This document shows, in pieces, positions 1 through 64,000 of a stretch of DNA of 64,000 nt. Within the stretch, counting starts at the first letter, position 1. Every line of letters starts with the position of its first letter. The position numbers and the translations under genes were made by a program. The notes below the pieces were generated by a model. It ran no database searches and was not told the DNA's origin. It was given only the letters and a program-made list of their open reading frames with translations. The stretch is from Pachysolen tannophilus NRRL Y-2460. Its lineage: Eukaryota. The stretch spans positions 760,954-824,953 of the forward strand of contig KV454014.1 in the NCBI GenBank assembly GCA_001661245.1. The letters run 5' to 3'.

Positions 1-119
1 GAACTATAAAAAAAAAAAAAAAAAGAAAAAAGAAAGAAATGAAGAAAGAAAAAAAGACAAGATAATGTAAGCAATTAAAAAAGTTAAATTTAAAATTGCG
101 TAATTAAATGACTTTCTCT

Positions 120-2207
120 CTATTTATTCATAAGGGTTTCAACACCAATACATATACAATCTTTCTTGATTCTTACGATACCATTATCATCAACATAGAA
201 TGGATTAATATTAGAATAACCTCCAAAACTAATTGGTGATGGACCCCATGTTGGAATAAAGCAAATTTCATTCCAACCACAAGTCTTTGAACATTGGTAA
301 TAATCAGCCCAATTCAAATCTTCTAAAAATTGGGATAATTCTTTAGAAACAGAAACAATTTGTTCATGAAGGCTTGCCGAAAGTAATTTATTTTGTCTTT
401 CAGAATCATCATATTTTGGAAGGTATTCAATATCTAATAAATTTTTTGCTAAATCAAAACAAGTTTGTAATTGGGTTATTATCTTTGATTGAACATTTGA
501 GATTGCAACCCAAATTAAGAAATCAGCATCCGTCTTTAAAGTGGTATCATATGGATGAACATAATCCCATAACATCATCTTGAACATATCATTTTTCTGT
601 TCTGTGGAATCAAAATCAAAATGCAGATCTGTATATCTTCTTAATACGTTATAAGTATATGCTGTTGTATTTTTAGCAAGCCTATCAATAATTTGTAATT
701 GATGTTTAACCGAAGACTCATCAGATAATTCAACTGGTTGATAATCCAGTAAATAAGTTTTCATTGTATTGTTTAAAGTTAATAATATTGGTGCAAATTT
801 ACCAACAATAAGATCTGTAACTTCTTGCCAATTTGTTGAAAAAGTTGGATCAAAACCAGGACCTGTTAATAAATCATCAAGTTCAGAAAATATAGTTGAT
901 TTGACATCAGATGTTGCATTCAAGATACGTCTTTGATAAGTATCTGGTGATAAATAAGTTTTATTTAAAAAAGTCACAAATTTAGAATAATCAACTTGAA
1001 TACGTGGATCTCCATCATAAACACGAGCACCTGCTTGATAATGTTCATAGGCTACGGCACCTTGATAAATATCAATTACAGCAGTTCTATTTTTGACCAA
1101 ATTGTCCTCACTAGTTGATTCAACAACTTTAGTATCAATTAATTCTCTAGTTTCTAATCTTTTTGTTTGTGATTTTTCTTCTTCTTCTGCTTCTTCTTCT
1201 GTTAAAGCAGGTTCTTCAGGGAATCCAATATATTGAGTAACATTTGTCATTGTTGTATTTTTAATCAATTTAACTTTATCAAAGAAATCACAAATGATGA
1301 TTTCAAAACCAATTTCTAATCTTATAACACCATCTAATTTTCTTCCATTAGAATTACCCCATTCACAAACATCTTCTGCAATGTTACCATCTCCATGACC
1401 AGTGCCATCCGTACTGTTTTTATTTCCCAGTTCCACCATTATCATTTGGGTATCCATTTCACCTGTACTTGTCTTTGCAGCAGAAGCACCACCTAAATAG
1501 ATTAATTTATCTAAAGGTTGAGTAACTTCAAAAACTAATAATGAAGGTAAGTTACCACCAAACATACCACCATGTTTTCCACCACCTGGTCCACCACCAC
1601 CTGGAGGACTGCCTCCATTATTGCCGCCATTACCAAAATTTGCCTTTCCTGTTCTAGTTATGGTAACACCAGTTTCACCTTCTTTATCAGCATTTGAAGT
1701 TGAAGTTGTAGTATCAGTACTAGTGGTAGATCCAGGTTTTTTATGGAAACCTGGATGATGTCCACGACCTCCTCCTCTATTAAAACCTCTAAAATCGTAA
1801 CTAAATTCCCAATCCATTGCAACCCACTCTGGTCCATCAGGAACTAATCCATCACCATTTGCATGATATAATAACGTACCACTTGGAATATAAGCTGGGA
1901 AAAAACTTACACTAATAGGATTAATATCAGCATTTTTCTGTTTAACAGCATTATAAACTTCATTAAATATAGCTGATGAATTTAAAAAATCTAATTGTGC
2001 TGAATTTAAATATGTTTGAAAAGTATCAACTGAAAAATCAGTATATTTGGGATCTGGTACAGAAACTTTACTACCACCAAAAGATGAAATATAACCAGCA
2101 TAACCAATTAAAGAAGCAATAACTACAATTAAAACATATCTAATTGCCCTCTTAATAGAAAATGAATCCTTTGGATCTGTCTCCAGCAAGCTCGAATATT
2201 GAAACAT
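120..2207 (-). CDS. Conserved uncharacterized fungal protein, predicted N-terminal membrane anchor and Cys-rich C-terminus
   Basis: Long ORF, first ATG at 2207; hydrophobic segment YVLIVVIASLIGYAGYI; motifs IPSGTLLYH, GPEWVAM, YLGGASAAK, GVIRLEIGFEIIICDF, C-x3-C-x5-C-FIPTW recall an uncharacterized fungal family. Confidence 0.75.
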   Translation of the reverse strand: MFQYSSLLETDPKDSFSIKRAIRYVLIVVIASLIGYAGYISSFGGSKVSVPDPKYTDFSVDTFQTYLNSAQLDFLNSSAIFNEVYNAVKQKNADINPISVSFFPAYIPSGTLLYHANGDGLVPDGPEWVAMDWEFSYDFRGFNRGGGRGHHPGFHKKPGSTTSTDTTTSTSNADKEGETGVTITRTGKANFGNGGNNGGSPPGGGGPGGGKHGGMFGGNLPSLLVFEVTQPLDKLIYLGGASAAKTSTGEMDTQMIMVELGNKNSTDGTGHGDGNIAEDVCEWGNSNGRKLDGVIRLEIGFEIIICDFFDKVKLIKNTTMTNVTQYIGFPEEPALTEEEAEEEEKSQTKRLETRELIDTKVVESTSEDNLVKNRTAVIDIYQGAVAYEHYQAGARVYDGDPRIQVDYSKFVTFLNKTYLSPDTYQRRILNATSDVKSTIFSELDDLLTGPGFDPTFSTNWQEVTDLIVGKFAPILLTLNNTMKTYLLDYQPVELSDESSVKHQLQIIDRLAKNTTAYTYNVLRRYTDLHFDFDSTEQKNDMFKMMLWDYVHPYDTTLKTDADFLIWVAISNVQSKIITQLQTCFDLAKNLLDIEYLPKYDDSERQNKLLSASLHEQIVSVSKELSQFLEDLNWADYYQCSKTCGWNEICFIPTWGPSPISFGGYSNINPFYVDDNGIVRIKKDCICIGVETLMNK

Positions 2208-2564
2208 AATCAAACCTTGTTCTTTTTCTTTTTAATACATATATATGTATATATTATTATATATCCACCTTTTTATCCACCTCCTTATTCAATACATAAT
2301 AATAATAATAATACTATTTTTATTAAAAAATTGAAATTTTAAATAAAAGCATACTTTGACAACCTTTTTATACAGAAAGCCTTAGATCTTTAAGATACGC
2401 AGCAAAAAAAATTAAAAAAATAAAAAAAACTCCCCACCCCCTGTCCACCGGACTTATTTTCATTTCACACCAAAAAACAATAGAAAAACACATACTAACC
2501 GGATTCCGGAAAAGAAGTTAAACCAAATAATCTCTAACAAAAAAAAAAAAAATTACAGAAACCG

Positions 2565-2898
2565 NNNNNNNNNNNNNNNNNNNNNNNNNNNNNNNNNNNN
2601 NNNNNNNNNNNNNNNNNNNNNNNNNNNNNNNNNNNNNNNNNNNNNNNNNNNNNNNNNNNNNNNNNNNNNNNNNNNNNNNNNNNNNNNNNNNNNNNNNNNN
2701 NNNNNNNNNNNNNNNNNNNNNNNNNNNNNNNNNNNNNNNNNNNNNNNNNNNNNNNNNNNNNNNNNNNNNNNNNNNNNNNNNNNNNNNNNNNNNNNNNNNN
2801 NNNNNNNNNNNNNNNNNNNNNNNNNNNNNNNNNNNNNNNNNNNNNNNNNNNNNNNNNNNNNNNNNNNNNNNNNNNNNNNNNNNNNNNNNNNNNNNNNN
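2565..2898. other. Assembly gap (N run)
   Basis: Run of N. Confidence 1.
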
Positions 2899-3400
2899 TT
2901 TTCGGTTTTCTGAATTTTTTTGCTTAGCTATTAATTAACTGTAGCAGCTCTGAGTGATGACACCAATTTAATTAAATTAACTTGCAGAATGGGCTATGGG
3001 TGGCGGCGGTAATAAAGAGAATTATCATGATAAAGGAACAGCAGTGAAACAAAAAAAAAAAGACAATGAATTACTACTTTTGTTACTTTCTATCAGACAT
3101 GAAAGCAGTATAGTAGTGATAAGTGTTGTAAATAAATAGTCTTTATCTATATATGAGATATGAATTAATGTTATCTATTATTTATTACGTAGTTTTTTTT
3201 TGGCCGCGAAAAGGGTAATAACAGTAAAAATTTACTAAAATGTTTTATTTATTATTATAATATTAAGATTTAAGTACTATTTACTTCTCACACCCTTAAT
3301 AAGATTAAACAACTAATTGACTAAATAAAGAAATAAAATTTTAATATTATACTTGAAATAGGTAAAAAAATGCATTATCGTACATTTATTTCAAATTGGG

Positions 3401-3446
<46 letters not shown>

Positions 3447-3452
3447 CATTTT

Positions 3453-4568
3453 TTAAGTTATTTTATGACACCATTCATGATTAGTAGTGTTGCCCCACAT
3501 GATTTCGGATAAATTATCAAATAAATATTTAGAAATTTCTCCCCATTGATTATTTATCTTTGTTGGAATTTTTATATCATTACCCTTTGGGGGTCTTATT
3601 AAACCAATTGGTGAAATGAAAAAATAAGTACCACAAGCAAAAGCTTCTAATAATCTATTTTCTTTTGAAGCTTTTATTAAATCATCAATTGTAAATTCTT
3701 TTTCAACAATTTTTTCACCTTTTAAATTTAATAATTGTATAACTGATTTTCTTGTAATACCAGGTAAAATTAAATTTGAACTCAACGGGCACGTGACCAC
3801 CTCTTTAATACCATCATCATTAATCCATGATATAAATAAATTAGAACCACCAGTTTCAGTTACTATATTATTTTCACCAAATAACCAAAGAGTTAAATCA
3901 AACCCTTTTTCAATGCATGTAGCTTCTGCAACAGCTGTTGGACCATAATTTGCACCTAATTTTGTATTACCAAAACCTCCTGGCCAAGCTCTAACATGTG
4001 ATTTAGAATCATTTGAATATAATTTTAATGGTGTAAAATTATCATAATTTAAAGCAGATTTGGATTGTGCTGCAATAATATATAATCTTGAACGTTTTGG
4101 ACCTTTTAAACCAAAACAATTATTAATACCTATATGATTTGGTCTTACATAAACATGACCATTAATTGGTATAAATTTTGAATCAATTTCTAACCATTTA
4201 TCCATGATTTTAATAACTTCTTCTCCATTGAAATTTGGTAACAGAATTCTAGTTGATGAATTATTTAACCTATTCATGTTCTCTGTTGGTCTAAATGTCC
4301 TAATACTTTTACCATCTTTTGATTTATAAGCTTTCATACCTTCAAAACATTCAATTGCATAATGTAAAACAGATGCGGCTGGATCCAATTTAAAATCTTC
4401 AGTTGGAATAATTTCTGGATCATGCCAACCAAAATCACTATCATAATCAATCACAACCATATGATCAGAAATAGAACCTAATGGTAACTCATTGGGATCA
4501 TTAAATTTAGTAGGATTAATTTTTTTAGTAATTTTCAACTTTGAAAAATCTATTTCTGCTAAAGTCAT
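3453..4568 (-). CDS. Branched-chain amino acid aminotransferase family protein (PLP fold IV), divergent paralog
   Basis: LHYAIECFEGMKAY, FRPTENMNRL, RAWPGGFGNTKLGANYGPT (PLP Lys), ILPGITRKS, LLEAFACGT. Confidence 0.92.
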   Translation of the reverse strand: MTLAEIDFSKLKITKKINPTKFNDPNELPLGSISDHMVVIDYDSDFGWHDPEIIPTEDFKLDPAASVLHYAIECFEGMKAYKSKDGKSIRTFRPTENMNRLNNSSTRILLPNFNGEEVIKIMDKWLEIDSKFIPINGHVYVRPNHIGINNCFGLKGPKRSRLYIIAAQSKSALNYDNFTPLKLYSNDSKSHVRAWPGGFGNTKLGANYGPTAVAEATCIEKGFDLTLWLFGENNIVTETGGSNLFISWINDDGIKEVVTCPLSSNLILPGITRKSVIQLLNLKGEKIVEKEFTIDDLIKASKENRLLEAFACGTYFFISPIGLIRPPKGNDIKIPTKINNQWGEISKYLFDNLSEIMWGNTTNHEWCHKIT

Positions 4569-4667
4569 TTTATCTCTAGGCTTTTATAACTAATTATTTT
4601 GAAAAAATAAATTAAAATAAAACAAGAAAAATCAATTCAACTCAAGTCAAGACAATAAAAAGGCCTT

Positions 4668-5069
4668 CTTATATAACAATTTTTAAAACTATTATTACTC
4701 ATCAAAAAAATTATAATAAACCTTTAAAGGTAACTAACGCCTTTTCTTTTCCTTCCGTAGAGTCATAAGGCAAAACAAGGTAATCCGCGGGTTGGCCTGA
4801 AACTTTTTACATTTTCTTTTTGAGGGGATTTTCAACCGCCAAGATAGCGCAGGAAAATGGAAGGGAAAAGATAAGGGAAAAAATATTTTTTTTTGCTGGC
4901 CGCTGGCAAGCACGCGGACAAAAAGTGAACATGTGGGTCAGTGAGTCAGTGAGCCGAACCAGTGGGCCAGAACCTGAGCCTGAGCCTGAGCTTGAGCGTG
5001 AACTTCAACTTCGGCTCGGGCTTGAACTTCGGCTTGAGCTTGAACTTGCACTTAGGCGGCCCCCGCGGA
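4668..5069 (-). promoter_or_regulatory. Upstream regulatory region of the BCAT gene: TATA-like element, Gcn4/AP-1 sites, two inverted TCCGCGGG motifs
   Basis: TATATAAG (minus) near 4668-4675; ATGACTC (minus) 4760-4766; perfect TGAGTCA 4942-4948; TCCGCGGG at 4784-4791 (+) and 5062-5069 (-). Confidence 0.5.
4970..5050. repeat. Degenerate 6-bp tandem repeat (TGAGCC/TGAGCT/TGAACT)
   Basis: gaacctgagcctgagcctgagcttgagcgtgaacttcaacttcggctcgggcttgaacttcggcttgagcttgaactt. Confidence 0.8.
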
Positions 5070-5147
5070 CTACAATACTAAACTGAACAAAACAACAATT
5101 ATTCAAACTGTTTATTCATATATATATATATATATACATTTACCCAT

Positions 5148-6029
5148 CTATTTTCTATTTCCCATGACTCTATTGCCTCCTTTTTGTCTTGACGCACCTG
5201 TAGGTACCCAATTTCCTGTTTCCCTTTGATTATTGAGATCTCCACCAATTCCATTTTTGAATAATTGTTGTTGCTGCTGTTGCAGTTGTTGTTGCAGTTG
5301 TTGTAATTGTTGTAATTGTTGTTGTTGCAGTTGTTGTAATTGTTGCAATTGTTGTTGTTGTTGGAACTGACCATTAGTAGTAAATGAGTTTGCTACATTA
5401 TAATTAATTCCTTGTGCTTTGGCAGCAAGCAATCTTTCAACTTTGTCACCGTGTCTTTCACCATGTTTACCATCTTTTTTCAATGCATAACTTATCTTAC
5501 ACTGTCTATTCATTAAATATTGATTATTCATTTCTTTCATAGCATGATCAGATGAATCAAAATTGTTAAAATATAAAAAACCATAACCTTTTGATGCACC
5601 AGTTTCTTCATCTCTAACTATCACTGGAGGCTTCAGAAATTTACCAAAAGTTTTAAATGTCTCATATAAAAATTTTTCATCAACTAAATTGTCCAAATTA
5701 CCAATATATAATGTAGCACCAAGATCAAGTTCTTTTTGATTTTCCAGTATAACTCTTTTAACCCTTATAGGTCTTCCAAAAAGTTGAATCCCATTCATAA
5801 GACGCTCAGCATATTCAACATCCTTTTCAGTTCTAAATTCTACAAACCCATACCCTTGATATGTATTTAAAACTCTATCTTTGGGCATCTTTAAAAAAAC
5901 AACTGGCGCCGCTTGTAACATCAATTCATATAATATACTCTCTGTTACCTCAGGCGTTAAATTCCCCACATATACTGTAGCATCTTGGTTTCTTTCAGTA
6001 TCTAATGGCCTTTTAGGATTATAACTCAT
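5148..6029 (-). CDS. HSH49: U2 snRNP SF3b subunit (SF3B4/Hsh49), two RRMs plus Q-rich tail
   Basis: ERNQDATVYVGNL, YQGYGFVEF, GATLYIGNLD, SKGYGF, SYALKKDGKHGERHGDKVERLLAA. Confidence 0.95.
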   Translation of the reverse strand: MSYNPKRPLDTERNQDATVYVGNLTPEVTESILYELMLQAAPVVFLKMPKDRVLNTYQGYGFVEFRTEKDVEYAERLMNGIQLFGRPIRVKRVILENQKELDLGATLYIGNLDNLVDEKFLYETFKTFGKFLKPPVIVRDEETGASKGYGFLYFNNFDSSDHAMKEMNNQYLMNRQCKISYALKKDGKHGERHGDKVERLLAAKAQGINYNVANSFTTNGQFQQQQQLQQLQQLQQQQLQQLQQLQQQLQQQQQQLFKNGIGGDLNNQRETGNWVPTGASRQKGGNRVMGNRK

Positions 6030-6139
6030 ATCCTTCTATCTTTCTTTTTTTTTCTTTCTTTATTGATCTCACCAATTACTCACTCTATCGTTAATACGGT
6101 TTTATTCCTATAAAATTATCAAAGTTTTTATCTTTTCTT

Positions 6140-6179
6140 TTACCCTGCAGAGAGAAGGTGAAAATTTCTGAAAAATTTT
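6140..6179 (+). promoter_or_regulatory. RRPE element and Reb1-like site between HSH49 and the snoRNA
   Basis: TGAAAAATTTT at 6169-6179; TTACCC at 6140-6145; pyrimidine tract about 6220-6258. Confidence 0.45.
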
Positions 6180-6264
6180 TTTCACCCAAAACCCATTGAA
6201 AAGAAGACTTTTAATAAGTTTCTTCTTTCTCTTTCTTTCTTTCTTTTTTTTTCTCTCTATATTT

Positions 6265-6554
6265 GATACCATTCAGGACTTAATCTAGATGGATCTAGGA
6301 GATTTTTGGTTACGTTCTGTAACTGTATCTCTTGGATTTGTCGTTTTTTATATTCTTAATTGCCTTTATATACAAATACAAGAAATTGTTTTTGGTTTCT
6401 TTTGGATTAAGAAGTTTTTTCTTTTTCCATTGAAATTTTTCTATAGTTATTAAGATTGAATAGAATTAAGATCCAAGATAAAAAATCCCAAACCCGGTTT
6501 ATCGCTTGGTAGTTCTTTTAAATAACTGTGAAGCTTCATGCCCGGGTTATATTT
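6265..6554 (+). ncRNA. Box H/ACA snoRNA, predicted guide for 25S rRNA Psi2314 (snR86-like); 5' end uncertain
   Basis: 3' hairpin AACCCGG (6491-6497) / CCGGGTT (6542-6548), upper stem GCTT/AAGC, pocket strands GTTTATC and TTCATGC complementary to rRNA GCAUGAA-UG-GAUUAAC, AUA box at 6549-6551 14 nt from the pocket; ANANNA H box near 6476-6484 after a TCTTGGAT/ATCCAAGA stem. Confidence 0.75.
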
Positions 6555-6631
6555 ATTTATATTTATACATGTTTATCTATATACAGCTGTATCATTATTA
6601 TCATCATTGTCATCATCATCATCATCCTCTA

Positions 6632-8536
6632 TTATAATTTTTTAATAATTGCGCTATTCTTTAAATCGAAATTATAATTATATTTCCCACCAAGAGCTAA
6701 TTTGTTTTTCTTGTCTTTTTTTTTGAAATGATTTGTCTTGGTATTATCGATTTGGTTTTCAAAGATATTTCCAACGATATCTTCAAAATTGCCCTGAATA
6801 TAGTTGTAATTTAACAACTGTTGATAATTTGTAAATTGCAAATCACTTATTTCTTGTGTCTTACTATCATGATCTTTTAAATAAGTTTTCAAAAAAATTA
6901 TTAATGTGTTAGGGTTCTCATAATTGCCTTCTTTATCTTCAATTAATAAAGCTCTTAAGATTTGTAAAATTTTGGGAGAAAAATTTCTAAATTTTTTCAA
7001 ATATTCAATCAAATAAAAATCTAATAAAACAAAATTATCCATACCATTACTGTAAATTGAGGATTTTATTAAATGATAATAATCTAAAGAGTCCAATTGG
7101 ATTTTTTGTAATAGCAATTTTTTATAAAACAAAAATGAATAAATCTTAGAACTATTAGACCTGGAAATTGAATGCAAAATAATCTTGAAATTGTTATAAA
7201 TTAATTCCTTTAAATCATTCTCGATTAAATAGTCAATAATGATATTTAAACCAGTTAAATTTGTATCATCATGAGTTTTTTTCAAAATAGTATACATGAT
7301 AATTTCAAGAGCCTCTTGTTCATAAACATTTTTCACATTGTCGAATTTTTTCAAAATATCATTTATCCTTGCATTACTATTCAATTCCAAATACTTTAAT
7401 GAAAGATTTTCAAAATCTAATGGGTTTAAAATAATCTTGTTATTTTTATTCTTCTTTGATTCGACAATAAATTTATTTAATAGTGACCAAGAATATTCAA
7501 CGTCACCAGTTTCAACTAAATAACTCTCCAAAATGGTTGATATTTGTACCGAATTTAATTCTTGCTCGAAATTTTTATTTATTAGTTCTATCAATTCAAT
7601 TGTGCTGTTAATGTCCGCATTCATGGAAAATATTGTAGCTACTCTATTTAAAATAGATAAAGATACTGAATTGATATTTTCAACCAAATATTTCTCAAAA
7701 CAGTACGATACCAATTCGTAATTTTGATTTATAGCTGAATCATTAACAATTTTAAGCATCAAATGAGGTTCAATAATATTCATACTGTTGTTATTTTCCA
7801 ACAACTTTAGCAATTTCAAAGTATACTCATAATCTTGTCTTTTTAACGAATATAAAACTATGTTTGAAATTTTTGTATTGTTCAAAACACTTGGATCCAA
7901 ATCTACCATTTGATTGAACTTATCAACCAACCTTTCATATTGATTTGAATCTATCAAATATTGAATTTCAAAGAAACTAGAATCAATTTTGGCATCTTTT
8001 AAAAATTTTTGGAACCTTAACTCCAAAGTTAAATTTTTAGAACTTGAAACAATTTTCTCCAAATAATTTATATTAAATTGATTAACTTTATACCCCTTAT
8101 CTCTTATCAAATAATCCAATAAATCCAATGCGTAATCAGCTAAGTAGAAAACATCTCCTCTATTTCTGATTTCACTATTTATTAATAAAAAAATTGATCT
8201 AAATATCTCCAGGTAAATATATACTGGTGGGTCTTTGTTCAAATACGATAATTTATTCAATAAACTGTAAAAATTCTTGAATTCCAAAGAATTGTTGAAA
8301 AGCCTGAGATGAGTTTTCAACTTATTCCAGTATTTATTCTCATCTGTTCCGTATAACTTTGATAAGCTTGAATATAATATCTGCACCTGATCTTCCTGGT
8401 CCTTCATATCTTCTAAGACACGGCTAGTCTTATTTATAGGACTCACCACATTTAAACCACTAAGAATTGAAGAGATGGGTGAGCTTCCACTTGAGCTAAA
8501 CCTTTTAAAGTTCAATCTGCCTAACAGTTTTATCAT
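6632..8536 (-). CDS. Probable mitochondrial helical-repeat (PPR-like) protein
   Basis: First ATG 8536 gives MIKLLGRLNFKRFSSS (basic presequence-like); helical repeat-like L/I/K/N pattern; no specific ortholog recognised. Confidence 0.55.
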   Translation of the reverse strand: MIKLLGRLNFKRFSSSGSSPISSILSGLNVVSPINKTSRVLEDMKDQEDQVQILYSSLSKLYGTDENKYWNKLKTHLRLFNNSLEFKNFYSLLNKLSYLNKDPPVYIYLEIFRSIFLLINSEIRNRGDVFYLADYALDLLDYLIRDKGYKVNQFNINYLEKIVSSSKNLTLELRFQKFLKDAKIDSSFFEIQYLIDSNQYERLVDKFNQMVDLDPSVLNNTKISNIVLYSLKRQDYEYTLKLLKLLENNNSMNIIEPHLMLKIVNDSAINQNYELVSYCFEKYLVENINSVSLSILNRVATIFSMNADINSTIELIELINKNFEQELNSVQISTILESYLVETGDVEYSWSLLNKFIVESKKNKNNKIILNPLDFENLSLKYLELNSNARINDILKKFDNVKNVYEQEALEIIMYTILKKTHDDTNLTGLNIIIDYLIENDLKELIYNNFKIILHSISRSNSSKIYSFLFYKKLLLQKIQLDSLDYYHLIKSSIYSNGMDNFVLLDFYLIEYLKKFRNFSPKILQILRALLIEDKEGNYENPNTLIIFLKTYLKDHDSKTQEISDLQFTNYQQLLNYNYIQGNFEDIVGNIFENQIDNTKTNHFKKKDKKNKLALGGKYNYNFDLKNSAIIKKL

Positions 8537-8664
8537 AATATCACCACCTATTTTCAATATAAATTTAAAATATTAATCATTTTTGTTCTTCTTTATAGTT
8601 TTTTTCAACTTTAAAAAAATTAAAAATACTAAAATAATCGCTTTTAATAAAATGACGAGTAGAC

Positions 8665-9654
8665 ATGATATTCAAGAGGTTTCAATCAAATGCAGTCCAA
8701 GTGTTTAATAGGTCAATTAAGTTGAGACAACGCCAAAGAGCTGCATTGGATCCAAGGTCTTCAGAGGTTGAATACTTAAGAAATTTGGTTGCAGATTTAA
8801 CAGTTGAAAGATTGAGTATAATAAACAGAAATTATACCAACTTTTTAGATTTTGGTTGCAATGGCGGAAATTTTTTGAAAAGTTTGTTATTATCTAATCC
8901 TAAGGATGCTGAGGTGAATGATTTAGTTCTTTCAAAGTTGAAGAATGTGTATTTGTTGGATAGTTGTCAGGAATTACTTTTTAAAAATAATTTTGATCAA
9001 GCAAGCTCCGCTGCTGGATTGAGCATTGAGAAAGTATTGGTTCAAGATGAAGAATCTTCTGATTTTCTTGCAAAACATCAGGATTACTTTGATGGGGTAA
9101 TATCTAATCTTTCCTTACATTGGGTTAATGATTTGCCCTCAGTTTTTAAGAAAATCAATGATTCTTTAAAACCTGATGGAATGTTTATGGGTTCTATATT
9201 CGCTCTAGATACTTTGTTTGAGTTGCGTTCTTCTTTTCAACTTTCTGAATTGGAACGTAAAAATGGGTTATCGCCTCATATATCACCGTTTGTACAGAGT
9301 AACGATATTTCAAATATTCTAAACAAGACGAATTTCCGATTGGTCACTTTGGATGTTGATGAAATAGTTGTTTCATATCCACGGTTAATTAATCTTATGG
9401 AAGATTTGAAGCTCATGGGAGAAAATAATTGCTTATCTTCTCTTGAAAGTATTTCCTTGAGCAAAGATATTTTGATAAGTACAGAAGCTATCTATAAAGA
9501 ATTGTATGGTAAGAAAGATGATAAAGTACCAGGTGGTGTACTGTTACCTGCAACTTTCAGAATTATCTTCTTCATTGGATGGAAAAATTCTGAAAACCAA
9601 CCCAAACCTTTGGAAAGAGGTAGCGCTAAAGTTACTTTGAAAGATGCTTTATGA
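8665..9654 (+). CDS. NDUFAF5: SAM-dependent methyltransferase-like complex I assembly factor (NDUFAF5 homolog)
   Basis: VFNRSIKLRQRQRAA, LDFGCNGG, SNLSLHWVNDLP, TLFELRSSFQLSELER, SPHISPF, PATFRIIFFIGWK, PKPLERGSA. Confidence 0.92.
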   Translation: MIFKRFQSNAVQVFNRSIKLRQRQRAALDPRSSEVEYLRNLVADLTVERLSIINRNYTNFLDFGCNGGNFLKSLLLSNPKDAEVNDLVLSKLKNVYLLDSCQELLFKNNFDQASSAAGLSIEKVLVQDEESSDFLAKHQDYFDGVISNLSLHWVNDLPSVFKKINDSLKPDGMFMGSIFALDTLFELRSSFQLSELERKNGLSPHISPFVQSNDISNILNKTNFRLVTLDVDEIVVSYPRLINLMEDLKLMGENNCLSSLESISLSKDILISTEAIYKELYGKKDDKVPGGVLLPATFRIIFFIGWKNSENQPKPLERGSAKVTLKDAL

Positions 9655-9769
9655 AGAAACAAAAAAAAAAAAGAAAAAGGTAATGTATATAGTACAATTA
9701 TTTATTCTATTTATTATATTTATTATATTTATTCTATTTATTATTAGTGAAAATCTATAAAATCCTTCT

Positions 9770-12700
9770 CTAAACATCTATATCACCGATTTTGTAATTT
9801 TCTGAGAGATCCTCTGCTAAAGAGCTCAAAGTTTTTAAAACCCCGTCGTATTTAGTAACTTCATCTTGATCATTTTTGTCTTTAAAAATTTGTAAAAGCT
9901 CATAATATAGTTCAGCTAATACTTGAATAATCATTTTCTTAGTCTTTAAATTTACATTTTTGGAATCTTTTAACAATAGGCACATTCTTTTTTTCCCCTT
10001 TTCCATAAAAGTTTTCAATCCATCATCAAAAGTAATTGACAGTATATAAAGGTGCTTGAAGATTTTGAAAACCTCTTGCAATCTAGTTTGATTTGTTTGA
10101 TTTAACTGCAAATTAAAAGACCTTATGAAAAGCAACTTTTTAGTTTCAGCAGGCAAACGACAGTAGAGAAGTAATGAACTATTCATGTCTAATAATCTGT
10201 TTACTAGAATTAAACTGGAATTCACCAACTTGAAAACTCTCTTGCTATTTTTTTCCTTCAATTGCTCGTAATATGTTTGATCATTCACTTGCAAGTTCAA
10301 AATACAAACTTCATAATTTTCAGAAATTGATAAGGATACATCTTTTGAAAATAAAGACAATAACTGATTTAATACATAAGTACGATTGTTCTCCAGCAGT
10401 ATCTTCTCGATAAAGTACGAAAATGATAGCAACGAAGAATTTATAAGTTTATTTGAAGATACTATTCCTCCAGCAGAGAATGTGACTCCTTTTAGAAACT
10501 CAAGTGCTAACTTTTCATAAAATTCATCTTTTTCAACACTAATCAAAATTTCTTTGAAGTAAATCTCAAACAAAAACCTATAATAGTCATTTAAGTCATT
10601 GAAATTCAACAGTTTCTGTGGTTGCTCCAATTTCGTATTAGAATTAGAGTTCAAATATTCATCATAATAATGCCAAAAGTTACAGAGGTCTAAAAATAAA
10701 CTCAAAGAATCTAATCTCAATCTATCTATGATGTCCAAATTCAATCTGACCAATTTTAATATTACAAACTTTTTCAAATTTTCATTAATCGATATTGTTT
10801 CTATATTGTTGCTAATGAATCTGATGGTTGACATTCTAACTTTACTTCCAACATCTCCTTGGTTGGTAACCGTGTAATCGTCCAACTGATTGACAAGCCT
10901 GATTAGTATTTCCACATTGAATGTCATGTTGTTATCTCTATGATTTCGAAAATACACAGATAAGCTATCAATTAAATTACTTCGGACATCACAATCGACC
11001 TGCTTGTAATCTTCAACGATACTCAAGAACATTTCGAGATTCGATAAAGACAACTCTTTTAAATGCCCGACTGAAAGCGAAGAGGCCAAGTTGTTGCCTG
11101 CTTTGATGTAGTAAACTAATTTTTCCAAGAAACTTTCCGTTATAAATTCCTTTTTCAAATTTTTGATAAACAAAATGAATTTATCAATTATTGCCGGATT
11201 ATTCAATCTTATTATATTGAAAATTGTATTATAAATATCTTCCGTCAACTGAAAATTAGGAAAAGTTTCCAACATCACGGAAACTATGTATATATATTCT
11301 TCACCTTTATACCAGCTATCTTTATGGAAATTAAACGTTTGATTTGAAACAATTTCAAGTATCTGATTGTAGTATTTATCGTTGTTCAAACTTAATGGTA
11401 ATATTTCTGATAAGGCATAAAAAAACCCGATCTTCAATTTGGTTTTATTGGATTTTAATAAATCATCAATAATTTCATCCACATTCTGATTTATTAATAA
11501 TTCTCTCAAAGTCTCACTCAGAATCTTTCTAATTTGGTAATCCCTGCTATATATCTTTACCAATAGAGCATCAGTAAATATTCCTTTGAAGTCTGTGCTT
11601 ATTTCTTGAGATATAGTAACACTCAGTTGAAAAGATTTGTTTAAATGACCCAATACAGTAAAATCCAACATTTCAATAATTTTCAATTTGAATTCATTTT
11701 TATTGATTTTCATTTGAAAATTTTCATAAATAAAATCACCATATCTCCCAATTAATTCTTGAATCACAGCACATGAGGCCCTTCGAATCATCAATTCTTT
11801 GTCATAACAACAAACGAGTAATAAATCTTTAAACAACTGCATATAATATTTATTGCGTCTATTATATTTTCTAACCATTGACCAGCTTATATAACAGGAT
11901 GCGTCTCTTACATTACTACCAATGCTATGAGTCAATCTATGTTGTTCAATAAACAAAGTCTTGTGCAAAATTGATATAATGATTGGAATTTGATTTTCCG
12001 GAATTATTTTCAAACGTAAAAACTCAGATAAAGTCAATAGTATTCCATGATACTTATCAATATTTATTAATTCACTATCTATCTGTAAATTTAAGTTTAT
12101 CTTATTAATTTTTTGTTCATCTTCAAAAATTAAATCCTCAATCTCTAATTCTTCATACAATAACATAAATATATCATTTTGAAATTCTTTTGGTAAATTT
12201 TTTGTAATTTTAGATAATTGTTTTGCAACACAATATCTAATATTTGTATCAGAAGAATCAATTAAAGAAACTAATGAATTTATTATTTCTTCTGTACGTT
12301 CAAGTTCATGTAAAAGTATAAAGCTGTTACAAATCTTGCCCAATCCTTTTACTATCAATTTTAAAACTTCATTATTATTTTCATTAGGGTTTTCTAATTG
12401 TCCATGAATCAAATTATAATGTTGTGGTAAAAAAATTTTCAAATCACTCAATCTGGCTATTTTCAATAAATTATTTAAAGTCATCAATAGACCAATTTGA
12501 TTAAATAAATCTAATGAAGATAAATCAAGTTCTTCTTCATAAAAATTATTTAAAAACTGTGTATTATCAGATCTCAGTAAAAACCTAGCCATCAATAAAC
12601 TTGCCAGATCCCTTTCTTTACCACTATATTTAAGATAATTTAAAGAAATCTTATAAACTTCTGTTGGAATATCCTTATCATAGCTAACCATCGACAACTT

Positions 12701-13132
12701 CCAAGGTGATAATATCAATACAGATAACCATAATATCAATAAAAACCTTTCTTGCCATGTTGTTTCTTTTTCATTTAATCGTCCAATTATCGGTGTTATT
12801 GTATATATATCACTTGATAAGCAATTACTTATTGTCTTTGTACCTCTAATTTTAGTAAACGCGTAAAATATTTCACCTATTATTTGAATTAACTTATCTT
12901 GTTTCTCATCATGAACCAATATCTCAGTATATCTTTCAGTTAATTGTTCAATAAACTTTCTTAAATCACCATCTAACAATTGAGGTGAAGGTTCAAATTG
13001 TTCAATATTTTTGATCAATTCTTTTAACAATATCGAATCATCACAATTAGTTAAAATCGCAGTCAAATCTTTTCTAATATTATTCAACAACACATCCTTA
13101 ACCTTGATGATACTAATTTCATCTGCTTCCAT
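9770..13132 (-). CDS. CIN1: Tubulin-folding cofactor D (TBCD/Cin1/Alp1), HEAT repeats
   Basis: FEPSPQLLD, KIRGTKTI, GSNVRDASCYISWS, YDKELMIRRAS, LDDYTVTNQGDVGSKVR; first ATG 13132. Confidence 0.92.
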   Translation of the reverse strand: MEADEISIIKVKDVLLNNIRKDLTAILTNCDDSILLKELIKNIEQFEPSPQLLDGDLRKFIEQLTERYTEILVHDEKQDKLIQIIGEIFYAFTKIRGTKTISNCLSSDIYTITPIIGRLNEKETTWQERFLLILWLSVLILSPWKLSMVSYDKDIPTEVYKISLNYLKYSGKERDLASLLMARFLLRSDNTQFLNNFYEEELDLSSLDLFNQIGLLMTLNNLLKIARLSDLKIFLPQHYNLIHGQLENPNENNNEVLKLIVKGLGKICNSFILLHELERTEEIINSLVSLIDSSDTNIRYCVAKQLSKITKNLPKEFQNDIFMLLYEELEIEDLIFEDEQKINKINLNLQIDSELINIDKYHGILLTLSEFLRLKIIPENQIPIIISILHKTLFIEQHRLTHSIGSNVRDASCYISWSMVRKYNRRNKYYMQLFKDLLLVCCYDKELMIRRASCAVIQELIGRYGDFIYENFQMKINKNEFKLKIIEMLDFTVLGHLNKSFQLSVTISQEISTDFKGIFTDALLVKIYSRDYQIRKILSETLRELLINQNVDEIIDDLLKSNKTKLKIGFFYALSEILPLSLNNDKYYNQILEIVSNQTFNFHKDSWYKGEEYIYIVSVMLETFPNFQLTEDIYNTIFNIIRLNNPAIIDKFILFIKNLKKEFITESFLEKLVYYIKAGNNLASSLSVGHLKELSLSNLEMFLSIVEDYKQVDCDVRSNLIDSLSVYFRNHRDNNMTFNVEILIRLVNQLDDYTVTNQGDVGSKVRMSTIRFISNNIETISINENLKKFVILKLVRLNLDIIDRLRLDSLSLFLDLCNFWHYYDEYLNSNSNTKLEQPQKLLNFNDLNDYYRFLFEIYFKEILISVEKDEFYEKLALEFLKGVTFSAGGIVSSNKLINSSLLSFSYFIEKILLENNRTYVLNQLLSLFSKDVSLSISENYEVCILNLQVNDQTYYEQLKEKNSKRVFKLVNSSLILVNRLLDMNSSLLLYCRLPAETKKLLFIRSFNLQLNQTNQTRLQEVFKIFKHLYILSITFDDGLKTFMEKGKKRMCLLLKDSKNVNLKTKKMIIQVLAELYYELLQIFKDKNDQDEVTKYDGVLKTLSSLAEDLSENYKIGDIDV

Positions 13133-13161
13133 AGCTAATGGTTGTTGCAAAGAAAGAAATA

Positions 13162-13195
<34 letters not shown>

Positions 13196-13352
13196 TGTTT
13201 TTTGTTTTGATTCGTATACATAAATAGTAAATATGTGAAATCGTTATTTTTTCTACTATATAAATAAAATGAAAACTGAAATTTATCACGATAATAATAT
13301 TAATATTAATATAAATTAATTGGAAAACGATAATTTTTTTTTTTTAGAGAAG

Positions 13353-14324
13353 ATGTCATGGATGTGGTCATCAACGGAATCTCAGGTTTCGGAACAACAA
13401 AATAAGTATCTTAAAATATCAGCTTCTAATAGTTATGATTCAAATACTTTTCAATTAGTTCCAATTAATACTGAAATTCCTGTTATAATTGATTCAAAGA
13501 TTGGAGAATTTAAACTTTATATTAGGATAAGAGATTTTGTTGGATCTAAGAAATTTTATAATAAATCCAATTCAAATTATAATTGTTCTTATTTTGATAA
13601 TGAAAATAGAAATCGTGCTAATATTTCTTTAGAAATTCATTTTAAACCAAAAATGGAGATTAATGGTAATGATTTAAATTTTGGTAATGATTTTGGTCAT
13701 CCTATAAGAGATTGTTTACCTTATGGTACTGCAGCTGGAATGAAACTTTTCAAATACCTTGATCCATCTGCTACAGCTGATATTTATAGTGATCAACCAT
13801 TTATTTATGGTAAAGCATTAAGTAGTTTTAATATTGTTAATGTGAAATTAGAGAAACAAGATTTTGGAAAACAAGATTTAAAACCAAAACCAATTCAAGA
13901 AAATTTATATAATATTAAGACATCAGATTTAGAAATTCCAAATGATAATATTAAAAGACAAAATTTTTTCACATCAAATAATAATTTACAAAATTTTACA
14001 TTTTTACCTGGTTATGAATATAAATTTGATTTTTTCAATAATTATATTACAATGAGAGATTCAAAATTTTCTCTTTCTTTACCAGGAGGTTTTAATTTAG
14101 ACCTTTCCAATTATTTACAAAACAATAGTGAAGTTGTTAAAAGTGTTAGATGGGTCATAAAGAAAAATGTCATGGATGGTATAGGTGTTAATTTTGGTGA
14201 TTTAGGACTCGTTATTCAATTTGAATTAGTTGATGACAATACCACTGAGTATGATGACAATATCGTTAAACAAGACTATATCACAAGAGAAGAATTAATT
14301 GTCCAACAAGAACTCACTGAATAA
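13353..14324 (+). CDS. DUF1769 (UPF0590) family protein
   Basis: YIRIRDF, FGNDFGHPIRDCLPYG, DPSATADIYSDQPFIYG, YKFDFFNNY; first ATG 13353. Confidence 0.8.
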   Translation: MSWMWSSTESQVSEQQNKYLKISASNSYDSNTFQLVPINTEIPVIIDSKIGEFKLYIRIRDFVGSKKFYNKSNSNYNCSYFDNENRNRANISLEIHFKPKMEINGNDLNFGNDFGHPIRDCLPYGTAAGMKLFKYLDPSATADIYSDQPFIYGKALSSFNIVNVKLEKQDFGKQDLKPKPIQENLYNIKTSDLEIPNDNIKRQNFFTSNNNLQNFTFLPGYEYKFDFFNNYITMRDSKFSLSLPGGFNLDLSNYLQNNSEVVKSVRWVIKKNVMDGIGVNFGDLGLVIQFELVDDNTTEYDDNIVKQDYITREELIVQQELTE

Positions 14325-15373
14325 TAAAAAATAAAACTTTGCACTGTTTTAAACATTTAGCTTTTTACGTGGGTTTCTTATATGTAATTGTAAACAGTAT
14401 AGTTAGTTGTATACTATTGATAGTGCAAACTAATAAGCAAAAAGTGAGTTAAAGTACATTATAAAAATGCAGTAGTACATTGGTAGTGCAAATATCTTTC
14501 AAAAAAATTAAAATGCAAACAGCCCCTGTGTTTTCGATTTTAAAAAATAAAAAAAAATAAAAATAAAAATAAAAATAGCGCCATCGGGGGCTATACTTAT
14601 ATAGAGGCTGTTTTTTGTTGTTTTTTTTTATTTCTTTTAAAAACCGCAGTTGTTTCTGCATATTCGTCGATTAAGCGGTGGGTGGCTATGCTCGGATTCC
14701 ACTAAAGTCTCCGGAAAAAAAAAAAAAGAAAGTATTAAAAAAAGAGGAATAAATAATTCGGATATAAATATCTTACCCCCGGTTAAAACTATCCAGTTAC
14801 AGCCCATCAAGCCCAAAATAGAGACATTTTTATATTATACCTTTAAAAACAATTTTCTATTCATGTGATCTCCGAGGCTTACTTTTTTTTTTTGTCTTTT
14901 TTTCGAGATTTTTTTTTACTAAAAAATGTTCCGATCAAATCCTTTTTTTCCTTAAGAGAGAGAGAGCGAGAAGAGAAAAAAAAATTAAAATAAAATTATT
15001 TTTAGAGATGATTGATGATCTCATTACAAAAAAAACAAAAAAAATTATGGAAAATGGAAAATGTTCAAAGAAAAGTGCTTAATATTTTATACTATATTTT
15101 TTTTTAACTATCAATCATTGTTTTAATAAATAAATAATACTAGTAAAAAATTAAGTTTTTAAAATAAAAAAATAAAATTTTTTTTTTTTTTAAAAATTTA
15201 AATTTTTTTTAATTTTTTTTTTCTTAAATACGTAGTGATTTATACTATTATTATTCTCTTTTTAATTTTTTTTTCTTTTTAAATTATAAATATATTTTAT
15301 TAATAATAATAAAACAGTTTATAGCGCTGTTGGTCGATCGTTTTCAAAATTGTTTTAAAATAACCTGGAGATA

Positions 15374-18300
15374 ATGTCGACGAAAAACCAGTGTTTTATC
15401 AGGTAAGTTTGAATACTTTTTTTTCTTATTTTATTTTTTATTTATTTGCTTTTCCATTTTTTTATTTTTATTTAATTTAATTTAATTTAATTTAAATTTA
15501 ATTGATTGATTGATTGTTTGTTTTTTGATGGCATTTTTGCTAACCGCGCTTAACATTACTTTAAAAAAAAAAATTTTTTTTTTTTTTAATTTTTATTNNN
15601 NNNNNNNNNNNNNNNNNNNNNNNNNNNNNNNNNNNNNNNNNNNNNNNNNNNNNNNNNNNNNNNNNNNNNNNNNNNNNNNNNNNNNNNNNNNNNNNNNNNN
15701 NNNNNNNNNNNNNNNNNNNNNNNNNNNNNNNNNNNNNNNNNNNNNNNNNNNNNNNNNNNNNNNNNNNNNNNNNNNNNNNNNNNNNNNNNNNNNNNNNNNN
15801 NNAAAATTTAATTTTTTTTTTAAATTTTATTTGTTTTTTAATATAATAATATAGTTGGCAATAATCCAAATTTAGCATTTTATAATTGGAGATTATTTGA
15901 TTCAAAAATATGTGATTTAACACATATTACTAATTCTGGAGTTACATCGGGTTATTCTCAATTTTATTCAACTGTTTTTGGGAATTCAAGGTTTTCAATT
16001 TCTCAAAGTTATCCTTCTTTTGAAGTTTATAATCTTAATCGTAGTAAAAATTTGGTTCTGCCAACTACAACAACGGTTACAGATGAAGAAGGATTAGATT
16101 CAAATTTACAATCTACAATTACAACAGTTCAACTGGGATCATCAAATGTTTCATTAGAAAGACAAGTGTCATTTGATTATATATTTTTATCTGCAACTTC
16201 TTTACAAGAAATTTCATCTTTATCTCAAGATATTAAGGCAGTTATTGAATCTTCAATTTCAATTACTGGGAAAATTCCAATTATAGTTATTGAATCAACA
16301 GATTATGTGAATCTTGAACCTTTTGTTAAAATGTCTTTACAAGTTGAAAATATTGAAGTTTTATCAATAATGTGTGATTTTGATATAAGAAAAATTTCAA
16401 CAGATGTTTATAAAATACTTGAAAGTAAAAAAGAAAGTGAATTAGTTTATATTGGTAAAAGTGGTAGAGAATCAAATTATTCACAACTGGAAATTTCAAA
16501 TATTTATAAATTAAGTTCATTATTAGAAACTTGTGGTCTTGATGTTTATAAACTTTCAAATCCTTTAGAATTTTTATCTTATCAATGGAAATTTGCTTTA
16601 CCTCAAATCTCTTTAGGTCCTTTATCAATCTTATTTGAAAAACCATTTCCAAGTCAATTACAAGATGAAATATTAGCTAAGCCTTTAATAAGTGGATTAA
16701 TCTTGGAAATCATTAGTGTTATTAAAACAATGGGTTGTAAATTATTTAAAAGTTATGATAATGAAACAGCATTATTGGAAAGATGTGTTCAACTTAGTCC
16801 CATTACACCTTTATCAGAAACTTTTATTGAAGCTCCAAAATTTTTTTATAATTTTTGTTGTCAAAATGATTTATATTTAGATTTATTATTATTACAACCA
16901 ATATTATTAGCTGATGATTTCCAAATTAAAACCCCTTATTTGGAATTCTTATACGCAATGTTAACTCAATATAATAAAAATAATTTCAGTTCTTTAGAAA
17001 ATGACACGTCGTTATTTTGGTTAAGGAAAAATTCTGAAAATATTAAAGCTTTGAAATTACAAGAAGCTAAATTATCAATTAAAAATGATTTAACAGAACA
17101 AGAATTAAAAAGAACTGAAGCTCAATTACAAAATATGAAATTCTCAAATTCGGAGAATGGTTACATTAACGGTAATGGTAATGGCAATGGCAATAGCAAT
17201 GGAATTGCAATCGCTAATGGAATCGCAAACGGAATCGCAAACGGAAATGGAAATGGAAACGGTAACGGTATTGCAAGACAAGATTATGAACAGCAACAAA
17301 GGTACATGAATCAACAACAGCAACAGCCACAGCAGCCGCAACAGCCGCAACAACAACAACAACAACAACAACTGGGAGCTCCACTAGCTGCTAACTATAC
17401 TGGTTCTTATCCTCAGCAACAACAAGTCTATGCAACTCCTCAATTGAATGATAATTTGGATGATCTTACTGATATCGCCGTATATGGTGCTCAATTGAAT
17501 GGGGAAATGAATTCTCCTGGAATGCAAAGCAATTCTCCTCAAAGAGCACAAACACAAAGGTCACCACATTTGCAGAATACGGTTTTTTCTCAACAACTGC
17601 AGCAGCAACAACAACAACAAAGGGGACCGGGACAACAAATGCCTAATAGCCAACCTCCTCTGCAATATCTGCAATATCCACAATATCCGCAATACCAACA
17701 ATATCCACCTCAGCAGCAACAACCACAACAATATCCAATGATGCTTCCACAGCAACAACAACAACCACAGCAACAACAACCAACTGGCGGATACCCACCT
17801 CAAGCTTTTCCACCTCAGAATAATATGAATTACAAGAATCCAAGAAGAATGACTTCAATGCCTATTCAACTGAATAATTATTCTTCTCATGATATCTTGA
17901 TGGATCAACAACAATTTGATCCTAATGCAGATATGAGATTTAGAGCTGCTCCAAGAAAACAACACAGAAAATCACTTATGGATACCACTAATTTTGGTGT
18001 TGATTTTGGTGGCGCAGGTGGAATGCCAGGATCAAATAGACCAATGGTTAACACCTCTCAACCTAGATTGAAACATCAATCAAGTTTTGGAATTCCACCT
18101 AACAATTCAATGAATTTTGGAGGTTCACAAAGAAGACCTCTGCAAAATTCAACTACCTCATTATATGGTATGAACGGTATGAGTGGTGCTTCAATAAGTA
18201 ATGGTGCGGCTCCAGGTGGTAATGATCCATATGGGCAGGCAGGTCTGTTGAGACAGCTGCTGGTTACCAATTCTCTGCAGCAGCAACAATCTTCTCAAGC

Positions 18301-18640
18301 AGAAATGTCTCAAACGGATGGCCAACAATCATCGCTTCACCCGCCAACTTCTAACGGTTATAATCCACAAGCAATTAATAACTTTAATAATGGCAAGAGT
18401 AATAGTCTTACTCCACCTGCATCACAAGCTAATAGCACAGCTCGTAACTCTCAATCTGAACAAAGTCAGGATGGATATGTCCAAAACGGTAATGCTAATA
18501 ACATTACTGTACTGTCGGAACAACTGCAAGCAAAGCCTCTTGGCGTCACTCCTCCAACTACATCCGAATCTAAAGATGATAAGAAAAAGAAAAAGAAAGG
18601 GGGTTTATTTAGTAGAAAGAAGAAGAAGGAAAAAAAATAG
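15374..18640 (+). CDS. SVL3: Svl3/Pam1 family protein, spliced: exon 1 15374-15402, intron 15403-15854, exon 2 15855-18640; one-base frame discrepancy in exon 1
   Basis: Donor GTAAGT 15403, branch TGCTAAC 15538-15544, acceptor TAG 15852-15854; exon 2 reads GNNPNLAFYNWRL in frame with the 16052 ORF; FDYIFLSATSLQEISSL, VNLEPFVK, LLQPILLADD, IKTPYLEFLY match Svl3. Confidence 0.85.
15598..15802. other. Assembly gap (N run) inside the SVL3 intron
   Basis: Run of N. Confidence 1.
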
Positions 18641-19375
18641 AATAGAAAATAGAAAAAAAAAAATAGTTCGTCTGTGTGTGCATGCATAAGTTTTTCTTTC
18701 ATATTTTTCCTTTCTTCCTTTTTTCCTTTTTTCCCTTTTGAGATTTTCGGAAAAATCTTTTATTGAAGTGAATTTAAGGATTCGATTATTTATTTTTACT
18801 TTTGATTTGGTTTTATTTTTTTATTTTATTTGTTTTTAAAAATGAAGATAATAAAGATTTTACAGAGTTGAGAATTTGTTTCAATTTTGCGCCATAGATT
18901 CTTTTTTTTTTGCTTGGTTTCCTTTGTTTTTGCTTTCTGGCTTTTTCATTTCCTTTTATTTTTTGTTAGGTTCATTACCAATAGGATATAAATGCTTTTA
19001 TTAGCAGCAAATTGTGTTTAGTTGCATATTCTTGTCTCAAAAATTATATTGAAAGAAAAATTACAAAAAAAAAAAAAACAGAGAACAGTTAAAAGGAAAG
19101 AGTTAAAAGGTCAAACCAAATCAATATCATTTCCATTCAATAACGTACTATTTTTTTTTTTATTATTATTTATAAATCCCTCCACATTTTCTTTTTTCTT
19201 TTTTTTTTCCTTTTTTCCTTTTTTCTATTTGGCTTTTATCTAATTCAATGACGTTGTTAAGGGAATTGTTGGATTATTCTAATGCTAAATTCGTATTTAT
19301 TACATATTCAGTTTAAAAAAAAATGTTTTGTAAACTTGATTAAAATATAGCGATATAGGTACTGTAGATATTTTT

Positions 19376-20440
19376 TTATAATACTTCAGTTCTATCGTAA
19401 TTAAAAATTTCTTCTTCAATGCTAATTGATTCATAAACGTTTTGAAATCCAGAAACTATATTACCAAAATAAGTATTAGGAACCACATGAGACAAATAAA
19501 TCATTACATTATCAACAGCTCCACCAGATTTAAAATCATCAACAGAAATTTTGAAAACAAAATCATCTTTATGAAAAATGTTTTTTAAAGCAGCTGGTGT
19601 ACTTTCCCTTTTCAAAAATTCAACCATACGATCTTTATATTGTGATAATAAATTAAAAGTTTCTCTTTGTGTTATCCTTGCGGCTTGTCCATATAACATT
19701 TGTGATTCTTTTGTGTACTGATATGTTTCATTTTCATTTATATATTTCCCCCATTGAGGACAATTATTACCTTCCGCTAAGCCTTCAGGTCCAAATGATA
19801 TGTCTCCATGTTTTAATTTATTTATATTAGGAGTATAAAGTAAAGGAATATGATATACAATAGTTCCTTGAGCTTTAAGTTCAATCCATTGATTTAAAAC
19901 ATTTTCTGCTAATAAAGGTTCTAATGGAAAGTATTTTTCAAAATTATTTAAAGATAAAATTTTACCATTTTTTTTAAAATTTTGTTGTCTTGTAGTACTA
20001 AATAAACCACCAACAAAAGTTTCTTTCATATATATTGAAGATTCTTTTTGTTTAAAACTTTTTCTTCTTGCTAATTTATAACAAACTTTTGATACATCAT
20101 CTGTTTCTTCAGATGGACAAAATTCTCTTTGCCATGGAATATAACTTTCATTATGATAATTTAATGAATTCAAAGGATATTCTTTTACTTTGTTACCATT
20201 TTCACAACTGATAAAGTGAACATCACTTGTAAAATTTTTTTTATTATTACTCAAGATAAACTGTTTCTCTAATCTAAATCCTGTATACCTTTCTCCAGTA
20301 CCTTCAGGATCACATAATCTTTCAACTGCTAATTCTTTTTGTTTATTGTTTTTATTAAGCTTAAACTTGAAGAAATTCGCTTCAACAAAAGCTGATAAAC
20401 ATAAAACCGCTACAACAGATTTCAAAAATAATCTCACCAT
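19376..20440 (-). CDS. Hypothetical secreted protein
   Basis: 354-aa ATG-initiated ORF; signal peptide MVRLFLKSVVAVLCLSAFVEA; family not recognised. Confidence 0.7.
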   Translation of the reverse strand: MVRLFLKSVVAVLCLSAFVEANFFKFKLNKNNKQKELAVERLCDPEGTGERYTGFRLEKQFILSNNKKNFTSDVHFISCENGNKVKEYPLNSLNYHNESYIPWQREFCPSEETDDVSKVCYKLARRKSFKQKESSIYMKETFVGGLFSTTRQQNFKKNGKILSLNNFEKYFPLEPLLAENVLNQWIELKAQGTIVYHIPLLYTPNINKLKHGDISFGPEGLAEGNNCPQWGKYINENETYQYTKESQMLYGQAARITQRETFNLLSQYKDRMVEFLKRESTPAALKNIFHKDDFVFKISVDDFKSGGAVDNVMIYLSHVVPNTYFGNIVSGFQNVYESISIEEEIFNYDRTEVL

Positions 20441-20687
20441 TATTCTTTCTTTTTTGAAGTTGAATCGAATTTAAACATTGGATCTATAATCTTTAAACAG
20501 ACTCATCGAATCTACTTATATTTTGATTTGGTGTGGCTCATGCACCTCATATGCATAAAGGTTTTATTTTTGTGGTCTCTTATAATTTACTTAACAACTA
20601 CATACATATAGTAAACTAATATTGAAAAATTTTATTATTGTACAGCAAGTATAGTGATACAAATTTCTTTACTTTTTTTTTTTTACT

Positions 20688-23600
20688 TCATTGATTACTG
20701 TCAACTACAAAAGCAATCAAGAGCTTCCTTTCGTCTTCTTGAAGGTAATTGAAAATATCTTTAAAGTTTTCCTGACTTCCTACCCATTTGAAAAAATTCT
20801 TTAAGATATCCAATTCTTCTTTATTATCTCCTGTGTAATCAGTACGGTTATCGGTTCCCTCATCATCATCATCATCGTAGTCCTCTTCAGCATAAGAACG
20901 AAAATTATCAAATGTTGGATTTGCATCAACATCTTCCCAACCGTCATCTGCACCATTGTTATTGTTAGTATCTAAAGTTCTATTTCCAATTAATCCTATA
21001 TTGGATTTTGCAAAAATTTTTGAAGCATCCAGCAGAGATAATTGAAATTTCAATTCGTTAATGAATAATTTGATAATTTTTAATGGAACAGGAATTTGAA
21101 CATATTGTAAATTTTTTTTCATAGATCTTGTAATAATTTTACCTTCTAAAGAAGGATCTTCAACTAATTCATCCGAGTTAACCATAATAGAGTTCAATCT
21201 TTGGTCATTCAATTTGAATAGTTCAATCAATGCTTTAATATTGAGTAATATTTTATCAAATCCTCTAATTGTTTCAAATGCTTGTAACCAAATAGGTATA
21301 ATAATCTCTAAAGCTGGCACTTGTTTTGTAGTGTCCTTAGGATCTGGAAGCTTAAACTCGGACAAGAATCCAACAATTTGCTGTGGTGATTTCATTGCCA
21401 AATTACTAAAAATCAAAATTAAATTCTCAATAGTGGGCAATTCTTTTGCAATGACCAACCTCATAGATACAGACATTAAAATTTGGTTCAAGTATTGATT
21501 GATCACATTATTATTCGAGAATTTTTCAATCAAAGTGGTGATTAAGTCACCAACTTTCAGAGTTGCTTGATCCGATAACTGTGGAGATAAATATTTGGAT
21601 ACTATGTTTAATAATAAATCATAACCAGACTGATTATTTTCTTCATTAACGTATTTGGAAATAAAAAGCGATGCCGAATTATGATTTAGTAATTTATTCA
21701 ACACTTCGTTGGAAAGCTGTAATATTTGATCATCTTCTGTTCTTAAGATCAATTTTGTAAGAGTAGGGAAAATATATGTTAACATCTGTCCTGGAAGCTC
21801 CCTATCATCAATATCGATAAAACAGATCAAAATTTCTAATGCTAAATTTAATTCAGGTGAAAATTCAACTGGACTGGATGTAATACTAGTCGATTGTTCA
21901 AGAATATTTAATAGAATAGGCAATCCTTTTTCACATTGCGCTGAAAATTCACCAAGAGTTAAATTTTTGAATAAGTCTTCCAAACATTCCTTTCCTGAAA
22001 CAATGAGACCAAAATTGGAAGGATCTTTGAATATCAAATTAAAAATCAATTCTAAAGAAGATGTAGAAGACAGCAAGTTTTTATTATCAATAGCAATTGC
22101 GATTGATAATGCTTCTAATAATGTGATATTAGTATCTTCGTCAGCTTCATCAAATAAATTGGATATTATACGTATAATTACGTTTTGAATTTCCAAATTA
22201 AAAAATTTTGCTTTTATAAATTGATTAAAATATGTGAATGAAAACAATATCGACGATTTTACCAAATCTGAGTTTGTATCTGAATTATTTATAATCTCTA
22301 AAAGACTTTTCACAGCAAATTCTTTTGGATCTAGCTTGCTTGAGAATTTTTCTAAAAATCTTGGTAACAATAGAATTAATCTTGAAGACAAGATTTCATC
22401 TTGACGGGATTTTTGTAGAATTGTTAATAAAGAGTTTAAAAGATCTAAAACTGAGAATTCAGCTTTCAAATCTTCTTCATTTTGAAATACTGAACCTAAC
22501 AAGTATAAAACTGATTCTTTCAAGTTCAGATTATCATCATTTACAAATAATGATTCAAAATTTTTAAGTAATTTATCAAAGATTATATTTATATCTTTAA
22601 AATCCAAATCAGCTAAATATTCAGAAATAGAAAGTCTTATATTTGCATCGACTGAAAGACCTGATTCAATTGTAACAAAATTATTAAAATCTGATGACCA
22701 ATCTTCTCTTACATTATTTGGTAAAATTGATAATTTAATTAATACTTGTACAAAATTTTCTAACAATCTAGGTTCATCTTCTAAATTAAAATCAGAGGAT
22801 ATTACAGATAATATTTGAAACTGTTCTGAAATGAGATTATTAATTATTGTTGAAGGTTCTATTGCTTCTTGTTGATTTTGTTTAAATTGAGAATAATCTT
22901 CAAAAGCATCTTCTGGTAAAAAAACGACATTTGTCAATGATGATAAATCCTGAGTAATTAAATTGTATAATTTTAAAAAATTTTGTCCATTTATATTTTC
23001 AAACAGTTTTTTAAAATAACTAGTTATCAAATTGAAAATTTTATAAATTTCAAGTTTAAACAGATTATTATAAATTGATAAAATATTTATATTAATTGAA
23101 TCATTTAATAATTTAAAACTTAATTCAACAACATTTGGAATTAATTGTAATACAAAATTTTTTCTATTAATATCATCATACATTTCAGGATTTGATAATT
23201 GATTTAAACAACTAATAAACAATTTTAAAGTTTCAATTTTTATTTCAATTGAAATATTTTGATTAATTAATAATTTATGACAATTTGTTAATACTATTGA
23301 ACCAATTCTTCCTTCAAAAAATTGTTCTTCAGTTACAAGATCATCGAATAATTCTCTTAATACTGTTAAACCACCCAACATTTTATAATAATCATGATTT
23401 TCGTTATTAACCAAATTATATAATTCATCTAATAATTGGGGCCATTCATCTGGGTAATCACTTGAAGCAAGTTGTACAATTGCATATGCACCACTATTTC
23501 TAATCTTTGAGTCTGCATTAGTCAATAATTTTAATAATGATTGTCTTATCTTTATTTTTGAATTTTCATCAACACAATTTGGACCAATAAATGATTCAAA

Positions 23601-23819
23601 AGATGCAGACCAATATTTTGGTACCAACCTTTTAACATGTAAAATAGATGATTGTCTTAATGAAATATCTAAATTTTCATTTAAAGCAATTTCAATTAAA
23701 TATAATAAAGAATTTGAAGCATCAGTTTGAACAAGATTATTAAATTCTGCTTCTGCAATTGTCCTCTTTTGATTATCCGGAGAAGTCTGAGCAACAATTA
23801 AATCTACAAACCTATTCAT
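20688..23819 (-). CDS. KAP114: Importin-beta family karyopherin (Kap114/importin-9)
   Basis: IBN_N-like start, LKR-type PKYWSASFESFIGP, DYPDEWPQLL, WLQAFETIRGFDKI, IITRSMKK, VPLKIIKLFINEL, DDGWEDV. Confidence 0.92.
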   Translation of the reverse strand: MNRFVDLIVAQTSPDNQKRTIAEAEFNNLVQTDASNSLLYLIEIALNENLDISLRQSSILHVKRLVPKYWSASFESFIGPNCVDENSKIKIRQSLLKLLTNADSKIRNSGAYAIVQLASSDYPDEWPQLLDELYNLVNNENHDYYKMLGGLTVLRELFDDLVTEEQFFEGRIGSIVLTNCHKLLINQNISIEIKIETLKLFISCLNQLSNPEMYDDINRKNFVLQLIPNVVELSFKLLNDSININILSIYNNLFKLEIYKIFNLITSYFKKLFENINGQNFLKLYNLITQDLSSLTNVVFLPEDAFEDYSQFKQNQQEAIEPSTIINNLISEQFQILSVISSDFNLEDEPRLLENFVQVLIKLSILPNNVREDWSSDFNNFVTIESGLSVDANIRLSISEYLADLDFKDINIIFDKLLKNFESLFVNDDNLNLKESVLYLLGSVFQNEEDLKAEFSVLDLLNSLLTILQKSRQDEILSSRLILLLPRFLEKFSSKLDPKEFAVKSLLEIINNSDTNSDLVKSSILFSFTYFNQFIKAKFFNLEIQNVIIRIISNLFDEADEDTNITLLEALSIAIAIDNKNLLSSTSSLELIFNLIFKDPSNFGLIVSGKECLEDLFKNLTLGEFSAQCEKGLPILLNILEQSTSITSSPVEFSPELNLALEILICFIDIDDRELPGQMLTYIFPTLTKLILRTEDDQILQLSNEVLNKLLNHNSASLFISKYVNEENNQSGYDLLLNIVSKYLSPQLSDQATLKVGDLITTLIEKFSNNNVINQYLNQILMSVSMRLVIAKELPTIENLILIFSNLAMKSPQQIVGFLSEFKLPDPKDTTKQVPALEIIIPIWLQAFETIRGFDKILLNIKALIELFKLNDQRLNSIMVNSDELVEDPSLEGKIITRSMKKNLQYVQIPVPLKIIKLFINELKFQLSLLDASKIFAKSNIGLIGNRTLDTNNNNGADDGWEDVDANPTFDNFRSYAEEDYDDDDDEGTDNRTDYTGDNKEELDILKNFFKWVGSQENFKDIFNYLQEDERKLLIAFVVDSNQ

Positions 23820-24093
23820 ATCAATCAAAAAGAAAAATTACCCAATATAGATTTTAAAAACCTTACCGCCTATTAATTGAACTTTGATTTTGTTATTTTC
23901 TCTCTCTCTCTCTTTCTATATGTATATATATATTTATACTATAACAAGATGAAAAACATAGAAAAATTTTAACGCCCATAGATGTTTAGTTTAGATCAAC
24001 TAAAATGAACTATTTTAAAAGAAAAAATTTTTTTTTGTTTATTGCTGATAATCAAAGGTATTAATCAATGCAACTTCCCTATTGTAAAGTCTT

Positions 24094-24177
24094 GGAGGGT
24101 TGGCCGAGTGGTCTAAGGCGGTAGACTTAAGATCTACTGGACAGACGTCCGCGCGAGTTCGAACCTCGCATCCTTCA
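24094..24177 (+). tRNA. tL(UAA): tRNA-Leu, anticodon UAA, intronless, long variable arm
   Basis: GGAGGGT...ATCCTTC-A acceptor stem, A box TGGCCGAGTGG, anticodon arm GTAGA-CTTAAGA-TCTAC (TAA 24128-24130), B box GTTCGAACC, T-rich run downstream. Confidence 0.97.
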
Positions 24178-24954
24178 TTATTTTAATTTTTTTTTTTTTT
24201 TTTGTTTTGCTTCTTATAAATTTTTACGCGAAAGAAAAAAAATTAAAAAAAATTATTTTTCAACTAAATTTGATCCAATTATTCTGAGTTAATTTATTTC
24301 TCCTTTAAGAATAAGAAAGAAGGAAAAATGTTTGGATTGTATGCATAATTACATAGGAGAAATTTTGGTTATTATTGTTAATTTTTTTTTCCGGATCTTG
24401 GAGATACGTATACATGTGGATAAAATATCAACTAAGAAGGAAGAATTAAAAAAACTTGTATATGGATGGATGGATGATCAATCTCGAAGAACTCTAAAGT
24501 TTATTAAAGGCCAATGTTAAGAATTGCCACCAAAGACACATTAATCAAAATATTCTTCGTCTACAGTTAAAGAAAGTAAAAAATATTTTTCTTTTTTTTT
24601 TTAAATTTTTAAGTTCATTTCATCTCCGAGTAGGAGACGTGTTTTTCCGGTAAGAGCAAGCGGTTTACTGTTCTCCTTATTTTGTATTCCATTCCGGTTA
24701 GCAAATTTCCAGAGGTTTCTCCAGACACCTTTGTTAAATTGAACAACACAAGGAGTCTTTGAAAAATTAATGACTTTTACCATATAAAATATATATAAAT
24801 GGGTTTGGTTGGAATTCTAAATTTTCTTTTTTAATTTTTATTTTCTTTTTTTTATTAAATTCATAAATTTATTTAATTTTCAATTTATTATTTCTAATTA
24901 TTATCTTAGAAAGAAAGAATTGATTAGTTTCGAATTTTATATAATTATAGAAAG

Positions 24955-25932
24955 ATGTCAAACAATTCATTAGCACAATTAAAAGCCGCAGGTACCACTG
25001 TTGTTACAGACACTGGTGAATTTGAATCGATTGCTAAATTTACTCCACAAGATGCAACAACCAATCCATCATTGATCTTGGCTGCTACCAAGAAACCAGA
25101 ATATGCTAAATTGATCAACATTGCTGTTGAGTACGCTAAGAAGCATGGTAAGACTGTTGATGAACAGGCAACTTTAGCTTTGGATAGATTATTGGTTGAA
25201 TTTGGTAAAGAGATTTTAGCAATTGTACCAGGTAGAGTTTCTACTGAAGTTGATGCTAGATTATCATTTGATAAAGAAGGTACTATTAAGAAAGCTCTTG
25301 AGTTAATTGAGTTATATAAGTCAATTGGTGTTCCAAAGGAAAGAGTCTTGATAAAAGTTGCTTCAACATGGGAAGGTATTCAAGCTGCAAAAGAATTGGA
25401 AGAAAAATATCAAATTCATTGTAATTTGACTTTATTATTCTCATTTGTTCAAGCTGTTGCATGTGCTGAAGCTAATGTTACTTTGATTTCACCTTTTGTT
25501 GGTCGTATCTTGGATTGGTACAAGGCAAAGACTGGTGAAGATTATACTGGTGAAAAAGATCCAGGTGTCGTGTCAGTTAGAAAAATCTTTAACTACTACA
25601 AGAAATATGGTTACAAAACAATTGTTATGGGTGCTTCATTTAGAAATGTTGGTGAAATTAAAGCTTTAGCTGGTTGTGATTTCTTGACCATTTCACCAGG
25701 TTTATTAGATCAATTATTAAACTCTCAAGATCCAGTTCCAAAAGTCTTGGATGCAAGTAAAGCAACATCAGTCGATGAAGAAAAAGTCTCATTCATTAAT
25801 GATGAAGCAAAATTCAGATTCTTATTAAATGAAGATGCAATGGCTACTGAAAAATTATCAGAAGGTATTAGAAAATTCGCAGCTGATTGTGTAACTTTAC
25901 TCGGCCAATTAAAGGAAAAAGTCAGTGCTTAA
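24955..25932 (+). CDS. TAL1: Transaldolase
   Basis: [44 protein letters not shown] (Schiff-base Lys), TIVMGASFR; strong codon bias. Confidence 0.99.
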
Positions 25933-26228
25933 AATTGAAATAATTATAATATGAATATATTCATCATATAAAAAAGAATCCTATATAGTCTCAGTAATTT
26001 CTCTTCTGAAACTAATCCAGTATTTCTATTTCACTTTATATATTATATATGACCTCTTAAAATTATGTGATAAATTTAAACGACTTTTTTTTTCCATTAT
26101 TATCATTATTATTATTTGTTTACGTCCGGTATGTAAGTTTTTTATTTTTTATTTTTTCCTTATCTTTTGATGTAATTATCTACATATATATCTTTTTAAA
26201 TGGTATCAATGGACCACGAACCGAGTTT

Positions 26229-27899
26229 ATGTCTCAATCAAGTATAAATCCTTTGAAGCATTCACAATTTGTTGAGTTTCAAATATTATATACGAATAAT
26301 GTAACTCAAAAACATAAGAAATGGCATGATGGTAGACTGAAATTTTATAGATTTAATAAAAAATTGATTATATATAATGAGGCTGGAAGTGTTGTTTCTA
26401 TTGAATTTATTAATTCTCCTTCGTTATTACTTGATCATAAAAATTTTGGGAATGAGATTATAGTTAGTGGATTTATAGTTGTTGTAGAAGAAGAATTAGG
26501 AAGGTATGAAAGAGATATTTCTAGTTTGTATAATAAGAGTCATGGTAATGATTTCGATGAAGAAGATGAAAAAAAAATTCCCATAAGAAGAATAAAATAT
26601 AAAAATGATGATCCAATAGTTTTCCATAATAATGATGAAAAACCTTTAAGTTTAATTTTAAAGCTGAGTGGCTCAGGTGGTTTTGCAGCAACAAGAAGAA
26701 GAAAGATTGGATTATCTAAAAATAGAGGTAAATTAAAAGATTATCCATATAATGGTAAAACACAAATAATAGCAGAAAATAATGAAGATACAACGCTAGT
26801 GCGATCGATAAGCTCAGTTTCAGCTGAAAACCACCACGAATTTAATAAACCAGTTCAATCTATAGTTTCGAGGTTTGTCAATGCAGACAGAAGACAGATT
26901 CGGATATCAAGATCTACATCTCCAATATTTATGGAGCCAATAGAGCCAATAGAGCAAATGGAACCAGCTCCAGATCCAGCCGCTGCTTCAGCCGCTGATC
27001 CAGATCCTTCTCATGTTACTACTGCTACTACTGAAGTTCCTGCTCAATATTATAATCCAGAAGAAATGCAACCTTATGAACTGAGAATAAGTAAAGAGAA
27101 TGAAAAAATAGTCATTGAAAATGACCATCAGGTATATAATAAATTAATGAATCAAATATCGGCGCTAACCAACTACGACAACAATGGAAATTTTTATTCT
27201 TATGAACAACTGATAAGTCTCTTGACGAGAAATCCAAATATATCTGTTATTTCAAATTCAAATGAAACAGTTATTATTTCAGTACTGAAAAATCATAGAA
27301 ATTACAATACGAATAATCAAAAAGCACATGAAAAATTATCTTCCGCAATAGAAAATGAATTGGATGGTGATGATGGTGAAGATGAATATAGAAACAACAA
27401 CGACTCCAGAGTTTCAGAAAAATTGGGATCAAAACCAATTCTAAACCATAACAATACTTACTTGGATCACTCTGATGAAGTTCCCACTTCTGGTGGTAGT
27501 AATTACTTACAGCAAATACCAAATTCATTAAAACATAGAAATCCATTAAGATTAAGAAAATTAGCGAGGAAAATGATAGAGCAGAATCATAATTTCGATA
27601 ATAATTTACATGAAGAAAGACAGCGGGTACCGTTTTTACCTCATAATCCATATGATATGCAACCTCTAACATGTCCTTCCGCTATGCCATACCATGCTGA
27701 AAAACCTAAAATTGATGTTTACTGCAGCAGTGACAATGAAAATGTTTCGGTGGATCTTTCAGATGTTGATAGGAATGAAGAAACCTTTGATGTTAGGAAC
27801 AAGGAAAACTTCAATAACGGTCATGATAAAATATCGAATTTAAGAGGAGATATTGAAAACAAACAGAATCGAAACTTACAATTAAGAAAGTTTCAATAA
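26229..27899 (+). CDS. MTE1: DUF2439-domain protein (Mte1/ZGRF1 N-terminal-like)
   Basis: EFQILYTNNVTQKHKKWHDGR.KFYRFNKK is the DUF2439 signature; first ATG 26229; remainder low complexity. Confidence 0.75.
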   Translation: MSQSSINPLKHSQFVEFQILYTNNVTQKHKKWHDGRLKFYRFNKKLIIYNEAGSVVSIEFINSPSLLLDHKNFGNEIIVSGFIVVVEEELGRYERDISSLYNKSHGNDFDEEDEKKIPIRRIKYKNDDPIVFHNNDEKPLSLILKLSGSGGFAATRRRKIGLSKNRGKLKDYPYNGKTQIIAENNEDTTLVRSISSVSAENHHEFNKPVQSIVSRFVNADRRQIRISRSTSPIFMEPIEPIEQMEPAPDPAAASAADPDPSHVTTATTEVPAQYYNPEEMQPYELRISKENEKIVIENDHQVYNKLMNQISALTNYDNNGNFYSYEQLISLLTRNPNISVISNSNETVIISVLKNHRNYNTNNQKAHEKLSSAIENELDGDDGEDEYRNNNDSRVSEKLGSKPILNHNNTYLDHSDEVPTSGGSNYLQQIPNSLKHRNPLRLRKLARKMIEQNHNFDNNLHEERQRVPFLPHNPYDMQPLTCPSAMPYHAEKPKIDVYCSSDNENVSVDLSDVDRNEETFDVRNKENFNNGHDKISNLRGDIENKQNRNLQLRKFQ

Positions 27900-28264
27900 T
27901 TTATTTATTTGCATATAATATAGTCTATTATGATTTAAACTAAGATTTATATCATCACTACTGAAATTAATTCGTAATTCAGGTAAACATTTATACCTAC
28001 TATACCCTTCTTCTATTAAAAAAAAAAAATAAAAGAAAAAAAAAAAAAAGAGAAAACAAAAAACCACTTTATAACTAATGATAACCATTGAGAACCCTTT
28101 TTTCTTCTCAAAGAACAATTGAAAAAGTTCTATGAGACTTCTTTATAAGTAACTTGTGAAAAGCAGCCAAAAAAAAGAAAAAGAAGAAAGTTGTAAACCA
28201 CCCAAGTCTGAATCATTCTCGTACGCGATATATGAATTGCCAAAAAAAAAAAAACACAATTGGT

Positions 28265-28483
28265 TTACTCTGAAGATTCAGCATTAGCAGCATCTCTCAT
28301 TCTTGCCTTTTCTCTTGCTAACATCAAAGGAACACCATTTGAAGCAAAAATCTTTATAACTGGGAATGAGGCTAAAAACCCAGTGACTGCAGCTAATGCT
28401 GGTCTATTTGCCAAACGAGCAACATAAGCTTGAGCTTCTGTTTCTGGGTATTTTGTTGATGTTGGATAAGTTACAGTGCTCAT
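28265..28483 (-). CDS. Candidate small protein, 72 aa
   Basis: MSTVTYPTSTKYPETEAQAYVARLANRPALAAVTGFLASFPVIKIFASNGVPLMLAREKARMRDAANAESSE; ACCATG context, GC above flanks, GCT/GCA/AGA/GAA codons. Confidence 0.6.
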   Translation of the reverse strand: MSTVTYPTSTKYPETEAQAYVARLANRPALAAVTGFLASFPVIKIFASNGVPLMLAREKARMRDAANAESSE

Positions 28484-29136
28484 GGTTAATACTAAAAAAA
28501 AAAAAAAAAAAAGGCATTTGTTAGAATTCAAAAATCTTTTAATCATCTAGGTAGATAATATAAGCAAGTTATTTCGTAAAACTTACTATTAAGCTAAAGG
28601 AATATGATTCTTTAAACACAATAAAAAATCGTGAGTATTAAAGATAATGAAATAGTAATAAGATAATACATGTAATTTCAAAATTTACATATATAAGCTT
28701 CAGCCAAATAAACTGGTCATCATCCATCCACTGAATGACCGATTGAATTCCGATAAACTTTGGAAAGTTAAAAATGTTCAATTCTTTTTGTGTTAACTTC
28801 ATTCAAAAAGTATAATAAACTGATCTGATCAATAAGATAAGTAATATTAGTGTACACAAAAAAAAACATAAAAAACAAAAAAAGGGAAGAAAAAATGCAC
28901 TGAGGAAGAACCATCCATCTCACACCAGCAGTATTAACGGTAAGAGGATTCAAACCGCAAACCGCAAACCGCCAGTGTCAATTGAGATAAGGGCAATTAC
29001 AAATAGCTAGAAATGCATGCGCTTTATTCAAGAGAAATTTATGATTTCAAAATTATTATTTTTTTTTTTTCATTCAAGAAACAAAAAACAAAACTGTTAA
29101 GTATATAAATAAATCAAATATATTAAACTCATTAAT

Positions 29137-30186
29137 TTATTTTTTCAAATTTTTAATTTTTTCAGTCAATTCAGGAACGATTTGGAAAACATCGCCAACA
29201 ATTCCAACATCTGCAAGATTAAAAATAGGTGCTTCTTCATCTTTATTAATTGCAACAATTACTTTTGAATCTTTCATACCTGCCAAATGTTGTATAGCAC
29301 CAGAGATACCAATTGCGATATATAAGTCTGGGGCAACAACTTTACCTGTTTGACCAACTTGTAATGAATTATCACAAAATCCAGAGTCAACTGCAGCACG
29401 TGAAGCACCAATTGCTGCATTTAAAGCCAATGCTAATGGTTCAATGATTTGTTCAAATTGTTCTTTTGATTTTAAAGCTCTTCCCCCTGAAACTACACTT
29501 TTAGCAGATCCTAAATCAGGTCTTTCTGATTGAACAAGTTGTTCACTAATAAATTCAACACTTGAAATAGTTTCAGGTGCAGTAATTTCTTCAATTGAAA
29601 TATTATTATTTTCAGAAGAATTTATTTCTATTTGTGGGAAAGCTGATCCTCTAACTGATAATAAAATCAATTTTTCATTATTTTTAAGAGTTTCCCAAGC
29701 ATTTCCAGCATAAATTGGTCTAACAAATGTATTTTCTGATTCAATTTTCATAACATCAGAAACAGGTTGAACATCCAATAATGCAGCAATTCTAGGTAAT
29801 ATATTTTTACCAACTGTTGATCCAGGTACTACTAAATGAGTAAAATCTTGATTTTTTTGTAAAATATCAACAATTAATGGTGAAACATGTTCTGGTAAAT
29901 AATGATCAAATTTTGAATTTTTGGAAATTAATATTTTAGAAATTGCTGAAATTTTTAATAATTCTTTTGATATTTCTGAAGCATTTGAACCTACAAGTAA
30001 AGCAGTAATTGGTTTACCTATCTTTGTAGCTGCTGTTAAACTAGACAATGAAGATGGTGCAATCAGACCTTCTTTAGCTTCAACAAACGCTAATGTAGAA
30101 TTTAATCTAATTTTAATTTTAAAATTTCTCACAATTGAAAATCTTTGAAACTGAGAAAATAATCTCTTTTTACCAAAATCCAACAT
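29137..30186 (-). CDS. AIM45: Electron transfer flavoprotein alpha subunit, mitochondrial
   Basis: [70 protein letters not shown]. Confidence 0.97.
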
Positions 30187-30846
30187 TATTATCTTTTAAC
30201 AATTTAATTCCATATATATGATATATAGTGAATCAATCAATCAAGTTAGTCAATTTCTTTACATTTTACTATAAAATGTCCGTCAAAAAAAATTAAACCT
30301 TTTAAAATACATGGAGAAAAAACCGGCAACTTCCCTATTTGGAAATATTTGAATTTCCACTTGAAAAACACGACCAAATCTTTATGTCCGCAATTTTTGA
30401 TTTTAGTTCTATTTCTGCCAAATGGAAAAAAACAAGTTCACGTGGAAATAGTTTTTATTAAGCGTCCCGGTACTAAAGGTTTGTTGTTGTTGTTTTCTTT
30501 TTTTTTTCCGTCGTTTTGCAAAAAAAAAAGAACTTTCTTGAGGCGCACTCGCACGACCGTGTTCCTATTCTTAAATTACAAAGAAAACGGAAAAAATTAA
30601 AAAAAAAAATTTTAGTTTTTCGGTGTCAATTTTTCAGAGGTTTCCATTTGGATGTGAGAGAACTCTGTTTTATTCTGAAATCATGCAGTTGCAATTGCAG
30701 TTACACAAGTAGGGTGATGGATGGATGGGTGGTTTTGCTTTTAACCATATATATATATATATATATATATATTTAGAAAGAGAAAGAAAGAGAAAGAAAG
30801 AGATTTATTGTTAGTTGTTTACTCTATTCGATGTTTCAATTGGTAG

Positions 30847-32040
30847 ATGGAATTCAAGCCTAGAGAAGAAGAATCTTGTGAAAAAAGAGTGGTGGTTGAT
30901 ATTATGGATCCAACTTATGATAAATTGGCAGATCGAGCTATAGAATTATTGGAAAAATCTGAAAAATATAGAATATTGATATTACTTATAGGAACACCTG
31001 GATCTGGTAAATCTACTTTAGCTCAGAAAGTAGTTGATAGGATTAATTCAAGATGTAATAATAAGAGTATTATAGATGATGGTAATAGGACTATTGAATT
31101 TGATTCATTGGTAACAAATAAAGTTACTGATCGTATACCTTTGATTGAATCCAATGATATGGATAATGATACAATTGATGAAAAAGATGTAGTTGGAGAT
31201 CCAATGGGTACACCAAAGAGATTAATTGTTTCGAATGAAGAAATCATAATACGTGGTAAAGGTTCAAAAGATACTCAATTATCAATTAGATTACCATCTT
31301 CACCCATTTCTTTTACTTCTGAAACAAATTCATCTGGTAATTCAAAAAATTTTGCACAAGTAGTTCCAATGGATGGTTTCCATTTACCTAGAAGTATTTT
31401 AAATAAATTTAAAGATCCACAATTTGCAAATTTAAGAAGAGGTGCACCATTTACGTTTGATTCATCATTGGTTGATATATCAGTAGAATTATTAAAAGCA
31501 ACTTGTGATGTAGATTATCCACTTTCTAATTCCTCAAGCAAGAATGAGAATGGGGAAAAAACATTAAAATTGTTGAATGGATCTATAACTAAAATTCCAG
31601 ATGTTTATTTACCAAATTTTAGTCATGAAATTAAAGACCCAACACCTTATGGTATCAAAGTTCCAAGTGAAACAAGAATCATATTAATGGAAGGATTATA
31701 TTTATTATTAGATGATGATGAATGGAGTAAAATAGGACATGCATTGAAACCTGGAGAAGTTTTAGAAACTAATAATAATGCTGTACCATATATTAATTAT
31801 CCAATTGATACAAAAATACCAATTCCTGAAAATAAAAATTTCGAATTTTGGAAAATTGATATAGATGAACAAAGAGCTAGACATAGAGTTGCAATGAGGC
31901 ATTTGGCATCAGGTCTTGCTGATTCAATAGCAGCAGGTGAGAAAAGATACGATATAAACGATGTTATTAATGGAAGACTAGTCGATAAACATTCTTTTAA
32001 TTGCGATTTGAGAATTTTGAGTATTGATGATGAGGATTAG
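30847..32040 (+). CDS. YFH7: P-loop ATP-dependent kinase of the PRK/URK/PANK family (Yfh7-like)
   Basis: GTPGSGKST, AQVVPMDGFHL, RRGAPFTFD, PNFSHEIKDP, IILMEGLYLL, RVAMRHLASG. Confidence 0.9.
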   Translation: MEFKPREEESCEKRVVVDIMDPTYDKLADRAIELLEKSEKYRILILLIGTPGSGKSTLAQKVVDRINSRCNNKSIIDDGNRTIEFDSLVTNKVTDRIPLIESNDMDNDTIDEKDVVGDPMGTPKRLIVSNEEIIIRGKGSKDTQLSIRLPSSPISFTSETNSSGNSKNFAQVVPMDGFHLPRSILNKFKDPQFANLRRGAPFTFDSSLVDISVELLKATCDVDYPLSNSSSKNENGEKTLKLLNGSITKIPDVYLPNFSHEIKDPTPYGIKVPSETRIILMEGLYLLLDDDEWSKIGHALKPGEVLETNNNAVPYINYPIDTKIPIPENKNFEFWKIDIDEQRARHRVAMRHLASGLADSIAAGEKRYDINDVINGRLVDKHSFNCDLRILSIDDED

Positions 32041-32365
32041 AAAATCAACTGGTTTGGTTAACCAATTTTCATATAGATTAATTATATTTTCATAATTTCA
32101 ATTTTATTTGAAATAAAAAAAAAAATTTTTCGAATTTAAAAAATTATTTATTATCTCCCTAGAAACTCTACTAGAATTATTTTAAGTTATGAAATATTTT
32201 CTTAAATTGACATCCTAATTTTTACTGTAAAATATTACAACCTCTATATCTGTATCTATGAGGGTTGCAAGAAGAGAAAAACCAAAAAAAAAAAAAAAAA
32301 AAAAAAAGTAATGATATATATATATATATATGTATATGTATTTCATATTATTTCAAATGCTAATT

Positions 32366-32969
32366 TTAACAGATCGGTGAAGCAATAGGAGAATCTTCAT
32401 TAATTATCTTATTCTCAATAATACTTGTAGAAGCGCAAACACCAATTTGTTCACTAAACCTATTATTGTTATTATTACTATTGTTATTGTTATTAATGTT
32501 TTCAGTGTCACAAGATGGACCACATGCATGAGAGCCCAACATTTTCCTCCTAGATAACATCTTTGAACAAGACAACGGTTTTAAATCAAATGCAGATGTC
32601 GAATTGTTCAATTCATAGTTAATTCCAACCGCCGCACTTCTCTGTCGATCTAATATCGCAGATATTGATACTCCGTTATTGTTTTTATTTTTCTTTCTCG
32701 ATAAAACAGGGTATTCTTCACTTAGTAACACAGATTTAACTTTCGAAAACTGTTGGTTTCTAAGCAGGGACTGCGGCAAATTTTCATTGTTATATGTGTT
32801 ATTATTCATCTTCGTTAATGGTTCAGCAACGGTGTTCTTATCACCACCATCGCTACGTTCATCACGCTTATCATTATCATTATCATTGATGTGATTGTCG
32901 TCTTCATAATAATTGCCGTCATTACCATCTCCTTCAAGACCAGCTAAAGAAGAAAAGGAAGATAAAGAC

Positions 32970-33003
<34 letters not shown>

Positions 33004-34957
33004 AATTATCATCATTATCATTATTATTATCAACATTATAAGAATTGTTCTTTGATCCTCTCATATTTCTGTTTCGTTTCAAGCCGAATTCCTCCGGAAT
33101 TGGTGTTTTGGGGAATTCTTCACTTTGTTGAGACAAAACACCAAGAGATTTGTTACAAACAGTTGCTGGGGATTCACGATTCATGTGGATATGATGCTGT
33201 TGATGATGCTGTTGAAGTTTCTGATGCTGTTCTTCGTTTATGCTAAAGGCAATTGACGATGCCCTTCTTCTATTACCAGTTTGATCGCTATTATTATTAT
33301 TATTATGATTTGATGCAAAAGTACAATCAGAAGGTACATTGTCCTTATAATTTTCATCCATCATTGCTACAAGTGAACCACTGCTTTTCCTAGTAATTGC
33401 AACTGATGATAACAAGTTGCTCAGCGATTTCCTCTTGGAAACCTTGAAAGGACCTGATTTACGGCGCGAAACTGGTGATGAAGCTTTATCTAATCGTGTT
33501 GATTCATTATCGATCGCTTCATCTTCATCTGAGCTAGAATGTAGAACAGAATCTGATTCTTCAGAACTTGAATCCATTGAAAGGTCTTCATATTCATCAT
33601 CTTCTTCTAATTCTTCTTGTATTCTAGTTTTCAAAAATGGTAATTTTTGTTGAGAAGCAGCAGTTTCAAATACTAATCTAATAGCTTCTGCTCTTGGTGT
33701 TAACAAGCTATCTGATGTATCATTTGACAGTTGATACAACGATGATTTTTCTTTATCATTTAAATTAGTTCTTTCTTTTAAAGTTGGAGCATCTAAAGCA
33801 GGTTTTGTAAAATTTTCATTTTTCAATACCCAAGGATGTTGTAATAATTCATCAATTGTAAATCTTTTATTTGCATCAGCAGTTAATAAATTTGATACTA
33901 AATCATTAGCTTCTTTTGAAATTTCAGACCACCATGGACTTAAGAAACAATATTCACTTTTGGAAACTTTTTCAGCTAAAACTTTAGGATCAGTATCATA
34001 AAATGGAGGAAATCCACATAATAAAGTATATAATACACAACCTAATGAGAAACAATCCACTGATTTTGAATAGGATTCATCTCTTAAGATTTCTGGAGCT
34101 GTATATCCTTGTGTTCCTACTGGAGTTCTTGTATTACTATTCCATAATACTTTTGATAATCCAAAATCTGCAACTTTTATAGTACCTATTGTTGCTCCAC
34201 CTACACCTTCAATAAATATCCCTTCATCAATTTTAGTATCATCATCAGATTGTCTTCTTGCCTTTAATTGTTCTTCTTTAGTACGGGGTTTAAAAGGAAT
34301 TGGTACAAATAGTAAATTTTCAGGTTTAATATCCCTATGTACAACACCAATTTCTTCATGAAGGTATCTTAAAGCATTAGCAACTTGAACTATAACATGT
34401 CTTGATAAATCTTCACTAAAATAAGTATATTTAATAATTTGATTAAAAATTTCACCTCCTTCTACAAATTCCATGAATAAAAAACAATATTTTGAATCTG
34501 TTGAATTTTTATAGTTATACAATTGAACAATATTTGGATGTTTTAATTTACTCATTATAGCAATTTCTTTTAAAATAGCATTTATCTGTTGAATAGTCAT
34601 ATTTGTTTTATCTATAATTTTTATTGCAACATTTTGTTTTTTAATATTATCAAATGCTTTATAAACTTCTGAAAAAGCACCTTCTCCAACTTTTTTTTCC
34701 AATACATAACGAGGTAATAATTCCGGATATAACGAATCAGAAACTGAATTCAATTTTTTTGAAATAATATCTTCATCTTTTATTATTTTTTTAAAATTAT
34801 CATTATTACTAGTATTTACCGTACTTGTTGTCTGGGCTGTGGAAACAGTTGAGACACTCGAAATCGTACTATTAGTATTAGCACTCAAATTCGTCTTGGT
34901 TGTTGATGATTTCGAATTTCGCCCAAAAAGATTCTTTAAGTTATCAAAGATAGCCAT
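32366..34957 (-). CDS. RCK2: CaMK-like MAPKAP Ser/Thr kinase (Rck2/Srk1 family)
   Basis: GEGAFSEV, GGEIFNQIIKYTYFSEDLSRH, HRDIKPEN, insert DDDTKIDEG..GVGGATIG, DFGLSK, FLSPWWSEIS. Confidence 0.9.
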
Positions 34958-35632
34958 ATCGTCTTCTTCTTTTTCTTTCTCCTCCTTCTCTATAACAACA
35001 AGTCTCTTATGAAATTAAAAATGCCAAAGAAATAAAAATAAAAAAAAATGAAATAAAGTAAATGAAAATCAGTAAAATAAAAAAAAAAAAAAGAAGTTTT
35101 AAGCCAATTTAAAAGCAAAACATTTATTAAATTATTTCGAAATCGGTAAATATACGTATAATCTGGGCTGTACCTTGAAAAGGATAAATTTCTCTTTAAA
35201 AAAATATATATATCAAACACCAATTAATAACCAATTTACCAGGTATCAATAGATAATTTATATATATATATATATATATATAATATTATTTTTTTTTTCT
35301 TTTCTATATATGTTTATTTGATAGATTTGTTATCTTGTATCTTGTATATTTATATATTTATTAATATATTTAAAACGTTTTTTAATGGGCGGTTCAATTT
35401 CGTAAAGGCACATTGCAAAGCATCAAAATCATCACTTCATCGAAAAAAATTAAAAAAAAAAAAAAATTATTGTTTACATTTTTCCTTACGGAAAACGCTG
35501 GATAGAAAATAGATCCAAAAGGGGAAATTCAGGAAATTTTTTTACCTGTATTTTAGTATTTTTGTATTAATTCAATTCGTGTTTTATTCCTAATTTGGAA
35601 GTTGGGTTTTTCTTATCAGTGAATTTATAACA

Positions 35633-35640
35633 TTACGTCA
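35633..35640. promoter_or_regulatory. CRE/ATF-type site upstream of RCK2
   Basis: TTACGTCA about 680 bp upstream of the RCK2 ATG. Confidence 0.3.
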
Positions 35641-36860
35641 GATTTTTATTTTTATTTTTTCTTTATTGTGGAAATTCTTTCTCCATTGTCTATTTTCCTC
35701 CATCTATCATCTTATTTTTCCGGAGAATTTTTCAAGTCTCCGGAAAACAGAGGTGATCTGAATTGTATCTGAAGTTTAAAACTAAATGTTAAATAGACTA
35801 AATAAACTATTTTTGCCAATCGCGACAAAGGAGAAGAGCAATCAATTATTTTTTTTTTTTTTTCTTGTTAAAGACTAGAAAATAGAAAAGATCTATACAA
35901 GGAATATGAACACTTTTCCACGCGGTAAAATATCGCATTAAATTAATTGAGAAATATATCTGCAATTATAACGACTACGTAGTTACGTAGTAAATACGGT
36001 CAATATTTTCACTTTAAACCTAGGTACACATGTAAAAAAAAACCAGAAAAAATTCAGAAAAAATTCAGAACAAACAAAGCAACAAATTAGAAATAAAAAA
36101 GTATTCATTTTTTATTGATTGATTGATTGATTGATTGGGGGAACCAGGATTTAACCTAGTCTAGCTAGGTTTAGTACATTAAAAATGGGTCTCTGATTGT
36201 ATATTTTTACCTACAATGGTTTAAAAATTTATGAACAATGTATTGGAATATTTTTAACAATAATTTTACTATTCTATACTACAATACGCAAAAAGCAAAA
36301 AAAACAAAAAAACAGAAAAAGAAAATACTTTTTTTTTGATTTGTTAGTAATCGAACTAATAATAGAAAACAAACAATTAATAAAGAATTTCAATACACAG
36401 TTAGAAAAGCAATAATTTTTTCAGATAATTCCCTTTTTCTGCTCAAGTCTTATTAGACATTCACACGGCACTTCCTATATAAATAATTAAAAATTAGGTA
36501 TATTTCATCATTTCAATTAATCAACAAAATCTGTTGATTTAAAACTAGATAATTGCTTTAACAACCCTGCTTGTGTACTTTCTCGCTTGCTAAAGATATA
36601 GATCACTCAATACATACTTCAAATGCAACATGTAATTTTTCTTTTAAAATTAATCACGTCCATAACTAATATATAATATATAATATATATATATAAAATA
36701 TAATATAAACGGAAAAATTTTCCTTACTGCCGTACAAAACAAATTGAATTTTTTTTTTTCGTTTTTTTGTTGTTGGCTGTTTTGGGAACTTTTGATTTAC
36801 ACACGCACTACTGTCAAATGGCTTTTTTCTTTTGGTCGTTTGTCGTTAACCGTTTGACCG

Positions 36861-36896
36861 TTTGATGTCTTTGATGTCTTTGATGTCTTTGATGTT
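36861..36896. repeat. 9-bp tandem repeat (TTTGATGTC) x4
   Basis: tttgatgtctttgatgtctttgatgtctttgatgtt. Confidence 0.8.
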
Positions 36897-37872
36897 TTTG
36901 GTAGTGTAAATTCAACTTAATTAAACGCTAGCTAACGTTAAGTTAAAGTATACGATCTAAATTATTTTTGAATTCAGGTACTTTTAATCTGAAATAGTAC
37001 TGGTCAGAATACATATTAAAATTAGGGTAACTAATTAATTAATTAATACCAGTACCAAAAAAGAAAGAACAAAAATGCAAAACAACCCAAAAAAAAGGCC
37101 AAAAGCAAAAAGCAAAAAGCAAAAAGCACAAAAAAAAAAAAATATAGGTTGCCGCGTTGCCGCGTTTCAGCGTTTCAGCGTGGAAACAAAGCTATTGTTG
37201 TTGTAATAATTAGTGTTTTTAAGGGTTCTACTTGTAACGAGATTTTAATGATCCTTGACTGTCTCGAGAAAATGATTGAGATACTAATTATACACCGATC
37301 ACAAAATCCTTGTCAAGGATGAATAAGCGACAGACATCTTTTCCATCATCTGAAAGGTAAAATAGAATAAGCTGTGATTTCAAAGTCCTGAGATCCTGAG
37401 ACATATTTAATCTAGTCTAGAACTAGAACTAGTTTTTGATCTCGATCTACTGTCTGAATTAGTTGGTTTTATGCAGGTTGGGAAAAGATTTTCAGAATGA
37501 AATAGTAAATTGTGCATAAACATACTTATCAAGATTTATTCATGTATATACCAAAGTCACATATCAACACGAAATAGAAAGAATCCAGAGTCTTTTGGTA
37601 CCCACTTTCATTCATTAATATGAAGTCGCAAAAACCACACGTTTCAAAAAAAAACGAAGCAAGATTTTCTTTTCAGTTTGTCATTTACTCCAATGCAAAA
37701 AACATGCAAGGATTCCAATTGAAGTCAACGATTGCAAAATCCATTTCTTCTTCTAAAACTAACTATAAATATACTGAAGATTTTCTCATTACTTCTTTCC
37801 TTTCCTTTTACTTTCTTCAACGCAAATCAATTTTTTAAAGGCAAATATACCTTGGTTTTTTTTTGGAAATCC

Positions 37873-39453
37873 ATGATACAACTCATTCGTTTCTTGCTAT
37901 TTGCACTCGTTGGTTGCATTAGCATTGTTACTTCTTTACCAATTTCTGGTGCCAAAACAGGAACTAAAAATTTTGATTTTGAAATCCAAAGGTCACAGAA
38001 AATAATTCCTCATTCAGCTTTAAGTGATGTTAGCCTTCTAGATAAAAGATTACTGAGTCATCAACAGTCAAAGCTTGGTGGCCACGGATCAAAATATCAC
38101 CATGATTATTCCACTTCAGATGATATTACTTTAGCTGATATTGAAAAAGCACTTTACCATTTAGAAATCACAATTGGTTCAGATCTCCAATTGCTTAAAG
38201 TCTTACTTGATATTGGATTCCCATATCTATGGATTATTGGCTCTGAAAATCCATTTTGTATTCCTCATGATCATCATCATGATGATCCAAATCCACAGAA
38301 TATGCCACATTATTTCAATGTGTCTGGTCCATTCCCACCATCACCACCACCTCCAGGTTCAGTTAATTGTTCGCTCTTTGGTACTTTTAACACTTCATTG
38401 TCGACATCTTTTGTCTCCAATGATGGTAACTTTTCCTTTTCATTCGATGATGACACCTTCGCTTCAGGATTCTGGGGTCATGATACAGTTAACATAAGCG
38501 GCTCAATCAATGTCGATCTTCCATTCGGGGTTGCAGATCATTCTAATTCTAGTACCCCTGTCTTAGGTGTCGGTTTGAAGTCCGATAACGTAGCTTCTAA
38601 TTATGAGAATTTACCTCTGAAATTGGTTAGCGAAGGAATAATCAGCAAGCCAGCATATTCCTTGTATGTAGGTGGTAATAACACTGGTTCAATTGTCTTT
38701 GGTGGAACTGATCCATCAAAATACACTGGTCAATTGTATACTTTACCTTTAGTTAACCCATTTTCAGTCAACGGTGTTGAAAGTCCAGTTGAATTTGACG
38801 TTACTTTATCAGGTGTTTCAGTTAATGGTAAGAGTATCACAGGTAATGATAAATACTACGCATTGTTGGATAGCAGTACTTCTTTGACTTATGCACCTTA
38901 TCCACTTGTTGTTGAACTTTCTCAAGCTTTAGGTGCTGCTTATTCAGATGACCTTGGATACTTCATAACCACATGCGCAACAGATGGGGCAGTGACATTT
39001 AACTTCCAAGGTGCTGTTATATCAGTTCCAGTTTCTGACTTCTTAATTCAGCTTACAGATGATTCAGAAAATTTACTCAAAGATACAACTGGTGCAGAAA
39101 TTTGTGGTGTTGCTATATTTGATTCTGGTGTTGACTCAGGTTTCATACTTGGTGATACTTTCTTGAAAAACGCCTATGTTGTTTTTGATTTGGAAGACTT
39201 GGAAGTCTCAATTGCTCAGGCAGCTCAAGCAGATTCAGTTAGTTCTAGCGCTTCTGCAACACCAATTGTAACTAGTGTTCCAGGAGCTAAGAAGGCTCCA
39301 AATTATTCAAAAACTTGGGGACCAACTAATACTCCAACAAAGACTTCATACTCTTTAAAGACCGCCACTCATAAACTTACCGGAGTTACTTCCAAAGCAG
39401 ATAACCAATTCATTAATTTTGCTAGTCAAAATCAAAAGCAAGGATCACATTAA
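37873..39453 (+). CDS. Secreted pepsin-family (SAP/yapsin-like) aspartic protease homolog with degenerate active-site motifs
   Basis: Signal peptide from ATG 37873, propeptide KR, VLLDIGFPYLW, PAYSLY, IVFGGTDPSKYTG, ALLDSSTSLTY, ILGDTFLKNAYVVFDL..EVSIAQA. Confidence 0.9.
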   Translation: MIQLIRFLLFALVGCISIVTSLPISGAKTGTKNFDFEIQRSQKIIPHSALSDVSLLDKRLLSHQQSKLGGHGSKYHHDYSTSDDITLADIEKALYHLEITIGSDLQLLKVLLDIGFPYLWIIGSENPFCIPHDHHHDDPNPQNMPHYFNVSGPFPPSPPPPGSVNCSLFGTFNTSLSTSFVSNDGNFSFSFDDDTFASGFWGHDTVNISGSINVDLPFGVADHSNSSTPVLGVGLKSDNVASNYENLPLKLVSEGIISKPAYSLYVGGNNTGSIVFGGTDPSKYTGQLYTLPLVNPFSVNGVESPVEFDVTLSGVSVNGKSITGNDKYYALLDSSTSLTYAPYPLVVELSQALGAAYSDDLGYFITTCATDGAVTFNFQGAVISVPVSDFLIQLTDDSENLLKDTTGAEICGVAIFDSGVDSGFILGDTFLKNAYVVFDLEDLEVSIAQAAQADSVSSSASATPIVTSVPGAKKAPNYSKTWGPTNTPTKTSYSLKTATHKLTGVTSKADNQFINFASQNQKQGSH

Positions 39454-39669
39454 TTTCAATTGAGCTCCGCAAGTTAAACAAATTTATTTTTTTCTTTCTT
39501 CTTATTATATTTATTATATTGATACGTGTATGTGTACCATACATTATACCATTTCATAATTTCATCAGTGGATTGAGTACTCAACTAGCTTCTAATGGAT
39601 TTTCCATCCCTTTCTACCTACCTTTTCCGTTTCATTTTCACTTTAAAAAGATGATTTCTTCTTTTTCCG

Positions 39670-39745
39670 CTTCTTCTTCTTCTTCTTCTTCTTCTTCTTC
39701 TTCTTTTTCTTCTTCTTTTTCTTCTTCTTCTCATTCTTCTTCTTT
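39670..39745. repeat. (TTC)n microsatellite / polypyrimidine tract
   Basis: Seen directly. Confidence 0.85.
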
Positions 39746-40082
39746 TTTTACACCTTTATGCTTACCATTTTCCTTCTTCTCTTCTTTTTCCTCTATCTTT
39801 GGTTCTTAAGAGTGTACGAATAACGCCCAATGTTGAACTAATATTGTCTTTCATAATTTATAAGTGAATAAAATTATGCTTATTGTTCCAGTTTCTTTTT
39901 TGGAAACCAACTATAGTAGTTTGAGCATCAACATCTAGTAATTAACAACTTTACAAAAGGTAATAAAAGTTTTGGTTGAATCTGATTAAAAAAATTATAA
40001 AAATACAAAAAGAAACAAAAAATATTTATTATATAAAGAAATAATTATACCTGGATATTAGCAAATTTCACCAAATCCAAAA

Positions 40083-43000
40083 TCATGTCTGAGCCAGAGC
40101 TTCGGCCTGATTTTTCAATTTGAATAACATATACTCGGCACTGTGACCAAATCTATTGAATCCAAAAACACCTGCACCAGGCAAGATAACTTCTTCATCC
40201 AATGTATTATTATCTTCTTCTTCCGTATCCTTTTCTGCTTCTTCATCTCTTTGAATTTCTTCGTCTGCCTTTTCGACTGTGACTGATTCTTTGTTGTCAT
40301 CTTCAATAGGCTTAATAACCCGTCTTCTTCTCTTAACTGGCGGCAAACCATCAAAAAATTCGGCTTTAGCCAGAATTCTTTTTCTCTCTTCTTCCTCTTC
40401 TTCGTCAACTCTAATCTCAGGCTTTGGCTTTCTTGGAATTCTTCCTTTGCCAAATCTCAACAAATCAGAATTTCTTTCATTAAAGAATTCTTGATTGATA
40501 ATACGATTGTTTACCACAACAGGAGGACCCCTAAACCATACGTTAGGTAATGGTGGTGAATTAGTTCCTCTACTACCTTCCAGTTCGGCATCTTTTTGTG
40601 ATTGTTGAAATTCATTAGCAATATAGGTTGAACTTTTCAATAATCTATCCTTGTTTTTCAAATCCAAGACATTAGTAAAAGCTTGTACTAACTCCCTATT
40701 GTTATTGATTAATTTCTGTAACCTATAAGGAATAAGAAAAGAGTTTGAGGTAGTTGATGGAATGAAGTTTGAAACACTGTGATGTAACTGGTTATAAGGA
40801 GACGATACAATTTTTGTAGAAAACTGTGTTTGCTGATGATTAGCATATTGATTATTATTAATCACACTTATGTTATTATTAACGTTGCCATAGTAATGCA
40901 GTTGCTGTAAAACTTGTGGATGCTGCCTATAAGCCTGTTGCAGTTGCTGCTGCAGGTGTTGTTGCAGTTGTTGTTGCAGTTGCAGTTGCAGTTGTTGTTG
41001 TTGCAGTTGTTGCTGCTGCTGTAACTGATGAGGCTGCGCTTGTTGTTGTTGAAATTGTTGAGTTTGCTGATGAAACTGGTGAGTGTGGGAAACCGGTTGT
41101 GGAGAACTATAGTGGGAAGAGGTTGATTTTTTAATAATCACGTTTCTTGCAGGACTTGATAAATACTGACCCAAATCATCATCCAAGGCGGGACCTCTCT
41201 TATAAACACCACCGATTAATGGTGGAGCATTTAATGATGCAATTATTGGTTCAGGGATAGGATCGCGTTCAGTTGCATTTGGAGGTAACAAATGCATCAA
41301 AGGTGAAGTAAATTTCTGGAAAAATCTCAAATTTCCATTTGGAAATGGAATAATCGGATCTTCAATTTCACGTACTTCATCTGGAATACATGCTTTCCAA
41401 GTTCTAATTTTATTGAAATTTTTATCATGATCAGAATATCTAAATTCACAAATAAATAATGGACCTTCAAATTTAAAAGCAGGTTCACCTCTTTGATATC
41501 TGGTAAAATAAGCAACGTAACACGGTCCAATAATATCTTCAACCAAATGATCTCTATATTGTCCAGTTTTGAAAACTTCATTTTCATAAAATAATCTATC
41601 CACTCTATGAACAGTTTGTTCTGGTCTATAATACCAACAAACATTAACATATCTTTTATTACCATCATCAGGAGTAGACCATATTCTAAAAATTTGTGCT
41701 GGGATTGGTTTAGTTTCATCGTTTGGATTTCTTAATAAAATCCAATCACCTACTTTATACGTATGATCATTAATTTCCAAATAATCAATTGGAACTCTCA
41801 TACCATGAGCATCACTAACTAAATAAGATGAATCAGGTTTTGCCAACTCTTCACTAATGATAACTTTAACAGTTTGTTCAAATTCCAAAATTTTTTGCAT
41901 CATTTCAGGGTTTGTATCTTGATAATATAATTTATTATTTTCAATAACTAAAAATAAATCATTTAAAAAACTTTCAACATTTGGATATTTTCTTTGTTTT
42001 GTTTTAATTCTAATATTATCAATACAAATTGGATTTGAAATTTTTTTATAATAATCAGGTTTAATTTGAATATTTGGTAATCTATCAAGGTCTGCGTATA
42101 ATAATTCACCTTTTGAATTTCTTTGTTTTTTCATATTTCTCATAATGTTTTTAATTCTTTGTTCATGAGGTTTATCAATAACAGGAGGTTTACCTCTTTT
42201 ATTCCAACTTTCTAAAATTTCACGTTGATTTGGATGAGGTGCTAAAGCTGTTGTTGTATTCAAGACGATTGGTGATGGTTTTGGGACCATTACCGGTTGT
42301 TGATCCATTGTGATAACAGTTGGTGTTGGTGTTGGTGTTGGTGTTCCAGAAGTAGACACTGTTCCATGAGAATTTGGAATATTTGTAGGAGCAGATATAT
42401 TATTATTATATGAGCCATTGTGTGAAGAATCTGCAGTAGCGTTATTATCATTATTATTTGTTTTAAAAGTACTATTGATTATTTGAAATTGTCCTGTTTG
42501 AGGCATTGACGATAATGGTTGGGCTTGAGGAGCCAGTACAGATATTCCAGAAGATTGTTCTCTTCGATTATGTACATTATTATTATGTTCAATATATTTA
42601 GGTCCCTTGTGGTTATTCTCAAGATGATCTCTGTTAACTGTAATGTTGACATCATCATTGTGATTAGCATTATCCGCATGATTATGTACTTCATGGTCTT
42701 GATGGTCTTCGTGGTCATCATGGTCTTCATCCTCATCCTCATCATCATCATCTTCTTCTTCTTCATCTTCGTCCTCATCATCTTCACCTTCATTTTCATT
42801 TCCATGAAGGGCGCCACCATCATTTTCGTTTCCATCACTTTGTAATTGCGTATATTCATCATCATTACCATCCTCCCCTGGTAAAGGACCCAAGGAAGGA
42901 TAAGTAACATCTTCATGACCAAACAAGTTTTCATCTTTTATAAGCAGGGGGATAATAATTTCTCTCAAGAATTCATCCAATACCATTGCATCTTTTGCAA

Positions 43001-43400
43001 TTGAACTTTCCTTTTCATTATAAAATCTTGCATTCCAAGTGATTTGAGCCAAATCTAATACAAAATGTTGAGGAACATTATAACGCCTATGTTTTAAATT
43101 TGCACCAACAGAATGTAAAGAAATTGGTCTTTTAATTATTTTATAATATTCAGTATTATTTCTCAATGGTAATCTTTGGAAAACTTCACTAATAGGATGT
43201 CCATTAGTATCATCTTTTAATTCATAAATTCTATCAAATAATGGTTTAATAGTATTTGCCAAATATTCTTTTTGTTCCTCTGTAGCCTTTGGTCTCTTTG
43301 GCTTATTATTAGAATTAGAATTATTGGAATTGGAATTGGAATTGGGACTAGAAATGGGATTAGAAATGGGATTTTTAGAAATTTTAATTTTTGTGGACAT
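40083..43400 (-). CDS. RSC2: RSC chromatin-remodelling subunit Rsc1/Rsc2 (two bromodomains, AT-hook-like, BAH)
   Basis: YYKIIKRPISL...DLAQITWNARFYN; KRGKPPVIDKPHEQRIKN; DYYKKISNP; BAH YKVGDW...VCWYYRPEQTVHRVDRLFY; WFRGPP; GHSAEY; ATG 43400. Confidence 0.93.
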   Translation of the reverse strand: MSTKIKISKNPISNPISSPNSNSNSNNSNSNNKPKRPKATEEQKEYLANTIKPLFDRIYELKDDTNGHPISEVFQRLPLRNNTEYYKIIKRPISLHSVGANLKHRRYNVPQHFVLDLAQITWNARFYNEKESSIAKDAMVLDEFLREIIIPLLIKDENLFGHEDVTYPSLGPLPGEDGNDDEYTQLQSDGNENDGGALHGNENEGEDDEDEDEEEEDDDDEDEDEDHDDHEDHQDHEVHNHADNANHNDDVNITVNRDHLENNHKGPKYIEHNNNVHNRREQSSGISVLAPQAQPLSSMPQTGQFQIINSTFKTNNNDNNATADSSHNGSYNNNISAPTNIPNSHGTVSTSGTPTPTPTPTVITMDQQPVMVPKPSPIVLNTTTALAPHPNQREILESWNKRGKPPVIDKPHEQRIKNIMRNMKKQRNSKGELLYADLDRLPNIQIKPDYYKKISNPICIDNIRIKTKQRKYPNVESFLNDLFLVIENNKLYYQDTNPEMMQKILEFEQTVKVIISEELAKPDSSYLVSDAHGMRVPIDYLEINDHTYKVGDWILLRNPNDETKPIPAQIFRIWSTPDDGNKRYVNVCWYYRPEQTVHRVDRLFYENEVFKTGQYRDHLVEDIIGPCYVAYFTRYQRGEPAFKFEGPLFICEFRYSDHDKNFNKIRTWKACIPDEVREIEDPIIPFPNGNLRFFQKFTSPLMHLLPPNATERDPIPEPIIASLNAPPLIGGVYKRGPALDDDLGQYLSSPARNVIIKKSTSSHYSSPQPVSHTHQFHQQTQQFQQQQAQPHQLQQQQQLQQQQLQLQLQQQLQQHLQQQLQQAYRQHPQVLQQLHYYGNVNNNISVINNNQYANHQQTQFSTKIVSSPYNQLHHSVSNFIPSTTSNSFLIPYRLQKLINNNRELVQAFTNVLDLKNKDRLLKSSTYIANEFQQSQKDAELEGSRGTNSPPLPNVWFRGPPVVVNNRIINQEFFNERNSDLLRFGKGRIPRKPKPEIRVDEEEEEERKRILAKAEFFDGLPPVKRRRRVIKPIEDDNKESVTVEKADEEIQRDEEAEKDTEEEDNNTLDEEVILPGAGVFGFNRFGHSAEYMLFKLKNQAEALAQT

Positions 43401-43873
43401 TGGCGCCAAATTAAAATTTAAAAAAGAAAGAAAAATTAAAATTATCAAATTTGATTAGATTAAATCGAATCTTTCAATCTAAATCTAACTCACACACTTT
43501 TTTTCTTTTTTGATTATTTAAAAAAGAAAAAAAAAGAAAAATAAAAACAAAAAAATAACCCTAAAACACAGGATGAGTTTTTTTAATTTTTTTCTTTTTG
43601 TTTTTTTTTTTTGGTGTTGTTATTTTCGAAAAGGTTTAAAAAAAAAAACGAACAAAAAAATTTTCGGGAAAAAGAACAAAAAAAATGAAGAAAACTTGAG
43701 TTTTTAATGCACTACTAGTTTTATGCTAAAGAAAAAACCAAGGTTAATGGAGTCGTGTTTGATTAATTAAATAAATTGTGCGCTATTAACTTATTTTGAT
43801 TATTTACACCACACACGACTTTCTTCTTTAAACAAGTTTTTAAAATAGAGACTGTCTTGGGTGACAAGGTGGT

Positions 43874-43921
43874 GTGACGCAAGATATGACGCAAGATATG
43901 ACAAGAAAATGTGACAAGATA
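43874..43921. repeat. Degenerate 12-bp tandem repeat (TGACGCAAGATA)
   Basis: gtgacgcaagatatgacgcaagatatgacaagaaaatgtgacaagata. Confidence 0.7.
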
Positions 43922-46710
43922 ATATAACGCCAGGTGTAGGGTGTGGGAACTACTTTTATTCCTCGGAGATATAAAGTATAAAATAATAATAATAATAATA
44001 TTAAATATTATTATTATTAACATGTTTAACTAGTCTGAATATGAAATGAGGTTAGATCAAAAGCGAATCAAGAGAGAAAAAAAAAATATAAATGCAATTA
44101 ATAAAAAATAGAAAAAAGTGCAGACCAAGAAGCATTCAAGGATGTTTTATTATTTTAATGTCTTATTTTAACGAAGTTTTTAAATGTATTATTTTTTTTT
44201 TTTTTTTTTACTACACTTTTAATCTTCAATGTTATATGTGATACGTAATACATTTTTATAAGTATCAGTAATGATGTAAAAAAAAAAAAACCTAAAATTA
44301 CAAAACAATCAATCGTCTGAGTTGAAATTTTTATTTTCTATTTTATTTTATTTTAATAAATATATTTGATTTGAAAATAATGAACAAAAGAAGAAAATTC
44401 AAATTTAAATTTAAACCTTTATCAGGTAAAATGCACTGCTGGTAGATCAAAAAAAAAAATATTTCCTTTTTAGGAATATACATTTTTAAATTAAAATTAA
44501 CTTGACGCGGCACCAAGGCAATTTAAAATAGTATTAAATCAGTCTCATAGGTAGGTAAGTAGGTAAGTAAGTAAGTAAGTAGGTAGGTCACTTGATAAAA
44601 AAAATCAATCTTTAGATGCCCAGATGACTTGCAGAAACTCCACAATGCAAATTGAATTTTTTTTTTTATTTTCTTTTTTATAGTTATGGTTTTGCCCTGA
44701 AGTTCATCCACACTGTATAATTTAAGGTTTCTAGACTTTTATAGTTTGGTTACATATACGATCTTTGAATAACAATAAATAAATCATTATGATATGAAAA
44801 AAAAAAAAAAAAAAAAAGCAAAAAAATAATATATTACATATTGTTTATTTAATTTTCCTGTTGAGATTGAACTGATATCGATTATACTAATAGATTATTA
44901 TATTAGGTTCATGTAGCCAATTTGTTCATACATACATACATCATTTATCATCAGTTACTTTTTTTTTTTTTTTTTTCAAAAAAAAAAAAAAAAACTATCC
45001 ATCTAGGTATGCTGTAAACTTTTCCGATCTTCTTTATAAATAATTATTTTGTTAATCATTAAATATATAAAATATGAAATTTCAAAATGTATGTTCTAAC
45101 TTGATTCATTTAAGTAGATCAAAAATAAAAATTTACTGCTATACTAGGTACCATTTTTCAAAGTTGTATCGATGAAAAACCTGAACCGGCAGCAAGTCAC
45201 AGTGATACAAATGAATATACATACATATAAAAAGAAAGAAGAATTATAAGAGGGGAGAATAAATGTATCAATTTTTCTTTTTTTTTTGAAAAAAAGACTA
45301 TTATTACCGAATATCTTAATCTTTAAAAGGAAAAAAACAATGGAAAAAAAAAAAGAAAAAAATGTATGCATTAATGCAATATCAGTAACAAATTGTAATT
45401 TTTATGCTGACCTTTAAAGGGTCTTGAAAATGATTTGAATAAAAGCTTAGAATTCTTTTTTTTTTTCCTTTGAATGAAAAAAAAACTGAACGTTAAAAAC
45501 CAAAAATAGAATGTATAATCTTTTTTCACATGTTGGCTCTTAGTTATAGTAACTAACTATAAAATTATCACATTTTCATCATCAACCTATTTCGGAAAAT
45601 CAATGGCTTCTTTTACAAAATAAAAATAAAAATAAGAAAAAGAAATAGTCTGGTTAGCTAGTTATATTTTTAAGTTTTTTTTTTTTTTTTTTTTGATTAT
45701 TATTATTATTATTTTTACTGTAATTTCAGTCCTCTCTAGTTTATAATTAAATCAAGGACATATATTAAAGTCCCATAACTTTTAAATACACATATATACA
45801 AACTCCTTTAACCTTATCTAGATGCTTAAGCTTCATAAAACTTGCATCATTTCGGTCTTCTTCGGTCTTATTGATCTTCTACTGCCCTCGAAGTCTAAAA
45901 AAAAAATATAATAATAATAATTATAAAAATAACACAATACACATAATATGCTTTGCTACTTTCTTTTTTTTTTTTTTTATTTTATTTTATTTGCCCAGAC
46001 TACTACTCCTCCACCATATTGAAAATAAAATTAAAAAAAAAAAAGAATGAATAGAAAATAATTGAGCTTTCCCATGGAGTTAAAAAGAAAAAGAAAAAAA
46101 AAAAGAAAAAATCCCTTAAGATTAGTTAACTATTCCGCCTATTTACAAGGTAAAATGCAAGGATGATCCAGGCCTAAATATACTGCGTAAAATATCTAAA
46201 TTTACGTACAGATTAACTAAAAAGGCAGGCAAGTAATCTACAGCTTTAACCTACAGAATTATACAGATGGTTAAAATTTACTAAGTAGTAATAACAGGAA
46301 AACGTACAGTTAAAGAATGTTAGTTTTATTTGATTACCATGGTAATAAATTGCAATGTAGACATTTACTTTATAAGTGCTTTTTTATTTATCAGTATTTG
46401 TTTGTTTTAGTAGGCTGATAATACTTCTATGAAACTAATGTACATTAAAAATCATTAGGTTATTTCGATAAAAAAGTATAAGTATATCGTTAAATTCCTT
46501 TTTTCCTTAATTCTTTCTTTAGTACTTACTAAGATAACCTATCATTAATACCCTAAAAATAAATAAGAAAAAATTCAAAAGCGGTTGTAAAAAATTACAT
46601 CACAATCAATACGCTTTTGAAAAATTGTAACTTTTCAGTTTGTGCCTTTTTTTTTTTTTTTTTTTTTTAAGAGGTTTTTGGTTTTCATGTACTTTTGTTC
46701 TTGAAAGATT

Positions 46711-48315
46711 ATGAGTTTTTTAATTGAAGACGAGTGTCAATCAAAGCAAATTTATCAGTACAATAACAATGACCATCAATATATACATGAAAACTCTAAT
46801 ACCGAGTCGATTTTAAATCAATTTCCACAGACTCTTGCTGGTCCACCATTATTACAAGAACCATTACAGGTACATCAACATTCTCATTCACATTCACATT
46901 CACATTCACATTCAAATCTTTTTTCAGTACAGAAAACTATTTATTCAAATACTAATAGAAAATTAAATGATTCATATAATAGTAATAATTATGATGAAAA
47001 TACAAGAATTGATCAAATTGATGATCAGTTACTCCTATTACAATTACAGAATCAACTTCAGCAACAGCAGAGCTTAATGGAATCATCACTGTCATTACCT
47101 ACAGAAACAGGTGATGTCATTGCAGATGGTTATATAATTAAAAATAATGATGTATTTTTCAATATAAATGATTCACACCCTCCAATAGTTGATCCACTTA
47201 CTGTTGAAGATATTACAGTTCCTAATAGTAGTGGGTGTGCTATTTTTAATTTTAATGGTAATCATAGCAACAACATCACTGGAACAGGCAATTATTCATC
47301 TTCTGCACTCGCTACTGCTGCTGCTACTGCTACTTCCACGGTTTCTGCATCTGCTGCTGCATCTGCAACATCTAATCTTATTGATCCTACTAGAAAGTTA
47401 GAGTTACCTGGATCATCGAGATTAGATAAATTAACCTTAGCATCTCCTTTCATAGAATCATCACAAATTTTTGACAATAATACCATTATCAATACTATTA
47501 CTGAAAATCAGGACAACAATGATAACGACATTAAAAAAAATTTAAAGAGTCATAAGAAAAATTTTGAAATCATAGCAAATCAATCATCATCACCTTCAAA
47601 GTTTCTGTCTTCTTGTAGCTCCTCCTCTGCTTTATACCAAAGCTCATTTTCAAAAGATACCAACACTAACACTGAAACTAACATTAAACCATCGGTTCAA
47701 AATACAACAACTAAATTAATAAGGACAAATAGTTCCAATGCTTCGCTAAATAATAGTTTAGGGAGCCGGAGCCAGACATCGCCTATTGCAAGAATTAGAC
47801 CATTGATGCAACGTGGGAATACGATATCAACATCTTCGTTGATGAACTATTCTACTTCAAATGATAATGCTAGTAATAACAGCAACAATATTGGAGGAAA
47901 CGCTTCGAATCCTTTTTATAAACCCCCTCCATTCATCAGGAGATTGTCTTCACCATTTTCTGTTAATTCCAAAGATAAGACTTCTTTAGATTCAGATAAA
48001 AAATTTGCAACAGCTGCTGCTACAGTTGCGGCTGCAATTACTGGAGAAACAGCTGCTAATATGACTAGGAAACACAGTAAACATCTCTTATCAAATTTGA
48101 AATATGATGGGAAAGAATTACATCCAACTGTCAAAGTTGTTAAAAGGAGAAAAACTATGTCCTCGCTTTCAACTAGTTTCCAAAAAGCTTTATCTCCTAA
48201 TGATTTTACCAGTTTTTACAACGAAGAGTCAAAGTTCAATAATGTTATTAGTCCTAGTAATACCAAGAAGACTAATAAAGGGTTTAAAAATTTCATTAGC
48301 TATAAAGTTGAATGA
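46711..48315 (+). CDS. Hypothetical low-complexity (S/N/A-rich) protein, possibly a nuclear regulator
   Basis: 534-aa ATG ORF; HS repeat, poly-Ala, NPFYKPPPF motif, basic VKRRK stretch; no folded domain recognised. Confidence 0.65.
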   Translation: MSFLIEDECQSKQIYQYNNNDHQYIHENSNTESILNQFPQTLAGPPLLQEPLQVHQHSHSHSHSHSHSNLFSVQKTIYSNTNRKLNDSYNSNNYDENTRIDQIDDQLLLLQLQNQLQQQQSLMESSLSLPTETGDVIADGYIIKNNDVFFNINDSHPPIVDPLTVEDITVPNSSGCAIFNFNGNHSNNITGTGNYSSSALATAAATATSTVSASAAASATSNLIDPTRKLELPGSSRLDKLTLASPFIESSQIFDNNTIINTITENQDNNDNDIKKNLKSHKKNFEIIANQSSSPSKFLSSCSSSSALYQSSFSKDTNTNTETNIKPSVQNTTTKLIRTNSSNASLNNSLGSRSQTSPIARIRPLMQRGNTISTSSLMNYSTSNDNASNNSNNIGGNASNPFYKPPPFIRRLSSPFSVNSKDKTSLDSDKKFATAAATVAAAITGETAANMTRKHSKHLLSNLKYDGKELHPTVKVVKRRKTMSSLSTSFQKALSPNDFTSFYNEESKFNNVISPSNTKKTNKGFKNFISYKVE

Positions 48316-48716
48316 ATCATTATATTGTTAAAAATGGCTGGAAAAAAAAAAAAAAAAACCAAAAAAAAAAAAAGGGTGAGGTTATTATATTTTCGTTTTT
48401 GTGTTATGGTTGATCAGTTTTTTTACAATTGCTGCTTTCTTTTTTTAGGATTTTCATGATGGTTTCATCCCTATGACTGTTTTTTCTTGTTTCTTGTTTC
48501 TTGTTTTCTCGATTCACGCTTTCTTTTCTTTTTCATTTTTTTTTTTTCTCTCTTATGGTTTAATGCTGCGTTTTTCTTAGGTATATTCGGTGTTTCTTTT
48601 GTACTGATAAAACTTGCTCGAATAGACAGCAATTTCTCTTTTTCCTCTTTTTGTTTTCTCTTTCTTTAAACATAATGATGATCAATGAAAATATTACTAG
48701 ATTATTATATTTCAGT

Positions 48717-49607
48717 TTATTGGCTTATAAGAGCATCAATAAGTAATTGGCATCTAAGAAAATATTTTTTTTTCTCCAGTAAATCTTTACTTAATTCATT
48801 ATCTAGTACATTTTCAAGCGATTTCAATAAACCATGATAATCTTGTAAATTGTTATAAAATTTTTGTAAATCAGTTATACTATCTATTTGATTTACATCA
48901 AATTGGCTTATACTTTGCCTACTAATTTCGTTTAATCCAGTTAAGTGCATTTTTTTCACCTCATTTAAATTAGTATTAGTTACTTCACCATCTAATATTT
49001 TCAGAAGTTGCTGTTCATTAGTCTTGGGGTTAAAAAATGTATTTGAATAATATTTTAAAGATTTTTCAACATTTTGCAAAATCAATTCTTTGTCAGTATT
49101 ATTGAATTTGGTATGATACCAATATGGATATTCAACTTCTTCTAAATTATTACTATTAGAAACTTCATGAACAGTCTTAATATGTTTCAACAATGCATCA
49201 GACCTTGTGAAATGTTTTGAACACTCTGGAAGTACACAATAAAAAGGTTTCTCTCCTGTATGTGTTCTTAAATGTGAAACTAGTGCAAATCTACTAGGTT
49301 GGTTAACACCAAATCTTGAACAATTTTCCCATTTACAAGAATTAGCTGAAATGGTAGTTAAATGTACATTATTCAAATGCTGAACCAAATCATCTAACTT
49401 GCTAAAAGATGTATTACAGTGATCCCATTGACACTGACGGACCGCGTTACTGTTATTGCTATTACTGTTATTACTGCTATTATTATTATTATTATTATTA
49501 TTATCAATTTCCGTTTCTGAGAAACTTGTCTTTTTCCCATATTCGAGCACAAGTTCATCAAAAAATTTATCAATATCAGAACCACCCTCCGGATCGCATG
49601 CCATCAT
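48717..49607 (-). CDS. GLI-like C2H2 zinc-finger protein (Iec1/INO80-associated type)
   Basis: Three fingers: CQWDHC...HLNNVH, CKWENC...QPSRFALVSHLRTH, TGEKPFYCVLPECSKHFTRSDALLKHIKTVH. Confidence 0.8.
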   Translation of the reverse strand: MMACDPEGGSDIDKFFDELVLEYGKKTSFSETEIDNNNNNNNNSSNNSNSNNSNAVRQCQWDHCNTSFSKLDDLVQHLNNVHLTTISANSCKWENCSRFGVNQPSRFALVSHLRTHTGEKPFYCVLPECSKHFTRSDALLKHIKTVHEVSNSNNLEEVEYPYWYHTKFNNTDKELILQNVEKSLKYYSNTFFNPKTNEQQLLKILDGEVTNTNLNEVKKMHLTGLNEISRQSISQFDVNQIDSITDLQKFYNNLQDYHGLLKSLENVLDNELSKDLLEKKKYFLRCQLLIDALISQ

Positions 49608-49997
49608 CAAATATCAAACTATCCAACTAAATTATAATGATTTGATCAAAGAAAATCTGATCCAGTTGAATTAATGAATAAATGAATAAATGAATAAATG
49701 AATAATAGCTGTTAATTGGAAACCCCATTAAAAATGTTAAGAGAAAAATACAAGACGTGTGCAAACTACTCAAAATTCCCTTTTGGGAAATAGGGTAATT
49801 ACTCAATGGTTTTTTTTTCTCTCAATTTTTTTCCAACATCGAACTTTGGTTTAGTATTAAATGATTCATTGTTGAATGAAGCATATTTTATAAAGCATCA
49901 CGGTATCATTATCGGAATCATTGAGGTTTTAAATCTTTGAGTCTTAGATAGGAGAAACTTTTTTTTTGTTGGTTTCTTTTTTTTTCTTTGGTCCCTC

Positions 49998-51488
49998 ATG
50001 TCGAATCTTCAACTTAACATTTTAAAAACTTTGGACCAAAAGAATGGTGTCATTGAAAGTACTTTAGAGGCATTCCCGAATGTGGATTCTTTGACGGTCA
50101 AGTCTGCATTGGATTCTTTGTTGGCTAAAAATATGGTTAAATATGAGAAAATAGAGAGAGAAAGTTGGGATCTTACTGATGAGTCTAAAGATATAGTTGA
50201 AAATGGTTCTTATGAGTACAGATTGTTGGAATTAGTTACCAAAAATTTAGAAGGTTTACGTATTAGTGAAGTTTCTCAGAAACTTGGTAAAAATGGTTCG
50301 ATAGCTCAAGGTAAAGCTATGAAGAATAAATGGTTAAGTAAGAAAGATGATTTATTACTTTCGAATTTCCAAAATAATGAATTACCTGAAGATGTTACTC
50401 GTTTACAACTTGAAAAAATTTTGAAAAATCATACTTTGGATGATAAGAAAGAATTAAATGAATTGAAGAAGAGAAAATTAATTACATTAAATAAGATCTT
50501 ATCTTTCAAAGTTACAAAAGGTGAAGAATTTGCTTTAGAAATTGAAAGTTATGAAACTGATATTACAAGTGATATGATTGTAAATAACACTTGGCGTAAT
50601 CTGAAGTTTAAACCATATAATTTCCAATCTGAAGGATTATATCCACCAAGTGGTGCTTTACATCCTTTAAATAAAGTTAGGGAAGAGTTTAGACAAATTT
50701 TTTTCGCAATGGGATTTTCAGAGATGCCTTCAAATCAATATGTTGAGAGTGGTTTTTGGAATTTTGATACATTGTTTGTTCCTCAACAACATCCAGCAAG
50801 AGATTTACAAGATACTTTTTATTTAAAAGATCCACTTGTTGCACATAAACCAGATGATTTACAATACTGGAATAATATTAAGAAAGTACATGAAGATGGT
50901 GCACATGGATCAATTGGTTATAGATATCCTTGGAAAGAAGAAGAAAGTTTAAGAATGGTCTTGAGAACACATACTACAGCAATTTCTTCAAGAATGTTAC
51001 ATGAATTAGCTAAAGATCCAAAACCTGCTCGTTTATTTTCTATTGATAGAGTTTTCAGAAATGAAGCCGTTGATATTACACATTTAGCTGAATTTCATCA
51101 AGTGGAAGGTGTTCTTGCAGATTATAATTTAACTTTAGGTGATTTAATTAGTTTTATGGAATCATTTTTCAGTAAGATGGGTGTTCATAATTTAAGATTT
51201 AAACCAACATATAATCCATATACAGAACCATCATTAGAAATGTATGCATGGCATAACCAATTGAAAAAATGGGTTGAAATTGGTAATTCAGGGATGTTTA
51301 GACCAGAAATGTTGGAATCAATGGGATTGCCAAAAGATTTAAGAGTCTTGGGTTGGGGTTTATCATTAGAAAGACCAACCATGATTAAATATTCTGTTAG
51401 TAATATCAGAGAATTGTTAGGACATAAAGTTTCATTAGATTTTATTGAAACCAATCCTGCTGCCCGTTTAGATGAAGATTTAGTTTAA
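49998..51488 (+). CDS. FRS2: Cytoplasmic phenylalanyl-tRNA synthetase alpha subunit
   Basis: GALHPLNKVR, FWNFDTLFVPQQHPARDLQDTF, LRTHTT, DRVFRNE, VEIGNSGMFRPE, WGLSLERP. Confidence 0.98.
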   Translation: MSNLQLNILKTLDQKNGVIESTLEAFPNVDSLTVKSALDSLLAKNMVKYEKIERESWDLTDESKDIVENGSYEYRLLELVTKNLEGLRISEVSQKLGKNGSIAQGKAMKNKWLSKKDDLLLSNFQNNELPEDVTRLQLEKILKNHTLDDKKELNELKKRKLITLNKILSFKVTKGEEFALEIESYETDITSDMIVNNTWRNLKFKPYNFQSEGLYPPSGALHPLNKVREEFRQIFFAMGFSEMPSNQYVESGFWNFDTLFVPQQHPARDLQDTFYLKDPLVAHKPDDLQYWNNIKKVHEDGAHGSIGYRYPWKEEESLRMVLRTHTTAISSRMLHELAKDPKPARLFSIDRVFRNEAVDITHLAEFHQVEGVLADYNLTLGDLISFMESFFSKMGVHNLRFKPTYNPYTEPSLEMYAWHNQLKKWVEIGNSGMFRPEMLESMGLPKDLRVLGWGLSLERPTMIKYSVSNIRELLGHKVSLDFIETNPAARLDEDLV

Positions 51489-51960
51489 TATAAAATTACT
51501 TAGTTAATCTTAGTTAGTTGGAGTTTCTATATAAATATATATATATATATATAATTTTTCTTTTTTTCTTTTTTTTTGCTTCTTCTTCTTCTTCCTTTGT
51601 ATACGGTTGTAATCTTTATTTGCAAAATACAAAAAGATTTTCAAAGTAGGCAAAGTAGTATTGAAGTGATGGTTTACTTATTATTTAAAATTATGTGATG
51701 TTTTTTGTTTTGTTTTACTTTTTTGTTTACTAAATGCTCGCAAACAAATGTACCCTAATGCAGGAAGCTTAAAATTCCCCTAGTAGAGCAATAATTAAGA
51801 CTTTTAAAAACAGAAACAACAACATTGCTTTCTATAATTTTTCTTCGAAACAATATCATATATTTTAATTATATATAAATATATATAAATATATAAATAT
51901 CAAGTGACTTACATAATTTCATTTTGAATTTTTGTTATAAACACAATTAAACTAATTAAA

Positions 51961-52239
51961 ATGCCGTTTACATGTTCAGATATCATTAAGATTATAGTCG
52001 GTAAGTAAGACTAAACACTAGTTGAAAACCAAAGAAAAATGTCAATTACTACAATTTAATTACCACCACATTTCAACAATTCATCTTACTAACTTCTTTT
52101 GATAGCTATATTCTTACCTCCATTAGGAGTGTTTTTAGAAGTTGGGTTTTCAATGGTTTTAGTATTAAACATAATCCTAACATTATTAGGATACATCCCC
52201 GGGATTCTACATGCGCTATACGTCATTTTTCGATACTAG
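51961..52239 (+). CDS. PMP3: Plasma-membrane proteolipid Pmp3 family (UPF0057), spliced: exons 51961-52000 and 52106-52239
   Basis: Donor GTAAGT 52001, branch TACTAAC 52087-52093, acceptor TAG 52103-52105; product MPFTCSDIIKIIVAIFLPPLGVFLEVGFSMVLVLNIILTLLGYIPGILHALYVIFRY (57 aa). Confidence 0.95.
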
Positions 52240-52410
52240 TAAATCCCAAAGCGGGAAATTAGCCCAGATACACACGACACATACCCTAAAATTAAAAAAT
52301 TAAAATAAAAAATTTTTTTTTTTTTTTGGAAAATTTTTTTTTTTGTGTTTGTTGCACACGACGTTTTAGTGGTGCATGATTTCCTTTTTCGTCTTTTTAT
52401 TTAGTACCAG

Positions 52411-52421
52411 AAAATTTTTCA
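52411..52421 (-). promoter_or_regulatory. RRPE element upstream of ribosome-biogenesis gene FCF2
   Basis: AAAATTTTTCA is the reverse complement of TGAAAAATTTT, about 90 bp upstream of the ATG. Confidence 0.5.
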
Positions 52422-52508
52422 GTTGCAATTAGTAGCTATGTAGATGATAATAAATTAGAGAAATTTGGAATAGTAATATTAAAATAAATAGTAGTAGAAC
52501 TTGATAAA

Positions 52509-53231
52509 ATGGGTTTAGGAGAGATATCGCCTATATTGGAGAATATATCAGAAACTGAGAGTGTGACGAATTCCAGTAATGATGATCAAAAGAAAAATTT
52601 AAATGATATGCAACAATATGATGAGGTTTCGCTAGATGACCTTTTTGTACAATTAAAACAAGAAATATCAGGTACGAATAAGAAGACTAAAAATAGTGAA
52701 CAACAGGGTATAACAGAGTTTCAAAAAATTCAAAAATCTATTTCTAATTTGCCAAAACTTACAGCTTCATTAACTAAGAATTCGAAAAATGAAATTTCTC
52801 CCGATGCAAAGAAAATTTTAAAAATAAGTGACCCAATACCTATAACTAAGAAAACAATAGATTCGAAGACACCAAAGGATGCTGGTGATAAATGGTTTAA
52901 TATGCCAAAACATGAGGTCACTCCACAGTTGAAGAGAGATCTTATGGTGATACAGAAAAGGTCAGTATTAGACCCAAAGAGACATTATAAAAAGGAAAAA
53001 TGGGAAATTCCAAAATTTTTCCAAATTGGTACTATTGTTGAATCAAAAGCAGATTTCTATAGTGCAAGATTAAATAAGAAAAATAGAGGTACATCTTTAG
53101 TTAATGAGATTTTAAATGAAGGAGCAACAAATAAATATTTTAAAAGAAAGTACAATGAAATTCAAAATGAAAAGACAAGTGGGAAAAAAAATCATTACAA
53201 AAAGGTAAAAGCAATGAGAAGTAAAAAATAG
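52509..53231 (+). CDS. FCF2: Pre-rRNA processing protein Fcf2
   Basis: AGDKWFNMPK, LKRDL...RSVLDPKRHYKK, PKFFQIGTIVE, FYSARL, YFKRKY. Confidence 0.95.
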   Translation: MGLGEISPILENISETESVTNSSNDDQKKNLNDMQQYDEVSLDDLFVQLKQEISGTNKKTKNSEQQGITEFQKIQKSISNLPKLTASLTKNSKNEISPDAKKILKISDPIPITKKTIDSKTPKDAGDKWFNMPKHEVTPQLKRDLMVIQKRSVLDPKRHYKKEKWEIPKFFQIGTIVESKADFYSARLNKKNRGTSLVNEILNEGATNKYFKRKYNEIQNEKTSGKKNHYKKVKAMRSKK

Positions 53232-53413
53232 ATTAAACCAGTGTATATTTTTTTTTTTTTTAAAAAAAAAGGAATAAATAAATGATAACGTTATTATAAG
53301 AATTTGTAAATTGAAGCAATGAAATGAAATGATTTGAAAAAAATAGAAAAGGAAAAAAAAGCTAAAAAAATTGTATACACTTAAAATAATTTACCTAATT
53401 AAAAACCCAAGCT

Positions 53414-55330
53414 CTAAAAAAAACACTCAATTTTCTTAAAATTACGTTCTCTAATATTATCCCACAAAAATTTACATTCATTTTCCGATAAAGCATTTTG
53501 TTTGCTTTCTTGTTCACTAACTTCATCATCGTTTTCATCTTCTAGTCCATTTTTATTTTCATCTTCTTTTTCTTGAGGCTTTTCTTTGTCAATTGGAGTT
53601 TTATCATTTTGTATATCCATCTTGTGCAGTTCAGATTCTTCCTCTTTATTTAATAAATCATTAATTGCATAATGAAATTCCAATAAAGTTTGTGATGCAA
53701 CTAAAAGATTTAAAAAATAGTTCCTCAATGCTAATATTCTCAATTCAACTGATAATGTATCATCATCAATGCACTTGTCATTTTCATTATTATTATTTTT
53801 ATTTTCATCATTTCCATTATCATTGTCTCGATCTCGAGTATTTTGTAAATATCTCGCTTGTTCAACTGAAATTGTGGCAACTTTTAATTTAAAACTTGTG
53901 TCAAGATTAAATTCTTTAAATAAATCTGATTTACATAAATCACTAATCAACTCTTTATCATTAGAATTAATATCAAAATATTGTAACTTCAATATTTCTT
54001 CTTTAATATTTTTATTAAATTTAACCAATGTAAATTTCTTATCAACATTATCAACAGAAATAATTTTTTTTTCAAATACCAAAAATCTATCACTCATAAC
54101 ATTTTTGATAAAATTTTTAAAATTAATACTTAAATTCTTAAATTTTTGATAATTATCTACATTGTTTTTCAAACTCCTTCTGTATGATGCTATTAATTTA
54201 ACCAATTCTGATTGAAATCCATCCTGGATTTTATAATGTCTGTTACCATTAACTGTAATTTCAGGTAGTAATAAACTTCCATCTCCTTCATTTCGGGAAA
54301 CATCCCAATTTGGAGGTATTTCATTGATCATTAATAAACAACGAATTAAATTTAAATTCCAATCTATTAATTGAACCAGTTCAATTTGTAAAACTTTTGC
54401 GATAATTTCATTTAATTGGTTAAAAACTTCAAATCCAACATTTTTCTTCTTACCACTTGTTGGAGAACGATCAACAAATAAGTTATAATCTTTAATATCA
54501 CTTATTACCCTTTCTAAACTCATTGATTTTTTAAACCCATTTTCACGATTTTTTGGGTGAGGAGGTATTTGAGGTTGTTGAGGTTGTTGATTTTGTTGAA
54601 GTAGTTGATGTTGCAAAGGCAGCACTGGAATACCTGAATGGATCAGATGAAGTGGTGGTAAAAGTTGCTTCTGATGTTGGTGTTGATTCGAAGAACCGAT
54701 AGATCCTGCAACCGGTCCGCTTGAATTATTGTTAGAAAATAATCGTTGGTCTTCTGTACTTGACAAAGTGCTTGATAAAGCATCATTTATTGAAGGTAAC
54801 GAAATCCTACTCTTACCACTGACATTACTATCGATAGTACTCAAGGTATTTTGAGTATTAAATGAAGCTTTTGAGAATATGGATGCATTAGAAGACCTTG
54901 AAGAATATGTTGATTCTATTGTTGAATTAGTAAATGATCTTTGAATTTGATTCTCACTATGACCATGCAGATATTTCAATAATGACGACGACGATGACGT
55001 CGATGTCGATGTTGACAGATCCAGCGGTCCTACTAAAGGACCCGACAAAGAGCCTAACCTCGATTGAGAAGAAGAATCTTTATTATTAACTTTTGATGAA
55101 AACCGGAACGAAGGCAATATCCGTGATTTTGTCTTTGCCAATACCGGTGGCTCTCCACTTATAACTGTGTGGACATTATTATCCGAGACACCAGAAATAC
55201 TAGAACCACCACTACCCAGAGCATTATTGTTGTTTGGTTGCCTATTATATATTGATATCACCTCTTCTCTGGCTTTATCCGTAAACTGGTTGGGCGTCTG
55301 CTGTTTCGAGGAGTGTACTGGAAGATACAT
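53414..55330 (-). CDS. Hypothetical protein (S-rich N-terminal half, folded-looking C-terminal half)
   Basis: 638-aa ATG ORF; ISLPSI and LLPPL short motifs; family not recognised. Confidence 0.7.
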   Translation of the reverse strand: MYLPVHSSKQQTPNQFTDKAREEVISIYNRQPNNNNALGSGGSSISGVSDNNVHTVISGEPPVLAKTKSRILPSFRFSSKVNNKDSSSQSRLGSLSGPLVGPLDLSTSTSTSSSSSLLKYLHGHSENQIQRSFTNSTIESTYSSRSSNASIFSKASFNTQNTLSTIDSNVSGKSRISLPSINDALSSTLSSTEDQRLFSNNNSSGPVAGSIGSSNQHQHQKQLLPPLHLIHSGIPVLPLQHQLLQQNQQPQQPQIPPHPKNRENGFKKSMSLERVISDIKDYNLFVDRSPTSGKKKNVGFEVFNQLNEIIAKVLQIELVQLIDWNLNLIRCLLMINEIPPNWDVSRNEGDGSLLLPEITVNGNRHYKIQDGFQSELVKLIASYRRSLKNNVDNYQKFKNLSINFKNFIKNVMSDRFLVFEKKIISVDNVDKKFTLVKFNKNIKEEILKLQYFDINSNDKELISDLCKSDLFKEFNLDTSFKLKVATISVEQARYLQNTRDRDNDNGNDENKNNNNENDKCIDDDTLSVELRILALRNYFLNLLVASQTLLEFHYAINDLLNKEEESELHKMDIQNDKTPIDKEKPQEKEDENKNGLEDENDDEVSEQESKQNALSENECKFLWDNIRERNFKKIECFF

Positions 55331-56284
55331 GGTTATCCAATATATGTATCTTTGAAGTTATCACCTATTATTTCTCTTGATAAAAACTTTTCCTTATTAC
55401 CAGGAATAAAGAAGAAAGAAAAGAAAAAGAAAAAGAAAAAAAAAAAAAAAAAACCACCCAAATAATATAATAAAAATCTAAAAATCACTGACCAAAAGTT
55501 CAACGTTCTTTTTAATAACGTCTAAATATTAAAAATTTGGAAAAATATATTGAAATTAACAAATTGTGAATATATCAGTGTACCTAAAAATTGAAATTTA
55601 TCCGAACTTTTTTACTAATAAAATTTGACTGTTTTGGCGCATAAAAAAAAGAGAAAATATTTAAATTGAGAAATTCCGCGAGAACGAATTAAAATACCGA
55701 AAACAATTTAATTACTAACAAAAAGAAAAGACTAATTTAATCATTTGACATAACGCATAACAAGATATTGATAAATATGACTCTAATAGCTAATAATATT
55801 TAATAAATTTTTATTGATTCTCCGTATTATATGTAATTTCAAGGTACCAGACATCATCGATGTAAAAATTTTAAAATTCTCCACCTGTGACGCTGCGATC
55901 AAAGGGAAAATTGTTCACCCCAGAAAAATCTCGGAATAACTTTTTTCTTTTTCCTTTTTTTTTTTGGGGGACTTAAACAAAAAGTCATGAGATTTACACA
56001 GTAATTTTCGTTATCGTCAGTTATGAAGAAATTATTACTTAATTTATTGTCTGAGGCTTTTTTTCTTTTTTTTTTTTTTACACCTCTTCTACTGGCCACT
56101 AAGATTTCTTTCTTGTAGTAATGATCTTCTATGCTTTTGAAAGTAATTATGTACTTAGGTACTTGAAGTATGTGTGTCATTTTACTTTGTTTTGCAGGGA
56201 CTACTTGCTTGTAATTGAAAATTTTAATGCAGGTTTCGAAAAAAAAAAATTTCTTGTAATATTCCGGGGTAAATAGTATATATT

Positions 56285-56323
<39 letters not shown>

Positions 56324-56359
56324 TATTATAGTAGTATATATGTTATAAAAATCTATAAA

Positions 56360-58194
56360 TTAATTCCTCCATCCTTGTAGTTTCCTAATGGCTTTAGGAC
56401 TTCCTTGAGCTGCAGCTCTTTTATACCATCTTTTAGCTTCATTTAAATTTTTCTTTGTACCAACACCGAATTCATAAAAATACCCAACTGCAAATTCTGC
56501 TTTTGCTAAACCTTTTTCACTGGCCTTTCTTGCCCAAAGATATGCTTCCACGTCATTCTGGGGCAACACATCTTTTGCGCCTGTTAAATACCATCCGCTT
56601 AGTCCCATTGCCGCTACGGGATCACCTAACAGCGCAGCTTTTGAATACCAATAAATGGATTTCGTTGGATTTACTATTACATCCATTGTACCATACTCAT
56701 AACAATGTCCCAATAAGGATTGTGATTTAGAATAATTTAGTTTGGCTGATTTGATATAATATTTAATTGCAAGTGGATAATTTTGATAAAATTTTAAATT
56801 TTTCAATGTTTGTATAATTTCTAAATCTTTTGAATCGTAATCTGGTTTAAGACTTAAAATTTTTAAATCTGTCTCGTAAATTTTGGCCATCATATAATAC
56901 GATAAAGCTAATGACGAAGATGTTGATTCCAATCCTTTATCTTTTGAAATGGCTTGTTCAAACCAATTAAGAGATTTACTAACATCTTTCTGCTGATTAA
57001 GTAATCCTCTAATATATACAATACCTAATTTGCACATTGCATAAACATCTCCTAAATTCGCAGATTTTTCATAAAAATAAAAAGCTTTTTCTAAATCTTG
57101 TTTTGTACCTATTCCATGTTCACAACAACATGCAATTTTATATGTAGCATTTGGATGATTTTTAGAAGTTGCCTTTGCATAAAGTGCAAAACTCTTGATA
57201 ATATCTTTCTTGGGTTCCATTAAATCTTGTAATAATACTCCAGATAATAAGTTACCCAATAATACTTGACTTTCAGAATGATCTTTATCATCTCCAGATA
57301 ATTTAGTTAAAATCTTCATAGCACAATTTAAGAAAATCATTTTATTTTTTTGTAAATCTTTTTCTCCTGTAATCTTTGGAATTTTTTGTCCATTAATATT
57401 TATTAAACAAATTAGTTGGGGATCTTCAATGGTCTTAATTAAAAGTTCAGCCCAACGAAATTGAACTTCAGGTGTGAAGTTGCTATAATCCAGTATCGCA
57501 TCATTTCTGGTCCTGATAAATTTTTGAAAAGGATTTAATTCCTGATGTGGAGCAATTTTTCCGGAACTATCATTATTGTAACCTCCATTTTTGCGACCTT
57601 GTTGTTTTCTGTTTTGTTCTTCATGTTGTTTATTCAGATTCATAATTTCATCCAATAGCTCATTTGTGTATCTCCTTTTACTCCTGGTCCTAACATTCAT
57701 ATTATTGTTATTGTTCTCAGAAGCATTTTCTCCTTCTTCTGTATCATCATTTCCATAGTGATATAAATCTGAACCGCTTGAATCACCAACGTTTTCAGAA
57801 ACTGCTATGGGAGCAACAGGAGCAACAAAAGCATGTGAAACTGAAGAAGAAGCAACGTTAATATTAGCAGCAGAAGCGGCAGCAGCAGCAGCAGAACTCG
57901 AGGACCCGGCAACAGAGTTTGAAGACGCATCTACACGAGTCCTCGCTATTGATTTCTTATCGTTTGAATAAAAATTATCTTTTGGACTATCTAATTCGCT
58001 ATAAGGGGGTGGAGGCTCTTCAAACTCATTTCCATCCCCACCACCACCTTGACTTGTTCTTAACCATAACTGACGTTTCTCGGGACTTGTTTGATTTTGA
58101 CTTTGAACACTTTGACGTTTCAGCCTTGATGGAGTATCATTTAATGAAAAATCTCTAATTCTCGGTGTAATATCAAAATTAAAGTTTTCGGCAA

Positions 58195-58244
<50 letters not shown>

Positions 58245-58407
58245 AAATTATCATTGCTTTCATTAGAATGGCGGTTAAAAGTTGGGATAAATGGATCATT
58301 ACTTCTATAATTCCGATTTTGATCAACCACCAAAGATTCCATAGAAGGTGACGACTGTATGATTGGAAGTTTTGGTGGTAAAGGCGGATGCTCATTCATC
58401 TCTATAC

Positions 58408-58440
<33 letters not shown>

Positions 58441-58561
58441 GATCATTTAAATTTTTACTCCTCGCGTTATAAAAATTAATACTATTCTGTTCATCATAAC
58501 TTGGTCCAAGAGGATAGTTGCTATCATGATTACCTTCTCCATACATCTGATAACTAACCAT
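56360..58561 (-). CDS. SKT5: Sel1-repeat chitin synthase activator family (Skt5/Chs4/Shc1-like)
   Basis: FTPEVQFRW, YKIACCCEHGIGT, LGHCYEYG, SIYWYSKAA, MGLSGWYLTGA...EAYLWARKA, AEFAVGYFYEFGVG, WYKRAAAQG. Confidence 0.85.
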
Positions 58562-58919
58562 TTTTCCATAGAATTAACCAATATGAATTTATATTTATGT
58601 TGTTGTATATAATTTATTGTCTTTGTCTTAAACATTTATCATCTATCAATTTTTCTTCGTGTACTAAAGTGCTACACAACCAAAGTGATGTTTTTATAAA
58701 TGATAATAAATAAGTAGAACTAAGATAATAGTACAATTTAGATTATTTTAAGGAAGATTGATAAAAGAATAAGAGCGGTTAAAATAGGGTTGTATTTTTG
58801 CTCTTCACCTTTCCAAGATTATTTCTTTGGTGGGTATATTTTATTGTAAACTAATTGTTGTTTTTTTTTTTTTTTTTTGTTGGTGAAAAAGTTAAAAGCA
58901 AAAGAAAAAAAAACCCAAA

Positions 58920-61900
58920 ATGAGTTTGAAATCCAAAGATTCTTCTGATGAAGATTCGGATACTGCATTGGCGGCTATCAATGATCAAAATGATTTGATT
59001 CAAGCGACTTCTAAAAACCCTACTGCTGTGTTAGAGTTGGATATGGATTGTAAAGTTAAATTTTTGAGTAGGAATTGGGAGTCAATTGTTGGAACAAAGA
59101 TTACCAAGATTGTAAATAAACCGGTCTCTAGAATAGTTGTTGCAGATTCGGATTTTGATAAAGAAGTTTTCCGTAGAGCAGTTGATATAATGATGGCTGA
59201 TGATACAAGTTATAGGGTTAAATTTCTTGCCGCTACAGATGATGTACCTGGGAGTAATGAAGGTTCAATTCATGAAGATGATAATGACTCGTATACAAAT
59301 GAATTTCAAAATACATTGGAAGTAATGAAAAATAATGAGGATGATCAAAGTAGTACCGACTCGATTATTTCAACCAATGGTGGATTGATAGAAATGGAAG
59401 GCCAGGGGATATTGATACATGATTTAAAGACTCAATTACCTACACACTCAATGTGGATATTAAGACCGTTTGTTCCGATACAAGATTTAATATTAGAGCT
59501 ACCTGTACCACTTGTTGAAAAATTAGGTTTTGGAATAGATATTTTTCAAAATTATTTGATTTCATTAAGTGATATGGGAATAATTGATGAAGAAGCTGTT
59601 CCTGCTCCAAGACAAGTATTATGTAGGATTTGTGAACAACAAGTTCCTGCTTGGTGGTTAGAAAGACATTCGGAGTTATGCTTGGTAGAACATAAACTAG
59701 AAGATGAAGTACAAGAATGTCATGATCAATTGGTGGAACATAAAAAGTTAATTACAAATATAATGCTCAGTTTAGATAATCCTGCTAGCAATGCAGTTGC
59801 CGCTACTGGCAATGGTTCTGGTTCACCAACATCGCCCTCACCATCTCCAGCAATGCTGACTAATACTACTTTTTCGCCAAGTGCCGCATCCGGGAATAGT
59901 ATTAACAATAACAACACTAAAAATACAACACCAGTATCTACTTCAAGCAGTGCTTCCACTACATCTTCTGCAAGTTCTTTCACACCAATTCGAGATTATA
60001 AAGGTTTAACTTTACCAAATCCATTGTCCAATGTCTCATCACCTGTATCTGCCAATAGTACATTATCTCCGAGTTCGCCTTCTCCGGTGAATTCGCCTTC
60101 TGGCACTTCTGGTATAATGAGAAAGAAAAGATCATCTTCAATTTTTAATTCATTGAGATTCCCATTTAAAAATTTAGAAAGATTATGTCAATATTGCGAT
60201 GATGCATTAAGTATTAATCCTGGCGAATTGGTTAGTGTTGATAATAGAACAACAGAGATAGCATATTCACCAAATACAGAAAAGGCAATAAAAGCTGTGT
60301 ATTCGGCAAAGTTGCCTGAATCAAGTGATCCAGCAATAAAGCTTTTAACAGAAGATACTGAATTATATGCAAATAAAAAGACTGATGCAATAGAGAGGCT
60401 TGCTTCTACTATGCAATATTCAGAGAAATTGAAAAGAGAAATTGATTTATTAATATTGGAAACTGTTCATAGTACTGTGAGAAAAATTAGAGAGAAAACG
60501 ACTGGTATCTCAGAATATAATACACCAAGTTTAACACAAACGGAAAAATTTGAAGATAATGACATTGATAACGAAAATGCAAAACTTTGCTCCCCGCAAC
60601 CTATCAAAGCGCCAACAAATTCCAATGAATTGTTTACTGATCCTTATTTATATGGTGATAAATTACCATTAGATAAAACAAATACTAAAGATTCTAGCAG
60701 CTCATATACACCAACATTAAAGTCAAAGGATCATTCTAGATCTATAACACCCAACGAAGTTGTACAACCAAGAAATAAAACTCCAACGATACAGATCAAT
60801 TTAGGGGATCGAAGTAATAGCAGCTCTAACAGCCTTAATACTCCACCAGTTACTTTAAATAATACAGAAACAGATTCAGAAAACAGGGGAAGAAAGCTGG
60901 TAAATACTGCTAGCCGTTCATCGTATCTGTCTCCTAGGAGGCAAATGTCTCCAGCAGCATTTTCAAATTCGCCCATGACTTCCATTCAAAGAAATAGCAG
61001 AACATCTCAAAAGGATAATATCAGTACTTCACATAGCTCAACTCCAGTTCTGTCACCCTTGTTAGCCAGTTATAATAATGAATTACAGCCACAACAGTCT
61101 TTAGTCCAAAGGACGTTAGGTAATACTAATAGCCATACACATTCAAATAGTGTTAGTACTACTGATTCAAGTAATTCTGAAAGGCATTCTTATATTGAAG
61201 GGTATAATAATTTATTATCGCTTTCTAGTTCGGCAAAGCCTCCATTATCACCATTGCTAGTTACTTCTTCAATTAACAAGCAGATTGTTCCCTCAATTAA
61301 AGACTATGAAATTATCAAACCAATTAGTAAAGGTGCCTTTGGCTCTGTATACCTCACTAGAAGAAAGTTGACTGGTGAATATTTCGCCATAAAAGTATTG
61401 AAAAAATCGGATATGATTGCCAAGAATCAAGTGCCCAATGTTAAAGCTGAAAGAGCGATAATGATGCGCCAGGCTGAATCTCCCTATGTAGCAAGATTGT
61501 ATTCAAGTTTCCAAAGCAAAGATTATTTATTTTTAGTAATGGAATACTTAAACGGTGGTGATTGCGCAGCTTTAATAAAAATGTTAGGTTCATTATCTGA
61601 CGCTTGGGCCAAAAGATATATAGCTGAAGTAATAGTTGGTGTTGATGATCTACATAAAAAAGGTATAATACACAGAGATTTGAAACCGGATAATTTGTTA
61701 ATTGATAACATGGGTCATCTAAAGTTGACAGATTTTGGGTTATCGAGGATGGGGTTAATTGGTCGTCAAACGAATTTGAGAAGAAATAGCATCCCAGAGA
61801 CTAGTAATGTGTTTGAAACTGTTCAACAGCAAATTTCAAATCATTCAAGAACTAACTCGGTTACACCTTTTTCTTTATCACCAAACATTGAAAGGGCTCA

Positions 61901-64000
61901 ACTAGCCACTACTGTGATCAATAGCAGTAATCCCGAAACTCTGTCAAATCTCGGCAGTTCTTCTCCTTCAACACCATCAAACTTTTTTGAACAAATTGCT
62001 AGGAGCGAGAAGACAAAAAGGTCGGACTCGAATGCAAGTAGTAGTGACTCGCCACTTTTGAAACCGTTAATTTCAAGAACCAATTCACAGACATATTTTG
62101 CACTCCCCGATGATTATTCCCTGTCAGCAAATATTCAAGAAAATTCTCTACTTCTGCTGAATAACCCATTGGCATTATTTGATCCGCAAAATTCAACCCA
62201 GACTAGAAAGTTTGTTGGTACTCCAGATTATTTAGCTCCAGAAACTGTTGAAGGTGTTGGTCAAGATGAACTTTCTGACTGGTGGTCAATTGGATGTATA
62301 TTATTTGAGTTTTTATTTGGTTATCCACCTTTCCATGCAACCACAGCTAACAAGGTATTTGCAAATATTGTTAACGGCCGAATTGATTGGCCTGATTTGC
62401 CTCAAGAAGAATTTGATAAAATTTGTTCTCCTGAGGCAAAAGATTTAATTACAAAATTATTAGTTAAAGATCCTAGTAAAAGGTTAGGAGTAAATGGTTC
62501 GGAGGAAATAATGAATCATCCCTATTTTAAAGGGGTTAACTGGGAAAGATTGTGGGATGAAGAAGCGTCATTTGTGCCACTATCTGATGATCCAACATCA
62601 ACAGATTATTTTGATTCTAGAGGTGCTGAATTTTCCAATTTCCCAATTGTTGATGATGAAGATGATGATGAAGACGAAGAAGAAGCCGAGAAAGAGGCAG
62701 ATAGTCTTGATTTTTCTAGTGCCACTAAGATATCAACACCGAATGCTTTAAACATATCAAGATCAAGTTCATTTAGTTCTCCTGCTAATAAGTTTTTACA
62801 ACTTCCATTAAAGAATAGAGAAAGAAGAAGCAGCAAATTGAATGAAAACAATTCTAACGAATTTGGATCTTTTCAATTCAGGAATTTGGCAGCTTTGGAG
62901 AAGGCCAATAAGGATGTTATTAATAAATTAAAAAGCGAAAATTTGGAACGCAGAAGCAGTATCTCAGCTTCTTCATCATCTCCAGAATCATTGTCTTCAC
63001 TTGTTCAGCCGTCAAGATCTGGAGGATATTCTTCGCATGTTAATCCTAATAGGAGACCTACATCTCCATCGTCTTTGCATGCATCTGGTGGTAGTAACAC
63101 TCCTACAAGATCAAGTTTTTCTACAGTCCATCCAGGTTCCCCAAAATTAAGATTTAACGTTGCTTACAGTTCATCGGGAGATGAAAACAGTTCGACACCT
63201 CTTAATAATGAACCTTTCTCTGATAGAGGTTCTCCGATTCAGCAACCTCAACAACAGCAAAAACAACAATTACAGCAGCAGCAGCAGCAGCAGCAACAAC
63301 AACAACAACAACAGCAGCAGCAAAAAACTCAACCACATCAAGCCCAGAGTAGATCCACTGATACTGGCTCTCCTGTGCCCAAACTTGCAAAGCAATTTGG
63401 GAAATCTCAGCCACTTTATCCAACACAGCAGTATTCACCACAAAATGCACTTTTCACGCGTGCATTAAACCGTACTCTTAGTGATTTTTCACCATCGAGT
63501 TCAGACAATGAGGACTCACGTAACTCTGCAATAATGAGAGTAAGATCTAGGAGAAGTTCGAGAAGACTTGGATCTGCGTCATCTAATAGTACCAACGAAG
63601 CTATTAGACCATCATTGATAACCTACGATGTTTTATTATGCGAACCAATTCCAATTTTAAGGGAAACAGTACAAAAAATGTTACTGAAATTGGGATGTAT
63701 AGTTGTTGCTATAAAAGATGGAGATGCCCTAGTAAGAAGAGCAACTGGTGAAGTTAAATTTGATTTTATTTTCACTGCTTTAAGGACACCAAAAGTCAAT
63801 TCAATTGATGTTGTTAAATTAATCAAACATACTTCAAGTGTTAATTCAGATACACCAATAATTGCATTAACTGCATATTACAGAGAAGCTAAAAATTCCA
63901 ACGTTTTCAATTATGTTATTGAAAAACCAGTTACAATTGAGATGTTGAGTGAATGCATACAAAAATTTTCAGAACAAAGAAGAAGAAATGCACAAGAAGC
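58920..64000 (+). CDS. RIM15: Rim15/Greatwall-family kinase (PAS, C2HC zinc finger, split kinase domain, receiver-like domain); 3' partial
   Basis: Absent from the ORF track because it has no stop in the window. ATG 58920; NPTAVLELDMD; LCRICEQQVPAWWLERHSELC; IKDYEIIKPISKGAFGSV, HRDLKPDN, DFGLSRMG, FVGTPDYLAPE, TDYFDSRG, EFGSFQFRNL, VLLCEPIPI. Confidence 0.96.
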   Translation, partial: MSLKSKDSSDEDSDTALAAINDQNDLIQATSKNPTAVLELDMDCKVKFLSRNWESIVGTKITKIVNKPVSRIVVADSDFDKEVFRRAVDIMMADDTSYRVKFLAATDDVPGSNEGSIHEDDNDSYTNEFQNTLEVMKNNEDDQSSTDSIISTNGGLIEMEGQGILIHDLKTQLPTHSMWILRPFVPIQDLILELPVPLVEKLGFGIDIFQNYLISLSDMGIIDEEAVPAPRQVLCRICEQQVPAWWLERHSELCLVEHKLEDEVQECHDQLVEHKKLITNIMLSLDNPASNAVAATGNGSGSPTSPSPSPAMLTNTTFSPSAASGNSINNNNTKNTTPVSTSSSASTTSSASSFTPIRDYKGLTLPNPLSNVSSPVSANSTLSPSSPSPVNSPSGTSGIMRKKRSSSIFNSLRFPFKNLERLCQYCDDALSINPGELVSVDNRTTEIAYSPNTEKAIKAVYSAKLPESSDPAIKLLTEDTELYANKKTDAIERLASTMQYSEKLKREIDLLILETVHSTVRKIREKTTGISEYNTPSLTQTEKFEDNDIDNENAKLCSPQPIKAPTNSNELFTDPYLYGDKLPLDKTNTKDSSSSYTPTLKSKDHSRSITPNEVVQPRNKTPTIQINLGDRSNSSSNSLNTPPVTLNNTETDSENRGRKLVNTASRSSYLSPRRQMSPAAFSNSPMTSIQRNSRTSQKDNISTSHSSTPVLSPLLASYNNELQPQQSLVQRTLGNTNSHTHSNSVSTTDSSNSERHSYIEGYNNLLSLSSSAKPPLSPLLVTSSINKQIVPSIKDYEIIKPISKGAFGSVYLTRRKLTGEYFAIKVLKKSDMIAKNQVPNVKAERAIMMRQAESPYVARLYSSFQSKDYLFLVMEYLNGGDCAALIKMLGSLSDAWAKRYIAEVIVGVDDLHKKGIIHRDLKPDNLLIDNMGHLKLTDFGLSRMGLIGRQTNLRRNSIPETSNVFETVQQQISNHSRTNSVTPFSLSPNIERAQLATTVINSSNPETLSNLGSSSPSTPSNFFEQIARSEKTKRSDSNASSSDSPLLKPLISRTNSQTYFALPDDYSLSANIQENSLLLLNNPLALFDPQNSTQTRKFVGTPDYLAPETVEGVGQDELSDWWSIGCILFEFLFGYPPFHATTANKVFANIVNGRIDWPDLPQEEFDKICSPEAKDLITKLLVKDPSKRLGVNGSEEIMNHPYFKGVNWERLWDEEASFVPLSDDPTSTDYFDSRGAEFSNFPIVDDEDDDEDEEEAEKEADSLDFSSATKISTPNALNISRSSSFSSPANKFLQLPLKNRERRSSKLNENNSNEFGSFQFRNLAALEKANKDVINKLKSENLERRSSISASSSSPESLSSLVQPSRSGGYSSHVNPNRRPTSPSSLHASGGSNTPTRSSFSTVHPGSPKLRFNVAYSSSGDENSSTPLNNEPFSDRGSPIQQPQQQQKQQLQQQQQQQQQQQQQQQQQKTQPHQAQSRSTDTGSPVPKLAKQFGKSQPLYPTQQYSPQNALFTRALNRTLSDFSPSSSDNEDSRNSAIMRVRSRRSSRRLGSASSNSTNEAIRPSLITYDVLLCEPIPILRETVQKMLLKLGCIVVAIKDGDALVRRATGEVKFDFIFTALRTPKVNSIDVVKLIKHTSSVNSDTPIIALTAYYREAKNSNVFNYVIEKPVTIEMLSECIQKFSEQRRRNAQE

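Follow-up and report, generated by a model that had tools for sequence, protein, structure and literature searches.

The window analyzed here, a 64-kb stretch of yeast DNA, very probably derives from a member of the CUG-Ala clade of budding yeasts, most likely Pachysolen tannophilus; in this clade CTG encodes alanine and not leucine. Within its ORFs CTG is not leucine-like, and the first-pass annotation, working from raw sequence context alone, had proposed that CUG is reassigned with alanine slightly favored; that the reassignment could be recovered in this way, with a lean toward the right amino acid, is a good sign. This code change is NCBI table 26, which is named for Pachysolen tannophilus, and the members of the Ala clade are Pachysolen, Nakazawaea and Peterozyma. 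The annotation's inference is thus correct but is a rediscovery, because the CUG-Ala code has already been published: the reassignment was reported in 2016 together with the tRNA responsible and proof from proteomics, and nothing biologically new is presented here. The practical consequence is that the standard or bacterial translation table applied to this genome would misread about 6 in every 1000 codons, affecting about four genes in five, and that table 26 is required.

We counted 91 CTG among the 14,682 codons of 24 long ORFs (6.2 CTG per 1000 codons), with CTG present in 19 of these ORFs (79%). CTG makes up 26.5% of CTN codons (91/343), whereas the G-ending share of the GCN, CCN, ACN, GTN and TCN boxes ranges from 5.7 to 10.8%; by this measure CTG does not act as a synonymous member of CTN. 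The annotation had described CTG as clustering in low-complexity tracts, and this was borne out by the codon neighborhoods. A Gln codon adjoins 24 of the 91 CTG codons (26%), as compared with 51 of 636 GCN codons (8%) and 1304 of all 14,682 codons (9%), making adjacency to Gln codons approximately three times commoner for CTG than for other codons, and at least three Gln within three codons were found for 13/91 CTG versus 1.7% overall. The Gln tract at 40941-41006 of the RSC2-like ORF (40083..43400, minus strand, 13 CTG) does contain the seven CTG that had been reported there, and reads as Q/A under table 26. In-frame CTG codons were likewise present, in the contexts described, at 5745, 9541, 11519, 12575, 26337, 40095, 56630, 60927 and 61050.

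Three regions that had been singled out as devoid of CTG are indeed so. TAL1 has none, where about 2 would be expected at 6.2 per 1000 codons (P of none approximately 0.13); the PMP3-like exon at 52093-52239 has none among its codons, 13 of which are Leu codons; and the N-terminal half of the kinase domain (aa 796-943) of the Rim15-like kinase ORF (58920..63998, plus strand, 3′ end open) also has none, all 9 CTG of this ORF lying outside it and the nearest being at aa 711 and aa 1008. For the three regions together, about 3.2 CTG would be expected (P of none approximately 0.04), and taken alone such absences carry little evidential weight.

The ortholog residues opposite CTG codons were tabulated from four ortholog alignments, which gave 23 scorable CTG columns out of 32. 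Orthologs had Leu at a mean fraction of 0.060 at CTG, compared with 0.485 at TTA/TTG (TTR) and 0.331 at CTT/CTC/CTA (CTH) codons, and a fraction as low as that at CTG did not occur once when Leu columns were resampled 100,000 times. A Leu model of the CTG columns trailed the best model by 12.7 lnL units and the Ala model by 8.9. Leucine at CTG was rejected on these grounds, and standard translations are wrong at CTG, as the annotation had held. The amino acid that replaces leucine is not specified by the columns; its identification as alanine comes from the public records, the tree and published work. Relative to the best model, Ser scored -1.4 and Ala -3.8, placing Ser ahead of Ala by 2.4 lnL units, and Gln and Thr models outscored even Ser. 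The mean Ala fraction was 0.066 at CTG versus 0.332 at GCN columns (0/100,000 resamples), and the mean Ser fraction was 0.150 versus 0.290 at Ser-codon columns (P = 0.007). CTG occupies unusually variable positions (entropy of 2.18 versus 1.72 bits).

Individual sites reflect this mixture. In the TBCD/Cin1-like ORF (9770..13132, minus strand, 8 CTG), aa 176 is A/V in orthologs and is the only Ala-majority CTG column of the four alignments (5 A, 2 V), aa 503 is I/L, and Ser occupies both aa 186 and aa 538 in 7/7 orthologs, these two being the only conserved Ser columns among the 23 scored. The CTG columns of the Kap114/importin-9-like ORF (20688..23819, minus strand, 7 CTG) are variable or have a conserved W, Q or P. 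Of the 5 CTG of the HSH49/SF3B4-like ORF (5148..6029, minus strand), the RRM region has two and a QQL tail the other three; at aa 95 (5745) human SF3B4 has A and yeast Hsh49 has N, and at aa 132 the residues are L and I, respectively. The homolog residues given in the annotation were partly right: the alanine at 5745 is found in the human protein, whereas the TBCD sites have Ser in 7/7 orthologs and not the A or T given there. Among ORFs with few CTG, the single codon of the branched-chain aminotransferase (3453..4568, minus strand; CTG at 4242-4244) is opposite T in human BCAT1, that of ETF alpha (29137..30186, minus strand; 30064-30066, aa 41) faces S of the human chain and A of chain 1efp_A, and that of PheRS alpha (49998..51488, plus strand; 50601-50603) is opposite K and R in two solved chains. 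The secreted aspartyl protease ORF (37873..39453, plus strand) has 2 CTG; at one of them, aa 249, four Candida Sap chains carry I or V. Hydrophobic residues are thus found opposite four CTG sites, namely HSH49 aa 132, TBCD aa 503, aspartyl protease aa 249 and Kap114 aa 754. A search for a solved homolog of the ZGRF1-like N-domain ORF (26229..27899, plus strand), whose 5 CTG include the one at 26337 (DGR-x-KF), found none.

For 13 ORFs, public records (NCBI, UniRef, nr) carry Ala at 56 of 56 CTG codons and match the window only when CTG is read as Ala. Three of these are self-hits from our searches, with A at 8/8 CTG in P0001 (TBCD), 7/7 in P0013 (Kap114) and 4/4 in P0046, which corresponds to a fungal ORF of unknown function (120..2207, minus strand, 4 CTG). 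The public collection includes the RSC2-like ORF as translated by table 26 but lacks the versions made with tables 12 and 1. Exact table-26 translations were also found for nine of ten further ORFs, the nine together having 24 CTG: the ZGRF1-like, aminotransferase, ETF alpha, aspartyl protease and PheRS alpha ORFs described above, together with a STD1/MTH1-like ORF (53414..55330, minus strand, 8 CTG), a MNE1-like ORF (6632..8536, minus strand, 2 CTG), a NDUFAF5-like methyltransferase ORF (8665..9654, plus strand, 1 CTG at 9541-9543) and a Ser/Thr kinase ORF (32366..34957, minus strand) with 3 CTG, all in its C-terminal low-complexity part. Of 16 ORFs looked up, table 26 gave no match for three as read here: HSH49, a Q/P-rich ORF that had been named SVL3 (16331..18640, plus strand, with 13 CTG, almost all of them within low-complexity stretches) and a Skt5/Chs4-like Sel1-repeat ORF (56360..58561, minus strand, 4 CTG). 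Exact-sequence lookup did not find HSH49 and the Q/P-rich ORF under tables 12 and 1 either, such that table-12 and table-1 translations were present for none of the three ORFs tried (RSC2, HSH49 and the Q/P-rich ORF). Two more ORFs with CTG, one without a family match (46711..48315, plus strand) and one with C2H2 zinc fingers (48717..49607, minus strand), have 2 each. The Ala translations in public records are an annotation choice and not an independent measurement. They do mean that the table-26 code is already in use in the public annotation of these genes; the first-pass annotation missed both this and the fact that the code is established.

A tree of ORF 120..2207, a single gene with support from a short search only, placed the window protein in a clade of eight sequences (SH-aLRT 99) to which every one of the five named Pichiaceae belongs, among them Ogataea, C. 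arabinofermentans and Ambrosiozyma; this one gene does not separate a position inside Leu2 from one beside it. Metschnikowia, the one named sequence counted as CUG-Ser1, fell in a separate clade. The nearest named matches of TBCD and of ORF 120..2207 were from Kuraishia, Brettanomyces and Ogataea (35-43% identity), and the named matches in the Kap114 search were mostly from Candida-type species (33-36% identity). In a published account, the Ala clade branches deeply inside Pichiaceae, on the other side of the split from Kuraishia and Ogataea (Krassowski 2018, PMC5951914). The only tRNA gene found in the window by ARAGORN and Rfam is a tRNA-Leu(UAA) (24093..24178, plus strand), which is not a CUG decoder; in agreement with the annotation, neither detected a tRNA(CAG) in the 64 kb.

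We considered a serine meaning for CUG very unlikely, whether of the CUG-Ser1 (Candida/Debaryomyces) or the CUG-Ser2 (Ascoidea/Saccharomycopsis) type. The annotation had allowed for serine, and the columns by themselves would have left room for it, given the slight lead of Ser over Ala, the two TBCD columns, the Ser at ETF alpha aa 41 of the human chain and the x-SP contexts in Rim15. However, neither the records nor the tree support it: Ala is recorded at every CTG codon of the 13 ORFs, table-12 translations are absent for 3/3 ORFs, one of which (RSC2) is represented by its table-26 translation, the tree sets the window among Pichiaceae and apart from Metschnikowia, and CTG columns are unlike Ser-codon columns in their Ser content. 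The window resembles CUG-Ser1 yeasts (Candida, Debaryomyces, Metschnikowia; table 12) in that the same codon has left leucine and avoids conserved Leu positions, and in the coincidence of two conserved Ser columns with its CTG codons, but differs in the amino acid and the capturing tRNA, in standing apart from Metschnikowia and in lacking table-12 translations in public records. It shares with Ascoidea and Saccharomycopsis, both in CUG-Ser2 and in Ser/Leu decoding, an AT-rich yeast genome and a reassigned CUG, whereas TBCD of Ascoidea rubescens is a distant match (36% identity over 45% of the query).

The chance is similarly slight that CUG is ambiguous, being mostly alanine but Leu or Ser in an appreciable fraction of cases, in the manner of Ascoidea asiatica (Ser/Leu). 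The mix of small, polar and hydrophobic residues in the CTG columns and the tolerance of these positions would fit a noisy meaning, but young codons predict tolerant positions equally well, and for Pachysolen, Ala at 97.2% and error levels like those of AUG are reported (Muhlhausen 2016, PMC4937558). Unlike in the stochastic Ser/Leu decoding of Ascoidea and Saccharomycopsis, there is no sign of two CUG meanings in the window, whose sequence cannot measure ambiguity. Least credible of all is the standard code, with CTG a rare Leu codon shunned in conserved and highly expressed genes through AT bias. The genome is AT-rich (approximately 29% G+C), the HSH49 QQL tail alternates CTG with TTA/TTG, a few CTG sites are opposite L, I, V or M, and the closest Kap114 relative (P0014) has L at 3/7 CTG sites. 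Against this stand the low Leu fraction at CTG, the missing table-1 translations of 3/3 ORFs, and the abundance of CTG (91), which despite the AT bias outnumbers both CTA (55) and CTC (29).

Reading CTG as alanine agrees with what is known of the Pachysolen code. The ancestral tRNA-Leu(CAG) would have been lost in the CUG-Ala clade and the codon captured by a tRNA-Ala with its anticodon mutated to CAG. Alanyl-tRNA synthetase recognizes its tRNA by the acceptor stem (G3:U70, A73), without reading the anticodon; therefore CUG would be read as alanine, while CUU, CUC and CUA would remain leucine. In a study of Pachysolen tannophilus, the tRNA-Ala(CAG) has G3:U70 and A73, LC-MS/MS found alanine at 97.2% of the 907 CUG positions with full support, CUG errors were at levels similar to AUG, and 80% of genes hold CUG (Muhlhausen 2016, PMC4937558). 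The window is like that code in the share of genes with CTG (79% versus the published 80%), in the avoidance of Leu columns, in records with Ala, in its grouping with Pichiaceae and in its low G+C. Nothing that we found sets it apart from that code. CUG is described in the same study as being mainly at conserved alanine positions (PMC4937558), whereas the CTG sites of the window are not at conserved Ala columns.

Former CUG-Leu codons would be gone from the genome, and the present CTG codons are probably young and lie for the most part where the sequence is variable and tolerates mutation, as in Gln-rich tracts. We tentatively suggest, as a possibility that we regard as doubtful, that after capture by tRNA-Ala CTG re-entered the genome mainly via mutation-tolerant Gln-rich tracts, for instance by single-base changes from CAG, and that Ala interruptions of polyQ followed. 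A literature search, which was not exhaustive, found no paper linking CUG and polyQ in Pachysolen among the 10 listed of 630 matches, none of which contained the word Pachysolen. If re-entry did take this route, lineage-specific Ala interruptions of polyQ such as the RSC2 Q/A tract would be a by-product of the code change.

CTG is not read as leucine in the window. We collected ortholog sets for four ORFs with 32 CTG codons in all: TBCD (9770-13132, minus strand; seven of 11 non-self matches aligned, the distant or partial database matches P0009-P0012 being left out), Kap114 (20688-23819, minus strand; all 32 non-self matches), an unnamed ORF (120-2207, minus strand; 26 of 38 matches, two partial and ten distant ones being left out) and RSC2 (40083-43400, minus strand; 47 of the 149 listed non-self representatives, of 650-1250 residues and among matches P0087-P0134). 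To keep the query from biasing the alignment, each CTG in the window proteins was rendered as X. The 23 of 32 CTG columns with residues in half or more of the rows were scored, and the nine gappy ones were skipped. The mean ortholog Leu fraction was 0.060 at the 23 CTG columns, 0.485 at TTA/TTG (351 columns), 0.331 at CTT/CTC/CTA (62 columns), 0.047 at GCN (111 columns) and 0.039 at Ser codons (248 columns). When 23 Leu-codon columns were drawn at random 100,000 times, Leu was never equally scarce, and in a likelihood calibrated on the four alignments the Leu model lay 12.7 lnL units below the best. These values bear out the claim of the first-pass annotation that CTG codons do not behave like leucine codons.

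Codon usage was also unlike that of a synonymous codon. The G+C content of the 64-kb window is ~29%, and that of Pachysolen is ~30%; because the genome is AT-rich, a synonymous CTG would be expected to be rare in its box. Contrary to this expectation, CTG was not a rare member of the CTN box, of which it made up 26.5% (91/343), whereas G-ending codons made up 5.7-10.8% of the GCN, CCN, ACN, GTN and TCN boxes. There were 91 CTGs among the 14,682 codons of 24 ORFs (6.2 per 1000), and every CTG coordinate and context cited previously was confirmed, including the seven CTGs described in the RSC2 Gln tract at 40941-41006. The clustering of CTG in low-complexity tracts is likewise real. Across the 24 ORFs, 24 of 91 CTGs (26%) adjoined a Gln codon, compared with 8-9% in the reference sets (51/636 GCN codons, 98/1163 TTA/TTG codons and 1304/14,682 of all codons), so that CTG did so three times as often as the GCN Ala codons. 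At least three Gln codons lay within three positions of 13 of 91 CTGs, vs. 1.7% of all codons, and the flanking Gln codons were mostly CAA (31 CAA, 4 CAG). Gln-rich tracts with CTG include 40941-41006, 17372-18526 and 5283-5330. CTG is indeed missing from TAL1, from a PMP3-like exon (52093-52239, plus strand; 13 Leu codons) and from the N-terminal half of the Rim15 kinase domain; this absence is only weakly unusual, since at the observed frequency the three stretches combined would hold just ~3.2 CTGs.

While the columns exclude leucine, they cannot name the residue encoded by CTG. The column likelihood was tried as a means of naming the amino acid and rejected for this use, as it placed Gln, Thr, Ser and Asn above Ala, with Ser 2.4 units better than Ala. 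The mean Ala fraction was 0.066 at CTG vs. 0.332 at Ala columns (0 of 100,000 resamples that low), and the mean Ser fraction was 0.150 at CTG vs. 0.290 at Ser columns (P = 0.007). CTG columns exceeded the average in variability (2.18 vs. 1.72 bits, P = 0.013), and a larger share of them was gappy (9/32 vs. 602/3931). Where they were better conserved, the commonest residues formed a mixture: in TBCD, A/V at aa 176, Ser in 7/7 at both aa 186 and aa 538, and I/L at aa 503; in Kap114, W at aa 431, Q at aa 929 and P at aa 930. Pairwise comparison with solved structures placed CTG opposite T in the branched-chain aminotransferase, A/N (aa 95) and L/I (aa 132) in HSH49, K/R in PheRS, S/A in ETF alpha and I/V in the aspartyl protease, as well as E/N/T/A in SKT5, for which the matching Sel1 structures are bacterial repeat proteins rather than orthologs. 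The NDUFAF5 CTG site fell outside the coverage of the matching solved structures, and no homolog of the ZGRF1-like domain was found among solved structures. An apparent Ala signal came from a MAFFT alignment of RSC2 with its closest relative, P0087, in which A stood opposite five of 12 CTGs and Ala was best by at least 7 lnL units. This signal was discarded because BLASTP shows the Gln tract to be non-homologous. Outside the tract, BLASTP paired three CTGs, with A (aa 152), E (aa 940) and S (aa 1010); aa 152 is the sole CTG site firmly opposite A in P0087.

The assignment to alanine is instead supported by public records, phylogeny and the literature. Database copies of three window proteins carry A at 8/8, 7/7 and 4/4 CTGs. 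In exact-sequence look-ups, the RSC2 ORF (13 CTGs) was present under translation table 26 (CTG as Ala) and absent under tables 12 (Ser) and 1 (Leu), and nine of ten further ORFs (24 CTGs) were present under table 26, the sources being NCBI, UniRef and nr. In total, 13 public records have Ala at 56/56 CTGs, which reflects the depositors' translation and not an independent measurement. HSH49 (5148-6029, minus strand) and a Q-rich ORF (16331-18640, plus strand) had no exact match under tables 26, 12 or 1, and the SKT5 ORF (56360-58561, minus strand) had none under table 26. These three ORFs were taken from the first ATG to the stop, and the public gene models probably differ from them in start or introns.

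The closest named matches in the TBCD and unnamed-ORF searches (35-43% identity) were Kuraishia, Brettanomyces, Ogataea, Candida arabinofermentans and Ambrosiozyma. In a 29-row tree of the unnamed ORF (one gene, short tree search), the window and all five named Pichiaceae rows fell in one clade of eight rows (SH-aLRT 99), and Metschnikowia lay in a separate clade; the clade labels of C. arabinofermentans and Metschnikowia are presumed. Named Kap114 matches were mostly Candida-type species, which we attribute to the word index and not to kinship. The closest Kap114 relative, the database match P0014 (49% identity), has L opposite 3/7 window CTGs, the highest among 32 orthologs, and opposite 5/35 GCN sites. 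The idea that P0014 comes from the Ala clade and owes these Leu residues to mistranslation of CTG was unsupported, as other orthologs also gave 4-5/36 and the test did not reach significance. Krassowski et al. (2018, PMC5951914) describe a deep split within Pichiaceae between an Ala clade (Pachysolen, Nakazawaea, Peterozyma) and a Leu2 clade (Kuraishia, Ogataea, Pichia and others). A Pichiaceae-type yeast with non-Leu CTG fits the Ala clade, and the source of the window is probably Pachysolen tannophilus.

For Pachysolen itself, Muhlhausen et al. (2016, PMC4937558) reported that, of 907 CUG positions with full support in LC-MS/MS, 97.2% carried Ala; LC-MS/MS data of this kind have been published for strain NRRL Y-2460. 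The same report gives 16,824 CUG positions in 5288 predicted proteins, with 80% of genes affected, similar to the 19/24 ORFs (79%) with CTG here, and describes CUG as being at neither conserved Leu nor conserved Ser positions. Taken together, the columns (in excluding Leu), the records, the tree and the literature support the earlier interpretation that CUG is reassigned, with Ala favored. Reading of CUG as Ala has been described before, and the publicly available annotation of the window already follows it.

In the mechanism proposed in these sources, the ancestral tRNA-Leu(CAG) would have been lost and CUG usage would have dropped, after which CUG would have been captured by a tRNA-Ala with a mutated anticodon (PMC4937558, PMC5951914). 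Such capture would be open to a tRNA-Ala, since alanyl-tRNA synthetase ignores the anticodon. The tRNA-Leu(UAG) is presumed to carry a modified U34 and hence not to compete for CUG (PMC4937558). If the old tRNA was lost and the codon then captured, the CTG codons of today would be young; the variable columns, gappy regions and Gln-rich tracts where they occur agree with this. As stated in the first-pass annotation, the window holds no tRNA(CAG); tRNA-Leu(UAA), at 24093-24178, is the one tRNA encoded in it.

The 24 long ORFs are a set typical for budding yeast and include a branched-chain aminotransferase, HSH49, MNE1, an NDUFAF5-like methyltransferase, TBCD/Cin1, Duc1, Kap114, TAL1, a ZGRF1-like protein, ETF alpha, two kinases including Rim15, an aspartyl protease, RSC2, PheRS alpha, Fcf2, Std1/Mth1 and Skt5/Chs4. 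Two intergenic N runs, at 2565-2898 (334 bases) and 15598-15802 (205 bases), are masked stretches or assembly gaps. The window lies on a 1.45-Mb contig, and its sequence occurs in five sequencing runs from two studies, with no RNA run among those listed. The protease ORF (37873-39453, plus strand; 526 residues) shares a 90% identity cluster with archaeal hypothetical proteins of 40-57 residues, which looks like a database clustering artifact. The PMP3-like exon has stop codons immediately 5′ and lacks an in-frame ATG, and a 5′ intron is therefore probable in this gene. The ORF at 8665-9654 (plus strand) encodes an NDUFAF5-like complex I assembly methyltransferase, which suggests that this yeast, in contrast to Saccharomyces, has probably retained respiratory complex I.
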